Source: a candidate division WOR-3 bacterium
GTDB lineage: Bacteria > Hydrothermota > Hydrothermia > LBFQ01 > DSFT01
Length of the DNA: 50,938 nt
Direction: 5' to 3'
NCBI GenBank assembly: GCA_965649115.1
Contig: CBFGJN010000005.1
Span: 1-50,938 of the forward strand
In this document: positions 1 to 50,938 of the stretch, in pieces
How the letters are laid out: each line of letters begins with the position of its first letter
Numbering within the stretch: the stretch's first letter is position 1
Notes under the pieces: generated by a model
What the model saw: only the letters and a program-made list of their open reading frames with translations
Databases searched by the model: none
Told to the model about the DNA's origin: nothing
Translations under genes and position numbers: made by a program

Positions 1-123
1 ATAATGAATAGTTTTTATAGTTATAGTAATTTGGCTGATTGAGGGGTTGATATGGGAGGGGATGAGTTAAAATATAGTGGGGGTATCCATAGGGAAGGTA
101 GAGGGGGAATTATTGGACAAGGC
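1..123. repeat. Degenerate remnant of the intergenic MITE-like family
   Basis: Ends in AATTATTGGACAAGGC (108-123), matching the family terminal repeat; remainder is G-rich and decayed. Confidence 0.5.
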
Positions 124-146
124 AATTATCTAAATTTTTTATCCTT

Positions 147-152
147 TAAAAT
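147..152 (+). promoter_or_regulatory. -10 box (TAAAAT) of a leaderless-type promoter for rpmA
   Basis: CTTTAAAATTTT 9 nt before the ATG at 162, no SD; the same motif precedes most operon-first genes in the window. Confidence 0.6.
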
Positions 153-161
153 TTTCGGACT

Positions 162-467
162 ATGGCAACACATAAAGGGCAAGGTTCAACTCAAAATGGA
201 AGAGATAGCAGACCTAAATATCTTGGTGTTAAAGTTGGAGATGGAGAAATTGTTAAAATTGGTAATGTTCTTGTTAGACAAAGAGGAACAAAATTTCATC
301 CTGGATATAATGTTGCAAGAGGGGGTGATGATACCCTATATGCTCTTACTAATGGAAGAGTTAAATTTGAGAGAAGGAAAGGTAAAGTTTTTGTATCAGT
401 TTATCCAATAGAAGAATTTAATTTATACTACGGAGGTAAGTATGCCAACGATAAACCAACTCGTTAG
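162..467 (+). CDS. rpmA: 50S ribosomal protein L27
   Basis: [32 protein letters not shown] signature; C-terminal extension overlaps rpsL. Confidence 0.97.
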
Positions 468-825
468 GAATCCAAGAAAACCAAAAAAGAGAAAATCAAA
501 AGCACCTGCTCTTGAAGGAAACCCACAGAAAAGAGGCGTATGTATAAGGGTTTATACGACAACTCCTAAAAAACCCAATTCTGCACTAAGAAAGGTCGCA
601 AAAGTAAGGCTTTCAAACGGAAGAGAGGTTATAGCTTATATCCCTGGTGAAGGACACAACTTACAGGAACACTCAGTTGTCTTAGTAAGAGGAGGAAGGG
701 TTAAGGACTTACCAGGTGTAAAGTATCATATAGTAAGAGGTGTTTATGATGCAGCAGGTGTTGAAAAAAGAAGAAATAGCAGAAGCAAGTATGGGACTAA
801 AAAACCTAAGGAGGAGAAGAAATGA
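442..825 (+). CDS. rpsL: 30S ribosomal protein S12
   Basis: [29 protein letters not shown]; SD GGAGG upstream. Confidence 0.99.
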
Positions 826-1289
826 GAAGAAGAAGAGCACCTGAAAGAATAATAACACCTGACCCAAAGTACAACTCAGTCTTGGTTTCCAAATTTATAA
901 ATAATTTAATGTGGGATGGGAAAAAAGAAACAGCAAGAAAAATTTTCTATAAAGCATTAGAACTAATTCAAAAGAAAACAGGTGAAGATGGTTATCAGAT
1001 ATTTCTAAAAGCTATTGAAAATGTAAAGCCAGAAATTGAAGTTAGAGCAAGAAGAGTAGGAGGAGCCACTTACCAAGTTCCAGTTGAAATAAGACCCAAA
1101 AGACAAATTTCACTTGCTATTAAATGGATTATTCAAGCTGCAAGAAGCAGATCTGAGAGAACTATGATTGAAAGATTAGCTAATGAACTAATTGATGCTT
1201 CAAAAGGAATTGGTAATGCTGTTAAAATAAGAGAAAATACTCATAAAATGGCTGAAGCAAATAGGGTTTTTGCTCATTATCGCTGGTGA
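822..1289 (+). CDS. rpsG: 30S ribosomal protein S7
   Basis: [28 protein letters not shown]. Confidence 0.99.
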
Positions 1290-2308
1290 AAGCAATTATC
1301 ATAAATAATTTTGGTGATTTAGATGTTCTTCAATTAGCAGATATTGAAGAGCCTAAAATTAGCCCAAATGAAGTTCTTGTAAAAATAAAAGCAGTTTCAA
1401 TAAACCATATTGATATTTGGATAAGGAAAGGAATAAACATAAGACCTAAATTACCACATATTCTTGGAGCAGATATTAGTGGAATTGTTATTGACAAAGG
1501 AAGTGAAGTTAAAAATGTTGAAGTTGGAGATGAAGTAGTTTTAGCACCTGCTATATCTTGTAATAATTGTTATGAATGTATAAGTGGAAATGACAATTTT
1601 TGTAAAAGCTATTCTATTCTTGGAGAACATGTTTGGGGAGGTTATAGAGAATATATAAATATAAGAAGTGAATTTGTTTTAAAGAAACCTAAAAACTTAA
1701 ATTTTATAGAAAGTGCAAGCTTTCCATTAGTATTTTTAACAGCTTATAATGCATTAATTAGAAGAGGAAATTTAAGTATAGATGAAGTAATTTTAATAAT
1801 GTCAGGAGGAAGTGGAGTAGGTTCAGCTGCTATTCAAATAGCTAAAAAACTTGCTAATGCCTATGTTATAACAACTGTTGGAAGTGATGAAAAAGTACAA
1901 AAAGCTTATGAAATTGGAGCAGATTATGTTATAAATTGGAAAAAAACTGACATTACAGAGGAAATAAAAAATAAATTTGGAAGGATAGATATGGTTTTAG
2001 ATCATACAGGAAAAATGCACTTAAATAATTTAATTAAAATTGTTAAAAATGGTGGAAGGGTTGTAAGTTATGGAGCAACGAGTGGCCATTTAGCAGAAAT
2101 TGATTTAAGACACATATTTTATAGACAAATTTCAATAATTGGTTCAACGATGGGTAGAAGAGCAGACTTAATAAAAATCATCAATTACTTTGAAAATGGC
2201 TTATTTAAACCTGTTATTTATAAAGTTTTACCAATAGAAGATGTAAAAGAAGGACATAGGATTCTTGAAAGTGGAGAAGTTTTTGGAAAGGTTGTTTTAG
2301 AAGTATGA
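1286..2308 (+). CDS. Zinc-binding MDR alcohol dehydrogenase/quinone oxidoreductase-like protein
   Basis: PHILGAD, CxxCxxC-x7-C structural zinc site, GGSGVG nucleotide-binding motif, GKVVL terminus; GTG start overlaps rpsG stop. Confidence 0.9.
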
Positions 2309-3342
2309 ATGTTATAAATATCATCTCAAAGTACTCAATTTTAAATGGCTATATAGTTCTTGAAGATGGAATATATGCTTCAATTTCTATTTACAACGAC
2401 CTTAAAACAAAAATTTCAAATATTGAAGATGAACTTATTAAAAGTGGTTATTATATGGAAATTAAAGATATTGAAGGTTCAAAAATTATTTTGAGAATTT
2501 TTGAAGCACCAAAACCACAAAAACAAAATTACCTATTACACTTAATTTTATTTATTCTAACAATAATTTCAACACTTATGGCAGGTGCAGTCCAACTTGG
2601 AGCAAATCCATTTTCATCAGAAATTTTAAAAGGAATTCCCTTTTCATTTTCTATAATGACAATTTTATTATTTCACGAAATGGGACATTATATTCTTTCA
2701 AGAAAATTTAAAGTAGATGCTACACTTCCATATTTCATACCATTTCCAAACCCTATAATAGGAACTATGGGTGCAGTAATTAGAATTAGGTCTATAATTC
2801 CAAACAAAAAATCACTTTTATATATCGGTGCAGCTGGACCTTGGCTTGGGCTGTTTGTTTCAATTATTGCTTTAATAGTAGGTTTAAAACTTTCAAAAAT
2901 TGTTCCTCATAGCTTATCAGGTGAAGGTTTTACACTTGGAGAAAGTTTATTATTTAAAATAATTGCTTATTTAGTAATTGGGGATACTCAAAATCAAATA
3001 ATTATTTTACATCCAATTGCATTTGCAGGTTGGCTTGGACTATTTGTAACAAATTTAAATTTAATTCCAATTGGTCAGCTTGATGGTGGCCATATCGCAT
3101 ATTCATTATTTGGAAAATATCAAAAGTACATTTCAATTATTACTTGGATTTTCCTAATAATTTTTGGATTTCTATATTGGAATGGATGGCTTGTTTGGGC
3201 TATCCTAACACTAATTCTTGGTTTAGATCATCCAAAGCCTCTAAATGATTTTACTGAATTATCAAAAAAAGATAAAATTTATGCAGTCTTATCTTTAATT
3301 CTTTTTATTTTAACATTTATGCCAAATCCTATAAAGGTATGA
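2305..3342 (+). CDS. Site-2 protease (M50) intramembrane metalloprotease
   Basis: HEMGH and NLIPIGQLDGGH motifs, multiple TM segments. Confidence 0.92.
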   Translation: MNVINIISKYSILNGYIVLEDGIYASISIYNDLKTKISNIEDELIKSGYYMEIKDIEGSKIILRIFEAPKPQKQNYLLHLILFILTIISTLMAGAVQLGANPFSSEILKGIPFSFSIMTILLFHEMGHYILSRKFKVDATLPYFIPFPNPIIGTMGAVIRIRSIIPNKKSLLYIGAAGPWLGLFVSIIALIVGLKLSKIVPHSLSGEGFTLGESLLFKIIAYLVIGDTQNQIIILHPIAFAGWLGLFVTNLNLIPIGQLDGGHIAYSLFGKYQKYISIITWIFLIIFGFLYWNGWLVWAILTLILGLDHPKPLNDFTELSKKDKIYAVLSLILFILTFMPNPIKV

Positions 3343-4058
3343 AAACCGCAATAATAACAGGTGCAAGTAGTGGAATTGGTAAAGCTATTGCTTATGAATT
3401 AGCAAAGGAAAAGTACAATTTAATTTTAATAGCAAGAAGGGAAAATTTATTATCTGAAATTTGTAATGAACTTTCAAAAAATTACAACATAAAAGCTCAT
3501 TATATTGCTATGGATCTTTCTAAAAATAATGATTTTTCGTTTATAAAAAATTACTTTCTTGAAAATTTTGATAGTATTGATGTTCTTGTTAATAATGTAG
3601 GAGTGGGGTATTATGGAGAAATTGAGAAAATAAGTGTTGAAGATATTGAAAAAATCTTCTGGACTAACCTGTTTTCACATATTCTAATAACAAAAGAAAT
3701 TGTTCCATTAATGAAAGAACAAGGTTATGGAATTATTGTGAATATAATAAGTTTGATAGCTTTTTATCCTTTAAAAAAATGGTCATTATATTCTGCTACA
3801 AAATCCGCACAAATGGGATTTTTTAAAAGTTTAAGAAAAGAACTTTTTAGAAGCAAAATTAGGGTTATAAATGTCTATCCTGGTGCCACTGAAACGGAAT
3901 TTTTTAAAAATTTAGAATTACCATATAAATTCCCTAAATTAGATAGCCCACAAAAGGTGGCTAAAAAAGTTGTTAAAGCAATTAAGAAGAATAAAAATAA
4001 AGAGGTATTTATATCGCTTTGGGGTTGGCTTGCGCAGAAACTATCTGTTTGGTTTTAA
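3339..4058 (+). CDS. Short-chain dehydrogenase/reductase (SDR)
   Basis: TGASSGIG, NNVG, YSATK (YxxxK). Confidence 0.93.
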   Translation: MKTAIITGASSGIGKAIAYELAKEKYNLILIARRENLLSEICNELSKNYNIKAHYIAMDLSKNNDFSFIKNYFLENFDSIDVLVNNVGVGYYGEIEKISVEDIEKIFWTNLFSHILITKEIVPLMKEQGYGIIVNIISLIAFYPLKKWSLYSATKSAQMGFFKSLRKELFRSKIRVINVYPGATETEFFKNLELPYKFPKLDSPQKVAKKVVKAIKKNKNKEVFISLWGWLAQKLSVWF

Positions 4059-4563
4059 TTTCTTCCATCCAATCTTTTAAAATTTTTGCCCTTTTCTCAA
4101 TAGGAATATAATCTATCATCAAAATACCATTTAAGTGATCTATCTCATGTAAAATTGCTCTTGCCAACAATCCTCTCGCTTGAATTTCTATTTCTTCAAA
4201 TTGTCTCGTTTTTAAATTTAATTTATGTGCCTTAACAATAACAAATGTTGCTCTTTGAATTTTAACATATAATTCAGGGAATGATAAGCAACCTTCTTCA
4301 TCAACTTCTGAACCTTCCTTATAAATCAATTTAGGATTTGCTAAAACTAAAAAACCTTTCCCTTCCTTAACACCTTCCAAATCAATAACACATAATCTGT
4401 GAATTTCTCCAACTTGATTAGCAGATATACCAAGTCCTTGATAAAATCTCATTGTATCAATTAAGTCAAGAGCAAGTTGTAAAACTTCAAAATTAAATTC
4501 TTTAATTTCAATTGTTTTTTGTCTTAAAAATTTATCAGGATATATAAGAACTTGTCTAACCAT
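4009..4563 (-). CDS. def: Peptide deformylase
   Basis: GLGISANQ, EGCLS, HEIDH motifs. Confidence 0.97.
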   Translation of the reverse strand: MVRQVLIYPDKFLRQKTIEIKEFNFEVLQLALDLIDTMRFYQGLGISANQVGEIHRLCVIDLEGVKEGKGFLVLANPKLIYKEGSEVDEEGCLSFPELYVKIQRATFVIVKAHKLNLKTRQFEEIEIQARGLLARAILHEIDHLNGILMIDYIPIEKRAKILKDWMEEIKTKQIVSAQANPKAI

Positions 4564-4836
4564 TTATTTTACAACCTCACTTACTGCCCATTTCTTAATT
4601 TTTATTGGAGTGCCTTCACTCTCTATTATAAAATAATCATCTCCTACAATTTGTATTTCACCGATTATACCAGATGTTGTAATAACTTTATCACCTTTTT
4701 TTAAACTTTTTATCATTTCTTCTTTTTTCTTTCGCTCTCTTTGTTGTGGAAGAATAAGAATTAGATAGAAAATGAGAAAAATCAGAAGGTAAAAAATTAA
4801 AAGCGAAATCCAACTACTACCTGTTTGATTTTGCAT
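4564..4836 (-). CDS. yajC: Preprotein translocase subunit YajC
   Basis: N-terminal TM, PQQR..SLKKGDKVITTSGIIG. Confidence 0.93.
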   Translation of the reverse strand: MQNQTGSSWISLLIFYLLIFLIFYLILILPQQRERKKKEEMIKSLKKGDKVITTSGIIGEIQIVGDDYFIIESEGTPIKIKKWAVSEVVK

Positions 4837-4873
4837 ACTTCAAAATTTTAAAGCATAAAGTATAAAATATAAT

Positions 4874-5145
4874 GCTTTGCCTAGTAATTCCAAAACTATT
4901 TATTTTACTATATTTAAGCCTTCGGCTTATAAATACCCGTTTAAATCTATAATTTCCTCAAAGCTTTTATAAGTTATTGATAATCAAGGATTTAACAATA
5001 ATTACTGGACAAAGCAAAAATATAATGCTGTGTCTAATAATTCTAAAATTATTTAAGCCTTCAACTTAAACTTCGCCCCCCTGTAATCCCCCAATTAAAT
5101 CAATAGTTTTCTTAAAATTTTTATAAGTCATTGGTAATCAATAAT
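4874..5145. mobile_element. MITE-like cluster: internally deleted copy 4874-5015 plus decayed second copy
   Basis: Ends GCTTTGCCTAGTAAT..ATTACTGGACAAAGC; flanks TAAAATATAAT (4863-4873) and AAAAATATAAT (5016-5026). Confidence 0.8.
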
Positions 5146-5172
5146 ATAATGGCTTTAAAATGCCTAATTTTT

Positions 5173-6945
5173 TTAATCCTTTTCAATTCTCATAACTTCT
5201 AAGAATATCTCTGCAGGAACTTCAACTCTTCCCATCATTTTCATTCTTTTCTTTCCTTCCTTTTGTCTTTCTAATAATTTTCTCTTCCTTGTAATATCTC
5301 CTCCATAACACTTAGCAGTTACATCTTTCCTAATAGGAGGGATTCTTTCACTTGCTATAACTCGCTTTCCTATACTTGCCTGAATTTTAACTTCAAATAG
5401 TTGTCTTGGAATCAAATTTTTTAATTTTTCTACAATACCTCTTGAAACTTCATATGCTTTTTGTCTATTGACTACAAAGCTTAAAGCATCTATTTTTTCA
5501 TTAGCAACATAAACATCAACTCTTACTAAATCACTTTCTCTAAAACCAATAAATTCATAATCCATAGAAGCAAAACCTCTACTTGAACTTTTCACTTTAT
5601 CAAACAAATCAAAAATTATTTCAGAAAGTGGCATTTCATATTCAATTTCAACAAGTTTTTGATCGATATAAAATATATTCTTTTGTATTCCTCTTCTGTT
5701 TTGAAGTAATGTTATGATATTACCGATGTAATCAGATGGTGTTAGGATTTTAACCAAGACGTAGGGTTCAAATGCTTTAAGATAATAATCTGGAAAGTCT
5801 TTTGGATTGTTTATCAAAATTTCAGAGTTATCTGTAAGAATAACTTTGTATTCTACATTAGGTAATGTTATTACAACATCAAGATTATGTTCTCTTTTAA
5901 TTCTTTCTTTAAAAATTTCAAGATGTAAAAGTCCAAGAAAACCCATTCTAAAACCAGGACCAAGTGCTGGTGAATTTTCAGGAATATAGATTAATGCTGA
6001 ATCATTCAAAGATAATTTTTCAATAGCTTTTCTTAAATTTTCAAATTCTGATGGATTTATAGGATAAACACCAGCATATACCATAGGCTTTACCTCTCTA
6101 AATCCTTCAATGGCTATTGTTTGAGGATATTTTGCATCTACTATTGTATCACCAACTTTTGCTTCTCTAATTTCTCTTATATTGGCAGATATATAACCAA
6201 TTTCACCTGCTGAAAGTTTTTGAGCTTTTATTCTTCCTTTTGGATGGAAATAGCCAACTTCTATAACTTCATATTCTTTTCCCGTTGCTTTAAATAAAAT
6301 TTTCATTTTTGGTTTAATTTCACCTTCAAAAACTCTAATATAAGGTATAACTCCAAGATAATCATCAAATATGGCGTCAAAAATAAGAGCTTTTAACTTA
6401 TCATCATTAGTTTTAGGACTTGGAATTTCTTCTATTATTCTATCTAAAAGTTCTTCAACACCCCAACCATATTTTGCTGAAATTTTTGATACTTTTATAT
6501 TACCAATTAAATCTATTATTTGTTTTTCAACTCTTTCAACTTCCGCATTTGGTAAATCTATTTTATTTATGACAGGAATAATAGTTAAATTTTGTTCAAG
6601 TGCTAAATATAAATTTGATATTGTTTGCGCTTCTATTCCTTGACTCGCATCTACCAATAATATAGCACCTTCAACGGCTTTAAGACTTCTTGATACTTCA
6701 TAGTTAAAATCAACATGGCCTGGGGTATCAATAAGATTTAAAATATAACCTTTGTATTCCATTCTTACTGGATGCATTTTAATAGTTATGCCCTTTTCTC
6801 TTTCTAAATCCATACTATCAAGAACTTGTTCTTTTATTTCGTCTTCCCTTAGTGTTTTTGTAATTTCCAAAAATCTATCTGCTAATGTTGATTTTCCGTG
6901 GTCAATATGTGCAATAATACAAAAATTTCTAATTTTGGAAATCAT
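5173..6945 (-). CDS. lepA: Elongation factor 4 (LepA)
   Basis: IRNFCIIAHIDHGKSTLADR, DTPGHVDF, AKCYGGDITRKRKLL. Confidence 0.99.
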   Translation of the reverse strand: MISKIRNFCIIAHIDHGKSTLADRFLEITKTLREDEIKEQVLDSMDLEREKGITIKMHPVRMEYKGYILNLIDTPGHVDFNYEVSRSLKAVEGAILLVDASQGIEAQTISNLYLALEQNLTIIPVINKIDLPNAEVERVEKQIIDLIGNIKVSKISAKYGWGVEELLDRIIEEIPSPKTNDDKLKALIFDAIFDDYLGVIPYIRVFEGEIKPKMKILFKATGKEYEVIEVGYFHPKGRIKAQKLSAGEIGYISANIREIREAKVGDTIVDAKYPQTIAIEGFREVKPMVYAGVYPINPSEFENLRKAIEKLSLNDSALIYIPENSPALGPGFRMGFLGLLHLEIFKERIKREHNLDVVITLPNVEYKVILTDNSEILINNPKDFPDYYLKAFEPYVLVKILTPSDYIGNIITLLQNRRGIQKNIFYIDQKLVEIEYEMPLSEIIFDLFDKVKSSSRGFASMDYEFIGFRESDLVRVDVYVANEKIDALSFVVNRQKAYEVSRGIVEKLKNLIPRQLFEVKIQASIGKRVIASERIPPIRKDVTAKCYGGDITRKRKLLERQKEGKKRMKMMGRVEVPAEIFLEVMRIEKD

Positions 6946-6988
6946 ATTGTAGTGTTTAAATTTTAAAGTGCTAGGTTCAATAATTTTA

Positions 6989-7191
6989 GCTGTGTCTAGT
7001 AATTCTGAAAATATAATTATTTCTTATTTTGCCCGCCCACCCTGAAAATAAGGCTTCGCCTTATAAATACCCATTTTTCGGCTATGGGGGGCGAAGCCCC
7101 CCATTAAACCCCCCCATAAAATCTATAATTTCCTTAAAATTTTTATAAATTGTTGATAATCAATAACTTAACACTACTTATTGGACAAAAC
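6989..7191. mobile_element. Full-length 203-bp MITE-like element
   Basis: GCTGTGTCTAGTAAT..TTATTGGACAAAAC ends; internal GGGGGCGAAGCCCCC hairpin and TTGATAATCAATAACTTA motif. Confidence 0.85.
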
Positions 7192-7230
7192 ACGCTTATA
7201 ACTTCAAGCAAATTTTTTATAAAAAACAAT

Positions 7231-8157
7231 TTATTTAGAATACAGAAATGCTAATAAACCTTTTTGAGCATGAAGTCTATTTTCTGCTTGTTCAAAAACT
7301 ATTGAATTTTCACTTTCAATTACTTCGTCAGTTATTTCTTCATCTCTATGAGCAGGAAGACAATGCATAATTTTATAATCTTTTGGAGCAAATTTTAAAA
7401 CTTCACTATTTAATTGATAATCCTTAAAAATTTTTTTCCTTTCTTCTGCCTCACTTTCTTGACCCATACTTGCCCAAACATCTGTATAAATAAAATTACT
7501 ATTTCTTATAGCATAATTTATGTCATTTGTAATTTCAATTTTAGCAGAAGTTTTCTTTGAAATTTCAAGAGCTTTATTAACAATTTCCCTATTTGGTTCA
7601 TAGCCCTTAGGACCAGCCCATATAAATCTATTTCCAAAGTAGGAAGATATTAACATTAGTGAATGACAAACATTATTTCCATCACCAACAAAACCAAGTG
7701 TAAAATCATTTGAAAAATTAGTAATTTCAAAAATTGTTAGAAAATCAGCAAGAGCTTGGCAGGGATGTTCCAAATCTGATAATGCATTTATTATTGGAAT
7801 TCTTGTCCATTTTGACATTTCAATTAAAGTACTATGAAAATAAACCCTTGAAACAATACCATTAGTCCATCTATCAAGATTTCTTGCTACATCTTTAACT
7901 GGTTCTCTTTGTCCCATTCTTACGCTTTGATGCTCTAAATATAGTGCATATCCTCCAAGTTGAGTTATTGCTATTTGAAATGTAGCAATTGTTCTAAGAG
8001 ATGGTTTTTCAAATATAAGTGCTATCGTTTTATTTCTTAGAAGATTTTCAAAATAAAGTCCTTTTCTAAAATTTCTTTTAAACTCGTATCCTAATTTTAT
8101 AACTTCTTTTGTTTCATCAATAGAAAGGTCTAAAATTGACAAATAATCTCTTTTCAT
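7231..8157 (-). CDS. argF: Ornithine carbamoyltransferase
   Basis: FEKPSLRT, HPCQ, YTDVWASMG, MHCLP, EQAENR. Confidence 0.95.
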   Translation of the reverse strand: MKRDYLSILDLSIDETKEVIKLGYEFKRNFRKGLYFENLLRNKTIALIFEKPSLRTIATFQIAITQLGGYALYLEHQSVRMGQREPVKDVARNLDRWTNGIVSRVYFHSTLIEMSKWTRIPIINALSDLEHPCQALADFLTIFEITNFSNDFTLGFVGDGNNVCHSLMLISSYFGNRFIWAGPKGYEPNREIVNKALEISKKTSAKIEITNDINYAIRNSNFIYTDVWASMGQESEAEERKKIFKDYQLNSEVLKFAPKDYKIMHCLPAHRDEEITDEVIESENSIVFEQAENRLHAQKGLLAFLYSK

Positions 8158-8194
8158 AGCTTGAAAATTTTAAAGCAAGGGGTAAGTTTTTTAT

Positions 8195-8356
8195 GTTTTA
8201 TCTAAGAATTCTGAAATGTGGATTATTTCTATTCTTTGCCCACCCACCCTATATTTAAGCTTTCAGCTTATAAATACCCGTTTAAATCTATAATTTCCTC
8301 AAAGCTTTTATAAGTTATTGATAATCAAGAATTTAACAATAATTATTGGACAAATC
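8195..8356. mobile_element. Internally deleted MITE-like copy
   Basis: Right part nearly identical to the 4874-5015 copy, with the same internal deletion. Confidence 0.75.
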
Positions 8357-8410
8357 GGCTAAGAAACTAGCTAAATTCCAATCACCTTTAAATAATCTGA
8401 AAATAAGACT

Positions 8411-9718
8411 TTATTTATTAGCATTTTTTGCGAAACCTAATTTTTTCTTAAAATCTTCCATTTTATCAATTATTTCCTTGTTTATAGATGGTCTTATTTC
8501 GTCTAATGCTTTTTTAATATCATCCTCTATAATTTTTTCTCTATTACCATTAATTGCTATTTCTTTTGACACTTTACAGAGTTGATATATATCCGCACCA
8601 CAATAATATTCATTAGCAGTACCACTTTCATAAATGTTTTTTAATAAACTTGGTAATATATTTGTATTAAGTAGGTAGTCAAAATTATTTTTATTGTCAT
8701 AATACTTTTTTAGACTATTTTCTAAAATTTGTTTTACTTGTCCTATATCTGGTGGTGGCACATAAAATACTGCGTCAAATCTACCAGGTCTTAAAAACGC
8801 TGGATCTATCATTTCTGGTTGGTTTGTTGTCATAATTATAAATATGAGATTTTTATTGACCTCATATTCAAAAATTCTACTCCACTGAGAAAGTAATGTA
8901 GGTGTTACTCTTTGCATTACAGAAGAAGTTTGTTCTTCTCTTTTTCTTAAAATCCATTCTGCTTCATCTATAAATAAAACCCCTCTTTCTGATGATAAAA
9001 GTTCATTAAATATATTTTCAACTCTTTTCTCTGCTTCACCTGGAAAACCACTTATATCATGTGCTTTTATTTCAAAGTACTTACCATCAATTTCATTAGC
9101 AAGAGCCCTTGAAAACATCGTTTTACCTGTTCCTGGCGGTCCAAATAATAAAATTCCATATTTTGGATTATGGTCTAATTTTTCAACAAGCTCTTTCCAT
9201 TTATTCCAGTCCATTTGACTAGTTTTTTGAAAACTAATTTTCCTCTTTATGTAATTTTTAAGACCATCAAGTCCTGCAATATCATCAAATTTTATTTTGG
9301 TTCCAGGTTTAAATAAACAAGCATTTACAATTTCTTCAAACTCTTGGCCTGTAATAAAACCCCTTTCTGAATATTTAATTTTAATTTCTGAAGCAAGGTG
9401 GGGATACCTACTACTAATTAAACTTAAATAAACATCAAATTTTTTATCTGTCTCTCTAAACTTAACCCTGTAAGGAAAATTAACTTTATTATTATAGTGT
9501 CCAAAAATATCATTTTTATCATCATAATAGCCATCACTTTCTGCTTCATAAATACCCATAATTCTATAATCTTTATCCTCCTTAACAATCAAAATAGCTT
9601 GATCACCTTTTTTCACTTCACGAAGATAATCACGATTATCAGCAAAAATTTTATGTTCAAAAACCTTTTCAAGTGTATAAGATGTAGCAATAGTTATAAA
9701 GTAATTTCTCTCTGTCAT
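8411..9718 (-). CDS. EVE (PUA-like) domain fused to a classical-clade AAA ATPase; last gene of the cmr operon
   Basis: N-term VKKGDQAILIV..IMGIYEA..Y.D..IF..FPYRVKF (EVE-like); Walker A GPPGTGKT, Walker B LFIDE, SRH TTNQPEMIDPAFLRPGRFD; SD GGGAGG and 1-nt gap after cmr3. Confidence 0.8.
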   Translation of the reverse strand: MTERNYFITIATSYTLEKVFEHKIFADNRDYLREVKKGDQAILIVKEDKDYRIMGIYEAESDGYYDDKNDIFGHYNNKVNFPYRVKFRETDKKFDVYLSLISSRYPHLASEIKIKYSERGFITGQEFEEIVNACLFKPGTKIKFDDIAGLDGLKNYIKRKISFQKTSQMDWNKWKELVEKLDHNPKYGILLFGPPGTGKTMFSRALANEIDGKYFEIKAHDISGFPGEAEKRVENIFNELLSSERGVLFIDEAEWILRKREEQTSSVMQRVTPTLLSQWSRIFEYEVNKNLIFIIMTTNQPEMIDPAFLRPGRFDAVFYVPPPDIGQVKQILENSLKKYYDNKNNFDYLLNTNILPSLLKNIYESGTANEYYCGADIYQLCKVSKEIAINGNREKIIEDDIKKALDEIRPSINKEIIDKMEDFKKKLGFAKNANK

Positions 9719-9719
9719 A

Positions 9720-10847
9720 TTAAAACCTCCCGTAAATAACCAAGTTTGTTCCTATAAAGTTTTTGTCTCTTTGTAAAAACTCAAACCAAAACGAATTATG
9801 AGAAAAATTACTATCAACTTCCGCATAAACAACACTTCCCGCTTTTAGAGCCTTTTTTACAAATTTATTTAATCCAAGTTGTCTTGAATCTATCGCTAAA
9901 TTTATAAATCCATTTGAAACAAGCGATTTAATTTTTATTCCATTTATTGAAGGTAAAATATCATTTCCTAAATTACTTGAAAATGTAGCAGGTGTTAAGA
10001 AAAGGATTTTTATTATATCTCCTTGATTTACTTTTATTGCCTCTCTAAATAGATTTTTTATGTCAGAATTATTTTCAATCTCATAATAGGCGCTTTTCAT
10101 TTCACCACCAAGTTTTAATGACTTTGGTTCTTTTTTGAAGAAATTGTAAATTTTATTTTCATCAAGATTGGCTTTTTTTAGCTCATTATTATCAAAATCA
10201 AATTCAACCCAAAAGACAAAATACCAATCGTATTCTTTATATCCATTTTCCATCTTATACTTTCCATCTTTCAATCTCAAAAAATCAATTCTATAAAGTC
10301 CATCTTCCTCAACAACAGTATGATAACTCATATCTTGCCTTATTCCAACCCTATTTTCATATTCAAAAATATCTTTAAACTTGATAATTTCATTTTTATC
10401 TGGAATTTGTCCATTTAACCATTTTTTAAGACCATCTTGACTTATAAATCCATCAAAGTCTTCAACCTCTTCCTCTCCAAAATAAATAGCAAATTTTTCA
10501 ATTGGATTTGGTTTGTTTGTATTATTTGGATTAAAAAGCTTATAATTTTCATTTGGAAATTTCAGAAGATAAATTTTATCATCTTTTCCTTTTCTTCCTG
10601 TGTAAATATCAGCAGGTTTAGGAAAATAGATTTTTCCATCTTTTTCATTATAAAGAAATGGACCATAAACAGCTTTTAGAATTTTTGTAATATCTATTTT
10701 ATATTCCCAATAAATTTTAGAGCATATAGCACTTGCAAAAGTATGAGGAAAAGGAGGAAAAATTGAACTTGCAATATCTCCAAGATTAAAAGGCTTTCCA
10801 CTTCCAAAAAATAAAACATCATAAGGTTTTATTTTGAATTTAAGCAT
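9720..10847 (-). CDS. cmr3: Type III-B CRISPR RAMP Cmr3 (Cas5 family)
   Basis: IKPYDVLFFGSGKPF, FPPFPHT, ENRVGI, LKLGGE, LTPA, AGSVVY. Confidence 0.92.
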   Translation of the reverse strand: MLKFKIKPYDVLFFGSGKPFNLGDIASSIFPPFPHTFASAICSKIYWEYKIDITKILKAVYGPFLYNEKDGKIYFPKPADIYTGRKGKDDKIYLLKFPNENYKLFNPNNTNKPNPIEKFAIYFGEEEVEDFDGFISQDGLKKWLNGQIPDKNEIIKFKDIFEYENRVGIRQDMSYHTVVEEDGLYRIDFLRLKDGKYKMENGYKEYDWYFVFWVEFDFDNNELKKANLDENKIYNFFKKEPKSLKLGGEMKSAYYEIENNSDIKNLFREAIKVNQGDIIKILFLTPATFSSNLGNDILPSINGIKIKSLVSNGFINLAIDSRQLGLNKFVKKALKAGSVVYAEVDSNFSHNSFWFEFLQRDKNFIGTNLVIYGRF

Positions 10848-10850
10848 GTT

Positions 10851-12074
10851 TTAAACCTCCCTTGGGTAAATTTTTTGTTTATTTCTAACAAAAATAGATA
10901 TCAAATCCCAATTGACACGCTCATTTATTTCACGATCAGGATAAAATATCAAATCTTTTTTTGGTTTTGGTTTATATATTATAAAAAGCAAAACATAATT
11001 ACTCTGTGAAATCTCAATAATTTTAAACATCAATGGGGAAGCCTTTCTTAAATTTCTGTATCTTCCTACACTAACTATTGGAAGCCCAAAAACTATCCTT
11101 TGATTTATATTTTTTGATTGTCTAAATTTTTTGTATTCAGAACCAGCTTGATCCATAAGGTTTTTCCAATCATTTTTCTCCTCGTATTTATAAACTTCAA
11201 AGTGTTCAAAAAGGTAAGGTATGCCATTTCTTGGTTTAGGATTTAAAATATTTTTTATCTTTTCAAGATTATCTTTTATCCAATTTTCTATTTGAGGTGT
11301 CGGTAAGAAACTCAAATCAAAACAATTTGATATTAAATCTTTATTATTTTCTTCAATTTTCTCTACTTTTATTGACCCGAAACCTCTTCTGCTTCTACTT
11401 CCAAAATTTCCAAGATTAAATGCAAGCCATAAAGCACAGAAAAATTTTTTAATATCATCATCAGTTGATTTGGGATGAAAACGAATGGTTAAGGTAAAAG
11501 TCGTATCTTCTGGAATTAGTTCTCTCTTATTTGCCTTTAATGAAAATCCTAAATAGGAGTATCCTTCTAATTGAAGGTATAAAGGATAATAAATGAACGG
11601 ACTATACTTTGTTATATCCTTAATCTCAGGTTTAGATAAAAACTCCTCAATTTGTTTTTTTATATAAGTAAGCTCGCGTAAATTTTTCTTTAAACTATCT
11701 AAATTTCTTTGTAGTTTTTGTTTTTCCTCGTGATTCTTTTCTTTTTTAAGTTTTTCTTCTATTTTATTTATTTCTTCTCGTGTTTCCTTTATTCCTTTTT
11801 CCAATACTTTTGTTTTATTATCTTGTGCAAAACTTTTAATTCTATCTAAGTTAAATTCCTCTTTACTTAGACTTATTCTCACCAATCCCTGATTTGCTTT
11901 ATCTCCACCCCATCCAAAAATTCTTCTTTCATCTTCAATAGAACCACCTGCAATTCTAAACCACCATCTCAAAATCCCATTTATGCTTTGAGTTCTCAAT
12001 TCTGCCTGCTGATTTGCTCCACCAAGAAAAAGAGGCGTTATGATTTTACACTTTAAATTAAAAGTTCTCATCAT
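10851..12074 (-). CDS. cmr1: Type III-B CRISPR RAMP Cmr1 (copy b, with coiled-coil insertion)
   Basis: ITPLFLGGA, ELRTQSINGILRWWFR, FGSRSRRGFG, FGLP, RKASPL. Confidence 0.92.
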   Translation of the reverse strand: MMRTFNLKCKIITPLFLGGANQQAELRTQSINGILRWWFRIAGGSIEDERRIFGWGGDKANQGLVRISLSKEEFNLDRIKSFAQDNKTKVLEKGIKETREEINKIEEKLKKEKNHEEKQKLQRNLDSLKKNLRELTYIKKQIEEFLSKPEIKDITKYSPFIYYPLYLQLEGYSYLGFSLKANKRELIPEDTTFTLTIRFHPKSTDDDIKKFFCALWLAFNLGNFGSRSRRGFGSIKVEKIEENNKDLISNCFDLSFLPTPQIENWIKDNLEKIKNILNPKPRNGIPYLFEHFEVYKYEEKNDWKNLMDQAGSEYKKFRQSKNINQRIVFGLPIVSVGRYRNLRKASPLMFKIIEISQSNYVLLFIIYKPKPKKDLIFYPDREINERVNWDLISIFVRNKQKIYPREV

Positions 12075-12127
12075 AACTTAACCTCCTATGTAATTTTTAA
12101 GAGTTTCTATTTGATAAATAAACCTTT

Positions 12128-14734
12128 TCATACTCTAACCTCCCTTGATAAAAATCTTGAAATTAAAAAGAGATTGACAAAATACTTCACCTCAAAGTTG
12201 TAGTTTTCAAATTGTTTTATGATTTCTTCAATATATTTTTTATTTTCAACCTTCTTTCTAAAATAAATTCGTTTTAGTTCAACTTTTAAAAGTTCTTTAT
12301 TTTCAATCATTTCATTTTCATAAATTTCTGAAAATTCCTTTGCGAAACCTGATGGAATTTGCTCATTTTTGAACTTACAAATTAAGTCATTTATAAAATT
12401 AATTAAATCCCATTTCCCACCTGTATCTCTAATTTCACCTGAATGAGAAATAACTCTTATACAAAAGGCATCTTTTTTAAATGTCTCTTTTGCCATTTTT
12501 TCAGCATTTCTTACTTCCTTCAAGGCAAGATATAATGGATATTTATGATGAACTATAACAATTCCAGCACTCATACTTGCCTTTGGACTTAACACTTCTT
12601 TAAAAGTTTTTTGTAAATTAAAAGCACAACTTAAAACTTCTTCAATTGGCAAGAATGCTAAAAGATCATCACCACCTGCATAAATGAGCTTTCCATAATG
12701 ATAATCTTCAACGATTTTTCTAACTTCTTCAAGTGCAAATTTTGAAAGTCTTCTTGAAAATGCTTGGTGAATTGATGGAGAAACAGGATGTTCAGAACAG
12801 AGAAGCTTTTTAAGTTCATCTATATCTTTTCCTTCACTATATGAAATTAAAGTATCAATAACTTTTGAGTGAATTGTATCTTTTATTTTTGGATTAAATT
12901 CACCTTTTAACCACTTGCCCATATTATCTCCATCCATTTGTAAAATAGCATAGTATTTTGAAGGGGAGATTTTGTTATTTTCTATGAATTTAAGAATATC
13001 TTCATAATCTCCTTCACTCACATCTAAACCATATTCCTTTTTAAAATAATCCTTTCTGTAAGTTTCTTTCATTAGGAATTGTCCGTCTATTTGATAAAGT
13101 AGATCATTTTTTAATTTTGGAACGGAGATCGTTTCGGGAAGTTTTTGTGTGAATAACCTCGGTTTTTTAATTAAATTACCTTGGTTATCTTCTTCGTATT
13201 TAAAATTAAAAATATTAACAAATTTTTTCTTCACCTGTTCATCCAACCTTCTCTTTTCTCCAATACTTGCCATTTCGGAAGTTGAAGGGAATTTAATTTC
13301 AGTTTGTAATTTAAGTTTTTCCTTTATTATTTCAGGAAATAATCTTTTTGTTATACAAACACCGCAGAGTTTCTCGCCTTTCTTCAATAATCCTGGTTTC
13401 TTATTCCTTAAACTATTCCAATCTATATCCAAAACCTCAAACTCACCACATAAATGACATTTTTCTCCTCTACTTTCATAATAATTTTCTTCTAAAACAT
13501 TTCTAATTGATTTTCTTGCTCCAAGAAGTTTTTCAGTAAGTTCTAATAATAATGAATAGGCAGAACCAACATTAGCAGGTTTATAATAAGGATGTTCTAC
13601 AATTGTTTTTATTGTCTGATAAAGATTATTGTTGTTTGAAATCAATTTTCCATAATCTTCAAGAGCTTCATTTGGACTATAATTTTGAGTATCATTTGTC
13701 CAAGGCAAAACTACCCAATATGCTTGGAAGTAGTTTAAAAGATGAGTTTTGATTTGGTATTTAAGATTTTGATTTGAAGAACAATTTGAGAGTTTATCGG
13801 AAACTTTTTTAGAAATTTCTTCTAATTCATCTCTAAAAGTTTTTTCAACTTCTTTTGCCAAATTATTTCCATTTTCATAAGGAATAATTGCTAAAAATCT
13901 ATTTGGAAAGTTTGCAATTGTAAGAGTTTCATCAGAAAAAGCATTATCTATGAATTTTTTGAAATAGTGTTCATTAGAAAAATTTTGGATTATAGGGGAA
14001 TTCTTAAACTTCTCATAAAGCCATCTATCAACTAATGGTTGTCCTAAAAGATTTGGGAATATAACATTATCAGGTCCAAGTTTTTCCATCACTACTTCAA
14101 TACATTTATATATGAAATACGAAAGCATATAACTACCTGCCCATAAATCAGATGTTTTCCTTGCTTTTGAGATAAATTCTTGAACAGGTGATATTGTAAA
14201 TAGTAAGAATGCTGGTTTTGGTAAAGCAGAAACAATAGCAGAAGTTTGGACTAAATGGTCGTAAATTGAATGGTTTGGAGCTCTTGTATCAGCAGGATGT
14301 TTTTCAATTTCAGGGAAAATTTCGGGATAAAAACGCCAAAGGAAGAGAAAGATAAATTTTGCTCTTTCACCTTGATTTTGAAAAGTTAAATTTCCAAGTT
14401 TTTCAAATAATTTTTTAACTTTTTCTTCGTCGGGTGATTGAATTGGTTCTTTTCTTTTGGAGAAAATATCTATGAATTGACATTCATGATAATCAACTTG
14501 GGAAGATTTTTCAAATTGATCTTTTTTATTCTGCTCATTGAAATTTGGCTCGATAATGACTCTACTTTGAGCGAAAGAAAGTTTGTCTGAAATACTTACA
14601 ATATCTTCTTTAAGACTTTCATTTGGAAATATCTTTTGAAAAAGTTTTTCAGCCTCATCATAATGGGTTTTTATAAACTTTGCCTTATATGGTGGGTCGT
14701 GAAGCAAAGCTTTTAATTTAAGCTTCCAGTCCAT
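12128..14734 (-). CDS. cas10: Type III-B Cas10/Cmr2 cyclic oligoadenylate synthase subunit
   Basis: LLHDP, PADTR, KTSDLWAGSY, CxxC..CxxC zinc finger, MDGDNMG, YAGGDD palm motif. Confidence 0.97.
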   Translation of the reverse strand: MDWKLKLKALLHDPPYKAKFIKTHYDEAEKLFQKIFPNESLKEDIVSISDKLSFAQSRVIIEPNFNEQNKKDQFEKSSQVDYHECQFIDIFSKRKEPIQSPDEEKVKKLFEKLGNLTFQNQGERAKFIFLFLWRFYPEIFPEIEKHPADTRAPNHSIYDHLVQTSAIVSALPKPAFLLFTISPVQEFISKARKTSDLWAGSYMLSYFIYKCIEVVMEKLGPDNVIFPNLLGQPLVDRWLYEKFKNSPIIQNFSNEHYFKKFIDNAFSDETLTIANFPNRFLAIIPYENGNNLAKEVEKTFRDELEEISKKVSDKLSNCSSNQNLKYQIKTHLLNYFQAYWVVLPWTNDTQNYSPNEALEDYGKLISNNNNLYQTIKTIVEHPYYKPANVGSAYSLLLELTEKLLGARKSIRNVLEENYYESRGEKCHLCGEFEVLDIDWNSLRNKKPGLLKKGEKLCGVCITKRLFPEIIKEKLKLQTEIKFPSTSEMASIGEKRRLDEQVKKKFVNIFNFKYEEDNQGNLIKKPRLFTQKLPETISVPKLKNDLLYQIDGQFLMKETYRKDYFKKEYGLDVSEGDYEDILKFIENNKISPSKYYAILQMDGDNMGKWLKGEFNPKIKDTIHSKVIDTLISYSEGKDIDELKKLLCSEHPVSPSIHQAFSRRLSKFALEEVRKIVEDYHYGKLIYAGGDDLLAFLPIEEVLSCAFNLQKTFKEVLSPKASMSAGIVIVHHKYPLYLALKEVRNAEKMAKETFKKDAFCIRVISHSGEIRDTGGKWDLINFINDLICKFKNEQIPSGFAKEFSEIYENEMIENKELLKVELKRIYFRKKVENKKYIEEIIKQFENYNFEVKYFVNLFLISRFLSREVRV

Positions 14735-14738
14735 AGTT

Positions 14739-16013
14739 TTACCTCCTTGGTATTTCCTCTATTAAAAATTCTTGAATTATATTTTCGCATGAACGATTAA
14801 AGTTTTGAACTATATTTGAACCATTAAAAATTATTGTGTTTTTACTTATCGTAAATAAGTTTTGATTTAAAATTCTCAATAAGCCTCTATGAGCAAAGAA
14901 ATTTCTTTTTAATTTTTTGAGATCATTTGGAAGAAGAAAACTTTTCTTAGATTTGAAAAACCTATTTATTTCTAAAATTATCTCATTTCTTAAAGTAGCA
15001 ATTCGTCTATATAACTTTCTTGTTAATTCTACAATTTTAATCTGACTTACTTGACTTTGATTTTTGAATCCAATTTTATTTAAAATAAATGAAATTAAGT
15101 AAATTTTTACTAAATCTGAAGTTTTTTCAGAAATTTGAATTTGCCTTTTAACAACATTTCCATTAACCAAAATGTTTGAATAAAAATTATTTAATTCAGC
15201 TCCAATATCATTTTTTAAATTGTTCAAATCGGGCATATAGTAATAAATGAAGTAAGGAAGACCATGAATAATTGAAGAACCAAAACAATAATATCTTAAT
15301 TCATTATTTTGTTGATTTTTCTTAATCATTTGCTTAAATTGATTTAGCAAGTTATGGTCTATTGAAATTGGAAAGTTTGGGAAAACTTGAAAATTAACTA
15401 TTTTATTTATTCTGTATTTGCTTTTTGTAGAAACGGGAGCGACAGGTTCAGAATAAAGAACTTTTAAATTTACCATAAAGAAATAAGATAAAATTTGAGC
15501 CATCTCATAAATGGCATCATAAATTGAAACAATATGATAATTTTGCCCATGCGTAATATCAAAAACTATTTCTATATTTTTGTCATTTGAATTAAGAACA
15601 TTTTGAATAATATAATCAGTAAGTTCGTATAAAGTAATATGATAAAAATCTCTTGGATTACCTTCATAAGATGAATTAGAATAATTGCCAACCCCTGGTG
15701 AAACTATTATCTTATTTACTTTAATTTGATGTTGATTAATAATGCTTTGGGCACAATTTATTGCTCTTTGCTTTACATCATTATAATCAGAAAATGGATT
15801 TGGATCATAACAATCACAATTATTCTTATTACTTTTTGGTAAAAAACTTGAATTAGCAAGTGTATCTGAAATTACAATAATTGCATAATTTGGATTTTCA
15901 ACTTTATGAATCACTTCCAAACTTGTTGAAGCAATAGTAGTCTGACCTTCATATTCATATTCTACAATTTCCCAACTACATGGATTTCCCCACGTTGCTA
16001 TAAGCACTTTCAT
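14739..16013 (-). CDS. csx1: Csx1 CARF-HEPN ribonuclease
   Basis: MKVLIATWGNP..W..Y start, DITHGQN CARF motif, RNFFAH HEPN motif. Confidence 0.88.
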   Translation of the reverse strand: MKVLIATWGNPCSWEIVEYEYEGQTTIASTSLEVIHKVENPNYAIIVISDTLANSSFLPKSNKNNCDCYDPNPFSDYNDVKQRAINCAQSIINQHQIKVNKIIVSPGVGNYSNSSYEGNPRDFYHITLYELTDYIIQNVLNSNDKNIEIVFDITHGQNYHIVSIYDAIYEMAQILSYFFMVNLKVLYSEPVAPVSTKSKYRINKIVNFQVFPNFPISIDHNLLNQFKQMIKKNQQNNELRYYCFGSSIIHGLPYFIYYYMPDLNNLKNDIGAELNNFYSNILVNGNVVKRQIQISEKTSDLVKIYLISFILNKIGFKNQSQVSQIKIVELTRKLYRRIATLRNEIILEINRFFKSKKSFLLPNDLKKLKRNFFAHRGLLRILNQNLFTISKNTIIFNGSNIVQNFNRSCENIIQEFLIEEIPRR

Positions 16014-16016
16014 TTT

Positions 16017-16937
16017 TTAGCCTCCTTCTGCCATTATGACATCAAAAACTTTAACTTCCTTACTATTCGTTGAAACATAAACAAAATATCTATCATAACT
16101 TAAAGAATAAAAAGCACCTGCAATACTTTGAACCTTTTGACCTCCTGTTGTATCAATTAAAATTTCATTATCTTTCAGACTTTTTTCCTTTAATTCTCTA
16201 AATGCCTCTTCCAAGGCTAATATATTTTTTTCAAGATTTTCAAAATCTATACCTTGATTGTGTCCTATAATTTGAACATTTGGAAAGAATTTTTTTACAA
16301 GCTCTTCAAAATGTTTGATTTGATTATAAGAGCCATTTTCACTTCCAATAACATAAAGGTATTCAATTTGATTATATTTTTCTAAAATTCTCAATTGCAT
16401 TTCCCAAGAACATCTTGGATATGATAAGTAAAAACTTTCAAGGTTTTCAAAATCGCAAGGATTAAAACTTTGTGGCATATTATTCCAATAACTCAAAAAC
16501 ATAACTAAACCCTTAATTTTTTTTGGTGAAACTTCTTTAACTGAAAATCTTAAACCTTCCGAACTTCTTATATATAACCAAATTACTAAAAAAGCACTTG
16601 AAGATAATGAAAATTGGATAAAAACTAATAAATTTTCTTTTAAAAATTCCCTTAAAGCGAAAGCAAAAAGAAGAACAACAAAAGCAGAAAGGACAATAGC
16701 AAAAAATAAATGATTTTCTTTTATTTTGCTCAATTTTCCAATAAGCCAATAAAAAGATAAATTTAAAATAATAATACCTCCTGAAATTCCTACAAAACAT
16801 AAATTGCCTTCATATAATAATTTTAAAAATTCAGCAAATCCATCAGCAAACCAAGAAACTGAAAGAATAAAAATTAATGCAATTATAAAAGTTTGAGGTT
16901 TTCTAATTCTACCTAATTGTCTAATTAAGAATTCCAT
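16017..16937 (-). CDS. Membrane-anchored CARF effector (Cam1-like), about 4 TM helices plus C-terminal CARF
   Basis: Four hydrophobic segments in the first ~125 aa; GLVMFLS and IDTTGGQK CARF motifs. Confidence 0.78.
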   Translation of the reverse strand: MEFLIRQLGRIRKPQTFIIALIFILSVSWFADGFAEFLKLLYEGNLCFVGISGGIIILNLSFYWLIGKLSKIKENHLFFAIVLSAFVVLLFAFALREFLKENLLVFIQFSLSSSAFLVIWLYIRSSEGLRFSVKEVSPKKIKGLVMFLSYWNNMPQSFNPCDFENLESFYLSYPRCSWEMQLRILEKYNQIEYLYVIGSENGSYNQIKHFEELVKKFFPNVQIIGHNQGIDFENLEKNILALEEAFRELKEKSLKDNEILIDTTGGQKVQSIAGAFYSLSYDRYFVYVSTNSKEVKVFDVIMAEGG

Positions 16938-16943
16938 TTACTT

Positions 16944-17813
16944 TCAATCATTTCCTAATATCTCCATCGCCAAAAGTTTCAAAAGTGGTCTTTGATCTTT
17001 CGTTTTATAGTAGTATTCTACCAGTGCTCTTGCTAATCTATATGGAATTTCAAAAGATAAGACAAAAAACGAAAACCAATAAAATGGATAAAATGGATAA
17101 TAACGCCTTAAAATGTAAATTATTTCATCAATATCATATGGATAAAACCACCAATGTATCCTATTAAACTTTCTATCTTTCCAATCTTCAAGAACAAATG
17201 GAAGAAAGTCTTTGTTATATTTTAACCAATAATAGCAACCTTGATATTCAAGTGGTTGATTTTTTATAAATTCAGAAACAATAGCTTTTTCCTTATCAAA
17301 ATGAATAAATGCAATAGCATTAGCAAGACTTTCTTCTATAATCCTCTCGTGTTCATTTAATTTATCTGTTTTTAAGTAAGCATGGACAAGCTCGTGAATA
17401 AGGACTTTTTGAAATATAATTTGAGGTTCTTTATGCTTATAAATCCTTTCAGGACAAATATAAATTTTATTTTCATTCTTAGAATAGCAAGCAAGAGCAG
17501 GAAAAGTCCATTTATTACATTCAGAAACCTCACCCCATAAAGAATTTACAATACTTACACTTTCTTCATAATTTCCAATATTTTCATTGAAATTTACTAT
17601 TCTCTCTCTAACCTTCCTAATAGCGGAACGGGCACATTCAGGGTCATATCCTTTTTGAGGAGGACAAATGTTGTCCATCGTTTTTTCATTTACAAGCTCA
17701 ATTTGAGAAATTTCAGCATATGCTTTTGCTAGAAAAGTTAGCCTACTTACAGCAGATCTTACAAGACCAAAGCTTATTTGTATTGAACTATCTCTATTTT
17801 TAACCTTTTCCAT
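16944..17813 (-). CDS. Putative zinc metalloprotease (HExxH..E) in the cmr operon
   Basis: VLIHELVHAY followed by IIEESLANA; aromatic-rich C-terminus; SD AGGAGG. Confidence 0.65.
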   Translation of the reverse strand: MEKVKNRDSSIQISFGLVRSAVSRLTFLAKAYAEISQIELVNEKTMDNICPPQKGYDPECARSAIRKVRERIVNFNENIGNYEESVSIVNSLWGEVSECNKWTFPALACYSKNENKIYICPERIYKHKEPQIIFQKVLIHELVHAYLKTDKLNEHERIIEESLANAIAFIHFDKEKAIVSEFIKNQPLEYQGCYYWLKYNKDFLPFVLEDWKDRKFNRIHWWFYPYDIDEIIYILRRYYPFYPFYWFSFFVLSFEIPYRLARALVEYYYKTKDQRPLLKLLAMEILGND

Positions 17814-17827
17814 ATCTTAACCTCCTT

Positions 17828-18643
17828 TTAAAAAACTAAATTTCTTAAAATAAAACTTCCTTTACTTGTTATTTTCAATCTATAAACTTCTGTATCCCTT
17901 TCAATATCAACAAGACCATAAATTTCAAGCCTTGTTAATTCATCGTTATATTTATCAAAAAGAATTTTAGCATGTTCTCCACTTATAATAGTTTCCTTTG
18001 ACAACTCTTTTAAAACTTCTAATTCCCTTCCCTTTGGCAAATAAAATAATTTTGGAAGAAATACAACTTCATTAAATTCCTCATTCATATAATAAATATC
18101 GCAGTTAAGTAAAAATCCCGCTAATGCACAAGTTATAACATGAGCTTTAAGTCCTCCCGTCGGATTAAAATAAACATTATATCCTTCATTCATCTTCTTA
18201 CTTGCAATTGAAATAAGTCTATCAAGAAGTTCAACAATACCTTTTTTAAATTCATCTCTTGCATATTTTTCATCAAATTGTGCCTCAAAGAAATATCCTG
18301 AAACTTCATAAGGATTATAAAGTTTAACACCTATTTCTTTTAAATAACTTTCTATTGCTCTTCTTGAAAGTTCGTTTGAATTTGTACTCGTTCCAAAAAG
18401 ATAAACTTCAATATCATTATAGTTTTTATTTTCAATAACCCTTAAAAATGTATTTAGTTCAGCACAGCTCAACTTAGGATTTTCTTTTATGAATCCTTTA
18501 AGCTTTTCAATCGTTTGAGGATTTTCCAAAAGTTCTTTCCACTTATTTTCATCAGCAATTCTTATATCACTTGGAATTATGTTTTTCCTTTGAGCATTCG
18601 TTATAAGAGAAACACCTGTGCTTATTATATGAAATTCTTTCAT
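17828..18643 (-). CDS. crn1: APE2256/Crn1-family CARF protein (probable ring nuclease) with C-terminal wHTH
   Basis: IISTGVSLITN, SCAELN, NPTGGLK, YYMNE. Confidence 0.78.
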   Translation of the reverse strand: MKEFHIISTGVSLITNAQRKNIIPSDIRIADENKWKELLENPQTIEKLKGFIKENPKLSCAELNTFLRVIENKNYNDIEVYLFGTSTNSNELSRRAIESYLKEIGVKLYNPYEVSGYFFEAQFDEKYARDEFKKGIVELLDRLISIASKKMNEGYNVYFNPTGGLKAHVITCALAGFLLNCDIYYMNEEFNEVVFLPKLFYLPKGRELEVLKELSKETIISGEHAKILFDKYNDELTRLEIYGLVDIERDTEVYRLKITSKGSFILRNLVF

Positions 18644-19542
18644 TTTTTAACCTCCTCTTTAAAAAGTCCATATCCAAGCCTTGTTTTTGAACCAACACCA
18701 AACTCACAAAGAGCCTCTTTTAAAATCTCACCAAAAAATTTCTGATTTCTTATTAAATCCTCAACACAATTTTTAACCTTTTCCGAAAAATTATCTTTTA
18801 TCTTTTCCCATCTAAAATCATCAAACAAAACATTAAATTGAAATTCAACTCCTTCCTTTACTACTAAAAAGAAAATAGGTCTTGGATTTTCCCAATCACC
18901 AGGAGCACTTTTTCCTTCATAATAACTTGGATAATGAACATTCATTATGTCAAGGTCAAAAATTTGAGAATTATTTTCTGTTGGATAGGCATCAAGGAAT
19001 AAAAGTAGTCCTTTGAAATTTTGAGCTCCAAAAAGAAGTTGGTATTTTAGAATTTCTTCATCATCTTTGACAAGTTCTTTATAGAATTCTTCTTGAATTT
19101 GAATTCCTTTGCTTTCTGCCAATTTCCAAAACGCAACTGCTCTACAAACGCCTTTTAAAGCACTTCCTGGAATATAAGGCACACCAAGAATATGATGTAA
19201 TGTTATTGAAGTTTCAAGAACATGTTGTGAGCCAAGACCAATAATTAAACGAGATTGGGTTGAAATTCTATTACTATATACTAATTCATATTTTTGATTT
19301 TTTACAAGAAAACTAACTTGTTCCTCAATTCTCTTTAATGAGATTCTGTATGGATAATACACTTTACTATTTGAAAAATTAACATTAGAAAAACTTTGAA
19401 GGAAATTCCTCTTTAACTTTGTGTTCTCAATTATTTCTTTTTTGATAAGTTTTGTTAAGGCGAGAGAGGCATTTTCGCAATTTTGGAAATTTATAGAAAC
19501 ACCATTATAGATTTTATTTATAAGGTCATTATAACCTTTCAT
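18640..19542 (-). CDS. cmr6: Type III-B CRISPR RAMP Cmr6
   Basis: RLIIGLG..LETSITLHHILGVPYIPGSALKG, DIMNVHY, GVGSKTRLGYG. Confidence 0.96.
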   Translation of the reverse strand: MKGYNDLINKIYNGVSINFQNCENASLALTKLIKKEIIENTKLKRNFLQSFSNVNFSNSKVYYPYRISLKRIEEQVSFLVKNQKYELVYSNRISTQSRLIIGLGSQHVLETSITLHHILGVPYIPGSALKGVCRAVAFWKLAESKGIQIQEEFYKELVKDDEEILKYQLLFGAQNFKGLLLFLDAYPTENNSQIFDLDIMNVHYPSYYEGKSAPGDWENPRPIFFLVVKEGVEFQFNVLFDDFRWEKIKDNFSEKVKNCVEDLIRNQKFFGEILKEALCEFGVGSKTRLGYGLFKEEVKK

Positions 19543-19666
19543 CCTCCAACCTCCTCTTTAACTTTTTTAAACCTTTCTATAAGGTTTTCTTGCAGCAATT
19601 TTTCAAACCCCAATTTTTTAATAATCCCTTTTTCAAACTCTTGAAAGGTTTTTTGTTTTTAACCAT
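19539..19666 (-). pseudogene. Probable ~42-aa mini-ORF with a 1-nt frameshift in an A-run
   Basis: ATG 1 nt after the cmr5 stop and TGA overlapping the cmr6 ATG; 128 nt long; the -1 frame reads QKTFQEFEKGIIKKLGFEKLLQENLIERFKKVKEEVGG. Confidence 0.4.
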
Positions 19667-19667
19667 T

Positions 19668-20069
19668 TTACTCCTCTTTTAACTCTACTTCCGCCATCCT
19701 TTTAAGCCATGTTGCTATGTTTAAAACTTCACTTGTAGTAAGTCTTAATGTTTGAGGATCAGTTTCAAGCAAAAAATCAAGCAGGTCTTTGTTTGGGTTA
19801 TTATTTTTCCAATCTAAATATGGTTTAAAGTTTAACTTTCCTAAAATTTCAGAAATATCTTGAAAAATTTGCCCTCTGTCTTTTCCTTTTGATTTATAGA
19901 ATGCTAATGCCGGAATTAGGCCGTTATTAACAATTGTAGAGGGCAGTCGCTTGATATAAGAAGAATAATCTTTTATATAATCCTTGTTATTAGTTTTTTT
20001 TATCCTCCTTACACACTCCAAAGAAAGTTCCGCTATCTGTTGATGTTTTGTTTTTATAACACTACTCAT
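19668..20069 (-). CDS. cmr5: Type III-B small subunit Cmr5 (copy b)
   Basis: YSSYIKRLPSTIVNNGLIPALAF..WLKRMAE. Confidence 0.93.
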   Translation of the reverse strand: MSSVIKTKHQQIAELSLECVRRIKKTNNKDYIKDYSSYIKRLPSTIVNNGLIPALAFYKSKGKDRGQIFQDISEILGKLNFKPYLDWKNNNPNKDLLDFLLETDPQTLRLTTSEVLNIATWLKRMAEVELKEE

Positions 20070-20072
20070 AGT

Positions 20073-20951
20073 TTAACCTCCTTCTGTCTTATGAATTTCT
20101 ATTAGGTTAAATTTTCCTTCTATAAGCTCGTTTATTCTTTTGTTTATTTCCTCGGTTAGCCATCTATTCCAAAGCAAAACGACCCCATAATAACCTTCTT
20201 TTGCTTTCTTTATTTGAATTATTAAAGGTGAAGCTCGCCCAAGTATTATTTTATCAACATTCAATTTATTTTTTAATGCTCTATAAAAATTATCTCTTAA
20301 ATCATTCATACAATCTTGCCACGAATTCCATAAATTTCCATCTTTCTTGGTTATTAAGTAAATGGAAGTGTTTGAAATATTCATAAAATCATTATTATTT
20401 GAATTTTTTGGAAAGCTTGCCAACTTTTGTTTTATTTCTTTTTTAATTTTTTCAAAATCTTCATTCTCATTATCCAATTGAATACTTCCAAATCCTCTCC
20501 TCCATCTTGCTCCAATTCCACCAAAATTTGTCATAAAGAAAATAGTTTCAATCAATTCATTTTCAATTTTAACCTCATCGCAAGGTTTTAGAAATCTAAA
20601 TTCTATTTGAAAATCTTTATTCTCAGAAAGCGATTTTCTTCTTATTGCTATATAGTTCCTCTTAGCTCCATTTTCACCATTTTTTCTTCTATCATTCATA
20701 CATAAATAAGCATCAATTATTTTAGAAGGTTTATTCTTAATTCTTAACTTTACCCTTGAAGCAAGTTCTTGTGAGCCAAAAATTTCACTTTCATTTTTTC
20801 TTAAATCATTTAAATTCAAGCTTCCACCTTTATAAAATCTAAACCACCATCTTAAAATACCTTTTATAGATTGCTCTCTTAATTCTACTTTATCCTTATC
20901 AGCACCTGCCATAATTATTGGTGTTGTGATGTTAAATTTCAAACTTTTCAT
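20073..20951 (-). CDS. cmr1: Type III-B CRISPR RAMP Cmr1 (copy a)
   Basis: TTPIIMAGA, ELREQSIKGILRWWFR, GGIGARWRRGFG, RASPL. Confidence 0.9.
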   Translation of the reverse strand: MKSLKFNITTPIIMAGADKDKVELREQSIKGILRWWFRFYKGGSLNLNDLRKNESEIFGSQELASRVKLRIKNKPSKIIDAYLCMNDRRKNGENGAKRNYIAIRRKSLSENKDFQIEFRFLKPCDEVKIENELIETIFFMTNFGGIGARWRRGFGSIQLDNENEDFEKIKKEIKQKLASFPKNSNNNDFMNISNTSIYLITKKDGNLWNSWQDCMNDLRDNFYRALKNKLNVDKIILGRASPLIIQIKKAKEGYYGVVLLWNRWLTEEINKRINELIEGKFNLIEIHKTEGG

Positions 20952-21349
20952 GATTTTTCCTCCTTAACCATCGTTTTAACTTTATTTACGAAATTTCTCA
21001 TCTTATCCAAAAAATCAACCATATTTTTTAAGTCTTTTTCTTTTATACTACAATATTCGTAGGCTATTAAATTTCGTAAAAATACAACACTCTTTGCCTC
21101 TCTTAAATCCTCTTTGTTGATAATTCTATTTTTGCTAAGAATTTCAAAAACTTCCGAATATGTAGAAGGAAAACCTAACCTCTTTTTCATCACAACCGCT
21201 TCGGCAATATCTATTAAAGCATTAGCTGATTGAAAACATTCCATAGCCAAAGTGTTATAAATAAGATAATCTGATAAATTTTTATTTTTCAAACTTTTTG
21301 CTCCATTTAAATGTTTTTCAAACCTTAATATATTTTCTTCAATCCTCAT
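20948..21349 (-). CDS. hepT: HEPN/DUF86 (HepT-like) toxin with catalytic His replaced
   Basis: LGFPSTYSEVFEIL..FLRNLIAYEY (canonical RNxxxHxY). Confidence 0.8.
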   Translation of the reverse strand: MRIEENILRFEKHLNGAKSLKNKNLSDYLIYNTLAMECFQSANALIDIAEAVVMKKRLGFPSTYSEVFEILSKNRIINKEDLREAKSVVFLRNLIAYEYCSIKEKDLKNMVDFLDKMRNFVNKVKTMVKEEKS

Positions 21350-21707
21350 TTAAAATACTCTCCCTTATCATCTTAAAACTTCTTACCCTTTCATGAAAAT
21401 CCCTTAAAACCTTAAACTTTATTTCCGATAAAATTTCTTCATCTTTTACATATAGTTCCTTTCCAAATTTAAAAACTTCAAATTGGATATGTAAAGGCAA
21501 TCTATGAAAAAGAACCAAGTCAAGTTTTTGGGAGTACATACTTCCAATTTCGTATTCATCTTTTTCATTAGGATTTTTTAAAATTACGCATATATCAATA
21601 TCGGAAAGGGGATTACTTTCTTTCTTAGCGTAAGAACCAAAAAGATAAATTGCCACAACATTTTTATTCTTTTTGATTTTTCTTAAAATTTTATCCAATC
21701 CTTCCAT
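21339..21707 (-). CDS. mntA: Minimal nucleotidyltransferase (MntA-like antitoxin)
   Basis: YLFGSYA..SDIDI (GS-x10-DxD), LDLV. Confidence 0.9.
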   Translation of the reverse strand: MEGLDKILRKIKKNKNVVAIYLFGSYAKKESNPLSDIDICVILKNPNEKDEYEIGSMYSQKLDLVLFHRLPLHIQFEVFKFGKELYVKDEEILSEIKFKVLRDFHERVRSFKMIRESILNED

Positions 21708-21714
21708 TTTAGTT

Positions 21715-22035
21715 TCAACTTTCCATTTCAGAAAATCTTTTCAAATAATTTGAAAGTTTTAGTGCTTCAAGCGTTGCTTTTCTTAAAGTTTGCAAATCAG
21801 CATTTAAAAGTTCATTTAAAGCATCATTCTGAATTAAACCTTTCTTTTTCAGCCAATTTGAAATAGTGTTATAAACATTTTTTTCTTCTTTATAATAAGC
21901 AAGTGTCGGAATAAGTCCATTTGTCATTATAAGATTTGGAAGTTTTTTAAATTCTCTTTTTTCACTTTCACCTGAATTTTTTACTTCATCATTAGCAAAT
22001 TTTGCTATTTCTTGTTCAAGGGTTTTGGCCGCCAT
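21715..22035 (-). CDS. cmr5: Type III-B small subunit Cmr5 (copy a)
   Basis: KTLEQ..KKLPNLIMTNGLIPTLAY..EAL..YLKRF. Confidence 0.92.
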   Translation of the reverse strand: MAAKTLEQEIAKFANDEVKNSGESEKREFKKLPNLIMTNGLIPTLAYYKEEKNVYNTISNWLKKKGLIQNDALNELLNADLQTLRKATLEALKLSNYLKRFSEMES

Positions 22036-22969
22036 GGGTTTGACTTTTTTGATTAGTGTTTATTTTTTCAAACTTTACTTTTACAAATCCTTTTCCAAGT
22101 GTCTCATCAGCGCCAAGTTGAAGGATTTGATGACCATTCGGAAATAAAGTAGATAATTCTCTTAAAACATCATCAGCACTATTTAAATTTGAAGACTTAT
22201 TATACGGCTCACTTATGAAAACCAAGCTATAAAAAACACTTTCAGAAGGAATTAATTCTTCACTAAATAAAGCACCTTCCTTAACAGTTCCTGTTGTTTG
22301 GTCAATTCTAATTCTTGTCCTGATTTCAACAGCATAATTTACAAAATCCTTAAAAACATCATCTGAAACAATTGCAAAATGATTTTTGAAGAAGTCTTCA
22401 TTAAATTCAGTTTGTGGAAGTAGTTTAAAAACTTCCTCTGCTATGTTATCAGAATTTTGATTATTTTCTATATCAAAAACGAATTCTTCAAAAGCAACTT
22501 GATTATTATCTATTTTTAAATCACTTGAAGAACATAAAATAACTTTTTCATTCTGTATATTATCTGGAATTTGTATATCATTCCCTTGATTATCTTTGAA
22601 CTCTTTTCCTATACTCTTTAAATCCTCTTTTAACCTTTTCAAGACAAATGGACAAGTAATCCAAGCAAATGTTCCTTTTACAGAACGAACAGGAAATAGA
22701 AGAATTTTAGCATCAGTTATACTTATACAGCTTGCATATTGATCTGAGCCTTCTTCTGGACCAAAAATGACATTCACTTTATCTTTATCATTCCACTTTC
22801 TATAAGCAAGTTCTCTTACAACACCCTTTATACCACTTGACCATAGCGTAGGATAAGATGTATGTCTTTCTCTTTGAACAACATTATCAACAAATGATAC
22901 ACTTTGACCTGAACCCATATGTATTGGTGTTAGTGCATAGAATGTAAGATATCCTTTTTGCTTGTACAT
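22016..22969 (-). CDS. cmr4: Type III-B CRISPR RAMP Cmr4 (Cas7, RNA-cleaving subunit)
   Basis: TPIHMGSGQ..VDNVVQRE, DAKILLFPVRS, GALFSEE, QLGADETLGKG; start placed at ATG 22969 after SD AGGAGG. Confidence 0.97.
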   Translation of the reverse strand: MYKQKGYLTFYALTPIHMGSGQSVSFVDNVVQRERHTSYPTLWSSGIKGVVRELAYRKWNDKDKVNVIFGPEEGSDQYASCISITDAKILLFPVRSVKGTFAWITCPFVLKRLKEDLKSIGKEFKDNQGNDIQIPDNIQNEKVILCSSSDLKIDNNQVAFEEFVFDIENNQNSDNIAEEVFKLLPQTEFNEDFFKNHFAIVSDDVFKDFVNYAVEIRTRIRIDQTTGTVKEGALFSEELIPSESVFYSLVFISEPYNKSSNLNSADDVLRELSTLFPNGHQILQLGADETLGKGFVKVKFEKINTNQKSQTHGGQNP

Positions 22970-23002
22970 AAATTTACCTCCTAATTTTAAAGTGAAAGTC
23001 AA

Positions 23003-23008
23003 ATTTTA
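23003..23008 (-). promoter_or_regulatory. Candidate -10 box of the cmr operon promoter
   Basis: GCTTTAAAATTT on the minus strand (second copy at 22984-22989), same motif as housekeeping promoters. Confidence 0.45.
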
Positions 23009-23159
23009 AAGCTTTTTTCAAACTCAAAAAACCTCTAAAATTCAATAATTTCAAGAATTAAATTAACGAAATCGTTGAAAATACTAAATTTCCAAATTTT
23101 ATTAAATTTTAAAACAAAAAGCTTTAAAATTTTAAATTTTTTATCTAATAGAATAGTTT

Positions 23160-23645
23160 TTTGTTAAGTCTTTATGACTAAAAATGGTTTTAATGGGGAG
23201 CTCTGCTCCCCCAAAGCAAAAGAGAGGGTTTTTTAAAGCCGAAGGCTTGTATTTAGGGTGGGTGGGAAAATATAATAAAATAAGGACTTTCAGAATTCCT
23301 AGACAAAATAGGACATAAATGCTTTGTCCAGTAAATAATGTTAAGTAAAAAGCCCCCCGAAGCCGAAATATGGGTATTTTTAAGCCGAAGGCTTAATATC
23401 AGGGCGAGTGGGAAAAATATAGAAATAATTATATTTTTAGAATTACTAGACAAACCAAAAATAAATTGCTTTGTCCAGTAAATAATGTTAAGTGCTTGAT
23501 AGTCAATAACTTATTAAAAATTCATTAAAATTCTTGAAATAATGGGGGGAATTTAAGGGGGGCGGAGTTAAAGCCGAAGGCTTATATTCAGGGTGGGTGG
23601 GAGAAGTATAGAAATAATTATATTTTCAGAATTACTAGACAAAAC
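23160..23645. mobile_element. Tandem cluster of three MITE-like copies (decayed copy, 23321-23456, 23468-23645)
   Basis: 11-nt junctions AGGACATAAAT (23310-23320), AAAAATAAATT (23457-23467) and AGGACATAAAA (23646-23656). Confidence 0.82.
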
Positions 23646-23682
23646 AGGACATAAAAAACATTATGCTTTAAAATTTCAAAAT

Positions 23683-24060
23683 ATGAGAAATTTTATTTTT
23701 GTTTTTTTTATATCCTGTTCATCAGTTGTTGTAAATCAACCGCCAGGTCATATCGTTGCTTCTGAAAATCACTTAATGAATGGTAAAAAACAACTTGAAA
23801 AAGGTCATTGTAAGCAAGCTATTGAACAATTTGAAAAAGCGATAGAAAAAGACCCAACTAACTTCCAAGCATATTATTGGAGAGGAATTGCTTATGGTAT
23901 GTGTGGTAATTGTAATGATGCACTATCAAGCCTTGAAATATCAAAAAAATATAAACCATCTGATATATGGGATGAAAGAATAAGTATTGCTATAAATTTA
24001 TGTTCATCAAAAAAACAAAAAAAAGATTTTAGTATAACCTTAAAATGGCTTTGGGAATAA
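23683..24060 (+). CDS. TPR-repeat lipoprotein
   Basis: True start likely MRNFIFVFFISC (lipobox-like) after TAAAAT; AIEQFEKAIEKDP..AYYWRGIAY TPR pattern; the ORF-track extension lies in the repeat. Confidence 0.75.
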   Translation: MRNFIFVFFISCSSVVVNQPPGHIVASENHLMNGKKQLEKGHCKQAIEQFEKAIEKDPTNFQAYYWRGIAYGMCGNCNDALSSLEISKKYKPSDIWDERISIAINLCSSKKQKKDFSITLKWLWE

Positions 24061-24383
24061 ACGGAATTATCGGTTTATCATTAATAATTATGGATTTATC
24101 TATTAAAATCACTTTAAGTTTTTCAGGCATAAAAACATATCCCGATTTTGGACTCTTTTATGTAGGAATAATAAATGTTTTTTTCGATTTATTGAAAAAT
24201 AATCTTGATAATTTAACACGAAATTTAGCTTCATTTTTTTTAATTATTTCTCTACTTTATCCAATATCAAATATCATTGAAAGTTTAACGAATTTAAGCT
24301 TTTTGTCCAAGCTTGAAACAGGAGGTCTTTGGAGTTTATGTATAGCAATAATAGTAATAGTGCTTTCAAAGTTGAGGATTTAA
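24045..24383 (+). CDS. Small multi-pass membrane protein of unknown function
   Basis: Hydrophobic ORF overlapping both neighbours. Confidence 0.55.
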   Translation: MALGINGIIGLSLIIMDLSIKITLSFSGIKTYPDFGLFYVGIINVFFDLLKNNLDNLTRNLASFFLIISLLYPISNIIESLTNLSFLSKLETGGLWSLCIAIIVIVLSKLRI

Positions 24384-24553
24384 GAAAAAAAGCAAAATTT
24401 TTAATAATGTATAGAGGGATGAAAGAAGTAGAAGAATTATTGAAGAAAAATTACCTTGAAAAAATAGAAAATATGAATGAAAATGAAATTTTAGAACTTA
24501 TAAATTTTCTTGAAAAAGATGATTGGACAATACTTAAAGAGATTCTGAAATGA
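24329..24553 (+). CDS. sdhE: SdhE/Sdh5-family FAD assembly factor
   Basis: YRGMKE (RGxxE) motif in a short helical protein; start uncertain. Confidence 0.65.
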   Translation: MEFMYSNNSNSAFKVEDLRKKAKFLIMYRGMKEVEELLKKNYLEKIENMNENEILELINFLEKDDWTILKEILK

Positions 24554-25539
24554 CAAGCACAATTAAAATTTTTGAATATGAGGGAATAAAAATTTCTGAA
24601 ATTCCATTAGAGCTTTTAAATAAACTTTCAAGAATAAATAAAATCAAAATTTTAGGTAAAAAGCTTATTCCCGTTGGAATATCAGGATATTTAAAATTCA
24701 AAGACTATGAAATTATTATTCTTCCAAGACTAAAAATTGAAGACTATTTTTTTATTCTTAAAGAACTTGGAATTTATGAATTTTCAGAAGAAAAAATTGA
24801 ACTTGAAAATGTTTTATATAACATTGTGAAATTTTATGGTGAAAATTTACTTGAAACTTCAAGGAAAATAGGTCCTCCATTAGAATATACAAGCGAAAAA
24901 ATTGAAGAATCAGTAGTAAAAGGTAAAATAAATATAAGTGAAAGTATAAATCCTCCAAAGTTAAAACAAACAAGATGGATTATGGGCTTTGGTAAAATTT
25001 CAGGTGTTCTTCTTGGTGCTATGATTCATGCTTATAGAGTTTTTAAGACAGAAGAATTATTCTATCTCCTATCAAAAATTAAAATTATCTTTTCAGAAGC
25101 CAAACCTATTTTTAAACCTCAATATCAACTAAATCCACCAGAAGAATATGCAAATTTATTTAGATTAGCTAATTTTATTCTTGATAGTAGATTTATGGTT
25201 TTGCCAAATGGACTATTTATAAACAATTTCAGCCTATTTGAACAATTCGTATATAAAATGCTTTATAAAAATTATTTTACATTATATCAACAAGAAATAA
25301 AAGTTGATAAAATTACTTTGAAACCCGACTTTATAATAAATGGAATTCCAATTGATGCTAAATATAAATTTTCTATTGAAAATTCTGATATTTATCAAGC
25401 ATTCACTTATGGTTCTGTTATTTCAAAAAATTTATCTATCCTAATTTATCCTTACCTTGAATATGAAATTAATATCCAAAATGTAAAAATAAAAGCAATA
25501 CCAATCTTCAAAAATTTAGATAATTTTTCAATATTTTAG
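24550..25539 (+). CDS. McrC-like PD-(D/E)xK restriction component
   Basis: LFEQFV..LKPDF..IDAKYK..DIYQAFTY pattern. Confidence 0.7.
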   Translation: MTSTIKIFEYEGIKISEIPLELLNKLSRINKIKILGKKLIPVGISGYLKFKDYEIIILPRLKIEDYFFILKELGIYEFSEEKIELENVLYNIVKFYGENLLETSRKIGPPLEYTSEKIEESVVKGKINISESINPPKLKQTRWIMGFGKISGVLLGAMIHAYRVFKTEELFYLLSKIKIIFSEAKPIFKPQYQLNPPEEYANLFRLANFILDSRFMVLPNGLFINNFSLFEQFVYKMLYKNYFTLYQQEIKVDKITLKPDFIINGIPIDAKYKFSIENSDIYQAFTYGSVISKNLSILIYPYLEYEINIQNVKIKAIPIFKNLDNFSIF

Positions 25540-25544
25540 TTCTA

Positions 25545-26095
25545 AAACCTTTTTTTGGAATTTTTGGACACAGCATCAATATGGGCATTTTAAAGACGCA
25601 GCCTTTATTTTAGAGTGGGCGGGCAAAATATAGTAAAATAAATAATTTCAGAATTTTTAGACACAGCAAATTTAATCTGCTTTGTCCAGTAAATAATGTT
25701 AAGTGCTTGATAGTCAATAACTTATTAAAAATTCATTAAAATTCTTGAAATAATGGGGGGAATTTAAGGGGGGCGAAGCCCCCCAAAGCATAAGAATGGG
25801 CATTTTAAAGCCGAAGGCTTATATTCAGGGTGGGTGGGCAAAATAAGAAATAATCTATATTTCCGAATTACTAGACAAAACATCAGAATTTTGCTTTGTC
25901 CAATAAATAATGTTAAGTGATTGATAGTCAATAACTTATAAAATTTTTAAAGAAATTATTGATTTTATGGGGGATTATAGGGGGGGCTTTGCCCCCCATA
26001 ACCGAAAAATGGGTATTTTTAAGCCGAAGGCTTAATATCAGGGTGGGTGGGAAAAATATAGAAAAATAAATAATTTCAGAATTATTAGACACAGC
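25545..26095. mobile_element. Tandem MITE-like cluster: decayed copy plus two 203-bp copies (25679-25881, 25893-26095)
   Basis: Junction AAATTTAATCT (25668-25678); ATCAGAATTTT on both sides of the last copy (25882-25892, 26096-26106). Confidence 0.88.
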
Positions 26096-26130
26096 ATCAG
26101 AATTTTTACTTTATGCTTTAAACTTTCCTT

Positions 26131-26310
26131 ATGCATCTTGGAGCCCAAGAGCTTATCATAATTCTTGTAATTATTCTAATCCTCTTTGGAGCAGATAAAT
26201 TACCAAAACTTGCAAAAGGACTTGGTGAAGCTGTAAAAGAATTTAGAAAATCTTCAAGAGATGATAACGGTAATTCAGAGAGTAAAGAAAGCAAGGATAA
26301 TAAATCTTAA
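26131..26310 (+). CDS. tatA: Twin-arginine translocase subunit TatA (not in ORF track)
   Basis: [40 protein letters not shown]..; 59 aa; overlaps dtd. Confidence 0.93.
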
Positions 26311-26689
26311 AGAAACTGAAATTCAAAGAGGATTAGTTGTTCTTGTAGCATTTGAAAATAACGATATTGAAGAAAAATTCCAAAAATTTATAAATAAAAT
26401 TTTAAATTTGAGAATTTTTGAAGATGAGAATAATAAAATTAATTTTTCAGTAAAAGATATAAATGGAGAAATTCTATTAGTTCCTAACTTTACACTTGCT
26501 GGTTATTTGAAAGGAAATAGACCATCATTTGATAATGCTATGTCAATTGAAAAAGCAAGAGAATTTTTTGAAAAATTAAAACAAGAATTTTTAAATTCAT
26601 ATCCAAAAATAAAATTTGGAGAATTCCAAACTCATATGGAATTAGAACTCATAAACGATGGTCCTTTTACAATTATTTATAGCTTATAA
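26261..26689 (+). CDS. dtd: D-aminoacyl-tRNA deacylase
   Basis: [24 protein letters not shown]. Confidence 0.93.
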
Positions 26690-27371
26690 CAATTGCTTTG
26701 TTCATTTTTCAAAAAACAATCAAATAAAATTAAATTTTTTTAGAAGCTTTGAATTATCCGATACTACATATGATTTTATTTTTATATCTTGTTTAAATGG
26801 TAAAGATACATTTATTATCAAAAAAGAAAATGAAATTTTAAATTATTTGAAGTTTTGTATATATTCTATTGGAAACTTTCAAAAACCCCTTTTTGAAATT
26901 AAATTCTATAAAAACTTCATTAATGCTGATGAAAAAATAGAAATCAACAGAATAGCTGATATGCTATTTTACAAAAACTATTCTTATTTTTTTCATTACT
27001 ATGATAGAAAGAAAGTTGAATTTTATAGAAGCATTTTAAGATATAAAATTGCTAAAATTTACTTTGAAAAAAATAATTTCTCAAAGGCTTTAAGAATTTT
27101 AAGTGAATTGGAAAAAAACGAAGATTTTAGAATTAAGTTCATCTCAATAAATCTTAAAAATGAAATTTATAAAAAACTAAATTATAAAACTATAAATGTT
27201 CATATTTCAGTAAATTTAGATGATGGAATTTACATAAAAGGTTTAGATACATCAATAGTCTTTGAAAACTTGAAAATTTTTAAAAAACCTTTAATTTGTG
27301 AGCTTGATTTTCCCGAAATATATATTATTAAGGATAAAAAATTGATTTATTGGTTTTCTCCAATACTTTAA
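26658..27371 (+). CDS. Hypothetical protein with a possible TPR-like helix
   Basis: 237-aa ORF overlapping dtd; no family recognised. Confidence 0.5.
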   Translation: MVLLQLFIAYNNCFVHFSKNNQIKLNFFRSFELSDTTYDFIFISCLNGKDTFIIKKENEILNYLKFCIYSIGNFQKPLFEIKFYKNFINADEKIEINRIADMLFYKNYSYFFHYYDRKKVEFYRSILRYKIAKIYFEKNNFSKALRILSELEKNEDFRIKFISINLKNEIYKKLNYKTINVHISVNLDDGIYIKGLDTSIVFENLKIFKKPLICELDFPEIYIIKDKKLIYWFSPIL

Positions 27372-27375
27372 GTTT

Positions 27376-27892
27376 GTTTAAATTCCACGTTGTTTAAATT
27401 CCACTATGTTCAGATGAAACAAAGAAGTTCTTACAATAGAAATGAATATCATCAATATGTTTAAATTCCACTATGTTCAGATAAAACTCGCAAATCACGG
27501 AACCAAAAGGGTCAACATAGAAATCAAAATCTGTTTAAATTCCACTATGTTCAGATAAAACACATAGTGGAATGAGAATAAAAAGGGGGTGGAAAATAGT
27601 TTAAATTCCACTATGTTCAGATAAAACCAAAGAAGAAAAAAGCTCAGATATAAGCACTGAAATAATGTTTAAATTCCACTATGTTCAGATAAAACTCATC
27701 ACGAACGGATTAACCCCCGGTATGTTTATACCGTTTAAATTCCACTATGTTCAGATAAAACGCTTTATTATTTGTCACGAGTTAGCACACTATTACCGTT
27801 TAAATTCCACTATGTTCAGATAAAACGTGGTAAAAATTCTCCTCGATACAATTGATGACACAAGTTTAAATTCCACTATGTTCAGATAAAAC
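27376..27892 (-). CRISPR. CRISPR array: 8 repeats of 29 bp and 7 spacers (36-45 nt)
   Basis: Plus-strand repeat GTTTAAATTCCACTATGTTCAGATAAAAC at 27392, 27459, 27533, 27599, 27667, 27733, 27798 and 27864; variant repeat and partial copy at the left (trailer) end; minus-strand repeat ends in ATTTAAAC, a typical 8-nt handle. Confidence 0.97.
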
Positions 27893-28400
27893 CCCCCCTT
27901 TTAAGCCCCTAAACCTATTTCAACAAGGCATTATGCCTTGTAAAGAAAGATATAAATCAAACCAAGTCCATACCTAACTAAATTTAAATTTTCCCTAACG
28001 AAAATGTATATAACAAAATGCTGTCCTAAAATTTTAAAGCATACCTCAAACAAATGTCAATTGCCGCAAACCTCCACCTTGTTATTAGTCAAATTAAAAT
28101 GATAAATTATTAAGTAATTGATAATCAATAATTTAAATAAATTAACTAATTTTAATTTGTCAAATAAAATTCTTCAAAATTTTAAGTTTGTGACTCTCCC
28201 TTCTGATAAGCTTTTGAAATAAAAAATTTTATAAATTGCTGAAAATCAATAACTTAAAATATATTTGAAATCCTCATAAATTCTAAATTTTAATTTGTCT
28301 GATTAAAATTCAAGTTTCCAAAAGTGAAAAGTTTTAAAAAAGAGGGGGGTTTGTGACAAGGTTTAAATTATTGATTATCAATAAGTTATTTAATTTATGC
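27893..28400 (-). promoter_or_regulatory. CRISPR leader with -10 box at 28031-28036, inverted repeat and IHF-like sites
   Basis: Minus-strand TATGCTTTAAAAT points into the array; TTGCCGCAAACCTCC (28061-28075) and GGGGGGTTTGTGACAA (28344-28359) form an imperfect IR; WATCAANNNNTTR matches between them. Confidence 0.65.
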
Positions 28401-28723
28401 CTTAATTTAACAGATTAAAAAGTCAATTTATAAGAATTCTAATTTAAAAATAAATTTAATAATTTAACAATTTAAAAAAATTTTAATTTGATTTTTTAAA
28501 ACAAGAAAAAAGTGGAACTATTAGAAACCCCCTGCCGAATTAATAAAAATGATGTCTTATAAGTATTTTAGAATTTGTTTAATTAAGTTATTATTTAATT
28601 TGATAAATTATAATAAAAATTTTTCTTTCAATTTTATCATGAAAATAAAAGTCTCCGCCTTTATTTCTAGGTAGGGAAATTAAAGAATTATTCTATTTAA
28701 TTAAACTTTAAAATTTTGGCATT

Positions 28724-30079
28724 ATGGAACTTGAACTTAAAGAAAAGCTAAAAAGATTCATTGATATTTTAAGAGAGAACAACACAATTACTATTTCTAC
28801 TGTTTCCAAAGATGGAAAACTTTGGAGTACGAAAGCATATTATGGCGAAGAAGATGGCTATATATATGTAATACTTGAAAATAAAGGAAAAGCCTTTAAT
28901 AACATAAAGGAAAATCCAAATATATTTTTTGTAATTGAGAAAGGAGAACCAATTAAATTCATTCAAGGTGAAGGAGAAGTTGAAATAATTGGACATATTG
29001 ATAATTTTGAAAAAGAGAGAACAATTGTTGTAAGAAAAAACTTCCCAATCGTTCCATTCTTAAAAGTAGTAAAAGATTGTTCAGTAATAAGAATTAAACC
29101 AAAAAAAGTTTATGTTAGTGATTTTTCAAAAGGATTTATTCCAAGATTTGAAATTGAATTTGATGAAAAAACATTCAATCTATTAAAACAAATGTTTCCA
29201 AAACCATCAAAACTAAAAGCATATATTCAAGCAACAAGACCTTGGGTAATTGGAATAACAATATCAGCAGTAATAATTGGAACATTACTTTCTCCAAAAA
29301 TAGATATTCTTAAATTTATTTTAACATTAATTGGAGCAGTTTTAATTCATCTTGGTGTTAATGCTTGGAGTGATTACTTTGATTATAAAAAAGGTGCAGA
29401 TAGATGGGATACACTTGGCTCATCAAGAACAATTGTTGATGGATTATTAAAACCAAAGGAAGTTTTAATGGTTGGGACATTCTTAATTTTAATTTCAACA
29501 ATTATAGGAATTATCTTAGCATTAATGACAAGTTTTGATTTATTAAAAATTCTACTTATTGGGGCAGTTCTTGGATTATTCTATGCATTTGTCCCAATAG
29601 GATTTAAATATATAGCACTTGGAGATTTAGCTGTATTTTTAGCATGGTCATTCATATCACTTGGAAGTTATTATATTCAAACATTAGAATTTTCACCTGT
29701 TCCATTTTTAGCATTTATTCCAATATCTCTTCTCGTAGTTGGAATTCTACATGGAAATAATATGCGAGACATAGCTGATGATAAAAGAGCAGGTTATTTA
29801 ACATTTGCAGGTATTCTTGGTATTAAAGCTTCTCAATTTTATTATTCTCTACTAATTATTTCATCTTATGTTAGTCTTGTTTTATTAGTTGCTTTTAAAA
29901 TTTTACCAATTTGGACATTAATAGCACTATTAACAATTCCAAGTGCATTAAGAAATGTAGAATGGGCATTTAAACCAAACTATATTCAATTTGGAATGCT
30001 TGATTTTTATACTGCCCAACTTTCAAATAGTTTAAGTATATTTATTATTATCGGATTGTTAATGAACAGAATTTTATAA
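28724..30079 (+). CDS. menA: Pyridoxamine-oxidase-like split-barrel domain fused to MenA/UbiA prenyltransferase
   Basis: N-term TISTVSKDG..K..NIKENPNI; C-term ATRPW, SDYFDYKKGAD, NNMRDIADD, many TMs. Confidence 0.82.
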   Translation: MELELKEKLKRFIDILRENNTITISTVSKDGKLWSTKAYYGEEDGYIYVILENKGKAFNNIKENPNIFFVIEKGEPIKFIQGEGEVEIIGHIDNFEKERTIVVRKNFPIVPFLKVVKDCSVIRIKPKKVYVSDFSKGFIPRFEIEFDEKTFNLLKQMFPKPSKLKAYIQATRPWVIGITISAVIIGTLLSPKIDILKFILTLIGAVLIHLGVNAWSDYFDYKKGADRWDTLGSSRTIVDGLLKPKEVLMVGTFLILISTIIGIILALMTSFDLLKILLIGAVLGLFYAFVPIGFKYIALGDLAVFLAWSFISLGSYYIQTLEFSPVPFLAFIPISLLVVGILHGNNMRDIADDKRAGYLTFAGILGIKASQFYYSLLIISSYVSLVLLVAFKILPIWTLIALLTIPSALRNVEWAFKPNYIQFGMLDFYTAQLSNSLSIFIIIGLLMNRIL

Positions 30080-30116
30080 TTTCTTTTGCCTATTGGGAGC
30101 GAAGTATTTTAAAGCT

Positions 30117-30191
30117 GCTTTGTCCAGTAAATAATGTTAAGTAAAAAGCCCCCCATAGCCAAAATATGGGTATTTATAAGCCGAAGGCTTA
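30117..30191. repeat. Partial MITE-like copy between convergent genes
   Basis: GCTTTGTCCAGTAAATAATGTTAAGTAAAAAGCCCCCC.., same deletion variant as the 23321 copy. Confidence 0.7.
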
Positions 30192-30204
30192 ATTAGCCGA
30201 AAGC

Positions 30205-31044
30205 TTAATATAACCAATTAAAATCAAAGGAAAACCAATAAGTAGGATATTTTTTTATGGCTTTTTCAAGATTTTTTAGATAAAAATTTAACATTGCTTC
30301 AAGTGTAGGATTCTCATCATAATAAAAATCTTGAATTACACCTAAATAATAATTTTTTTGTTTTATAACATAAGCAAAAACAAGTGGAATTTTAAATTTT
30401 TCATTTAGCTTAAAGATACCTATTGGAATTTTTCTTTTTCTATTGAAAAACTCACAATACAAATAATTTCCGCCAACATATCTATCAGAAACAACACATA
30501 AAATTCCCTCATCATTTAAAAAATTAATAATTTCCCTAATCTGACTATTTAAAACCAATTTTGTCCCTTTACTCCCCCTTAAACTATTTAATGTATCAAG
30601 CCATCTTTTATCAATGTTTTCAACTATTGCCATATTTTTATATCCAAGACAACTAATAAAATTTAAAGCAATTTCCCAACTTCCAATATGTGCACTTAAA
30701 AGAATTAGTTTATTTTTAATTTTATAAGCTTTTTCTAAAATTTCAAAATTTTCAACTTTCAAACTTGATAAAATATCTTGACAATTTCTATATTTTGACT
30801 TCAAAAAATCTACAAAATTTAACATATAATTTTCAAATGTTTCATAAATCAGATGATTATTTGAATATCCAAGAACAATTTCTAAATTGTTCCTAACTGC
30901 CAATTTTCTTCTATTATCAATAAGAAACCAAATTTTAGCTGTTATTTTAAAAATTAAATATAAAACGAAATCTGGAATGAACTTTGAAAGAGATATTAAA
31001 ATTCTTAAAGCATATAACTTCAAATCATCAAAAAATTTGAACAT
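30205..31044 (-). CDS. Lipid A biosynthesis acyltransferase (LpxL-like/lysophospholipid acyltransferase)
   Basis: SAHIGSWE motif, VSDR, FFN, YPTYWF. Confidence 0.8.
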   Translation of the reverse strand: MFKFFDDLKLYALRILISLSKFIPDFVLYLIFKITAKIWFLIDNRRKLAVRNNLEIVLGYSNNHLIYETFENYMLNFVDFLKSKYRNCQDILSSLKVENFEILEKAYKIKNKLILLSAHIGSWEIALNFISCLGYKNMAIVENIDKRWLDTLNSLRGSKGTKLVLNSQIREIINFLNDEGILCVVSDRYVGGNYLYCEFFNRKRKIPIGIFKLNEKFKIPLVFAYVIKQKNYYLGVIQDFYYDENPTLEAMLNFYLKNLEKAIKKYPTYWFSFDFNWLY

Positions 31045-34000
31045 TACTTTACAACTACAAATTTTTTCTTAAATTTAAATTTTTCTTTTTCTCTTTCAAC
31101 TTCAAGAAGTGCTATATATAATCCACTTCCTATATTATTTACATCCCATCTCAAAACATTAAATCCAACATTTATGGTTAATTTTGGACTTAAATAAACC
31201 AAATCTCCATTTATAGAATATATTTTAAATTGAGCATTTGCTTGTGAATTTGAATAAAATGTTAGATATAATGGGCCAGATTTATAAGGATTTGGATATA
31301 TTAAGAAATCACTTATGTTAAGATTTTCATCTGAAAAATTAAGAATATAATCTCTTGAAGAGAAATTATTATAGGTATCAAATGCTCTCAGTGTAATTTT
31401 GTGCCAACCCTGATTATTTGAAAAATCTAAATCAAAGTCGGCACTACCAGTTGTTAAACTATTTGGCTCATAACTAAATCTATCAGTTAATTTTATAACC
31501 TCCCTATCATCTATATAAACTTCAACATCTCTATAACCAGGACTTAAATATATTCCATGTTCATCACTTGCCCAAAGAGTAAATTTAACTTTTGGCATGA
31601 ATTTAGAACTATCAGAAACTTCTTTTGAATAATAAAGCAATTTTAATGAAGGTCCAATAGTATCAACTTCTATTAATTCAGACTTAAATCCAATCATTAT
31701 TGAATCTTTAAATTTATTAGCATAATTATAAATACCTCTTACTTGAAGCTTCCTATTTGGGTCTAAATCTTTTGGAATATAAAGTTTTAATGAATCTGAA
31801 CTTACAAAAGCTCTATATAAAATTTTATGAGGTTCAAGGATATTGAATGTTTGAGGTGGAGAACAGGTATTATCTGTAACAGAATATTCAATTGGAATTA
31901 AACTAACACTTGCAGTATAATTTCTATTTTCTAAAAATGAACCTTTATAAATTCCTCCAACAAAAGCACTGTCAGGAAATTGTAAATTGTTATCAATAGC
32001 TGGATAACCTATCATAACACTTGGGTCTCCAAATAAAACATAATACCAATTATTTTTTCCCATTCTTGATATATAACCCATAGGAAATTTTTTGTTAGTT
32101 TTTAATGTTTGAAAAATATCTTGTGCATAAGCAACATTACCTCCAACAAATGAAAGAGCAGTTGAAGATAAAACACCAATAGCACCATTAGGGTTAGTTA
32201 TCATTGATTCTCCAAGTCCTTTTGGTCCAGCCAAATCACCATCAATCCTATCAAAAACATTAGTTTTACAACTTAAAATTAAAACATATGGAGGTTTATT
32301 ATATGCATTAAGCTTATCAATATCAGATAATGAAAACAATTGCTCACTTGCTATTTGGGATGGATTCCCATGAGAAAATATATTTATTAAAATATAACCA
32401 TTATTGAATTTATTTATAAAATCTTGATTAGCAAGCGGTTTTTTATCACCTTCAAGTGGATATTCATGCAAATAAACATGATTAACAACAACATTTTTAG
32501 GAATAAATAATTTTTGAATTACATTTGAAGGTATTAAATGCCAAGAACTTTCACAAGTTGAAGAACCATTAACAAAGTCATCAGCAACTAATAAAACTCT
32601 ATTTTTCCAATCAGAGAAAAATTTATTTGTCTCGTAATCTATAACTTTCTTTAAGTAATTTAAAACTTCTGATTTGTCTCTTGCAGGAAATCTTCCATAA
32701 TTAATATCAGCATATTTATCACCACTAAAATCAAAATAAAAATCATCAAACGAGCCTGCAAATGAAAAGTTTATATCAAAGCTCTCATCAAAGTCATAAT
32801 AAACAGGAAATATATTTCCACCTTTTTTAAGAATATCCTTATAATCATATGTTCCATCACCAATAATCAAACCATATAACAAATTTGGTGAATTTCTATA
32901 TAATGTCAATAAAAAATTTCTAATGGAAACGGGGTCTTTACTACCAAATCCAAATTGTTCAAAAATATCTTCAATAGCAACATATTTAACATTATGAAAG
33001 CTTAAAGAATCTATACAAAAATCAGTTCCACAAGCAATAGGAAAAAATCTGCTCCTATAACTAATATAATCACTTAAAACATTTTCCCAATCTCTTGGTC
33101 CAATAATTATATATTCAACGTTTGAAAGCTCGTATAAATTTTTAGTGATATTCATAATCTCAATTGAAATTGGTGTTTTGAATTCATTTGCTATAAAATA
33201 TATACTATTTGGATAAACATCATCTGAAAAATTTCCTAAAATTATTGGTTCATATGGATTAGTTATATTTAAAACCATTAATGCATTATTTGTTAATTTT
33301 GCAGAAGCATTCGTTTGAAAATAAACTGAACCATCACTTATTGTTTTTGTCCATCTAACCTCAAAATAATCTAAATAAACTTTCGGATTTGAGCAAGAAC
33401 CACTTATAATATTCAAAGTTAAATTATTATTTGCTTGTAAATAAGAAACATTATAAGATTTTGTTCTTCTGATAATTGAATTAGCTTGAAAATTATTATC
33501 AATTACTTGCCCATTCAAAATAACTTGTAAAACAGCATCACCACACTCATTAGGAGAAAGTGGTTCTGCACCTACTAGGGAAATTTCAATATAACCATTA
33601 TTTGATACAATTCCATCAAGTGAGAAATCATAACTGAAATTATTGTTGTAATTTATTTCCTCACCAAGCCATATTCTTCCTTTTTTACCTGTATTTACAA
33701 TATCACTATCGTGCCTAAGAATACCTGTTGAATAAATAATCTGATTATAAGATGAATTTTTCTCAATCATAAATTTAGGTTGGAAATTTGAGCCAATTGC
33801 TAAGATGTAATAATTATAATTATCATAAGGATTTCTATAAAATTTAATAGCGTTATTTATATTTCTAAATCCTTCTACACCTTCCCCAAAAAATAAAATG
33901 TAATCATTATTATTTAGAATTCCATCACCATTTTCATCATAAACATATATCGGAACTTGTTTAATTGAACTATCAGCATAAATAATTGGACTTCTTAATG

Positions 34001-34589
34001 TATCTATTTTAGCAAATAATGATAATTGATTTATTACTAATAAATTTTGAGGAATACCTAAATTTAATAAGTCATTAGCACCAACTTTATAAACTCCTCT
34101 ATCTTTAATTTTGATTTTTAGCCAAATTTGAGCATTTGAAAAGAAATTGATAGGATTTGAAAAAACCTTGTTTTTTATCCAACTTTTAGGAAATGGGAAA
34201 TTTATAAATTCTCTATGGTTTGGATTGTAATTTTGATTTGTTTGAATATCATTATAAAAAAAATTTATTTTAAATTTTATTTTGTTTCTAACATAAAGCT
34301 CATTATTGACTTTGTAATATGGATTTATTTTCAACTCAATATAATCAACATCAATAGATTTCTTTTTTTGAATTTCAAAAACTTTTTCATTAGCAACATT
34401 AAGAATATCGTTTGAATTTAATTTTGAAAATTCCAAAACTTCATAATTTATCTCAAAATAACCATCAGAAGGAATTGCAATTTTATAGATGTAAAGTGAA
34501 GGATTATAAGCTTTCGGAATTTCAAATAAGAATTCAAAAGTTTTACCATCATTTTTTAAAATTTCGTAAAATGTTAATAAAATTATCAT
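31044..34589 (-). CDS. C25-family (gingipain/PorU-like) cysteine peptidase with T9SS-type C-terminal domain
   Basis: LIIGDGTYDY, DDFY, YGRFPA, FSHGN and ILSCK dyad, YVLFGDPS, terminal IYPNP..IYSING..SGLYI..KFVVVK. Confidence 0.85.
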   Translation of the reverse strand: MIILLTFYEILKNDGKTFEFLFEIPKAYNPSLYIYKIAIPSDGYFEINYEVLEFSKLNSNDILNVANEKVFEIQKKKSIDVDYIELKINPYYKVNNELYVRNKIKFKINFFYNDIQTNQNYNPNHREFINFPFPKSWIKNKVFSNPINFFSNAQIWLKIKIKDRGVYKVGANDLLNLGIPQNLLVINQLSLFAKIDTLRSPIIYADSSIKQVPIYVYDENGDGILNNNDYILFFGEGVEGFRNINNAIKFYRNPYDNYNYYILAIGSNFQPKFMIEKNSSYNQIIYSTGILRHDSDIVNTGKKGRIWLGEEINYNNNFSYDFSLDGIVSNNGYIEISLVGAEPLSPNECGDAVLQVILNGQVIDNNFQANSIIRRTKSYNVSYLQANNNLTLNIISGSCSNPKVYLDYFEVRWTKTISDGSVYFQTNASAKLTNNALMVLNITNPYEPIILGNFSDDVYPNSIYFIANEFKTPISIEIMNITKNLYELSNVEYIIIGPRDWENVLSDYISYRSRFFPIACGTDFCIDSLSFHNVKYVAIEDIFEQFGFGSKDPVSIRNFLLTLYRNSPNLLYGLIIGDGTYDYKDILKKGGNIFPVYYDFDESFDINFSFAGSFDDFYFDFSGDKYADINYGRFPARDKSEVLNYLKKVIDYETNKFFSDWKNRVLLVADDFVNGSSTCESSWHLIPSNVIQKLFIPKNVVVNHVYLHEYPLEGDKKPLANQDFINKFNNGYILINIFSHGNPSQIASEQLFSLSDIDKLNAYNKPPYVLILSCKTNVFDRIDGDLAGPKGLGESMITNPNGAIGVLSSTALSFVGGNVAYAQDIFQTLKTNKKFPMGYISRMGKNNWYYVLFGDPSVMIGYPAIDNNLQFPDSAFVGGIYKGSFLENRNYTASVSLIPIEYSVTDNTCSPPQTFNILEPHKILYRAFVSSDSLKLYIPKDLDPNRKLQVRGIYNYANKFKDSIMIGFKSELIEVDTIGPSLKLLYYSKEVSDSSKFMPKVKFTLWASDEHGIYLSPGYRDVEVYIDDREVIKLTDRFSYEPNSLTTGSADFDLDFSNNQGWHKITLRAFDTYNNFSSRDYILNFSDENLNISDFLIYPNPYKSGPLYLTFYSNSQANAQFKIYSINGDLVYLSPKLTINVGFNVLRWDVNNIGSGLYIALLEVEREKEKFKFKKKFVVVK

Positions 34590-34595
34590 AAATAT

Positions 34596-34769
34596 CTAAA
34601 ACTTTTCCGCCTCTTCCTCTAACATTATTGGAATACCTTCTTTTATAGGATATTTCAATCTACATTTATGACATATAAGTTTATTTTCATCTTTATTATA
34701 TTCTAAATCACCTTTACAAACAGGGCAAGCTAAAATTTCAAGAAGTTCATCACTAATTTTGTTTTCCAT
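34596..34769 (-). CDS. Trm112-family small protein (not in ORF track)
   Basis: [42 protein letters not shown]; 57 aa. Confidence 0.92.
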
Positions 34770-34807
34770 AGTTTTAAAATTTTAAAGTTGAGTGTTCAAA
34801 TTGGTCT

Positions 34808-35010
34808 GTTTTGTCTAGTAATTCTGGAACTATTTATTTTATTATATTTCTCCCACCCACCCTATAATTAAGCCTTCGGCTTATAAATGCCCATTTTTAG
34901 GCTTTGGGGGGCAAAGCCCCCCATTAGACCCCCCATTAAATCTATAACTTCTTTAAAATTTTTATAAACTATTGATAATCAAGGACTTATCATTATTTAT
35001 TGGACAAAGC
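34808..35010. mobile_element. Full-length 203-bp MITE-like element with target duplication
   Basis: Flanked by (C)AAATTGGTCT (34797-34807) and (A)AAATTGGTCT (35011-35021). Confidence 0.88.
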
Positions 35011-35038
35011 AAAATTGGTCTGTTATAAAATTTACATT

Positions 35039-35479
35039 ATGCTTAAAATTCCCGAACATGGATATTGCTTTGTATGTGGAAATTCAAGCAAAAGAGGGCT
35101 AAATGCAACATTGTTTTTAATGGATGATAAAAGTGTTTGTTGTGAGTATGAATTTGATATAAACTTTCAAGGACCTCCTGGTTTTGTTCATGGGGCAGCA
35201 AGTTTTAGTTTGCTTGATGAGGTTATGGGAATATGTGCGTGGGCAAATGGTTATAATGTTTTGTTAAGACATATGGATATTGAGTATTTTAAAATGGTTC
35301 CTTTATATAAAAGAATTAAAGCAGTTGGTAGAATTGAAAAAGTTGAAGAAAACAAAAAAATTTTTGTAATAGGTGAAATAATTTATGAGAATGAAGTTTA
35401 TATTAGAGCAAGGGGACTTTATATTTTAGTTGAAAACGAACTACTTGGGAATGTTAAAAAGGTTTTCATAGATACGTAA
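35039..35479 (+). CDS. PaaI-family hotdog thioesterase
   Basis: CFVCG, FQGPPGFVHG..LLDEVMG; start moved to the ATG after TAAAAT. Confidence 0.88.
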   Translation: MLKIPEHGYCFVCGNSSKRGLNATLFLMDDKSVCCEYEFDINFQGPPGFVHGAASFSLLDEVMGICAWANGYNVLLRHMDIEYFKMVPLYKRIKAVGRIEKVEENKKIFVIGEIIYENEVYIRARGLYILVENELLGNVKKVFIDT

Positions 35480-38400
35480 AAGAACATTTTGGTAATTTTC
35501 AGTTCCTTCTTCAACATTATCCATAATTTTTTCAAGTTCTCTTGTAAATTCTTCTTTTATAAAAAATTCCTTTTCTTCAAGCGAATTTAAGAAATTATAA
35601 ACTAAAATGCCAAGTTTCGTTGGAATTAAAAATCCATTTTTCTCATAAACATAGTTTCTTTCAAGAAGTTTCTCAATGATTGTTGAATAAGTTGACGGCC
35701 TACCAATACCTCTTTCTTTCATCATAGCCACGATAGTTGAGTAAGTATGAGGATATTTTGATGGAATAAGTTTAAAAACTTTTTGATTTTCACTAATTTC
35801 ATATATTCCATCAGGTAAATGATAAGTTTTTATTGGAATTATTAGATTAAAACCATTTTCAATAATTTCACTATTTAACTCTAATTCCTTCTCATAACCT
35901 ATTGCTTTAATTCTATACTTAGTGATTTTAACTTTTACACTTTTCATTTGACTTGCTATAAATCTCTTGAAAATTAAATCATATAATTTAACATGTTCAA
36001 AGCTTAAATTTGTAATCTCACCTATGGATATTAGTGATTTTAAATCATCTACACTTAAATTTCTTGTAGGTCTTATACATTCATGAGCACCACCCTCTCC
36101 CCATACTCTTGCTGAAAATAAATTTTGGTCTTTATAGTTTTCAATTATGAATTCTTTTGCTAAATTTATTCCTACATCTGAAACCCTTATTGAATCAGTT
36201 CTATGATAGGTTATTAAACCAAATTCAAATAAATCTTGTGCTAATGACATTGTTTTTTGAGGTGAAAATTTAAATTTTTCTCCCGCTTCTTTTAATAAAG
36301 TATCTGTTCTAAAAGGTGGTAAAGGATTTATTTCTTTTATTTCTTCACTAATTTTTTCAATTTTAACATTTTCTAATAGTTTAAAAAATTCTTCTGCTAA
36401 TTTTTTGCTTTCAAATTCAAAGTCAATTTTTAAATTGTTTAAATAAATACTAACAATTGGAATTTTCTTTTTGCTCTCATTAAATCTTTCAATAATCCAA
36501 CCTAAAACAGGTGTTTGAACTCTACCCGCAGATAATTTATTATTTTTAAATTTCTTTTGGACTAATTGTGAAAGTTCAAATCCTACCCATCTATCTGCAA
36601 TCCTACGAACAATTTGTGCTTTTGTTAAGTTCTCATTTATACCTCTTGGTTCATTTAATGCTTTCATAATTGCTCTTTTTGTAATTTCATGAAATTCCAT
36701 TCTATTTATATTTTTATTTGAAAAATTAAGCAAATTATATAAATCCCAAGCAATTTTTTCACCTTCCGTGTCAGGGTCAGTAGCTATAAAGATATTATCA
36801 TATTCTAAGCTTACAAGTCTTAAGCTTTTTATTAAATTTTCTTTCCCCTCAATAGGTTCATATATTGGAATAAATTGAGAATTTTTAATAACACCATGAA
36901 TTCCTTCATCCTTTACTAAATCCAAAATATGACCAAAGCTTGCTGTAATTGAAATATAATATTCACCAATTGGAATTTCATAAATTTCACAATTTAAAAC
37001 TTTTCTTCTAACTGGCTTTCCAAAAAAGTTTGCAATCGTTCTTGCCTTATTAGGACTTTCAACAATTATAAAAATTGGTTTTAAAACATCTTTAATCTCA
37101 CCAAATCCCTTCTTCTCAATAATATCTTTAATAATTTTTCTATCCTTGTCAATTTCCTCAAAAACTTTATTATAATCTACTTCTTCCTCATTTAAGAAAT
37201 TAATATCATTAACGAACCATCTTGCCTTTCTAAAAAGATTATTTAATGCTTTTTGGTCATCTACTAAAATTAATGATAAACCTTTACTTATTCCACCTGC
37301 ATATAATCTTGAAGTTCTTCCACTTGCTTGTAAATATCCAACAATATCAGCAACAATAAGATTATTTCCATCAAATGAAATTTCATCACTTTCTTTTATA
37401 ATTCTTTGAACTTCTTCACTTAATAAGAATTCAAGTATTTCCTTTTTTAAGTTTTCATCTTCATTTTTCGTTTTCTTCAATTTTTTAAGCCATTTATCAA
37501 TTCTTTTATCTTCAACTTTGGTTCTAATGCTTGCTAATGCCCAAATTAAATGATTTTGATTTTCTGTTATATCAAGTTTAACAATAATTTTAGGAACTCC
37601 ATAAAATATCGCATATCTTATAGCAGATGGAATATCTATTCCTCTTGCAAGTGGATTTCTATATGAACTAATTCCAACGAGAACTTCAATTTTTCCATTT
37701 TCAAATTGTTTTAATAATTTTTCATCTAAGTTTTCATAGCTTTCCGCTTTAATCCCATTTCTTTTTAAAAGTTCAACAATTCTATTAACCTCCTCTTTAC
37801 CTTTATCAGAACTTACAAAAATTAATCCACCTTTTTTAAATGTTTTTACATAATTAATTAGTTCATTATCTGAATGTTTATTTGTCCATACATCTACAAC
37901 ATTTCTTAAATAAAATGTAGGTTTTCCAATTTCAAAATCTAATAATTCTCTAAATAATTTAACTCTTTGACTTTTTGGACTTGCTGTTGCTGATGAAACA
38001 ACGAGAACACTATCTATTGATTTTTTCTTATCTTGAATTAATTGATTTATCTCTTCAATTTTCTTAAAATCTTCATCAGTTTTATTTTTCTTTGATTTTA
38101 ATTTAATAAGTTCAAATGTTTTATTTATTGTTTCTTCATCAAAGCCCATCAAGTAAAGAATTTTATCTATATTTTTGGCAGTTTTTAAAAATGCATCAAC
38201 ATCATCTACAAAGAAGAATTTTATATCTTTTGGAATGATATTAAAATTTTTATATAAAAACATAGAAGTTGTGATAAGGATTTTGAAATTACCATTTTTT
38301 ATTTTTTCTTTAATTTCTTCATCACTTTCAATTACTGCTAAGGTTTCTTTTTTATAGCCCCAATTTTTAATTTTTTGTGATACTTGTCTTACAAGTAATT

Positions 38401-38653
38401 TTGTTGGAAGGATAATATAACTTTTTTCTTTTATGAATGTTGATATTGAAAGTCCAAATGTAGTTTTTCCAATGCCTGTTGGAGCAATAATTGTAAATGA
38501 ACGATTTAAAAAAATTCTTCTTGCCCACATTTCTTGAAGACTCCAAGGATTAAAGCCAATTAAATTTTTAAAATGTTCCTTCCATTCTCTTAAATTTTCA
38601 AACAAATTTTCATATTTTATTTCTTCTATATTTTTAAACTTTGCTAAAATCAT
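35441..38653 (-). CDS. rgy: Reverse gyrase
   Basis: APTGIGKTTF, DDVD, YLQASGRTSRL, VESPNKA, TDPDTEGE, SAGRVQTP, ITYHRTDS, GIGRPSTY. Confidence 0.97.
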   Translation of the reverse strand: MILAKFKNIEEIKYENLFENLREWKEHFKNLIGFNPWSLQEMWARRIFLNRSFTIIAPTGIGKTTFGLSISTFIKEKSYIILPTKLLVRQVSQKIKNWGYKKETLAVIESDEEIKEKIKNGNFKILITTSMFLYKNFNIIPKDIKFFFVDDVDAFLKTAKNIDKILYLMGFDEETINKTFELIKLKSKKNKTDEDFKKIEEINQLIQDKKKSIDSVLVVSSATASPKSQRVKLFRELLDFEIGKPTFYLRNVVDVWTNKHSDNELINYVKTFKKGGLIFVSSDKGKEEVNRIVELLKRNGIKAESYENLDEKLLKQFENGKIEVLVGISSYRNPLARGIDIPSAIRYAIFYGVPKIIVKLDITENQNHLIWALASIRTKVEDKRIDKWLKKLKKTKNEDENLKKEILEFLLSEEVQRIIKESDEISFDGNNLIVADIVGYLQASGRTSRLYAGGISKGLSLILVDDQKALNNLFRKARWFVNDINFLNEEEVDYNKVFEEIDKDRKIIKDIIEKKGFGEIKDVLKPIFIIVESPNKARTIANFFGKPVRRKVLNCEIYEIPIGEYYISITASFGHILDLVKDEGIHGVIKNSQFIPIYEPIEGKENLIKSLRLVSLEYDNIFIATDPDTEGEKIAWDLYNLLNFSNKNINRMEFHEITKRAIMKALNEPRGINENLTKAQIVRRIADRWVGFELSQLVQKKFKNNKLSAGRVQTPVLGWIIERFNESKKKIPIVSIYLNNLKIDFEFESKKLAEEFFKLLENVKIEKISEEIKEINPLPPFRTDTLLKEAGEKFKFSPQKTMSLAQDLFEFGLITYHRTDSIRVSDVGINLAKEFIIENYKDQNLFSARVWGEGGAHECIRPTRNLSVDDLKSLISIGEITNLSFEHVKLYDLIFKRFIASQMKSVKVKITKYRIKAIGYEKELELNSEIIENGFNLIIPIKTYHLPDGIYEISENQKVFKLIPSKYPHTYSTIVAMMKERGIGRPSTYSTIIEKLLERNYVYEKNGFLIPTKLGILVYNFLNSLEEKEFFIKEEFTRELEKIMDNVEEGTENYQNVLLRIYENLFNIPK

Positions 38654-39159
38654 AATGCTTTTAAGAAGATATTATAAGTTTCTTCATCATATAGACAAAC
38701 TCTTATTTTTTCTATAGTTGTTTTCCCATCAAATTCATTTATGAAGTCCTTTATTGCTTTTAAAATAATTGAACTTGCTCTTTCTTTTGGAAAACCAAAT
38801 ATCCCTGTGCTTATTGCAGGAATACTAATACTTTTTAGTTTTTTTTCATGAGCTAATAATAATGAACTTCTTACAGCACTATATAAAATTTCATCTTCAT
38901 TATATTTTCCACCTTTCCAAATAGGTCCGACCGCGTGAATAACGAACTTTGCTTTTAAATTTCCACCACTTGTTATCACCGCTTTACCAGGAGGACAATA
39001 ACCTATTTTATTTGATTCTTCCTGAATAATTTGACCACCTTTTTTTACAATAGCAAGTGCTAGTCCTCCTCCATGAATTAGATTTTCATTAGCAGCATTT
39101 ACAATAGCATCAACTTCTTCTTCTGTAATATCACCTTTTACAATTTCAAGTTTAATCAT
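38650..39159 (-). CDS. Macro domain protein (O-acetyl-ADP-ribose deacetylase-like)
   Basis: GDIT..DAIVNAAN..GGG, IHAVGP, PAISTGIFGFP. Confidence 0.93.
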   Translation of the reverse strand: MIKLEIVKGDITEEEVDAIVNAANENLIHGGGLALAIVKKGGQIIQEESNKIGYCPPGKAVITSGGNLKAKFVIHAVGPIWKGGKYNEDEILYSAVRSSLLLAHEKKLKSISIPAISTGIFGFPKERASSIILKAIKDFINEFDGKTTIEKIRVCLYDEETYNIFLKAL

Positions 39160-39185
39160 TTTGAAAAGTTTAAAGGAAATTAGCA

Positions 39186-39270
39186 AAAGGCTTATTTTCA
39201 GGGTGGGTAAACCGAAAAATGGGCATTTTAAAGCCGAAGGCTTGAATACAGGGTGGGTGGGAAAAATAAG
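39186..39270. repeat. Fragments of the MITE-like family
   Basis: AAGCCGAAGGCTT and CAGGGTGGGTGGGAAAAATA blocks. Confidence 0.7.
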
Positions 39271-39302
39271 GTAAATTAATTGAACTTTAAAATTTCATAT
39301 TT

Positions 39303-39488
39303 ATGGAATGGATACAAGCTTTAACAATTATAGCAAGTCTTTTTGTATTTATTGGCATTGTTGCTAATTTATTGAATAAACGCATAGATGACATTAACAG
39401 AAGACTTGATAAATTAGAAGAGGATATTAGAGAAATAAGACAAATTCTTTATAAAATTTTTGAAACTCCTAAAAAGGAAGGTAATTAA
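39303..39488 (+). CDS. Small protein with N-terminal TM and coiled coil
   Basis: 61 aa; TM followed by LNKRIDDINRRLDKLEEDIREI heptads; own TAAAAT box. Confidence 0.7.
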   Translation: MEWIQALTIIASLFVFIGIVANLLNKRIDDINRRLDKLEEDIREIRQILYKIFETPKKEGN

Positions 39489-39534
39489 TTGCTTGAAATA
39501 GTGGGAAGATTAGCTTCCAATAGCAAAAGATAAG

Positions 39535-40087
39535 GAATTTTAAAGGCGAAGCCTTAAATATGGGTTGGGTGGGCAAAATATAGAAAAATATATATTTTCA
39601 GAATTATTTAGACACAGCAAAGCAAAGTTGCTTTGTCCAATAAATAATGATAAGTTATTGATAATCAAGCTTTGCTCCCCATAGCCGAAAAAAGGGTATT
39701 TAAAAGCAATAATTGAATGCTTTGTCTAATAAATAGTGCTAAGTGATTGACTATCAATGACTTATAAAGGTTCATTAAAATTATTGATTTATCGGGGGTT
39801 TTAAGGGGGGCAAAGCCCCCCGAAGCCGAAATATGGGTATTTTAAAGCCAAAGGCTTAAATTTAGGGTGGGTGGGGAAAATATAGAAAAATAAATAATTT
39901 TAGAATTTTTAGACACAGCAAATTTAATCTGCTTTGTCCAGTAAATAATGTTAAGTGTTTGATAGTCAATAACTTATGAAAAATTCATTAAAATTCTTGA
40001 AATAATGGGGGGAATTTAAGGGGGGCGAAGCCCCCCAAAGCATAAGAATGGGTATTTTAAAGCCGAAGGCTTATTATCAAATACAGC
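39535..40087. mobile_element. Tandem MITE-like cluster (includes 39719-39919 and 39931-40087)
   Basis: 11-nt junctions; AAATTTAATCT at 39920-39930 and 40088-40098. Confidence 0.85.
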
Positions 40088-40122
40088 AAATTTAATCTGA
40101 ACTTTACTTTAAAATTTTCAAT

Positions 40123-41316
40123 ATGGAGATTATAACAAAAGAAGAAAATTACATTGAGATAAATGTTGGACCACAACATCCCGCAACACATGGCGTTTTA
40201 AGAGTTATTTTAACACTTGATGGTGAAAGAATTGTAAAAGCGAAATGTAAAATTGGTTATTTACATAGAGGAACTGAAAAACTTGGTGAAGAAAAAAATT
40301 ATTATCAAATGTTAATTTACACTGATAGATTAGACTATTTAGCACCACTATCAAATAATTTTGCCTATGTTAGAGCGGTTGAAAAACTATTAGGAATTGA
40401 AGATAAAATTCCAAAAAGAGCAGAATATTTGAGAGTTATATTAGCTGAATTATCAAGGATAGCAAGTCATCTTGTTGGTGTTGGAACACATGTTATGGAT
40501 ATAGGTGCTTGGACATTTTTCTTACATGCATTTAGGGAAAGAGAAAAAATATATGACTTATTAGAAGAAATTTCAGGTCAAAGAATGAATAATACATTTT
40601 TTAGATTTGGTGGAGTTGCTGCTGATTGTCCTCCTCATTGGCTTGAAAAGGTTTATAAATGGGCTGATGAATTTGAAAAGAAAATTTGGCCAGAACTTAT
40701 GGACTTAGTAGCAGAAAATCCCATATTTAAAGAAAGAACAGTTGGAATTGGTGTAATTCCGAAGGATTTAGCTATAAATTTATCTTTAACAGGGCCATTA
40801 TTAAGAGGAAGTGGTATTAAAAAAGATTTAAGAAAAGATGAACCATATTCTGTTTATCCTGAATTTGACTTTGAGGTTCCAATAGGAAAAAATGGAGACA
40901 CTTATGATAGATTTATCGTTAGAATGGAAGAAATGAAGCAAAGCGCAAGAATAATTAAACAAGCAGTAGAAAAAATTCCCGATGGTGATGTTTTAATTGA
41001 TGATTATAAAATCGTTCCACCACCTAAAAAAATTGTATATTCTCAAATAGAGTATTTAATTCATCATTTTAAAATTATGAGTGAAGGATTTTTAGTTCCA
41101 GAAGGTGAAGTATATGCTGCTGTTGAAGGACCAAAAGGTGAAATAGGATTTTATATTGTTTCAGATGGTTCATCAAAACCTTATAGATTTAGAGTTAGAC
41201 CTCCAAGCTTTATAAACTTACAGGCACTTGAAGAAATTGCACCTGGTCATTTAATAGCAGATTTTATTGCATTAATAGGAACAATTGATATTGTTCTTGG
41301 AGAAGTTGATAGATGA
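40123..41316 (+). CDS. nuoD: NADH-quinone oxidoreductase subunit D
   Basis: NVGPQHPATHGVLR, GYLHRGTEK, DRLDY, DIVLGEVDR. Confidence 0.97.
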   Translation: MEIITKEENYIEINVGPQHPATHGVLRVILTLDGERIVKAKCKIGYLHRGTEKLGEEKNYYQMLIYTDRLDYLAPLSNNFAYVRAVEKLLGIEDKIPKRAEYLRVILAELSRIASHLVGVGTHVMDIGAWTFFLHAFREREKIYDLLEEISGQRMNNTFFRFGGVAADCPPHWLEKVYKWADEFEKKIWPELMDLVAENPIFKERTVGIGVIPKDLAINLSLTGPLLRGSGIKKDLRKDEPYSVYPEFDFEVPIGKNGDTYDRFIVRMEEMKQSARIIKQAVEKIPDGDVLIDDYKIVPPPKKIVYSQIEYLIHHFKIMSEGFLVPEGEVYAAVEGPKGEIGFYIVSDGSSKPYRFRVRPPSFINLQALEEIAPGHLIADFIALIGTIDIVLGEVDR

Positions 41317-42395
41317 CAATAATCCTTATATCACTAAGTTTTGAAAATTTTTTATCAAAATTAAATGAAAATCCACAATTAAAATTCTTTAATAGTTATA
41401 TAAATTCTTTAAATTTTTCAAAGTGGAATGTTATTAGCAATTCAAAATTAATGATTGAATATAATGCCATGTTTGAAAATGGATTTTTTAGTTTTGGATA
41501 CGAAATAGCACCTTATATAGGATATGAAATCTCTTTAAGTAAAAGTGAAACTGATAAAAAAATTTATGAAATTACTAAACAAAAAAATGAATTTATTTTT
41601 CAAGCAATATCAACTTATATAAAAGCACTTGTTATTAAGAATGAGATTGAAAATAAGGAAAAAATAATTTCAAATTATAAAAAAATAAATGAAATTCTTG
41701 AAAATGAACATAAATTTAAAAGTGAGCACTCAATAGGTGATATTATGCTAAATAAAACTGAAATTTCACTTTTAGAAAATGAAATAAAAATTTTAAAAAA
41801 TAATTATGAAAACTTATTAAAAACATTAAGGACATATGTTGAAATTGATAGTGTTGAAGAAATAAATGAAATTCCTAAAATTGAAAAAATAAATCCCCAA
41901 ACAACAATAGATTTTAAAATTATAAAAAAAGATAAAGAAATTTACAATAACAACTTAATTTTAAGCTATTTCCAATTCCTTCCTTCAATAAAACCATCAA
42001 TTTTAAGAAGAAATGATGGAACTTACGCTTTTATGATTGGTTTTACATTCCCAATTTTTCCCTTTAATTCAATAAGACAGAATAGAATTTTATATAGTAG
42101 CTTTAATGAAAAATTTTTAAGCTATTATGAAAATCTTATAAATGCAAGGATTTTTCAAATTATAACTGATTACGAAAATGCTAAAAATGAATATGAAAAT
42201 TATCAAAATTTAAAAAAAGCTTATGAAGAAATTTTAAAAACCATGAAAAATGATTATAAATTTTCAAATTTTGATTTAATTGAATATTACAAATTGGAAA
42301 ATAAATTATTTGAAATTAACATTAATTTAAAGAAAGCCAAATATGAATTAATTTTAAAGTATTGGGAATTAAGGAGTTTTATAATATCTTATTAA
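41313..42395 (+). CDS. TolC-family outer membrane efflux protein-like
   Basis: Helical repeats, FTFPIF beta motif, YKFSNFDLIEY pattern. Confidence 0.6.
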   Translation: MTIILISLSFENFLSKLNENPQLKFFNSYINSLNFSKWNVISNSKLMIEYNAMFENGFFSFGYEIAPYIGYEISLSKSETDKKIYEITKQKNEFIFQAISTYIKALVIKNEIENKEKIISNYKKINEILENEHKFKSEHSIGDIMLNKTEISLLENEIKILKNNYENLLKTLRTYVEIDSVEEINEIPKIEKINPQTTIDFKIIKKDKEIYNNNLILSYFQFLPSIKPSILRRNDGTYAFMIGFTFPIFPFNSIRQNRILYSSFNEKFLSYYENLINARIFQIITDYENAKNEYENYQNLKKAYEEILKTMKNDYKFSNFDLIEYYKLENKLFEININLKKAKYELILKYWELRSFIISY

Positions 42396-42821
42396 TATCT
42401 CCTTTGCTCTTCTTACCCAAGTTTTTAATGTATTTTCGTTTATTCCCAAAATTTGGGATATTTCCTTATATTGATAGTTATAAATGTACTTCAAGATAAT
42501 AACTTCTCTATAATTAGGTGGCAAAATTTTTAAGAATTCTTCAATATCAAATTTTTCTCTTGCTTCTATTGATTCAGAAAATTCTTCAATATCGTAAATT
42601 TTCTTTCGTTTTCTGAAAATATCAATAATTAAATTATGACAAACTTTAAAAAGCCAATTTTTAACTTTATTTTCATCTAATTTGTTTAAATTTTTATAAA
42701 GTTTATAAAACACTTCTTGAACTACATCCATTGCATCATCGTAATTTTCTAAAATTCTATATGCATAACTAAAAATTTCATCTTTATATAAATTATAAAT
42801 TTTATTGAATTTTTCATCCAT
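42369..42821 (-). CDS. ECF RNA polymerase sigma factor
   Basis: DAMDVVQEVF, NWLFKV..N..ID, YKEISQILGINENTLKT. Confidence 0.93.
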   Translation of the reverse strand: MDEKFNKIYNLYKDEIFSYAYRILENYDDAMDVVQEVFYKLYKNLNKLDENKVKNWLFKVCHNLIIDIFRKRKKIYDIEEFSESIEAREKFDIEEFLKILPPNYREVIILKYIYNYQYKEISQILGINENTLKTWVRRAKEILIRYYKTP

Positions 42822-43741
42822 TATATTTTAAAAATTAATCTCAAAACACTTCCAATTCCAATAGCCGTTATTGTAAATATAAAAGAATAAAAAATGATTG
42901 CCATCAATATATCAAGATATGGAACATAAACTGAAATAGATTCTAACAAAAACAAAGCAATTATTATAGAAATGCCAATAATCATGTTTTTAAAGTCATT
43001 AACATAATCTCTTGAAATTATTCTACCAATAAGAGTTAATCCAAATGTATATGAAATCAATAATAAAGCAATACAAGCAATTAAATAAATTGGAATTAGT
43101 AAAATTCCTAAAATACTAATAATCAAAAATATCATTATTGGAAAAAATAAAAGCACAAAAATAACTCCTACAATTATTGTTCTAATTGGATTTTCATATA
43201 GTTTATCAAATAACCTTGGAATTAATGCTCTTGAAATAAGGAAAGTGATAATTGGAAGAATAATGATTAATAAAATAAAAATAAGTTCTTTAATTTTAAA
43301 TGGGACTTTTTTCTCTTTTTTATATTCTTTTTCATTTTCTTTTAAAAGATAAGGTAATGCTCTTGGTGAAATAATCCTCTTTTCACCTGTTATCTTACCC
43401 TTGTTTTCAAAATTTAAGGCAATTACAGAAAGGTCTCCATTTAAATATCCTTCATTTTTTACATACTTTCCAATAAGTGAAACATCACCTACTATATTAC
43501 CATTTATTATAATTTTATTACATATTCCCGAAACATCACCTTTTACATTTCCTTTTATAATTAAACTATCTCCAAAAACATCAACTGAACCTAAAACATT
43601 AGCACTATCAGTAATTATTAAAGAACCTTCGGAAACTGAAACATCACCTTTGACCTTTCCAACAATTACAACATCTTCTTTCTCAAAACTTAAATCACCT
43701 ATCGTATCTTTTATTTCAATAAAGTGGATTATCCATAGCAT
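42821..43741 (-). CDS. Bactofilin-like beta-helix repeats plus multi-TM membrane protein
   Basis: Repeated G.V.GDVS units then about 5 TM helices. Confidence 0.75.
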   Translation of the reverse strand: MLWIIHFIEIKDTIGDLSFEKEDVVIVGKVKGDVSVSEGSLIITDSANVLGSVDVFGDSLIIKGNVKGDVSGICNKIIINGNIVGDVSLIGKYVKNEGYLNGDLSVIALNFENKGKITGEKRIISPRALPYLLKENEKEYKKEKKVPFKIKELIFILLIIILPIITFLISRALIPRLFDKLYENPIRTIIVGVIFVLLFFPIMIFLIISILGILLIPIYLIACIALLLISYTFGLTLIGRIISRDYVNDFKNMIIGISIIIALFLLESISVYVPYLDILMAIIFYSFIFTITAIGIGSVLRLIFKI

Positions 43742-43744
43742 GTT

Positions 43745-44203
43745 TTAACCTCCTTTTTGAAATTTTAAGTTTCTTACAAGGAGAAATTCAGAAATTATTG
43801 AAAAAATTAAAATTGATAGAAAACAAATAATAATTTGAAAATTACTTATTTTGGGTAATTTCAAATTACTAATAAATGCATAAATTTTTAAAATCAAAAA
43901 CACAACATTTAACTTTTGAATAATTAAAAAAGCAATCATTAAACTCATAACGAACATTATTGAAATGAAAAACAAAATTAACATTTGCTTTCTTATTTTA
44001 TCCATTTGAATTCTTTTAATTAAAAGAGCGTCTATTTCTTTTGGTGCTTTTAAAACTTTTATGCTTTTTATTGACCTCTCAAAACTAATAACAATATCAT
44101 AAAATTTTTTACAACTTTCACACTCATTTATGTGCTTTAAGATAAATTCCCTTTCCTCTTCACTTATTTCTTCCATATTTAAAATTAAATGTTCCACATG
44201 CAT
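43745..44203 (-). CDS. Zinc-binding anti-sigma factor (ZAS) with TM helices
   Basis: HINECESC (HxxxCxxC) and two TM segments. Confidence 0.78.
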   Translation of the reverse strand: MHVEHLILNMEEISEEEREFILKHINECESCKKFYDIVISFERSIKSIKVLKAPKEIDALLIKRIQMDKIRKQMLILFFISIMFVMSLMIAFLIIQKLNVVFLILKIYAFISNLKLPKISNFQIIICFLSILIFSIISEFLLVRNLKFQKGG

Positions 44204-44212
44204 AGGATATAA

Positions 44213-44241
44213 TTAACGAAAAAAACTATAAAAAAGTTTCA
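44213..44241 (-). promoter_or_regulatory. ECF sigma promoter TGAAAC-N17-CGTTAA
   Basis: Matches the SigW/SigM-like consensus; -10 lies 9 nt before the anti-sigma ATG. Confidence 0.7.
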
Positions 44242-44907
44242 AGTTGATTTTGAAATAATTAAAACAAATTCTCCCTTCTTTTTTATTTTTTCTTTGACAT
44301 CTAATAAATTTCCATAAATGTACTCTTCAAAAGCTTTTGTCATTTCTCTTGCTATAAAAACTTTTCTATTTCCAAAAATTTCATAAATTTCATTTAATAT
44401 CTCTTCTATTTTATGAACTGAAATATATATCACTATTGAGCCTTCAAAGTCTCTATATTTTTCAAGTTCTTTAATTCTTTTATTTTTCTTTTTTGGTAAA
44501 AATCCTAAAAATAGAAATTTATCTGTTTCAAGACCACTAACACTTAAAGCACTTATTAAAGCAGATGGACCTGGAATTGGAATAACATCTATATTATTTT
44601 CTCTACAAAGTTTTACTAATTTATAACCTGGATCTGATATTAAAGGTGTCCCTGCATCTGAAATTAATGCGATATTTTTACCTTCCTTTAATAAATTAAT
44701 AACTTCTTTTGCCCTTTTTTCTTCATTTCCTTCAAAATAAGATAATAATTTTTTATTTTTTATATTGTAATAATTTAGCAAAATTTTTGCCCTCCTTGTA
44801 TCTTCACAAAGAATAATATCAACACTTTTTAAAATATCTATCGCTCTTAATGTAATATCTTTTAAATTACCAATTGGTGTTGCTACAACAAATAGTTTCC
44901 CTATCAT
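44239..44907 (-). CDS. rsmI: 16S rRNA C1402 2'-O-methyltransferase
   Basis: VATPIGNLKDITLRA, CEDTR, SDAGTPLISDPG, AREMTK. Confidence 0.97.
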   Translation of the reverse strand: MIGKLFVVATPIGNLKDITLRAIDILKSVDIILCEDTRRAKILLNYYNIKNKKLLSYFEGNEEKRAKEVINLLKEGKNIALISDAGTPLISDPGYKLVKLCRENNIDVIPIPGPSALISALSVSGLETDKFLFLGFLPKKKNKRIKELEKYRDFEGSIVIYISVHKIEEILNEIYEIFGNRKVFIAREMTKAFEEYIYGNLLDVKEKIKKKGEFVLIISKST

Positions 44908-46178
44908 CTTGGAACAATAAATGTCTTATATGAATTATTCTTCTTTAAAACATAAATTCCCTTTTTTAACTGTGAAATTTTTCTTTTTCCTATGAATTTA
45001 CCTGTAATATCATAAATTTCGTAAATCTCCTCATTTGAAACTAATAGTTCATTTTTAGAAGTCGTCTGACAAATATAACTAATTGAAACATTAATATCCT
45101 TTATGTTTAAACTAATATCAGAGAAAGGAATTGAAAATGATTGAAGAGAAATTGGAAAATTCTCAATTGTAATATCTAAATAACTATCATTTAAATAAAA
45201 TAGTTGGCTTTGAAAAATTGGACAAGATAAATTCTTATAGAAAATGTAATCATTTGTGCTATTAAAAATAACATAGTTTTTGGCAAATTTTAAATTATTT
45301 GTCCATATATTAGCAGTTTTAAGAATTGGAAAAAATTCATCCAAAACATAATAAAATACATTATTGTTATAAATGCCAAAAATCTCAATTGAATTATCAT
45401 AATTTAAAAACTTTGGAATTAAGTTTGATAAACTTTTAATTGATAAAATTTTCCAATTTTTTAAAATTAATAAAAATTTATCAGAAAGAATTATTAAACT
45501 ATCATTTCTTTTTAGAAATCCATAAATTGGAAAATGAGAATTTGTAAAAATTTTTTTTCCTTCAATTAGGTTAAAAAGTGTATCAAACTTAAAAACAAAA
45601 GAAATTCTCTTTGAATCATAATAATCTCCAAAAACATAAATGTAATCGCCTTCTAAATAAAAATTTTTTAAACTTGTAGAGTAAAAGAATAAATATGCTA
45701 ATTTCATAAACTTTGGCACTCCACTTGTATCAATAATAAACAAAAATGGTCTTGTTGAGCCTGTTGGATTTGCATTTCCAATAATGTAAATTTTATCATT
45801 TTCAATTGTAATAGAACTCGGTTCTTCGTAATTAACTATTGAATAAAATTTTGATTTTATAATGTTTCCATTTGTATCTACACTTATAAAAAGGATATTA
45901 TTTCCTTCATTTTGAGTAGTAATTGTTCCAATTATATAAATTTTTCCATCTTTATAAACAGCATCAGTAAATTGAATATAACTATTAGAATAAATTGATT
46001 TTGAAAAGATAATATTGCCACTTTTTGAAAGTTTGATTAAAGCAATTTCTCCAATTGAGTTTTCATTTAGTCTATTGCCAATGAGAATTATAGAATTTTC
46101 ACTGATTTCTAAAACTTTTGATAAGCTGATATTACTTTCATTTATTTTTATAAAGAATCCAAGTAAAATTTCAAGCAT
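44904..46178 (-). CDS. Secreted beta-propeller-like protein with T9SS-like C-terminal domain
   Basis: Repeated KIYIIG and D..GNII blades; terminal IYDITGK..LKKGIY. Confidence 0.55.
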   Translation of the reverse strand: MLEILLGFFIKINESNISLSKVLEISENSIILIGNRLNENSIGEIALIKLSKSGNIIFSKSIYSNSYIQFTDAVYKDGKIYIIGTITTQNEGNNILFISVDTNGNIIKSKFYSIVNYEEPSSITIENDKIYIIGNANPTGSTRPFLFIIDTSGVPKFMKLAYLFFYSTSLKNFYLEGDYIYVFGDYYDSKRISFVFKFDTLFNLIEGKKIFTNSHFPIYGFLKRNDSLIILSDKFLLILKNWKILSIKSLSNLIPKFLNYDNSIEIFGIYNNNVFYYVLDEFFPILKTANIWTNNLKFAKNYVIFNSTNDYIFYKNLSCPIFQSQLFYLNDSYLDITIENFPISLQSFSIPFSDISLNIKDINVSISYICQTTSKNELLVSNEEIYEIYDITGKFIGKRKISQLKKGIYVLKKNNSYKTFIVPR

Positions 46179-47674
46179 TTTATAATTTCCTCCTCTTTGT
46201 AAGCTGTAATAACTTTTCTTGAAATTTCAGATAAAACCTCTTTATTTAATTTTTCAATAATTTCCTTTGCTCTATTTAAGTATGAAATAGGAATTGAAAA
46301 AATTCTTATACCAAATGAAATTAGTGCAATTAAACCAATGTCATTACTTGCCATATCTCCACAAACACTAAAAGGCTTTGGTTTTGACTTTGAAAACGAA
46401 TAATAAATTAATCTAAATATGCTTGGATGAAATTGTTGAAAACTAATATCATTCCTATTTATAGCAAGTGTATATTGAGTTAAATCATTTGTTCCAAGAC
46501 TAAAGAAATTGACTAATTTTTTAAATCTATCAGTAATTAATGCTGATGAAGGAGTTTCAATCATTATACCAACTTCAATATCTTCTAAAAGTTTTTTTAT
46601 TTCCATAACTTCCTCAACTGATGAAACCATAGGTATTAAAACTTTTATATTTTTTAATTTATTTGCTAATTTTATTGCACTAATTTGTTTGTTTAAAAGT
46701 TCTCTATTGTAATAAAGTAAATATCTTATACCTCTTATATTCGGATTTTCTGCTGAAATTGGAACCTTATCACCTCCCAAATCAAATAATCTAATTGTTA
46801 AAACTTTTGGATAAACTTTATAACTCATTTCTTCATAAATATCTTTCTGTTCATTTTTGCTTATTATACCATTTAAATAAAGATACTCCGTTCTAAATAA
46901 TCCAATATCAAAATTTTTAATTTTTTCAACTTCTTCAGGGAAATCTATATTAATTTGAATTTTTATTGGAATTCCATCTTTTGTTTTAAAGTAATCACTT
47001 TCAAATAAAATATATGTTGGTTTTTCAAAAATCTCAATTTTCTCATTTGTAAATTCAACTTCATCATTATTAATGATAGCATATTTATAATTTTTTGCTA
47101 TATTAACAACATTTTCAATACCAATAATTGTTGGAATGCCTTTATCTTTTAAAATAAGAATAGGATGAGAAGTTAGGGCATTCGTTTCAAGAACAACGCC
47201 CTTTATATTGCTCTTAATTGCTTTCAAACTTTGTCTAATTGTCAAATTTTTTGCAACTAATATCGTCCCTTCTTTAAAGTCTTCTTTATCTAACTTTCCT
47301 GCTATGAAATCCAAAAGTTCATTTTTAAAAAATTTTAGTTCTGTTGAAATATGTTTATAATGTTCATCTTCTAAATTGAATTTATTTGAGATTTCATCAA
47401 TTGCCAAGCCAATTGATTTTAATAAATTTTCATTTTTATTTTTTACCATTTGAAGAAAACTTTTACTTCTTAATATACTTACATAAAAATTGACATACTC
47501 CTTATATCTTTCATCCATACCATTAATTTCTTCAAGCAAATAATTTATATAACTTTCAAAAAGATTCTCAATATCTTTAATTTCAAAATCATTTGTGAAA
47601 TCTTCTGCTTTATCTAATATGAAAATCTCTCCAAAAACCCTTGAACTTACAACAACAATTCCTTTAAGTTTCAT
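46148..47674 (-). CDS. ptsI: PEP-protein phosphotransferase (PTS enzyme I)-like
   Basis: TSH phospho-His, IGLFRTEYL, RGIR, GIMIETPS, SLGTNDLTQY, VCGD; start moved to ATG 47674. Confidence 0.88.
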   Translation of the reverse strand: MKLKGIVVVSSRVFGEIFILDKAEDFTNDFEIKDIENLFESYINYLLEEINGMDERYKEYVNFYVSILRSKSFLQMVKNKNENLLKSIGLAIDEISNKFNLEDEHYKHISTELKFFKNELLDFIAGKLDKEDFKEGTILVAKNLTIRQSLKAIKSNIKGVVLETNALTSHPILILKDKGIPTIIGIENVVNIAKNYKYAIINNDEVEFTNEKIEIFEKPTYILFESDYFKTKDGIPIKIQINIDFPEEVEKIKNFDIGLFRTEYLYLNGIISKNEQKDIYEEMSYKVYPKVLTIRLFDLGGDKVPISAENPNIRGIRYLLYYNRELLNKQISAIKLANKLKNIKVLIPMVSSVEEVMEIKKLLEDIEVGIMIETPSSALITDRFKKLVNFFSLGTNDLTQYTLAINRNDISFQQFHPSIFRLIYYSFSKSKPKPFSVCGDMASNDIGLIALISFGIRIFSIPISYLNRAKEIIEKLNKEVLSEISRKVITAYKEEEIIKCLKFYLDSL

Positions 47675-47713
47675 ATAAAATAAAATTTTAAAGGATATAA
47701 AAGAAATTTTTGT

Positions 47714-48334
47714 GCCTTGTCTAGTAATTCTGAAAATATGATTATTTCTTATTTTTCCCACCCACCCAAAAATAAGCCTTCGGCTTTAAATACCCATATT
47801 TCGGCATTGGGGGGCTATGCCCCCCTTAAAAACCCCCATTAAATCAATAGTTTCAGAGAATTTTTGATAAGTTATTGATAATCAATTATTTAACATTATT
47901 TACTGGACAAAGCAAAATTTTTGTGCTGTGTCTAAAAATTCTGGAATTATTTATTTTTCAAAAGCCTTCGGCTTATAAATACCCATTTTTAGGCTTTGGG
48001 GGGCTTTGCCCCCCATTAAATCTTTATAAACTATTGATAATCAAGGACTTATCATTATTTATTGGACAAAGCAAAATTTTTGTGTTTTGTCTAGTAATTC
48101 TAAAAATATAATTATTTCTATATTTTTCCCACCCGCCCTATAATTGAGCTTTCGGCTCTACTTACCCATATAAATGATTTTCTTAAAATTTCATAAGTTA
48201 TTGATTATCAATTATTTAACACCATTTACTAGACAAAGCAAAATTTTTGTGCATATTGTGCCTTTTTTTGCCTTGGGAACTTTGCCCCCTTTAAATCAAT
48301 AAATTTATTAAAAAATTATTTTATTGGACAAAGC
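47714..48334. mobile_element. Stack of four MITE-like copies separated by the same 11-mer
   Basis: GAAATTTTTGT (47703-47713); AAAATTTTTGT at 47914-47924, 48073-48083 and 48240-48250. Confidence 0.9.
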
Positions 48335-48356
48335 ATAAAAAAATTGATTCATCATT

Positions 48357-50513
48357 CTAAAATACAACTTTTTGTAAAATTTCCTCTCTTTCTGTTTTTA
48401 TGCTAATTATAAACAAGCCTCTTTTTAGTTTTATCTTAATTTCTTTTTGATAATTAAAGGTTTTATTCAAAATTAAACTACCATTTATTGAATATACTTT
48501 AACTTGAATATCGGACTTATATGGAATACTTAAAATTACAAAATTATCCTTATAGCTAATTTTTATTTTGGAAAAATCAGCTTTTAAAGGTTCGTCAGAT
48601 TTTGTTATATTACAAGCATTAGCTGATAAAATTTCAATCTTGTCAATTACCCATCCACTATCTCTTGCAGAAGCATCAGAATAGAATTTAAGTCTTAAAT
48701 AAACATTATTATCCTTAAATCTTGTAATATCAAAGGTATCACTTCTGAAATTGTTATTTATACCCCAAAACCTTCTAATAGGAATGAAAAGTTTGTTATC
48801 ATTTGAGAAATCCAAACTTGCAAAATCATATACATTATCCAAAGTATTATAATCACCTTCTATTCTCCATTTATGAGTTATAATAGCTTCAACATAATCA
48901 TAAGAACTTAAATTTAAAGGAGTTAATAATCTAACATCTGTGTTTAGATTATTGTTATATAGAGTTCCATTCGGATTAGTTCTTAAATATCCATTTGAAA
49001 AAACCCAAGTTCCACCGTTTACTTGCCAATTGGAATTGTTATTAAAATCATCTACAAAAACCTGATTTCTCTGTCCAGCTATAAATTTTTCAACAACTTG
49101 ATTGAATCCCAAGTTATTATAAAAAACAATATGAACCTTATAATTTTTACAATTATTTAATGAAAGAAATTTGAATTGGATATTGAAAAATCCATAACCA
49201 AGAGAATTTAAATTCCCAATATAAACGATAGTATCAATAGGAATTGCATTAACATTATCTAAAATTTTTAATTTAGCGTATAAATTATTTATTGGACTAT
49301 TGAATCCCAGGTTCATCCCACTTATTGAAATTGTTATCGTATCACCATTAAAATTGTATGAAAAATTATTTAGTTCAATAAAAGGACCAGCGGACTTAAC
49401 AAGGTATAAAAAGGGAAATATATTTTCCCCTACTTGTTCAAGAATTATATTCGTATCTGGTTGATAAAAATTCTCACCTATTTCAAATGTCCAACCAAGA
49501 GCTTTGTTATGTTCATTTGTAGCACCATATATCCAGTCATCAGTTGTTCCATCTGTCACATATAAAAAATAAGCTTGAAAGGACCTATAAGCATTATGCC
49601 TAAACATTTTCCAAGCAAGTGTCCTATAAGCGCTATCATCAGATGTGGGAGTTGAAGTATAACCCCATGGCCACAAGTTCAAGTTTGAATATGTATGAAT
49701 ATCAACACCTATGGTTGGCTTTATTTGATTAAAGAAATTTCTATATGCTTGACTTTCAGGTTCAGAAAATGGAGAAGGACCTCTATATGTTTCATCAGAT
49801 GGATTTGGACTAGAACCATTACAGCAACCCCACATATAACCAAAATTCCTATTTAAATCAACACCATCATAAGTTGTTTCAAATGTCCCATTATTATTAT
49901 TGTCTCTCTTATTCTTCCTCCACATACCACTTGAATAAGTTTCATTAAAAACATAACCATCAGGATTTGTTACAGGGATTATATAAATATCTCTATTGTC
50001 AAGAAGGTACTTAATTTCTAAGTTTTTATTATAATTTTTTAGTAAATAGTTAGCAAATCCCAAAAGAGCTGAAACACCACCTGGTTCTCTTGCATGAATA
50101 GCACTATTAAACCAAACAACAGGTTTTTGATTATTATTTGAAGATATCTTAATACCTTTTATTTGTCTATTTTCCCAGGTTAAACTCACTATAAATGGTT
50201 GTGAAACCAAGCTTGGATAATTATTATAAAAATTCTGTATTTCATTCATAGCTTCATTATAAGTATAATATGGACCAAAGTTTATAAGTGTTTTGATATC
50301 TGAACTTCTTAATCTAATTTCACTTGGATATAGATTTTTAATTTTATTATATTCAATTTCATTTACAACAACATCAATGAACTTTTTTCTTAGATCAATA
50401 GCAGAAATATCATTTATACCAAGGGAGATGATTTTATCTATATCCGTTCTATCATTTATATATAGCCTGACAAGAAGTTTTTCTTCAAAAAGGGAAATTA
50501 AAAGGATAATCAT
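48357..50513 (-). CDS. M14 zinc carboxypeptidase (carboxypeptidase T-like) with C-terminal sorting domain
   Basis: IHAREP, NPDGY, WRKN, GVDLNRNF, DIHTYS, TFEIG. Confidence 0.93.
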   Translation of the reverse strand: MIILLISLFEEKLLVRLYINDRTDIDKIISLGINDISAIDLRKKFIDVVVNEIEYNKIKNLYPSEIRLRSSDIKTLINFGPYYTYNEAMNEIQNFYNNYPSLVSQPFIVSLTWENRQIKGIKISSNNNQKPVVWFNSAIHAREPGGVSALLGFANYLLKNYNKNLEIKYLLDNRDIYIIPVTNPDGYVFNETYSSGMWRKNKRDNNNNGTFETTYDGVDLNRNFGYMWGCCNGSSPNPSDETYRGPSPFSEPESQAYRNFFNQIKPTIGVDIHTYSNLNLWPWGYTSTPTSDDSAYRTLAWKMFRHNAYRSFQAYFLYVTDGTTDDWIYGATNEHNKALGWTFEIGENFYQPDTNIILEQVGENIFPFLYLVKSAGPFIELNNFSYNFNGDTITISISGMNLGFNSPINNLYAKLKILDNVNAIPIDTIVYIGNLNSLGYGFFNIQFKFLSLNNCKNYKVHIVFYNNLGFNQVVEKFIAGQRNQVFVDDFNNNSNWQVNGGTWVFSNGYLRTNPNGTLYNNNLNTDVRLLTPLNLSSYDYVEAIITHKWRIEGDYNTLDNVYDFASLDFSNDNKLFIPIRRFWGINNNFRSDTFDITRFKDNNVYLRLKFYSDASARDSGWVIDKIEILSANACNITKSDEPLKADFSKIKISYKDNFVILSIPYKSDIQVKVYSINGSLILNKTFNYQKEIKIKLKRGLFIISIKTEREEILQKVVF

Positions 50514-50537
50514 TTTGAAATTTTAAGGGATAAATCA

Positions 50538-50938
50538 CTTATTTTGCCCGCCCACCCTGAAAATAAGGCTTCGCCTTATAAATGCCCATTTTTCGGCAGA
50601 GGGGGGCTTTGCCCCCCTTAAAACCCCGCGATAAATCAATAATTTTAATGAACCTTTATAAGTCATTGATAGTCAATCACTTAGCACTATTTATTAGACA
50701 AAGCATTATGTTTTTGCTGTATTTATGCCTTGGGGAGCGAAAGCCCCCCATTAAACCCTCCTTGGAATCAATTATAATTACTCCTATACTGTGTTTAGTA
50801 ATATTCCCACCACGAAATAAGCTTTTCCGCTTATAAAAACCCCCATTAAATCAAGAACTTAACATGATTTCCTAAAAAAACCATTATGTCTTTGCTTTGT
50901 CCAATAATTCTAAAATTATTTATTTTTCTTATTTTCCC
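50538..50938. mobile_element. Tandem MITE-like cluster running off the window edge
   Basis: Junction 11-mers ATTATGTTTTT (50705-50715) and ATTATGTCTTT (50883-50893). Confidence 0.8.

Follow-up and report, generated by a model that had tools for sequence, protein, structure and literature searches.

The window (i.e., the whole stretch of 50,938 nucleotides analysed here) raises the following question: why does one end of a short repeated element lie at nearly the same distance from the promoters of so many genes? A sequence-only reading of this DNA had placed an element end (..GC) 23 nt from the hexamer TAAAAT or TAAACT at rpmA, yajC, lepA, the TPR lipoprotein gene, tatA, trm112 and ptsI, and 22 nt from it at argF and nuoD. 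All these distances are found as given, and the gene names at the nine promoter sites are confirmed by Pfam. The terminal motif proposed there has 35 matches in the window at ≤2 mismatches (1.04 expected; maximum 4 in 100 shuffles). The statement that the element fills nearly every intergenic gap is roughly correct for the window but not for the genome: among the 617 ORF-proximal promoters with a strict box, 230 are preceded by an end of the element at one of the two distances (14-17 or 22-23 nt), whereas none is found within 45 nt for 353. The features of the window are listed in Table 1.

Table 1. Element copies, promoter boxes and repeated flank or spacer sequences in the window.
Feature	Position	Strand	Remarks
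Truncated right end of a longer, probably autonomous element	1..124	+	cut by the contig edge; three stop codons near the edge
Right-end inverted repeat of the longer element, ..TTGGACAAGGCA	finishing at 124	+	identical end at 16 contig ends
rpmA promoter box CTTTAAAATTT	144..154	+	TAAAAT 147-152, ATG at 162
MITE copy with internal deletion, right end toward the yajC box	4873..5016	-	TAAAAT 4845-4850 (minus strand)
9-mer TTATATTTT on both sides of the yajC copy	4864-4872 and 5017-5025
Second copy at yajC, partial, head to tail with the first	5026..5144	-	11-nt spacer between the two
Full MITE upstream of lepA	6988..7191	-	atypical: no duplication, right end followed by T
MITE copy upstream of argF	8194..8356	-	22-nt gap
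Head-to-tail array upstream of the TPR lipoprotein gene	23186..23646	+	three copies; box 23666-23676
AGGACATAAA in the TPR lipoprotein array	at 23310, recurring at 23646
Array upstream of tatA	25560..26096	+	three copies; TAAACT at 26119
tatA array spacer ATCAGAATTTT	25882-25892, recurring 26096-26106
Partial MITE remnant	30117..30194	+
Single full MITE upstream of trm112	34807..35011	-
Perfect 9-bp duplication GACCAATTT around the trm112 MITE	34798-34806 and 35012-35020		minus-strand reading
Array upstream of nuoD	39152..40088	+	about five full and partial copies; box 40107-40117
nuoD array spacer AAATTTAATCT	at 39920 and 40088
Array upstream of ptsI	47713..48334	-	TAAAAT 47685-47690 (minus strand)
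9-mer CAAAAATTT at ptsI			flank and all three spacers, i.e., four occurrences
More copies and ends, right edge of the window	50510..50908

Identity and termini of the element

In the 1.85-Mb Hydrothermia-like MAG of this hot-spring bacterium (G000), the ~203-bp element gives 728 nhmmer hits in 466 arrays, i.e., 99.6 kb or 5.4% of the MAG; both ends are present in 227 of the hits. The element has terminal inverted repeats and is short, non-coding and multicopy, as MITEs are. The right end first described is followed by A in 426/446 cases in G000, and the left end is preceded by T in 99/108. These two bases are part of the element and the true termini are therefore TG...CA, one base longer on each side than previously read. 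The 23-nt gaps stand as such; once the terminal A is counted, 22 (or 21) nt separate the hexamer from the last base of the element.

The target-site duplication is 9 bp long: the per-position match between the two flanks is 0.96-1.00 over exactly 9 positions (+2..+10; 108 copies). Among 215 full copies, 107 have ≥9 of 11 flanking nucleotides in common between their two flanks; the maximum in shifted controls is 8. Since the duplications adjoin the inverted repeats, the promoter box is outside the mobile unit. The element is thus a real, mobile MITE. It is non-autonomous, as already proposed, and the mobile unit is bounded by the inverted repeats; a longer element, its likely partner, is represented at contig edges.

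Nature and age of the promoter box

The box, cTTTAAAATTT, is the standard promoter box of the lineage and a -10 element. It lies 3-17 nt ahead of the start of 617 ORFs in G000 and is found ahead of tRNA genes and Shine-Dalgarno-leadered genes, besides leaderless genes. Start codons and tRNA 5' ends suggest that the transcript starts 6-7 nt past the hexamer. If so, the MITE is inserted at about -35, as the sequence-only reading had supposed.

In the related genomes G001-G004, tatA, trm112 and the lipoprotein gene have kept the box and lack the element. The box, being present at orthologous genes without the element, existed before it. Element-free orthologous sites of this kind are at odds with a terminal motif that would be a fixed ancestral operator. 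Such an immobile regulatory repeat would fit the high conservation of the terminal motif next to promoters. It is already contradicted, and its probability is close to nil, given the duplications, the variable copy number per site, the empty orthologous sites, the restriction of the element, within the genus, to two or three genomes out of five (G000 and G002, with a single hit in G003) and the similarity of the G000 copies to one another (up to 96%).

lepA is an exception. G000 has both element and box there, and a close relative has neither, argF and lepA being abutted; this is the opposite of what was expected. It would suit a mobile cassette carrying its own promoter, the spacing being internal to the mobile unit. 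This explanation is scarcely credible: the 9-bp duplications leave the box outside, the gap sequences vary from site to site, and the box is kept at orthologous genes in element-free genomes.

When lineages are compared at ~90% coding identity, the 9 nt adjoining the element have an identity of 0.32-0.34 (chance level) and the proximal 12-13 nt of 0.57-0.64; no letter-perfect empty site was seen. At the tatA locus, positions 25543-26110 are replaced by 40 letters in one contig of run X6.

Offset and orientation

Intact outward right ends were counted once per array (n=311). The distance to the TAAAAT in the box is 22-23 nt for 177 of these, 14-17 nt for 57, 21 or 24 nt for 7 and another value for 9; for 61, a box is missing within 60 nt. 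The range 25-60 nt is almost empty. Just 3 of 132 intact outward left ends are at 22-23 nt. For ends found by pattern, the values are 158/499 (right) versus 3/320 (left), and it is indeed the same end that faces the promoter, as first noticed. There are thus a main register at 22-23 nt and a second, minor register at 14-17 nt.

Two peaks are also obtained when the distance to the first strict box (TTTAAAMT) is scanned genome-wide for the 446 right ends with a 70-nt flank. The main peak comprises 115 ends at 23 nt, 38 at 22, 4 at 24 and 2 at 21; the second one comprises 26 ends at 15 nt, 12 at 16, 7 at 14 and 5 at 17. No strict box is found for 218 ends, and 98 have the left end of the next element at 10-11 nt. 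The gaps do differ in sequence, with ~0.1 bit per position at -22..-10.

The sharp peak at 22-23 nt recurs in the sister genome G002 and in metagenome contigs. Among 67 matches to an end-plus-box pattern in G002, 27 are at 23 nt, 5 at 22, 5 at 24, 12 at 15 and 5 at 16 (reversed-pattern control: 0 matches); the pattern has no match in G001, G003 and G004. Metagenome contigs give 55 ends at 23 nt, 24 at 22, 21 at 15 and 9 at 16. Both registers are thus common to the three datasets, which are kin and hence non-independent replicates. The MITE obeys a fixed offset and an orientation rule, the right end being toward the promoter.

This pattern could be due to selection: insertion would be random or weakly biased, and right ends would be kept at a helpful or harmless spacing (e.g., that of an UP-like A/T tract or of a binding site). 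The genome is compact (83% in ATG-ORFs of at least 100 aa), the sequence adjoining the repeat on the inner side of the right end is rich in A/T, and constraint could be the reason why the copy nearest the promoter is the best preserved. On the contrary, the peak is 1-2 nt wide and 25-60 nt is almost empty despite a median of 130 nt of upstream free space at 22 clean single insertions, i.e., room elsewhere. Two discrete registers are hard to get from a single functional spacing, and the right end has no -35-like hexamer at a workable distance, since TAGACA/TGGACA would be separated from the hexamer by 28 nt, or by 20 nt in the minor register. Moreover, the same bonds are used by later copies, and a long transposase-type element follows the same rule (see below). 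Selection is thus unlikely, and we infer that targeting makes the offset pattern.

Arrays and repeated insertion

An 11-nt spacer is found at 265 of 290 element junctions. For 78 of the 177 copies within arrays, 8-9 of 9 positions agree between the preceding spacer and the 9 nt that follow the copy (shuffled pairs: 25/3540). Among 64 arrays whose two nearest copies both have an intact right end, the promoter-proximal copy scores higher than the next one in 52 and lower in 12; an intact left end is found for 60 of the former and 27 of the latter. Insertion recurs at one site and gives head-to-tail arrays with identical 9-bp spacers. The other 99 in-array copies have no matching duplication; together with the 61 right ends without box, this implies that other routes (composite units, recombination) must also operate.

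Arrays raise another explanation, in which the anchor is a resident element end or a look-alike: the box, often TGCTTT like the left end, would act as a pseudo-end. The layout of the 15-nt register (right end, 11 nt, GCTTTAAAAT) is that of an array junction (right end, 11 nt, GCTTTGTCC). In the 15-nt sites, the frequencies of T at -5 and of G at -4 are 0.74 and 0.56, respectively, and 24 of the 61 arrays without box also hold several copies. However, G at -4 is missing in 44% of the 15-nt sites, so a pseudo-end is not required, and the major register is 8 nt away from GCTTT. Furthermore, a resident element that could act as a guide is lacking in 107 of the 184 arrays at 21-24 nt, which consist of one copy, and arrays are head to tail with the youngest copy on the promoter side. 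A resident end or a look-alike is thus very unlikely to be the anchor.

The longer, probable partner element and its predicted transposase

A longer element is represented at contig edges by 16 right ends, including positions 1-124 of the window, and 6 left ends. The sequence-only reading, which noted no transposase in the window, overlooked that the window opens with the right end of a likely autonomous partner. Among the 16 right ends, 10 are at 23 nt from the box, 1 at 22 and 1 at 39; 1 has no box and 3 adjoin another element at 11 nt. The longer element thus obeys the rule of the MITE (11/16 at 22-23 nt). Its left end comprises an upstream region finishing in a ribosome-binding site and an ATG, and its right end comprises stop codons; this layout fits a single-ORF insertion sequence. 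The longer element is probably the autonomous partner of the MITE. Its interior is absent from the MAG contigs (the smallest being of 2807 bp) and was not found in relatives or in metagenome contigs, and no match to PF00665 or PF01609 was found in G000 or in four genomes of the same genus.

The inverted repeat matches that of IS903B at 14/18 positions (18-bp repeat of the pKPN3 copy, L146:14486-15542), and passages of PMC13618097 and PMC9769513 give a 9-bp duplication for IS903B. Judged by its ends and its duplication length only, the MITE family is most likely mobilised by a DDE transposase belonging to the IS903 group of the IS5 family. Elements of this group are about 1 kb long and encode a transposase of the DDE_Tnp_1 type (PF01609) of about 300 aa.

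Proposed mechanism

The best reading, which we consider quite probable, is a site- and orientation-specific insertion of the MITE anchored on the promoter. Two outcomes had been named beforehand as refuting it, the lack of a genome-wide peak and a terminal motif that would be a fixed operator, and neither was obtained. The atypical lepA copy, the chance-level identity of the adjoining 9 nt between lineages and the lack of any transposase match count against it. The transposase encoded by the longer element would mobilise the MITEs, which share its ends, and the transposition machinery would pick its target by reference to the -10 box cTTTAAAATTT, read either directly or through bound sigma or RNA polymerase. 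A 9-bp staggered cut would be made 14-22 nt upstream of the TAAAAT hexamer (8 bp closer in the minor register), the right end would always be placed toward the promoter and the element would finish at about -35. Box, spacer and gene would be left intact, and everything farther upstream would be pushed away. Later hits on that promoter would fall between the copy already there and the box, at the bonds used before. Repeated hits would give head-to-tail arrays with identical 9-bp spacers, the oldest copies being the farthest from the promoter.

In a more specific version, which we regard as doubtful, the transposase would read no DNA and would be tethered to the RNA polymerase holoenzyme or to sigma on the -10 box. 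Integration would then take place at the upstream edge of the polymerase complex, i.e., at about -35 or, in the minor register, about -27; the two registers would be two states or contacts of the bound polymerase.

Significance

Target choice by bacterial insertion sequences is mostly thought to be loose. The strict cases known have as targets single sites (e.g., attTn7) or special sequences (e.g., dif, REP, tRNA genes, terminators). Promoter anchoring would make the MITE family a bacterial example of promoter-targeted transposition: an IS5-family element of ordinary appearance seems to land by the general promoter of the cell, at hundreds of sites per genome, with nucleotide precision and in one orientation. 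It would explain how a very compact, largely leaderless genome holds 5% of mobile DNA without broken genes or promoters. The system would let one ask how a promoter or the transcription machinery positions a DDE transposase, and its transposase could serve to put DNA at a set distance upstream of promoters. As by-products, the order of insertions is recorded in the arrays, and the promoter of an uncultured phylum-level lineage is defined by the offset pattern.

Comparison with known systems

IS903 prefers a loose palindromic target, and no report of a promoter anchor or of a strict orientation rule was found for it in the literature. The MITE family resembles IS903/IS903B by its 9-bp duplication and its terminal repeat (alike at 14/18) and differs from IS903 by its first base (T, not G).

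Tn7 uses one site per genome, duplicates 5 bp and has dedicated TnsABCD proteins. On the contrary, the MITE family is at hundreds of sites with a 9-bp duplication, and no Tns-type genes were seen. The likeness to Tn7/TnsD is one of behaviour only: at attTn7, whose use by Tn7 is described in part of PMC10969869, a recognised sequence also imposes a fixed offset and one orientation, and the neighbouring gene is left intact. Members of the IS1202 family are inserted at dif/pdif with a single orientation and a constant spacing of 5 bp to the site that XerC binds, according to PMC10132070. The MITE differs from them in family, duplication length and target (a promoter versus a recombination site).

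Correia elements have their own promoters and duplicate TA; here the duplication is of 9 bp, and the promoter is that of the host, outside the element and at a fixed distance. These elements of Neisseria and other promoter-associated bacterial MITEs are described in PMC10969869 as short, abundant, mostly upstream of genes and affecting transcription.

The landing strategy of the MITE family is similar to that of Ty3 of yeast and TRE5-A of Dictyostelium, to which it is related neither in sequence nor in chemistry. Both are eukaryotic retroelements guided by Pol III factors. They integrate with a fixed position and orientation beside the place where the transcription machinery lands, a safe-harbour strategy in compact genomes. 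If the transposase were tethered to the polymerase, Ty3 and TRE5-A would have an equivalent among bacteria in the MITE family.

Genome setting and properties of the element

The window spans contig C5 in its entirety. The assembly under study (1,848,020 bases in 99 contigs, 27.6% G+C) encodes a LepA with 97% identity to that of a 'Candidatus Hydrothermia bacterium' MAG and only 56% to the next best relative; the genome thus belongs to an uncultured lineage of hot springs whose close relatives are few. The comparison set consisted of G001-G004, four congeneric genomes.

A profile built from one copy of the ~203-bp miniature element (MITE) matched 728 stretches of the assembly, with both ends present in 227. 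The genome contains 466 arrays, which together occupy 99,590 bases. The terminal motif, described as recurrent in the sequence-only reading, is found 35 times in the window at ≤2 mismatches (1.04 expected). The right end as first delimited is followed by A in 426 of 446 copies, and the left end is preceded by T in 99 of 108; both bases are part of the element, thus the true termini are TG...CA.

In 107 of the 215 full copies that have flanks, no fewer than 9 of 11 flanking bases agree between the two sides (shifted controls: maximum 8), and a position-by-position comparison gives a target-site duplication of exactly 9 bp. At trm112, a perfect GACCAATTT lies on either side of the element; at yajC, tatA and nuoD the 9-mer of the site is likewise repeated, AGGACATAAA is repeated on either side of the lipoprotein array, and CAAAAATTT is present four times in the ptsI array. 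According to passages of PMC13618097 and PMC9769513, IS903B is a member of the IS5 family with a 9-bp duplication. The 18-bp repeat of the IS903B copy of plasmid pKPN3 agrees with the left repeat of the element at 14 of 18 positions. By this match and the 9-bp duplication, the element is placed in the IS903 group, of which it is most likely a derivative.

The copies contain short G+C hairpins and G runs, on the sense strand of the downstream gene; the G runs may be quadruplex-forming tracts. Three palindromes next to a CRISPR array are, flanks included, similar to the MITE's inner left portion (..AAGTGATTGATAGTCAATAACTTAT..) and may be either copy remnants or a shared protein-binding site.

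Coordinates of the features discussed in the window and in related loci
Feature	Location	Remarks
Right end of the long element	window 1-124	
Region with the atypical lepA copy	window 6946-7230	no duplication; box 23 nt away
argF-lepA in a close relative	L001:960-1010	genes 14 nt apart; neither element nor box/promoter
Parts aligned with a contig of sequencing run X6	window 23624-25542 and 26111-27364	contig of 3310 letters; likeness threshold 90
Partial copy, spacer AAATTTAATCT, full copy	window 25668-25881 and 39920-40078	same unit at both places
Recurrence of spacer AAATTTAATCT	window 40088-40098	next to the nuoD box
G runs inside a copy (example)	window 25754-25850	GGGGGG twice, then GGGTGGGTGGG
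CRISPR array	window 27385-27892	~8 repeats of 29 nt; Rfam CRISPR-DR43, seven matches at gathering score
Three TTGATAATCAA-like palindromes	window 28100-28400	
Segment between family left and right ends	L216:224-1115	892 bp; 125-aa ORF of unknown kind

Fixed offset and orientation

The sequence-only reading had placed the element end 22-23 nt from the TAAAAT/TAAACT hexamer at nine sites of the window; the hexamer is part of the promoter box cTTTAAAATTT. Coordinates and gaps are correct at all nine (23 nt at seven, 22 nt at two), and the gene names are borne out by Pfam: L27, YajC, LepA, ornithine carbamoyltransferase, a TPR protein, TatA, Trm112, the 49-kDa complex I subunit and a PEP-utilising enzyme.

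Over the whole genome, the count was made per array on intact right ends facing outwards with enough flank (n=311), a box being called at a position-weight score ≥8 under a model built from unoccupied promoters. The peak at 22-23 nt on which the sequence-only reading depended is present, with 177 of the 311 ends; 57 more have a box at 14-17 nt (the minor register), 7 at 21 or 24 nt and 9 elsewhere, and 61 have none. Intact left ends facing outwards number 132; a box lies no more than 60 nt away from 28 of them, at evenly spread distances, with 3 at 22-23 nt. Positions −22 to −10 of the gap carry almost no information, and over the 12 nt adjoining the hexamer the weak consensus of the promoter itself is visible. 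Box-to-ATG distances vary (6 to 10 nt or more), thus it is the box, not the start codon, that serves as anchor.

Kin of the genome, which are not independent samples, show both registers again: in the sister genome G002, 27 of 67 pattern matches at 23 nt, 5 at 22, 5 at 24, 12 at 15 and 5 at 16 (tallied from match coordinates; reversed-pattern control: 0); in 99 metagenome stretches, 55 at 23 nt, 24 at 22, 9 at 24, 21 at 15 and 9 at 16; a further 209 ends have no box and 61 are followed by another element. It must be noted that some metagenome orthologs (L166, L210, L195 and L198) have a left end turned towards the box, a mere 5-10 nt from it, which may be a rare third arrangement, of opposite orientation.

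The minor register lies 8 bp closer to the box than the major one. Its layout is that of array junctions, and the box there often starts with TGCTTT, like the left end, but G is found at −4 in only 56% of minor-register sites. A microhomology deletion was considered as origin of the 15-nt register and rejected: (i) the TG at −5/−4 is missing in many of its sites; (ii) G002 and the metagenomes show the 15-nt register as well.

The promoter box and its age

The TTTAAAMT 8-mer occurs 3107 times in the genome, and an ORF of at least 60 aa starts 3-17 nt past the hexamer at 617 boxes, most commonly at 7 nt. At 5 of the 30 occupied boxes without such an ORF, a tRNA gene starts 9-15 nt after the hexamer, thus the box serves stable-RNA genes too. 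The tRNA genes seen at occupied boxes are Met (twice), Val, Gly, Thr and Pro (contigs C51, C63, C82, C6 and C19). Many other ORF-less occupied boxes lie ahead of a leader with a Shine-Dalgarno sequence, a short ORF (for instance tatA or trm112) or a likely RNA gene.

In the tatA, trm112 and lipoprotein orthologs of G001-G004, GCTTTAAAATTT is found at unchanged ATG distance with no element upstream. The trm112 orthologs L105 (G004), L106 (G003) and L107 (G001) have two divergent leaderless genes ~35 nt apart, and in 2-3 of the relatives' genomes the trm112 box overlaps its divergent twin, as the near-palindrome AAAATTTTAAAGCTTTAAAATTTT; evidently, no sequence upstream of the box is required for the promoter. 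G001, G003 and G004 have zero matches to the pattern "element end, 8-36 nt, box". Occupancy was compared for 82 element-bearing promoters with an ortholog in the extracted loci: 26 orthologs are occupied and 20 empty at 90-97% identity, 29 and 20 at 80-90%, and 0 and 21 below 80%. In the contig of run X6, 40 letters of its own replace 568 window bases with the three-copy tatA array. Judged by these comparisons, the box is the host's promoter and predates the element.

The empty orthologous sites expected by the sequence-only reading were thus recovered in part: boxes without element exist in relatives, but no letter-perfect empty site was obtained among those available. Between lineages, likeness in the 9 nt adjoining the element does not exceed chance. 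We attribute this to saturation of A/T-rich DNA free of constraint: the available relatives have diverged so far that intergenic DNA is close to saturated, hence no exact empty site is seen.

Targeting versus selection

Promoter-anchored targeted insertion is considered probable, and the initial interpretation is supported as far as the sequence reaches. Four observations favour targeting rather than selection. First, the offset peak is 1-2 bases wide, with almost nothing past 24 nt, although free upstream space at 22 clean single insertions has a median of 130 nt and ranges from 0 to >500. Second, later insertions occur at the same bonds: junctions between elements have 11-nt spacers in 265 of 290 cases, and the spacer preceding an in-array copy equals the 9 nt following that copy in 78 of 177 (25 of 3540 shuffled pairs). 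Third, promoters shared between related lineages bear copies of a different subtype, sometimes in the other register.

Fourth, the promoter-proximal copy is the most intact: it has the higher score in 52 of the 64 arrays in which both nearest copies keep the right end, and the left end is intact in 60 proximal copies vs. 27 next copies. Under targeting, each newcomer would land between the last copy and the box, so that the proximal copy would be the most intact; constraint on the proximal copy could yield the same greater intactness. At the right end, no −35-like hexamer is found at usable spacing. A terminator or insulator role was also considered and rejected: window 23000-26300 has no terminator-like hairpin, and folding of one copy gives a z-score of −1.63.

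Several observations do not fit targeted insertion. The 61 intact right ends without box are one; another is that more than half of the in-array copies have no matching duplication. Some of these copies appear to travel, or to be duplicated, in one piece as multi-copy composites, as judged from the unit found at two places of the window and from the recurrence of its spacer. The lepA copy, which has no duplication, is a further misfit: compared with the argF-lepA locus of the close relative, it is the single site at which the box may have come with the element or disappeared from the relative. The minor register and the chance-level likeness between lineages of the 9 nt adjoining the element also fit poorly.

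The long element and the transposase search

One identical right end is found at 16 contig ends, including the first 124 bases of the window; three stop codons precede it, at the contig edge. The left end of this long element is found at 6 contig ends, and its 124 bases end with a ribosome-binding site and an ATG exactly at the edge. Since the smallest contig of the MAG has 2807 bases, an element of ~1 kb would drop out as a separate repeat contig. Ten of the 16 right ends lie at 23 nt from a box and 1 at 22 nt, thus the long element obeys the same offset rule as the MITEs; 3 others abut another element at 11 nt, 1 lies at 39 nt and 1 has no box. The long element is the likely autonomous partner of the MITEs.

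The transposase flanked by the same terminal repeats, for which the sequence-only reading had called, was recovered neither from the genome nor from relatives or metagenome contigs. The genome has no match to rve or DDE_Tnp_1, and the four same-genus genomes have none to DDE_Tnp_1; matches to this family in other genera were rejected as source transposase, their ends being unrelated. The two 124-nt ends gave only the shared repeat in G001-G005, and an exact 23-mer from the left interior is absent from the metagenome contigs. In the 99 metagenome stretches, found with the left-end pattern, end pairs with a spacing of 600-2500 bp bracket host genes or a 125-aa ORF but no transposase, and MITE sequence follows the left-end variant of the long element there. 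The segment of L216 may be a cargo-carrying or composite derivative.

Comparison with known systems

In its behaviour, the element resembles Tn7 at attTn7, as well as Ty3 and TRE5-A of eukaryotes. It also resembles the dif-hunting IS1202 family, as presented in the abstract of PMC10132070. The abstracts searched, together with passages of the MITE review PMC10969869, describe no bacterial MITE or IS that is anchored at a set distance from a general promoter. We rate the chemistry of the element as ordinary and its target rule as unusual.

Follow-up and report, generated by a model that had tools for sequence, protein, structure and literature searches.

What a predicted zinc metallopeptidase does among the CARF effectors of a type III-B (Cmr) CRISPR operon, and how such an enzyme is switched on when it carries no sensor of its own, is the question raised by a gene in the window analysed here, a stretch of 50,938 nucleotides from a candidate division WOR-3 bacterium. 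A first-pass annotation had described the gene as HExxH metalloprotease-like and preceded by a strong Shine-Dalgarno sequence. It is an intact open reading frame of 289 amino acids with an ATG start, whose ends fall exactly at 16944 and 17813 of the minus strand. The features in and directly in front of the gene are:

16944..17813, minus strand: gene of the zincin-fold protein, 289 aa (open reading frame, AlphaFold model, zincin-fold matches, homologues)
17821..17825, minus strand: Shine-Dalgarno sequence GGAGG, 7 nt 5' of the ATG, inside the 14-nt gap 3' of the CARF7 gene (sequence)
17382..17396, minus strand: HExxH codons, H140-E141-L142-V143-H144, on helix 130-147 (sequence, model helix)
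17328..17336, minus strand: codons of E160-E161-S162, on helix 154-169, with the candidate third metal ligand (sequence, model helix)

The Shine-Dalgarno sequence reads GGAGG, and all peptide strings quoted in the annotation (ALACY...NKIYICPERIY, VLIHELVHAY, EESLANA, HWWFYPY and RYYPFYPFYWF) are found in the translation. The HExxH and EESLANA motifs are present as described, but the spacing from HAY to EES is 13 residues and not 12. HELVH covers residues 140-144 and IEESLANA residues 159-166, which corresponds to the arrangement HExxH-x15-EE with E160/E161 located 15-16 residues C-terminal of H144. In an alignment of 86 family members H140, H144 and Y190 are invariant (86/86), whereas E141 is kept in 84, E160 in 85 and E161 in 84 sequences. 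With these positions invariant or nearly so, the HExxH of this protein is more than a chance occurrence. The predicted metal site would consist of the HExxH motif and one Glu of the EE pair on the following helix, with Tyr190, which never varies, as a likely aid in stabilising the transition state. D150 was considered as a metzincin-like third ligand and rejected, as it varies across the alignment.

Structure prediction, which the annotation had named as a way to check the gene, gave a zincin fold. The AF2 model (pLDDT 87.1, pTM 0.87) consists of one zincin domain plus helices. In a structure search independent of Foldseek, covering 48,161 chains, at least 45 of the best 50 rows inspected were zinc metallopeptidases, HExxH domains or YbeY (Z 5.5-9.6), and a second structure comparison gave a similar picture of zincin-fold matches. 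The three best matches were to YbeY (Z 9.3-9.6 over 117-125 residues), followed among the peptidases by LTA4H (Z 7.8 over 173 residues), BepA (Z 7.8), M1 aminopeptidases (Z 7.4-7.7), BlaR1 (Z 7.4), selecase (Z 7.3 over 105/109 residues) and thermolysin (Z 6.6). The longer alignments of 160-178 residues, which include the C-terminal helices, were obtained with M1/thermolysin-type peptidases. Foldseek alone returned no row at E <= 0.001 and a sole high-probability row, YbeY (E 0.25, probability 0.97), and a sequence search against PDB profiles of solved structures gave nothing below E 0.2, the YbeY-family chain 1tvi standing at E 0.2. Among solved structures, YbeY (UPF0054) and the minigluzincins (selecase, jannalysin, abylysin) come closest to the catalytic core; the latter comprise about 110 residues, whereas in the 289-aa protein the core is extended by a helical hairpin (58-97) and a C-terminal, aromatic-rich part of 90 residues. 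From model, matches and motifs we infer a soluble single-domain gluzincin-type zinc metallopeptidase. A membrane anchor in the aromatic tail was rejected, with a maximal 19-residue Kyte-Doolittle mean of 1.16 compared to 2.97 for the TM-CARF neighbour.

As no Pfam, NCBIfam or PADLOC model matched the protein above threshold, the family is, by these sequence criteria, unnamed. It is also rare, with 138 clusters among 1.84 billion representatives, and was found in 8 of 272 genomes of the window's phylum and in 1 of 401 genomes of the sampled archaeal phylum. The best Pfam row was DA1-like (PF12315; 19.8 bits, below the cut-off of 25; E 5.7e-4; match limited to residues 130-178), a model that matches 4 of the 86 family members. 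The sub-threshold likeness to DA1 lies in the HExxH-x15-EE spacing; DA1 itself comes from plants and carries UIM and LIM domains. The resemblance to ImmA/IrrE proteases that had been suggested from the sequence was not supported: Peptidase_M78 (PF06114) gave no row for the window protein at E <= 1 and matched 2 of the 86 members (best E 0.0022), and the IrrE structure reached Z 5.9 over 84 residues. The Pfam scan showed no match to CHAT and, at E <= 1, no row for Peptidase_U49, the Lit family. The absence of a CARF or SAVED domain was confirmed, since none of the Pfam, NCBIfam and PADLOC scans gave a row for either. A fusion of the zincin to CARF or SAVED was not found; proteins 623-2000 aa long likewise contained no fused form, a negative of little weight. 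Having no nucleotide-sensing domain, the zincin as judged from its sequence cannot read cyclic oligoadenylate itself.

A phage origin is not supported by the searches: tblastn in 50,697 phage records gave no zincin match, none of 54 pattern matches in viral contigs was confirmed as a relative, and PHROGs yielded weak rows only (best 6.2e-5).

The genes around the zincin belong to a Cmr operon with several CARF proteins and a nearby CRISPR array:

17828..18643, minus strand: Crn1-like CARF7 (Cas_APE2256) protein, 271 aa, upstream neighbour (PF09651 6.1e-26; PADLOC CARF7 2.9e-43)
16017..16937, minus strand: TM+CARF protein, 306 aa, start 6 nt past the zincin stop (PADLOC PDLC01053 9.3e-41; hydropathy maximum 2.97)
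14739..16013, minus strand: Csx1, CARF+HEPN (NCBIfam TIGR01897 4.6e-50)
12128..14734, minus strand: Cas10/Cmr2 (NCBIfam TIGR02577 1.6e-115)
10851-12074, minus strand: Cmr1-like RAMP (Pfam RAMPs + Cmr1_like_C)
9720-10847, minus strand: Cmr3 (Pfam Cas_Cmr3 3.3e-49)
18640..23002, minus strand: upstream operon part with Cmr6, Cmr5, a RAMP protein, a HepT/MNT pair, a second Cmr5 and a Cmr4-like RAMP (NCBIfam Cmr6 1.6e-62; Pfam Cas_Cmr5 twice, RAMPs twice, HepT-like, Polbeta NTase)
27383..27892, no strand assigned: CRISPR array of 8 repeat copies at 65-74 nt spacing

The zincin gene therefore lies, as annotated, between a crn1-like CARF7 gene and the TM-CARF gene, is co-directional with both and is separated from them by 14 and 6 nt, respectively. 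In a PDB profile comparison the CARF7 neighbour hit two solved chains of the Crn1 type, 7pq2 and 3qyf, with E-values of about 1e-28. No terminator-like site was found on the minus strand across 9500-23600; the promoter/terminator scan is uninformative, with 71 promoter-like sites compared to 71.5 in shuffled sequences. The operon also hosts HepT/MNT, a stand-alone toxin-antitoxin-like module, and other Cmr operons carry a DUF6036 nucleotidyltransferase. Because such modules occur in Cmr operons, embedding alone does not prove a shared function.

Type III loci recur as the genomic setting of zincin homologues. With this association and the zincin fold, neither of the two observations that the annotation had named as refuting its proposal was made. 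Linkage in or beside such loci was seen in 6 of 13 context groups, including the window itself, with GC contents of 27-30%, 38-41% and 63%:

L004, L005, L006, L009, L019: CARF7, zincin, Cmr6, in this order
L024: Cmr6, zincin, Csx1, Cas10, in this order
L026, L027: DUF4230, zincin, then Cmr3-6, Csx3, TM-CARF, Cas10 and Csx1
L007: a Cmr/Csx3 locus at a distance of about 2 kb
L008: CARF3-HTH, zincin, second Cas10, in this order

In the other 7 of the 13 groups no CRISPR genes were seen in the available DNA, and the neighbours are restriction, nuclease-helicase, dynamin-like or housekeeping genes:

L003, the closest homologue (42% identity): next to genes for type I HsdR and a YgjP-like peptidase
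L010 and five Thermus megaplasmids: next to genes for a PD-(D/E)XK nuclease and a UvrD helicase
L001: dynamin-like GTPases
Other contexts: two contig-end loci of a same-genus genome, a decayed copy in the window's genome and a short archaeal contig

The proposal of a type III ancillary protease is supported as far as recurrent embedding is concerned. Against an exclusive role in type III systems speak the non-CRISPR contexts, about half of those sampled, and the far wider spread of the Crn1-like family. In this neighbour family at least 144 clusters were counted, most of them with identities from 45% upwards, compared to 22 for the zincin, and therefore the Crn1-like protein would normally work without the zincin. 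Between the window and the same-genus locus the CARF7 proteins are 87% identical and the zincins 35-36%, which argues against a tightly co-evolving pair. The position of the zincin within the operons varies between loci. Cmr2 is present in 5 of the 6 phylum genomes with a strong zincin match and in 34 of 272 overall; as these genomes are kin, the counts do not amount to a statistical test. A conserved small partner gene adjoining the zincin was also considered and rejected, as matches occurred only within a lineage (two Thermus plasmid loci; L026-L027), and no partner is conserved across lineages.

The aromatic C-terminus that had been noticed was confirmed: the last 96 residues contain 30% W/Y/F compared to 9% in the preceding part, with W/Y/F counts of 8, 10 and 13 in three 30-residue windows of residues 181-270. 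A part of this region is hypervariable:

17028..17213, minus strand: W/Y/F-rich hypervariable segment, residues ~201-262 (low-confidence model, homologue comparison)

The segment is preceded by the catalytic core and followed by a C-terminal helix that is conserved, and pLDDT is 49-75 for the residue blocks 211-260. The alleles of L004, L005 and L009 were compared at DNA level. Identity is 96.4-98.7% in alignment columns 1-545 and 93.6-96.2% in the final 78 columns, whereas in columns 546-765 it drops to 65.8-80.1% with 18-39 gap columns, the frame being kept. In all four within-lineage groups the segment is the least conserved region of the protein. This hypervariability is a new finding of the present analysis, and the segment may set what the zincin recognises. 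A diversity-generating retroelement was rejected as cause: the substitutions are not biased towards adenines, the alleles also differ by indels, and no reverse transcriptase was seen in the loci. Hot-spring contigs (X1, X4), compared over 15500-19600, span the zincin gene without differing letters, except that the listed X1 pieces do not bridge the 31-nt stretch 17425-17455. No variants of the gene are listed in contigs of four hot-spring runs; since contigs drop rare variants, this comparison is uninformative on hypervariability within the window's lineage.

Known type III CRISPR proteases are of the Lon type and the CHAT type (in part after PMC11229360); they are switched on either through a nucleotide sensor that is part of the same protein or when they touch the effector complex. 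CalpL, which acts together with CalpT/CalpS, is a type III ancillary protease that cuts protein and not nucleic acid (PMC11229360), and the zincin would, as proposed here, resemble it in this respect. In CalpL a serine protease of the Lon type is joined to a cA4-binding SAVED domain, whereas the zincin has neither a sensor nor an adjoining anti-sigma/sigma pair. Csx29 (TPR-CHAT, Craspase) and SAVED-CHAT are likewise type III-linked proteases; these are large proteins of the caspase-like CHAT fold with TPR or SAVED parts, in contrast to the zincin fold of the window protein. For Csx29 the trigger is not a nucleotide but binding to the effector complex, and activation of this kind is one way in which a sensor-less protease could be gated. 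The available text of two surveys of type III accessory genes (PMC6546367, PMC11229360) mentions no metalloprotease or zinc enzyme, the peptidase clusters of Shah et al. being described as aspartic, Lon-type or AB-hydrolase, and that of a ring-nuclease survey (PMC12409355) names no protease or peptidase as encoded beside ring nucleases. Full-text literature searches gave no description of the zincin family; the supplementary tables of such surveys may list it unnamed.

Taken with the genomic context, the most likely reading, which we hold tentatively and at somewhat short of an even chance, is that the protein is a sensor-less ancillary gluzincin of cA4-type III-B systems that is gated through a partner or its substrate. 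The gene would have been taken up in this lineage and several others as an ancillary gene of cA4-signalling Cmr operons, where it is placed among the genes for Crn1-like CARF7, TM-CARF, Csx1 and Csx3. The enzyme would cut a protein and would be controlled in trans: whether the cut is made would depend on the state of its substrate or of a partner, and this partner could be a phage protein or one of the CARF proteins of the locus, loaded with cA4. The hypervariable segment would determine specificity, and it offers a concrete handle, as swaps of alleles should alter recognition. A sensor-less zincin recurring in Cmr operons would add a third class of type III protease.

In the main rival reading, which we consider rather unlikely, the protein acts autonomously in defence or abortive infection: as a protease it would sense a phage protein alone, cut a host or phage target and occur in Cmr operons only by clustering of defence genes and co-expression. 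Lit of the E. coli prophage e14 is a stand-alone HExxH protease of this kind, which mediates phage exclusion with about 300 residues and no separate sensor domain. It shows no sequence match to the zincin and is not known to be linked to CRISPR, and we know of no hypervariable segment described for it. The lack of both a sensor domain and a conserved partner is in agreement with autonomous action, as are the relatives beside type I R-M, PD-(D/E)XK + UvrD, LeoA/LeoBC-like GTPases and PIN/AbiE-type genes, the other stand-alone modules in the same Cmr operons and the fusion of two distant members to an EVE domain; the hypervariable segment would fit direct contact with a fast-evolving phage factor. 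However, six context groups that differ widely in GC have the gene co-directional and tightly spaced within type III operons, which argues against it, as does the lack of PADLOC and Peptidase_U49 matches, and a defence phenotype is known for no member. Quite improbable is a regulatory protease of the ImmA/IrrE/CapP type, small zincins beside the DNA-binding protein that they cleave, which would here cleave the upstream DNA-binding CARF protein so that cOA signalling or infection alters transcription or ring-nuclease levels. The zincin is found directly 3' of a CARF protein with a C-terminal extra domain in three context groups (gaps 12-14 nt), this protein being Crn1-like CARF7 in the window and G057-type loci and CARF3/Cas_NE0113 with HTH_38/Sigma70_r4 matches in L008, and the order with the binder first and the protease second is that of ImmR-ImmA. 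On the other hand, L024, L026, L027 and L007 have no adjacent CARF-HTH gene, so that the upstream CARF partner is missing in the three other CRISPR-linked groups; the zincin also lacks a GAF-like second domain, and the M78 and IrrE comparisons and the divergence from CARF7 described above, together with the wide occurrence of CARF7 without zincin, speak against such a pair.

A zincin-fold metal-dependent nuclease that acts, like YbeY, on crRNA, target RNA or rRNA and is not a protease would account for YbeY as the sole high-probability Foldseek row and as the top three structural matches, more than one Z unit above the first peptidase at 7.8. We regard it as very unlikely. YbeY carries an H-x3-H-x5-H motif with three His ligands and no catalytic Glu, and this three-histidine motif is absent here, the third position being the variable D150; the family moreover keeps the Glu of HExxH and the EE pair on the next helix, as in peptidases, and its longer structural alignments go to the M1/thermolysin type. 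A passenger gene without defence role, moved by rearrangement of a variable locus, would fit the varying operon position, the decayed second copy in the same genome and the patchy distribution given above, but is hardly credible in view of catalytic residues that are invariant across 86 diverged sequences, a frame that stays intact through a hypervariable region with indels, and the repeated embedding in type III loci.

A more far-reaching reading, which we consider improbable, is an immune-receptor-like protease arm of type III-B CRISPR. The variable segment would recognise phage proteins directly or evade phage inhibitors, and the zincin would then cut one of the locus's CARF-family components, be it TM-CARF, Csx1 or the Crn1-like ring nuclease, feeding a protein-level infection signal into the cA4 response or resetting it. 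If true, the CRISPR ancillary proteins would gain their first class of metalloprotease, which would also be the first of them with a population-level hypervariable recognition cassette. The W/Y/F bias of the tail is common to 20 of 22 close homologues, at 17-30%.

The first-pass annotation had described an HExxH metalloprotease-like gene lying between crn1 and TM-CARF, and this observation is confirmed: the gene is a single intact minus-strand ORF, all quoted peptide strings are present in its translation and both neighbours were found. The crn1 label for the upstream neighbour, the Cas_APE2256 protein CARF7, is fair, since 7pq2 and 3qyf, two solved chains of the Crn1 type, match its CARF domain at ~1e-28. 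The features are:

16944-17813, minus strand: zincin gene, exactly one ORF, 289 aa, ATG start
7 nt upstream of the zincin start, minus strand: GGAGG, within the 14-nt gap after the preceding gene
27383-27892: CRISPR array, 8 repeats detected

The GGAGG bears out the proposed strong Shine-Dalgarno sequence, and 6 nt separate the zincin stop codon from the next start. All on the minus strand, the order is Cmr4-like RAMP, Cmr5, MNT/HepT pair, RAMP protein, Cmr5, Cmr6, CARF7, zincin, TM-CARF, Csx1, Cas10/Cmr2, Cmr1-like and Cmr3, and a crude minus-strand scan of 9500-23600 gave no terminator-like site. Two Cmr5 genes (19668-20069 and 21715-22035) and a surplus of two RAMP genes in the operon suggest that its Cmr module is duplicated or composite. 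Inserted between the two RAMP/Cmr5 sets is a pair of HepT-like RNase and MNT-type nucleotidyltransferase (20948-21707, minus strand); in the related loci L004, L005, L006, L019 and L024 a DUF6036/AbiEii-like nucleotidyltransferase occupies a similar place.

No curated family of Pfam, NCBIfam or PADLOC claims the protein. NCBIfam and PADLOC scans gave no match and Pfam gave sub-threshold rows only, every one a zincin family, including M76, MPTase-PolyVal, SprT-like, BSP and M91; the best, DA1-like, reached 19.8 bits where the cut-off is 25, so that DA1 membership is unsupported. Among 5.8 billion proteins a word-indexed search found 22 relatives, and exhaustive HMMER over 1.84 billion cluster representatives found 138 at E <= 1e-3, 42 at E <= 1e-10 and 6 at E <= 1e-30. 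When 86 members were scanned singly no shared Pfam family was obtained; the commonest rows were DUF4344 (n=6, best E 3.5e-4) and DA1-like (n=4, best E 5.7e-4), and two re-scanned DUF4344 matches, like the DA1-like match of the window's zincin, fall below the cut-off. In the ESM Atlas, its neighbours all belong to clusters labelled 'hypothetical protein' that have no Pfam family. H140, H144 and Y190 are invariant in the 86 sequences; 81-85 of them retain E141, E160, E161, R123, P187 and E189, and 78 retain C120. The motif had been written as HAY-x12-EES; it is present, but 13 residues were counted, giving HExxH-x15-EE. The protein represents a new, unnamed zincin family. Two distant members of ~460 aa, P0045 and P0075, have an EVE domain at the N-terminus (E 5.4e-9 and 6.2e-7), which hints that some relatives may read modified nucleic acids.

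AlphaFold2, run with a 22-sequence alignment, gave a mean pLDDT of 87.1 and a pTM of 0.87, with low confidence solely in blocks 211-260; HELVH (140-144) lies within helix 130-147 and the EE pair within helix 154-169. Foldseek against the PDB returned nothing at E <= 0.001 (best row YbeY, E 0.25). With an independent aligner and 48,161 representative chains, at least 45 of the top 50 matches are zinc metallopeptidases, HExxH domains or YbeY, and re-examination of Foldseek's own list agrees. Three YbeY proteins lead (Z 9.3-9.6 over 117-125 residues), next to LTA4 hydrolase (7.8 over 173 residues), BepA (7.8), M1 aminopeptidases (7.4-7.7), BlaR1 (7.4), selecase (7.3) and thermolysin (6.6), with Wss1 (6.1), SPRTN (6.0) and ArdC (5.6) lower; these values are middling by the aligner's own note, and the fold argument is the uniform list together with the invariant motif. 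A predicted zincin fold with gluzincin-type motifs is thereby supported. The suggested resemblance to ImmA/IrrE does not extend to membership (IrrE reaches Z 5.9 over 84 residues), and YbeY membership is unsupported as well, because the motif disagrees with this best structural match. The zincin core and the invariant catalytic residues favour an active metallohydrolase, in all likelihood a peptidase.

Readable homologue loci were sorted into 13 context groups; L011 and L012 (too short) and L029 and L030 (distant matches, E 7.8e-8 and 1.2e-4) were left out.

Gene neighbourhoods of zincin homologues
In or beside type III loci
The window itself: type III
L004, L005, L006, L009 (metagenomes) and L019 (genome G057), same-genus lineage: DUF6036 nucleotidyltransferase, CARF7, zincin, Cmr6
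L024 (genome G048): Cmr3, Cmr4, Cmr1, Cmr5, DUF6036, Cmr6, zincin, Csx1, Cas10
L026 and L027 (genomes G063 and G065): DUF4230 protein, zincin, then in L026 Cmr3, Cmr4, Cmr5, Cmr6, Csx3, TM-CARF, Cas10, Csx1, two Cmr1; the L027 sequence ends at Cmr4
L007: divergent from a Cmr3-Cmr4-Cmr5-Cmr6-Csx3-Cas10-Cmr1 operon, ~2 kb away
L008: CARF3/Cas_NE0113 protein with HTH matches, zincin, second Cas10 with Csm3; downstream of a Cmr module
Without CRISPR genes in the available DNA
L003 (closest homologue, 42% identity): HsdR, YgjP-like peptidase, zincin, ParA-like ATPase, PIN protein
L010 and five Thermus megaplasmids: zincin, one or two small proteins, PD-(D/E)XK nuclease, UvrD helicase
L001: three LeoA/LeoBC-like GTPases
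Genome G056, first locus, contig end: adjoins aspS
Genome G056, second locus, contig end: adjoins another ORF
Decayed copy on another contig of the window's genome (G000 C41:15847-16378, the same as L028:9889-10579)
2.5-kb archaeal contig

The expected CRISPR association of homologues thus holds in 6 of the 13 groups, whereas the other 7 show no CRISPR genes in the available DNA. The type III-linked loci have GC contents of 27-30%, 38-41% and 63% and are therefore not one clone. A zincin match occurs in 8 of 272 genomes of the window's phylum, six of them strong; Cmr2 is present in five of these six versus 34 of 272 overall, a descriptive comparison only as the genomes are kin. In L002's archaeal phylum one of 401 sampled genomes has the family, and searches of phage records and viral contigs turned up no relative. 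A link of the family to type III-B CRISPR loci, though not an exclusive one, is credible. In L026 and L027, from two same-genus genomes, the Cmr operon is headed by a DUF4230 protein of 216 aa, which has a hydrophobic helix near its N-terminus (L026:10887-11537, L027:9281-9931; copies 94% identical), followed by the zincin.

The aromatic C-terminus noted in the first-pass annotation is real: W/Y/F make up 30% of the last 96 residues versus 9% of the remainder, with 8, 10 and 13 per 30-residue window over residues 181-270. Nowhere is the hydrophobicity sufficient for a membrane helix (highest 19-residue mean 1.16). Unexpected, and absent from that annotation, was the hypervariability of this segment. 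Four same-genus contigs carry three zincin alleles, L005 and L006 being equal in the variable stretch.

Nucleotide identity between zincin alleles
L004 and L005: columns 1-545, 98.7% (529/536); 546-765, 65.8% (131/199), 21 gap columns; last 78, 93.6%
L005 and L009: columns 1-545, 96.6%; 546-765, 66.8%; last 78, 94.9%
L004 and L009: columns 1-545, 96.4%; 546-765, 80.1%; last 78, 96.2%
L009 has N's and, near column 312, a 1-nt gap that breaks its reading frame.

Although the variable stretch contains indels, the conserved 3' end is the same in all four sequences. The substitutions lack adenine bias, which makes a diversity-generating retroelement unlikely. In proteins, conservation is lowest in the equivalent of residues 201-262 in all four within-lineage groups (77.7% versus 97.4%, 45.7 versus 88.0, 46.3 versus 69.5 and 37.3 versus 69.1). 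This is the W/Y/F-rich part, poorly modelled by AlphaFold, which follows the catalytic core and precedes a conserved helix at the C-terminus, and its hypervariability suggests a recognition surface under diversifying pressure. Between the window and a same-genus locus, identity is 87% for CARF7, 62% for Cmr4, 48% for Cmr3, 47% for Cmr6 and 35-36% for the zincins. For the lineage of the window itself, the assembled contigs of the runs examined showed no zincin variants, a result without weight in either direction.

Two surveys of accessory genes of type III systems were searched by term. In Shah et al. (2018; PMC6546367) the peptidase clusters are aspartic peptidases, a Lon protease and an AB-hydrolase protease, and neither 'zinc' nor 'metallo' appears; Hoikkala et al. 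(2024; PMC11229360) give CalpL and SAVED-CHAT as the proteases. A term search of a survey of ring nucleases from 2025 (PMC12409355) yielded no mention of a protease gene next to Crn1. Full-text searches pairing CRISPR/CARF with metalloprotease, metallopeptidase or HExxH, or cyclic oligoadenylate with metalloprotease, gave nothing relevant; an unnamed listing in supplementary tables may exist.

The repeated co-directional embedding among CARF genes of cA4-type Cmr loci, in organisms that differ widely in base composition, points to a role connected with type III immunity. As had been noted before, no CARF or SAVED sensor domain is evident: Pfam, NCBIfam and PADLOC scans gave none in this protein, and no fusion to one turned up among the relatives searched, and activation must therefore come from outside the protein. 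The function and mechanism that we infer, and tentatively prefer, are those of an ancillary protease whose gating would depend on a partner's or substrate's state, and the earlier proposal of a type III ancillary protease, which would be activated through a partner or target-bound Cmr, is partly supported.

The main rival, which we consider rather doubtful, is a Lit-like protease that acts autonomously in defence and does no more than share islands and operons with other defence genes; the contexts without CRISPR genes, the fact that no partner is conserved, and the further stand-alone modules that these operons contain speak for it. Less likely than both this and the gated ancillary protease are three further readings. 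Regulation of the CARF-HTH protein encoded upstream, in the manner of ImmA, agrees with three context groups but not with the rest and is improbable, a YbeY-like nuclease, suggested by the top structural matches and contradicted by the motif, is more improbable still, and a functionless passenger gene, at odds with the conservation, is the least probable.

Several homologue loci deserve mention. At L003:2612-4064 the genes for a type I restriction HsdR and a YgjP-like metallopeptidase come directly before the closest homologue, which puts two different zincins in a row. A distant relative heads a conserved set at L032 (NZ_AP025594.1) 11671-18996 and L031 (NC_017588.1) 7408-12549, on Thermus megaplasmids, and at L010:3708-12812, on a metagenome contig. 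In Thermus a 173-182-aa and a 65-aa protein follow, and then PD-(D/E)XK nuclease and UvrD helicase (T. brockianus) or an MBL-fold hydrolase (JL-18, where the zincin-nuclease-helicase arrangement is rearranged around an IS element); in L010, unrelated 204-aa and HD-domain proteins precede nuclease and helicase. Surrounded by toxin-antitoxin and restriction genes, the set may constitute a separate defence module. The decayed copy in the window's genome, located after two phnE permease genes, retains only fragments of its N-terminal third, is frameshifted between HExxH and EES and is truncated at the end. A repeated non-coding element containing GGGTATTT.AAGCCGAAGGCTTA flanks the Cmr operon at 23226-23493 and 25581-26106, with units of ~147 and ~214 nt; it could represent a mobile or regulatory repeat of small size, and a look-alike follows the decayed zincin copy (L028:10600-10900).

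Follow-up and report, generated by a model that had tools for sequence, protein, structure and literature searches.

Can a spacer that is complementary to the repeat beside it be an ordinary spacer, or does it betray a copying error, an assembly fault or a foreign element that resembles the repeat? The question is raised by a CRISPR array of a candidate division WOR-3 bacterium, in which 12 nt at one end of a spacer are the exact reverse complement of part of the adjoining repeat. The answer depends on whether the sequence is real, on what its transcript would do, on how often such a match arises by chance and on what can be found of the spacer's source. We consider these points in turn.

The window (here the whole stretch of DNA analysed, 50,938 nt) corresponds to contig C5 in a 1.85-Mb assembly of metagenome type, which is fragmented into 99 contigs and 94.5% complete. 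It has a GC content of about 27%, and since its sequence is present in hot-spring metagenome runs we take the host to be a thermophile; a reverse gyrase-type protein with helicase and topoisomerase domains is encoded at 35441-38653. The Pfam matches in the type III-B effector locus of the window (Table 1) comprise Cmr1-like, Cmr2/Cas10, Cmr3, Cmr5 (two genes), RAMPs, Csx1_CARF and Cas_APE2256, and this locus is likely one user of the crRNAs of the array. Adaptation genes are found on contig C26 (Cas3-Cas4-Cas1-Cas2) and on C25 (a second Cas1-Cas2), the latter also carrying Cas5 and Cas7, and there are two Cas6 genes, one each on C11 and C66.

Several further features of these loci were observed. 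A HepT-like/nucleotidyltransferase pair (20948-21707) interrupts the Cmr operon (window 8411-23002, minus strand), the two Cmr5-like genes lie at 19668-20069 and 21715-22035, and two ORFs at 16017-17813 are unassigned. After the operon, at 8411-9718, follows the gene of an AAA ATPase-domain protein, in which an EVE domain is also matched weakly, slightly under the Pfam cut-off. On C66 (L056:5971-8165) the gene of an RtcB RNA ligase extends into the start of cas6, which in turn runs directly into a 17-repeat array (8160-9249). RtcB ligates RNA ends of the type made by Cas6, and the pairing may be functional. Three tandem units of about 214 bp, 61-85% alike, occupy 25557-26107 between McrBC-like and D-Tyr-tRNA deacylase genes, and a further partial copy of the unit (30109-30193) lies about 4.2 kb off on the opposite side of the array.

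Table 1. Positions in the window of the array, the stem arms and the associated features
Feature	Position	Strand	Remarks
Type III-B (Cmr) effector locus	9720..23002	-	With Csx1 and other CARF genes; Pfam matches
CRISPR array	27392..27892	-	8 repeats of 29 nt and 7 spacers
Leader	27893..28060	-	Promoter-like site inside; sets minus-strand transcription
Spacer	27562..27598	-	37 nt, fifth of seven from the leader; crRNA = UAUUUUCCACCCCCUUUUUAUUCUCAUUCCACUAUGU
Anti-repeat arm	27562..27573	.	ACATAGTGGAAT, 12 nt, exact reverse complement of 27539-27550
Repeat arm of the stem	27539..27550	.	ATTCCACTATGT; repeat positions 12-23, crRNA sense
Repeat downstream of the spacer in the transcript	27533..27561	-	Processing predicted to be hindered
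GGGGGTG	27585..27591	+ (target sense)	Shine-Dalgarno-like motif or 5' arm of a terminator stem

Seven of the repeats in the array are exact copies and one has a single mismatch; in the sense of the crRNA the repeat reads GTTTTATCTGAACATAGTGGAATTTAAAC, or GUUUUAUCUGAACAUAGUGGAAUUUAAAC when written as RNA. The array is transcribed from the minus strand, because the leader is common to four other arrays (the stretch from 27893 to about 28040 is conserved upstream of those on C1, C32, C35 and C66) and because it contains a promoter-like site (TTGACA, 18 nt, TAAAAT; 28060-28031, minus strand) that matches at 11 of 12 positions. The initial annotation was therefore right to let the true repeat end in ACAUAGUGGAAU-UUAAAC and to read the implied target RNA in that sense. 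Genome-wide the repeat family comprises four more arrays and one solitary copy, with 119 repeats and 113 spacers in all.

Other members of the family show some variation. In the core of the repeat, CCACTATGTTCAG is found here against CCACATAGTTCAG in the arrays of the sister species G002 (L058-L061) and in a Bacillus plasmid array (L085:340-500); this change, which amounts to an inversion of CATAG at 27539-27550, is fixed in all repeats. Partial or degenerate copies of the repeat occur at trailers (27378-27391 and the trailer on C1). The first of these, GTTTAAATTCCACGTT, adjoins the oldest repeat at the trailer end and resembles a partial copy that a different species in the genus has at the syntenic locus (G003:C77, L062:478-493), a recurrence from which it follows that the array site is old. 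The solitary copy (G000:C33:6308-6336; L057:3309-3337) has two mismatches, has its sense on the plus strand and has no second repeat nearby. It is immediately preceded by a csx3-like gene (L057:2097-2762) and by an ORF of 186 aa that belongs to no known family and has its stop codon within the repeat; the copy could be an array relic or a regulatory repeat-like RNA. Among the 113 spacers, six are 59-79% GC as against about 27% for the genome, and thus derive from very different DNA (C1:76208-76243 and 76931-76969; C32:612-648; C35:1327-1363, 1796-1833 and 1863-1898); one of the six gave no match in the viral contigs.

The plus strand of the spacer under study reads ACATAGTGGAATGAGAATAAAAAGGGGGTGGAAAATA. 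Its anti-repeat arm forms the leader-distal end, which is the 3' end in the crRNA. That this arm is a 12-nt reverse complement of the adjacent repeat and gives a 12-bp stem had been claimed in the initial annotation, and we confirm both the claim and its coordinates: the arms stand 11 nt apart and match at 12 of 12 positions, with mismatches immediately beyond both borders. Allowing one mismatch, the 12-mer has nine matches (0.24 expected), of which eight lie on the plus strand in the repeats and one on the minus strand at 27562-27573.

In the target sense the spacer is ACATAGTGGAAT-GAGAAT-AAAAAGGGGGTGGAAAATA, in which GAGAATAAAAAGG adjoins the arm and GAGAATAAAAAGGGGGTGGAAAATA is the stretch that the arm precedes. 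The likeness to the repeat covers exactly 12 nt. The six bases that follow match the TTAAAC of the repeat at only two positions, and identity over the visible repeat positions 12-29 is 14/18 (78%). The remainder of the repeat upstream of the 12-mer (GTTTTATCTGA, positions 1-11) falls outside the spacer. A second GTGGAA hexamer within the spacer was considered as another piece of the repeat and dropped, 6-nt matches to the repeat being common among spacers.

Otherwise the spacer has the look of a bona fide one: it lies between intact repeats, in an array with a leader, and the genome has cas genes. Its 37 nt are the modal length (38 of the 113 spacers; range 35-45), and its GC content of 35% can be called typical (spacer median 29%). 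With at most three mismatches allowed, the 37-mer finds only itself in its own genome, where it is present in a single copy.

An inverted 12-mer next to its donor might also be made during assembly or sequencing, as a fold-back chimera, and the initial annotation had named such an artefact as grounds for abandoning its reading. Arrays are difficult to assemble and the assembly, in 99 contigs, is of the metagenome type. Against this, independently built Logan contigs from X1 (168 nt, depth 9.7) and from X2/X4 (168 nt, depth 2.4) carry 27460-27627 with no difference and no gap, a stretch that spans a repeat, spacer 6, the next repeat, the spacer under study and one more repeat. Their depths resemble those of neighbouring pieces of the array, and the spacer has a normal length and perfect repeats on both sides. 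X2 and X4 have identical sizes and appear to be a single data set deposited twice, and X1 may be the source sample, so that at least one and probably two independent data sets hold the spacer. Because these contigs are unchanged over the whole stretch, we reject the artefact as very unlikely. Run X5 contains a related strain, in which the spacers differ.

In the pre-crRNA the 3' end of the spacer, AUUCCACUAUGU, would pair with positions 12-23 of the next repeat. When the minus-strand RNA is folded in a context of 237 nt, a 12-bp stem with an 11-nt loop is predicted in both the MFE and the centroid structure. The predicted energy is -15.2 kcal/mol at 37 C (mean stem-pair probability 0.96), -5.9 kcal/mol at 70 C (0.82) and -3.3 kcal/mol at 80 C (0.74), which suggests a hairpin that persists to about 80 C. 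The remaining six spacer units are practically unstructured (MFE of 0 to -1.4 at 70 C), and repeat nt 19-21 are predicted to be paired at 70 C with a probability of 0.92-0.99, against 0.10-0.67 in these six units. Pairing of the crRNA with its own pre-crRNA, as proposed in the initial annotation, is thus strongly predicted in the form of a cis hairpin with the adjacent repeat. We also considered the hairpin as an intrinsic terminator and rejected it: no U-run follows the stem and no terminator is called there.

The Cas6 cleavage site probably lies 8 nt from the 3' end of the repeat, in which case the handle would be AUUUAAAC; an 8-nt 5' handle is usual for Cas6 systems (PMC5741207). If so, the scissile bond falls within the stem. 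Burial of the site would lower cleavage at the repeat 27533-27561, and the loss would be felt on both sides: fewer correctly ended crRNAs from the spacer itself, and from the next, older spacer (27488-27532) fewer crRNAs with a correct 5' tag, or else a two-spacer intermediate. Based on the predicted fold, processing by Cas6 at this repeat should be reduced. The Cas6 of this repeat class may, however, bind the 5' part of the repeat and melt local structure, which would counter such a block.

Under the seed and PAM rules of type I systems and the requirements of type III systems, self-targeting of the 119 repeats of the genome by this crRNA is unlikely, as only 12 nt would pair, at its 3', PAM-distal end.

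How often would such a match arise by chance? Only one of the 113 spacers of the genome has a match to the repeat of more than 9 nt in either orientation, and the next-best inverted match is 8 nt, seen in seven spacers. Using genome k-mer frequencies, the 18 inverted 12-mers of the repeat occur at 22 of 3,677,176 positions, or 5.98e-6 per spacer edge, and the probability of at least one inverted 12-mer at any of the 226 edges of the 113 spacers is 1.35e-3. When a 12-mer is accepted anywhere in a spacer and in either orientation, the same frequencies give 3.5e-2 per genome; in shuffled spacers, 134 of 3000 reach at least 12 nt anywhere (8 repeat variants, both orientations counted).

At 1.2e-5 per spacer, one case at an edge is expected for every ~84,000 spacers inspected. 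The match is unusual for a single genome, yet within the yield of a very large scan, and the survey behind the find plausibly reaches ~84,000 spacers. In G002, which has a closely related repeat, the longest inverted match to the repeat among 45 spacers is 7 nt. As neither these nor the 112 other spacers of the genome show anything similar, a recurrent mechanism is not evident in the lineage.

We then turn to the source of the spacer. Within its own genome, a search with the 25-mer (spacer nt 13-37) at up to six mismatches gave just seven places, all with six mismatches, and blastn-short with the 113 spacers gave no match of more than 25 nt beyond the arrays. Among 19 genomes of the order, the 25-mer (at most three mismatches) was found only in the genome itself (G000). 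In the collection viral_contigs, nt 13-37 were found nowhere; nt 1-18 were found at two places, both apparently coding sequence and unrelated beyond the 18-mer, and nt 19-37 at one place, a terminator-like hairpin with 24/37 identity. Since the hits of these overlapping pieces are unrelated to the spacer, no viral contig in the collection holds a protospacer at 0-1 mismatch.

Similar outcomes were obtained in genome_contigs, with no place for nt 13-37, three places for nt 1-18 (alike in the 18-mer only) and 20 places in 18 loci for nt 19-37, where identity over the left part is at most 10/18. For nt 13-31, metagenome_contigs gave eight places, with the likeness confined to the 19-mer. Cultured phages gave no match and plasmids only weak matches to Bacillus arrays with a related repeat. 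The 18-mer over the junction occurs in no array of genome_contigs or viral_contigs, and the core of the repeat has two matches in viral contigs, which we take for coincidences within genes. With exact 24-29-mers, none of four other spacers of the genome had a match in the viral contigs. A missing protospacer is therefore uninformative, as these four spacers were not matched either, and it follows from the same result that the mobilome of the host is absent from the collections.

Some indication of the source comes from the other half of the spacer, where the initial annotation had seen an SD-like GGGGGUG. This is a credible ribosome-binding site: in the own genome, 13 of 56 occurrences of GGGGGTG lie within 4-10 nt of the start of an ORF of at least 60 codons, as do 38 of 184 for GGAGGTG, against only 2-4% for four control heptamers. 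In unrelated genomes, the 19-mer AAAAAGGGGGTGGAAAATA is at several of its 20 places followed at once by TG, which completes an ATG, and at two loci (L045 and L068) it provides the 5' arm in a terminator hairpin. Sequences with an SD motif plus ATG are also seen in other spacers of the genome. The spacer was probably drawn from a short non-coding gap in a compact mobile genome, immediately before the start of a gene. Acquisition from RNA, for instance from a Cas6-cut crRNA end joined to another RNA, was considered and rejected, because both Cas1 proteins stand alone and the genome, 94.5% complete, yielded no reverse transcriptase.

Taking these results together, our tentative preference, held at somewhat less than even likelihood, is for an ordinary spacer from a mobile element, the leader-distal 12 nt of which happen to be the inverse of the repeat core and keep no record of a mimic. 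The Cas4-Cas1-Cas2 or the Cas1-Cas2 module would have captured it from an unsampled mobile element of the hot-spring community. Unlike the sequence, its reality, the orientation of the transcript and the predicted fold, this origin and the coincidence are what we infer. They are supported by the sharp limit of the likeness at 12 nt, the normal length and composition of the spacer, the lack of a second case and the size of the survey; they are weakened by the edge probability within the genome (P=1.35e-3) and by the match abutting the edge of the spacer, as a longer repeat-like unit beyond the protospacer would also give. Nearly as likely as coincidence, though somewhat unlikely in itself, is a template-switch (quasipalindrome) mutation after normal acquisition. 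Here the polymerase would briefly have copied the nascent or opposite strand in the adjacent repeat, so that an inverted copy of repeat positions 12-23 replaced the first 12 nt of the spacer and a perfect hairpin arose at a single stroke. A related kind of mutation is reported from E. coli as quasipalindrome mutagenesis. The perfect reverse complement, the donor 11 nt away, the sharp borders and the length that is still the modal 37 nt all agree with it, and the donor lies inside the repeat with no regard to its boundaries, which fits a geometric error better than a biological unit. The affected end is moreover the PAM-distal 3' end of the crRNA, where mismatches are best tolerated in type I and type III targeting, so that a mutant could persist. 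The repeat of the sister species differs by three adjacent changes, equal to the CATAG inversion, in the same core, from which it follows that multi-base changes of the inversion type have occurred here before. Template switching is known to build perfect stems in a single event (PMC8794818). On the other hand, it requires microhomology at two switch points, no second case is seen in the 157 other spacers of the family, and neither an ancestral allele nor a protospacer without the tract was found in the 19 genomes of the order or the collections: the unaffected 25-mer gave nothing real in viral contigs, genome contigs and the 19 genomes, nor did the 19-mer in metagenome contigs.

The edge position of the match might also be explained by a protospacer that overlapped a repeat-like unit on a mobile element or in a foreign genome. 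Candidates are solitary repeat units or RNA anti-CRISPRs, viral mini-arrays, degenerate terminal repeats of other arrays and scars of recombination between phage and array; in each case the likeness would continue outside the protospacer, and the crRNA would target the transcript or the DNA of that unit. We regard this as possible but disfavoured, and unlikely overall. In its favour, the crRNA would pair with a repeat-like RNA of the sense strand, a possible target for a type III-B system, and repeat-derived pieces do exist in the form of partial copies at the own trailers and the solitary repeat on C33. Viral solitary repeat units are reported for almost all CRISPR types, mostly of the subtype of the host, and they number 2,103 in 2,332,702 IMG/VR and 437,636 prophage sequences (PMC10651486). 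Given this rarity, a spacer that straddles such a unit is by a rough estimate 3-10 times less likely than the chance match. The SRUfinder criteria require 90% identity or more across 90% or more of the repeat (PMC10651486), against 14/18 (78%) over positions 12-29 here. The mismatches fall in the conserved 3' handle (2/6 matches), a part that a functional Cas6 substrate or a crRNA mimic should have retained. Moreover, the repeat core in viral contigs comes down to two coding-looking places, and the junction 18-mer to two viral and three genomic places that are unrelated; of what a mini-array or foreign trailer would give, the spacer shows no second partial repeat beyond the GTGGAA hexamer, and the junction was seen in no array of genome_contigs or viral_contigs. 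With a mismatched handle and 78% identity, nothing supports the proposal of the initial annotation that a repeat mimic, a mini-array or a 5' UTR with a Cas6 site was the source of the spacer. A more specific version is less probable again, to the point of being quite doubtful: the spacer would record a truncated mimic of the repeat family on a hot-spring virus or plasmid, lying directly upstream of a ribosome-binding site, and the type III-B system of the host would have been turned against its transcript. Equally doubtful is what this mimic would do, namely keep the Cas6-binding 5' part with the 3' handle replaced, and act as a Cas6 decoy or a Cas6-processed 5' UTR in a type I-B/III-B host.

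Comparison with known systems shows how far each element of these readings has a precedent. For repeat R6 of the CRISPR2 array of Synechocystis sp. PCC 6803, helices formed between the repeat and the preceding spacer extend over the cleavage site, and that repeat is left uncut by Cas6 in vitro (PMC5741207). Here, too, the predicted helix joins the repeat to the spacer before it and spans the presumed cleavage site, and in both arrays the effect depends on the adjacent spacer, since all repeats are identical. In Synechocystis the effect was seen in vitro with a hairpin-forming repeat, whereas here it is a prediction for a little-structured repeat in a thermophile, with an unusually long and perfect stem of 12 bp.

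A mimic would share with Racr and solitary repeat units (PMC10651486) the repeat-like sequence, the sense orientation and a place on a mobile element, possibly intergenic. It differs from Racr in that the spacer shows only 12 of the 29 repeat positions, next to a mismatched handle, and because the identity criterion fails on the visible part (78% vs 90%) it is not assignable to the SRU/Racr class. A member of that class would in addition be solitary and intergenic on a virus or plasmid, have a promoter within about 250 bp upstream and be expressed as a small RNA that Cas6 binds and cuts. With the template-switch hairpins of PMC8794818 the locus shares a perfect reverse-complement copy, sharp borders and a size that fits a single event; unlike those cases, which have a before-and-after comparison, it is known from the present allele. 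Among literature titles and abstract openings, we found no description of spacers complementary to their own repeat.

If the hairpin does block Cas6, the locus would be a natural example of a spacer that degrades its own maturation and that of its older neighbour. Such a cost of spacer content is seldom considered, and in a thermophile only an unusually long stem would survive to impose it. If the template-switch reading is true, local copying errors corrupt arrays, which would matter for pipelines that match spacers to targets; if the repeat mimic is true, RNA anti-CRISPRs would extend to the little-structured Cas6 repeat class of thermophiles. Most likely, this is an ordinary spacer, and it then carries a caution: short repeat-like pieces in spacers are to be expected by chance in very large scans.

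Follow-up and report, generated by a model that had tools for sequence, protein, structure and literature searches.

CRISPR arrays grow from one end: Cas1-Cas2 acts at the leader end, where staggered cuts lead to the duplication of a short repeat, and units acquired earlier are displaced. Integrons also take up new cassettes at a fixed point, attI, near the Pc promoter, and older cassettes are pushed distally; the reaction is carried out by a tyrosine recombinase on attC and attI sites and produces no target duplication. IS903 makes 9-bp target duplications, has only a loose target preference and is not known to show promoter homing. To our knowledge, promoter homing in bacteria is known for a single transposase superfamily, the Mutator-like transposases of TnGBS and ISLre2. 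[quoted passage not shown] Double insertion at one site has been described in Drosophila for the P element, R1 and hobo. That account reports, for the P element, R1 and others, head-to-tail copies that keep the target duplication in the junction, R1 arrays split by identical duplications, and P-element dimers at preferred promoter-near sites, and it mentions bacterial transposon dimers (PMC5932611). Here we describe a bacterial locus that appears to combine the two known behaviors, promoter homing by a transposon and multiple insertion at the same site.

The locus lies in a stretch of 50,938 nucleotides (the window) from a candidate division WOR-3 bacterium, whose genome, G000, is a 1.85-Mb metagenome-assembled genome from a hot spring, with 27.6% GC and 99 contigs. 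In this window, the intergenic space between a PtsI-like gene and an M14 peptidase gene consists entirely of four head-to-tail copies of a MITE (47713–48335), referred to as E1 to E4 from the PtsI-like gene outward. The features of the locus are as follows.

46148/46151–47674, minus strand: PtsI-like (PEP-utilising) gene, PF02896 and PF00391, with its ATG at 47672–47674
47683–47693, minus strand: promoter-like motif, CTTTAAAATTT on the gene strand and AAATTTTAAAG on the plus strand, 8 nt before the ATG
47704–47712: 9-bp target-site duplication AAATTTTTG, copy 1, promoter-proximal and presumably the one that is re-used
47713–47914, plus strand: E1, 202 bp, a complete MITE
47915–47923: 9-bp duplication AAATTTTTG, copy 2
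47924–48073, plus strand: E2, 150 bp, with two internal deletions; same subfamily as the copy at 34809
48074–48082: 9-bp duplication AAATTTTTG, copy 3
48083–48240, plus strand: E3, 158 bp, with a central deletion
48241–48249: 9-bp duplication AAATTTTTG, copy 4
48250–48335, plus strand: E4, 86 bp, heavily decayed; by eye, the right end is recognisable, as is some of the middle, TGC being all that is left of the left end
48357–48359, minus strand: stop codon of the M14 carboxypeptidase gene (PF00246)

Ten nucleotides separate the motif, which ends at 47693, from the first 9-mer, which begins at 47704. The original prediction held that four element variants are separated by one and the same 11-mer. 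The repeated word is real and is present four times, but its true unit is 9 bp, and the 11-mer is an A, the 9-mer and a T. Exact matches to the 11-mer, AAAATTTTTGT, lie at 47914, 48073 and 48240, with an unrelated one at 35357; the word that precedes E1 is GAAATTTTTGT, and the inner nine bases are identical at all four sites. Since 1.49 matches are expected by chance and at least four were found in 3 of 100 shuffles, the four matches to the 11-mer are by themselves a weak argument. On the distal side of E4, the flank TAAAAAAAT (48336–48344) does not match the 9-mer AAATTTTTG. The description of the proximal copy as complete and of the distal ones as more decayed was accurate: E1 occupies all 203 model columns, E2 and E3 have internal deletions, and E4 is a wreck that falls under the nhmmer threshold.

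The extent of the family was determined with nhmmer and a profile of 203 positions, built from 122 full copies. The 730 hits merged into 712 MITE copies, which cover 95,887 bp or 5.2% of the assembly. The ends of the element are inverted (TGCYKTGTCYAGTAATTC... and ...TTAYTRGACAAAGCA), and in the 122 full copies the left end TGCYKTGTCYAG aligns with the reverse complement of the right end, TGCTTTGTCCAR. The interior holds a CCCACCCACCC tract, two GC-rich hairpins and a TTGATAATCAA palindrome. In the whole window, the Rfam models matched CRISPR repeats only, so that the MITE corresponds to no Rfam family; an archaeal SSU model run on the genome detected no rRNA in the assembly. With its inverted ends, target duplication of fixed length, small size, lack of coding sequence and many copies, the element is a MITE.

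Solitary complete copies show what a single insertion does to its target. Their 9-bp flanks are identical in 47 of 109 cases and differ by at most one mismatch in 57 of 109, compared with 0.6 for shuffled partners. Thus, each insertion duplicates its target, as had been proposed, and the duplication is 9 bp long rather than the product of an 11-nt stagger. The two additional bases of the 11-mer belong to the inverted repeats, as their terminal bases: in 95% of 355 proximal ends the base before the left end is a T, and junction spacers have A as their first base in 111 of 114 cases and T as their last in 112 of 114. Complete termini that face each other within 100 nt form 122 junctions, of which 120 are head-to-tail; among these 120, the spacing is exactly 11 (A, 9-mer, T) in 98 and 10 in 8.

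Strict chaining of copies yielded 93 arrays (79 doublets, 13 triplets and one quadruplet), and looser clusters, defined by the same orientation and a gap of at most 60, numbered 117, 35, 5, 2 and 1 with two to six copies, respectively. The 9-mer upstream of the array equals the first junction, allowing one mismatch, in 36 of 63 arrays; at the other side, the distal flank repeats the last junction in 12 of 30. The clean layout of the array at 47713–48335 is therefore the commonest case and not a rule. Complete left termini outnumber complete right termini genome-wide (470 vs 335), and the right end is missing in 53 of the 89 distal-most array members when contig edges are excluded. Solitary copies with only a left end are more frequent than those with only a right end (147 vs 71). 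Some shortened copies are directly followed by a 20-nt left-end stub, as at 25550–25574 of the window. The window contains the following further copies.

25550–26106, minus strand: second array, two complete copies, a truncated copy and a left-end stub; 9-mers AAATTCTGA twice, then GATTAAATT
23186–23656, minus strand: third array, in which a dimer flanked by TTTATGTCC sits on an older truncated copy (T-E-S-E-T-E, where E is an element, T the outer 9-mer and S a differing inner one)
39502–40098, minus strand: fourth array, at least four copies or fragments; 9-mer GATTAAATT, which is also present inside the array at 25.6 kb
34797–35021, plus strand: solitary complete copy with the 9-bp duplication AAATTGGTC; E2 subfamily

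The claim that other loci have 11-mers of their own was borne out, in that all six words named for them fall on element boundaries within the window. A CRISPR array is also present in the window at 27459–27892, with seven repeats (Rfam CRISPR-DR43) and spacers of 37–45 nt; it lies 1.4 kb from a MITE stack.

A head-to-tail array with identical spacers could also be formed by tandem duplication or unequal crossing-over of one element together with its 9-bp flank, the copies diverging later. The same T-E-T-E-T layout would be expected from that process, and TRF does call the 23-kb and 25-kb arrays tandem repeats, with 79–80% matches. If arrays arose in this manner, then neighbors are expected to be close relatives. 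In none of 37 scorable pairs was the neighbor the nearest relative, its median rank being 108 of 257, and the median p-distance between neighbors (0.229) did not differ from that of all pairs (0.224; p=0.72). A FastTree phylogeny of 393 copies likewise placed adjacent copies as sisters in 0 of 63 pairs. The outcome named beforehand as refuting, that copies within a cluster are each other's closest relatives, was thus not observed. In the array beside the PtsI-like gene, the nearest relatives of E1 (p=0.010, contig C24), E2 (p=0.028) and E3 (p=0.045, contig C7) all lie elsewhere, and the mutual distances of the three copies are 0.18–0.30. The second copy had been said to resemble the 34808 element more than its neighbors, and this was confirmed: E2 is at a p-distance of 0.102 from the copy at 34809 (rank 9 of 297; E1 and E3 have ranks 132 and 282), compared with 0.204 from E1 and 0.284 from E3. 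Two alignments disagree for single pairs, the second giving 0.298 and 0.186 for these last two distances. Because neighbors are never closest relatives, tandem duplication is rejected as the main process, and we regard it as extremely improbable. The arrays are built from independent insertions.

Next, we compared the ages of neighboring copies, using as a proxy the distance of each copy to its nearest relative elsewhere in the genome; by this proxy, a copy with recent daughters also appears young. Of 88 strictly chained arrays, 68 had the younger copy on the promoter side and 20 the older (p=1.4e-9). To avoid ascertainment via intact ends, the pairs were also scored on the same alignment columns with the ends ignored, and here the promoter-side copy was younger in 146 of 188 pairs, with 41 reversed and one tie (p=5e-15). 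The gradient is found at every depth: proximal copies were younger in 107 pairs against 35 for position 1 vs 2, in 32 against 3 for position 2 vs 3, and in 5 against 1 for position 3 vs 4. A tree of all copies set against array position had been suggested as a check, and in the tree of 393 copies, besides the absence of sister pairs, the promoter-side copy had the shorter terminal branch in 48 cases vs 15 in reverse. The result was weaker when only pairs with both ends present were used (22 vs 11, p=0.053), and the distance to the consensus did not differ (20 vs 13, p=0.21). Distances are 0.208 among proximal copies and 0.253 among distal ones; since proximal copies are still 0.208 apart, sequence constraint is not the explanation of the age gradient. 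The displacement of older copies away from the promoter is thus supported as a strong tendency, statistical and not strict, with 41 of 188 pairs in the reverse order.

The array beside the PtsI-like gene follows this tendency, with nearest-relative distances of 0.010, 0.028 and 0.045 from the promoter outward, followed by the wreck E4. E1, which has a terminal branch of 0.0, is by its sequence the youngest copy of this array. The terminal branch of E2 (0.053) is longer than that of E3 (0.026), the reverse of the order given by their nearest-relative distances. Truncation is a poor clock: the nearest relative of E3 is just as short as E3 itself, and its deletion is therefore older than its insertion. 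Distal decay can also stem in part from selection that shields the promoter side, which fits the excess of left-end-only fragments among solitary copies.

Independent insertion could still deliver arrays ready-made, if adjacent copies moved as a composite via their outer ends and no site was used serially. A few arrays have the structure that such moves would leave, T-E-S-E-T, with matching outer 9-mers around a different inner one: three two-copy arrays and the array at 23.2–23.6 kb. In addition, the junction word AAATTTAATCT is found at both 25668–25678 and 39920–39930, and the promoter-side copies at these two places are only p=0.034 apart. It seems that an element was copied along with its flank from one of the two loci, at 25.6 kb and 39.9 kb, to the other, and some multi-copy units seem to move together occasionally. 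As the general origin of the arrays, composite movement is nevertheless highly unlikely. All four 9-mers are alike in the array beside the PtsI-like gene, which a composite is not expected to produce; the copies around most recurring junction words are unrelated (p 0.15–0.33); and copies that moved together are equally old at their new site, and would dilute an age gradient but cannot create it. Recurring junction 9-mers were also considered as evidence of composites in their own right and were rejected, the copies that flank them being mostly unrelated.

The orientation of the arrays is tied to a short motif. Upstream of 355 proximal left ends, the motif AAATTTTAAAG (CTTTAAAATTT on the other strand) stands at positions -31 to -21, and with at most two mismatches it is present there in 199 of 356 proximal ends. 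When a single mismatch is allowed, sequence outside MITEs contains 1638 occurrences, and 609 of these have an open frame of at least 100 codons within 45 nt. The start codon follows 4–8 nt after the motif at 415 of the 609 gene-associated sites, a distance that suggests leaderless or near-leaderless mRNAs for most genes of this organism. By its position, the motif would be a promoter element of the -10 type, belonging to genes with little or no leader. Examples within the window are found at 47683–47693, 26108–26118 and 23669–23679. A MITE left end is present at 191 of the 609 sites with motif and gene. Among 228 motif-associated ends the offset is 19–20 in 166, which places the 9-bp target about where a -35 element would be. 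A minor class of 51 ends lies about 8 nt closer, 11–14 nt from the motif (e.g., in contigs C24, C10 and C16), and could represent a second allowed register.

If no anchor acts at promoters, and the transposase merely prefers a local 9-mer or the end of an element already present, being free to use any copy of the 9-mer, then the distance to the motif and the age order would have to follow from selection, in which insertions persist only where promoter and genes are spared, and from faster decay on the distal side. The compactness of this genome is in keeping with such a reading, since most insertions away from promoters would strike genes, and so is the excess of left over right ends, both overall and among solitary copies, which fits protection of the promoter side; moreover, some AT-rich 9-mers recur at unrelated loci. 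Selection, however, gives a minimum distance and not a sharp peak such as 166 of 228 ends at 19–20, and it leaves the single orientation at 120 of 122 junctions unexplained. The age gradient was measured from substitutions on identical columns and not from truncation. It also persists between positions 2 and 3 (32:3), a result not expected if insertions were merely drawn to the end of an element. We therefore consider an origin without a promoter anchor unlikely.

In our favored explanation, which we consider likely, a MITE of about 203 bp inserted several times independently, and the resulting stack is anchored to the promoter, with the newest copy proximal. An IS5-family transposase whose element has the same terminal sequence would move the MITE in trans, making 9-nt staggered cuts that leave a 9-bp duplication around each insertion. 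The target would be chosen by the motif CTTTAAAATTT, 4–8 nt before start codons, and not by the 9-mer, with the anchor read either via bound RNA polymerase or from the DNA itself. Insertion would occur in one orientation, usually with the left end 19 nt from the motif and hence over the -35 position. As the 9-mer is duplicated, the promoter retains its own copy, and the same site is offered again at the same distance. With an intact 9-mer restored and no sign of target immunity, the next insertion would take place at the same spot and push the earlier copy away, and the outcome would be a head-to-tail array whose newest copy is proximal to the promoter. Only the promoter-side 9-mer lies at the required distance, so this single insertion rule predicts the polarity that was measured.

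An integrase making 11-nt cuts had been proposed as the enzyme; an IS5-family DDE transposase is the most likely candidate instead, given the 9-bp duplications and an N-terminal gene stub beside sequence of the MITE right end. A complete transposase gene is absent from the assembly: six-frame searches with PF01609, PF13737, PF13359, PF13586, PF05598, NF033580 and NF033581 gave no match. Pairs of left and right MITE ends 0.5–2.5 kb apart in this genome enclose only ordinary genes, the long repeats of the genome are paralogous genes and include no autonomous IS, its short contigs carry no transposase, and no recurrent non-MITE segment adjoins solo ends. PF01609 loci in 64 genomes of the class had no MITE-like ends. 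Contigs under ~2.8 kb are absent from the assembly, and a collapsed IS contig would thus be lost.

The NCBIfam model IS5_2 (NF033579) gave two weak matches at contig ends, covering model positions 2–43 and 2–51 with E values of 1e-5 to 3e-5, far below the cut-off. These contig ends start with TGCTTTGTCCAATAAATAATGT, which is the right end of the MITE, and about 70 nt later an ORF begins with MGKINWQKYNKELVRRGEIW..., of which only the 49–56 N-terminal amino acids are present. The same stub is found with 95–100% identity at ten contig ends (C50, C93, C88, C29, C28, C6, C1, C38, C20 and C83). All ten contigs stop 122–236 nt inside the IS, and its other end is not in the assembled sequence; the genome thus has some ten copies of the IS at the least, with the body of the element unassembled. 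In C1, C28 and C93 the stub lies 9 nt from a MITE left end, the MITE in C93 being decayed. In C6, at about 49940–49990, the IS end is joined directly to the left end of a MITE, without the 9-bp spacer (...GACAAAGC|TGCTTTGTCC...), a junction that looks like a circle or tandem-dimer intermediate and not like a same-site insertion.

Metagenome relatives with 37–45% identity over the stub are full-length proteins of 301 and 331 aa, which pass NF033579, PF01609 and PF13737; one relative has inverted ends of ~16 bp about 1.1 kb apart. Among plasmids, the matches to L047, the 301-aa relative, bear the names ISAba13 and ISPna5, in records that are mostly from Klebsiella. From these sequences, the probable driver is an IS5-family, IS903-like DDE transposase that acts in trans on the MITE. 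The likeness to the IS903 group consists of the 9-bp duplications, which IS903 also makes, and of the distant full-length relatives, which carry DDE_Tnp_1 and DDE_Tnp_1_5; the end sequence shared by the MITE and the IS may also resemble the IS903 terminal repeats. Assignment to this group is tentative, drawn from general features of the group and from relatives and not from the gene of G000 itself.

Among 31 related genomes, the MITE family has many copies in G000 and G002 and two matches in G003, and none was found in the others searched. G002 is the closest relative (89% amino acid identity in PtsI) and also has MITE stacks. Its copy of the same promoter bears a single complete MITE, which lies 18 nt from the motif and is flanked by another duplication, ACTTTTTTW. 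In three species of the genus (G001, G003 and G004), ptsI directly follows ptsH (HPr-like) in an operon-like arrangement with no MITE. The ptsI gene of G000 and G002 is a single gene that has a motif and MITE copies of its own in front of it and is located downstream of a gene for a secreted peptidase. The best match of MITE copies between G000 and G002 is 87%, compared with 99% within G000, and the two genomes are therefore too diverged (89% in PtsI, 87% in the MITE) for copy-by-copy orthology. Since the three intact copies are younger than the species split, comparison of G000 with G002 cannot show the order of gain. It was also considered whether E4 has its ortholog in what lies upstream of the lone G002 copy, and the idea was dropped, as the alignment was unconvincing. 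Reads and contigs of four hot-spring runs were also mapped on 47200–48800, and no strain polymorphism was apparent in this mapping; the contigs are interrupted within the repeats, and sequence of copies from elsewhere in the genome also aligns there. A single X7 contig, whose gene is 6% diverged, stops 21 nt inside the left end that follows 47704, and copy number is not readable from it.

How do these arrays compare with the systems described before? [quoted passage not shown] The present family differs from them in that no Mutator-like signature was found, the stub matching the IS5-family model only; in the placement of its 9-bp target over the -35 position, with 10 nt between it and the -10-like motif that follows; and in consisting mostly of a 200-bp MITE. 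The Drosophila cases are eukaryotic and mostly dimers, which later grew through unequal exchange (PMC5932611). Here, in contrast, a bacterial MITE and IS form up to four to six unrelated copies per site, in 93 strictly chained arrays within 1.85 Mb and with a measured age gradient. The original prediction had likened the arrays to CRISPR leader-end integration. The likeness holds for the logic only, namely entry at the promoter end, duplication of a short repeat and a chronological array. It does not extend to the components: there is no Cas1-Cas2, the units are transposon copies of 86–202 bp with inverted repeats, the 9-bp word is specific to each locus, arrays are many, nothing hints at an immune function, and the only Rfam CRISPR repeats in the window are those at 27459–27892. 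With integrons the likeness is promoter-proximal entry; a tyrosine recombinase, attC and attI were not seen here. A search of literature outside subscription journals and supplements found no account of promoter-anchored MITE stacks, of promoter homing in the IS5 family or of the repeats of this lineage.

A broader reading can be offered tentatively, as one that we consider possible but would not favor as it stands: an IS5-family transposase may have evolved promoter homing independently, probably through recognition of RNA polymerase or of DNA shape at promoters of the leaderless type, and in the absence of target immunity this could have led to time-ordered stacks at about a hundred promoters. 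If true, this would be a second, unrelated homing family, and the strategy would be one that evolves repeatedly.

The stacks are a rare bacterial case in which the order of insertion can be read from position. They may be of use for the relative dating of transposition bursts, for tests of target immunity and for asking how promoters cope with as much as 600 bp of foreign DNA inserted at the -35 position, and such an array could serve as a simple molecular recorder. The combination of an anchored entry point, a duplicated repeat and displacement parallels CRISPR adaptation and could inform the origin of arrays. In the genome itself, the MITE family fragments the assembly into 99 contigs and occupies much of the non-coding DNA of the lineage. 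If the homing reading is true, the family would stand beside CRISPR and integron arrays as their natural counterpart among DDE transposons, and would be a living model for the founding of a polar array when a target duplication beside a leader is used again and again.
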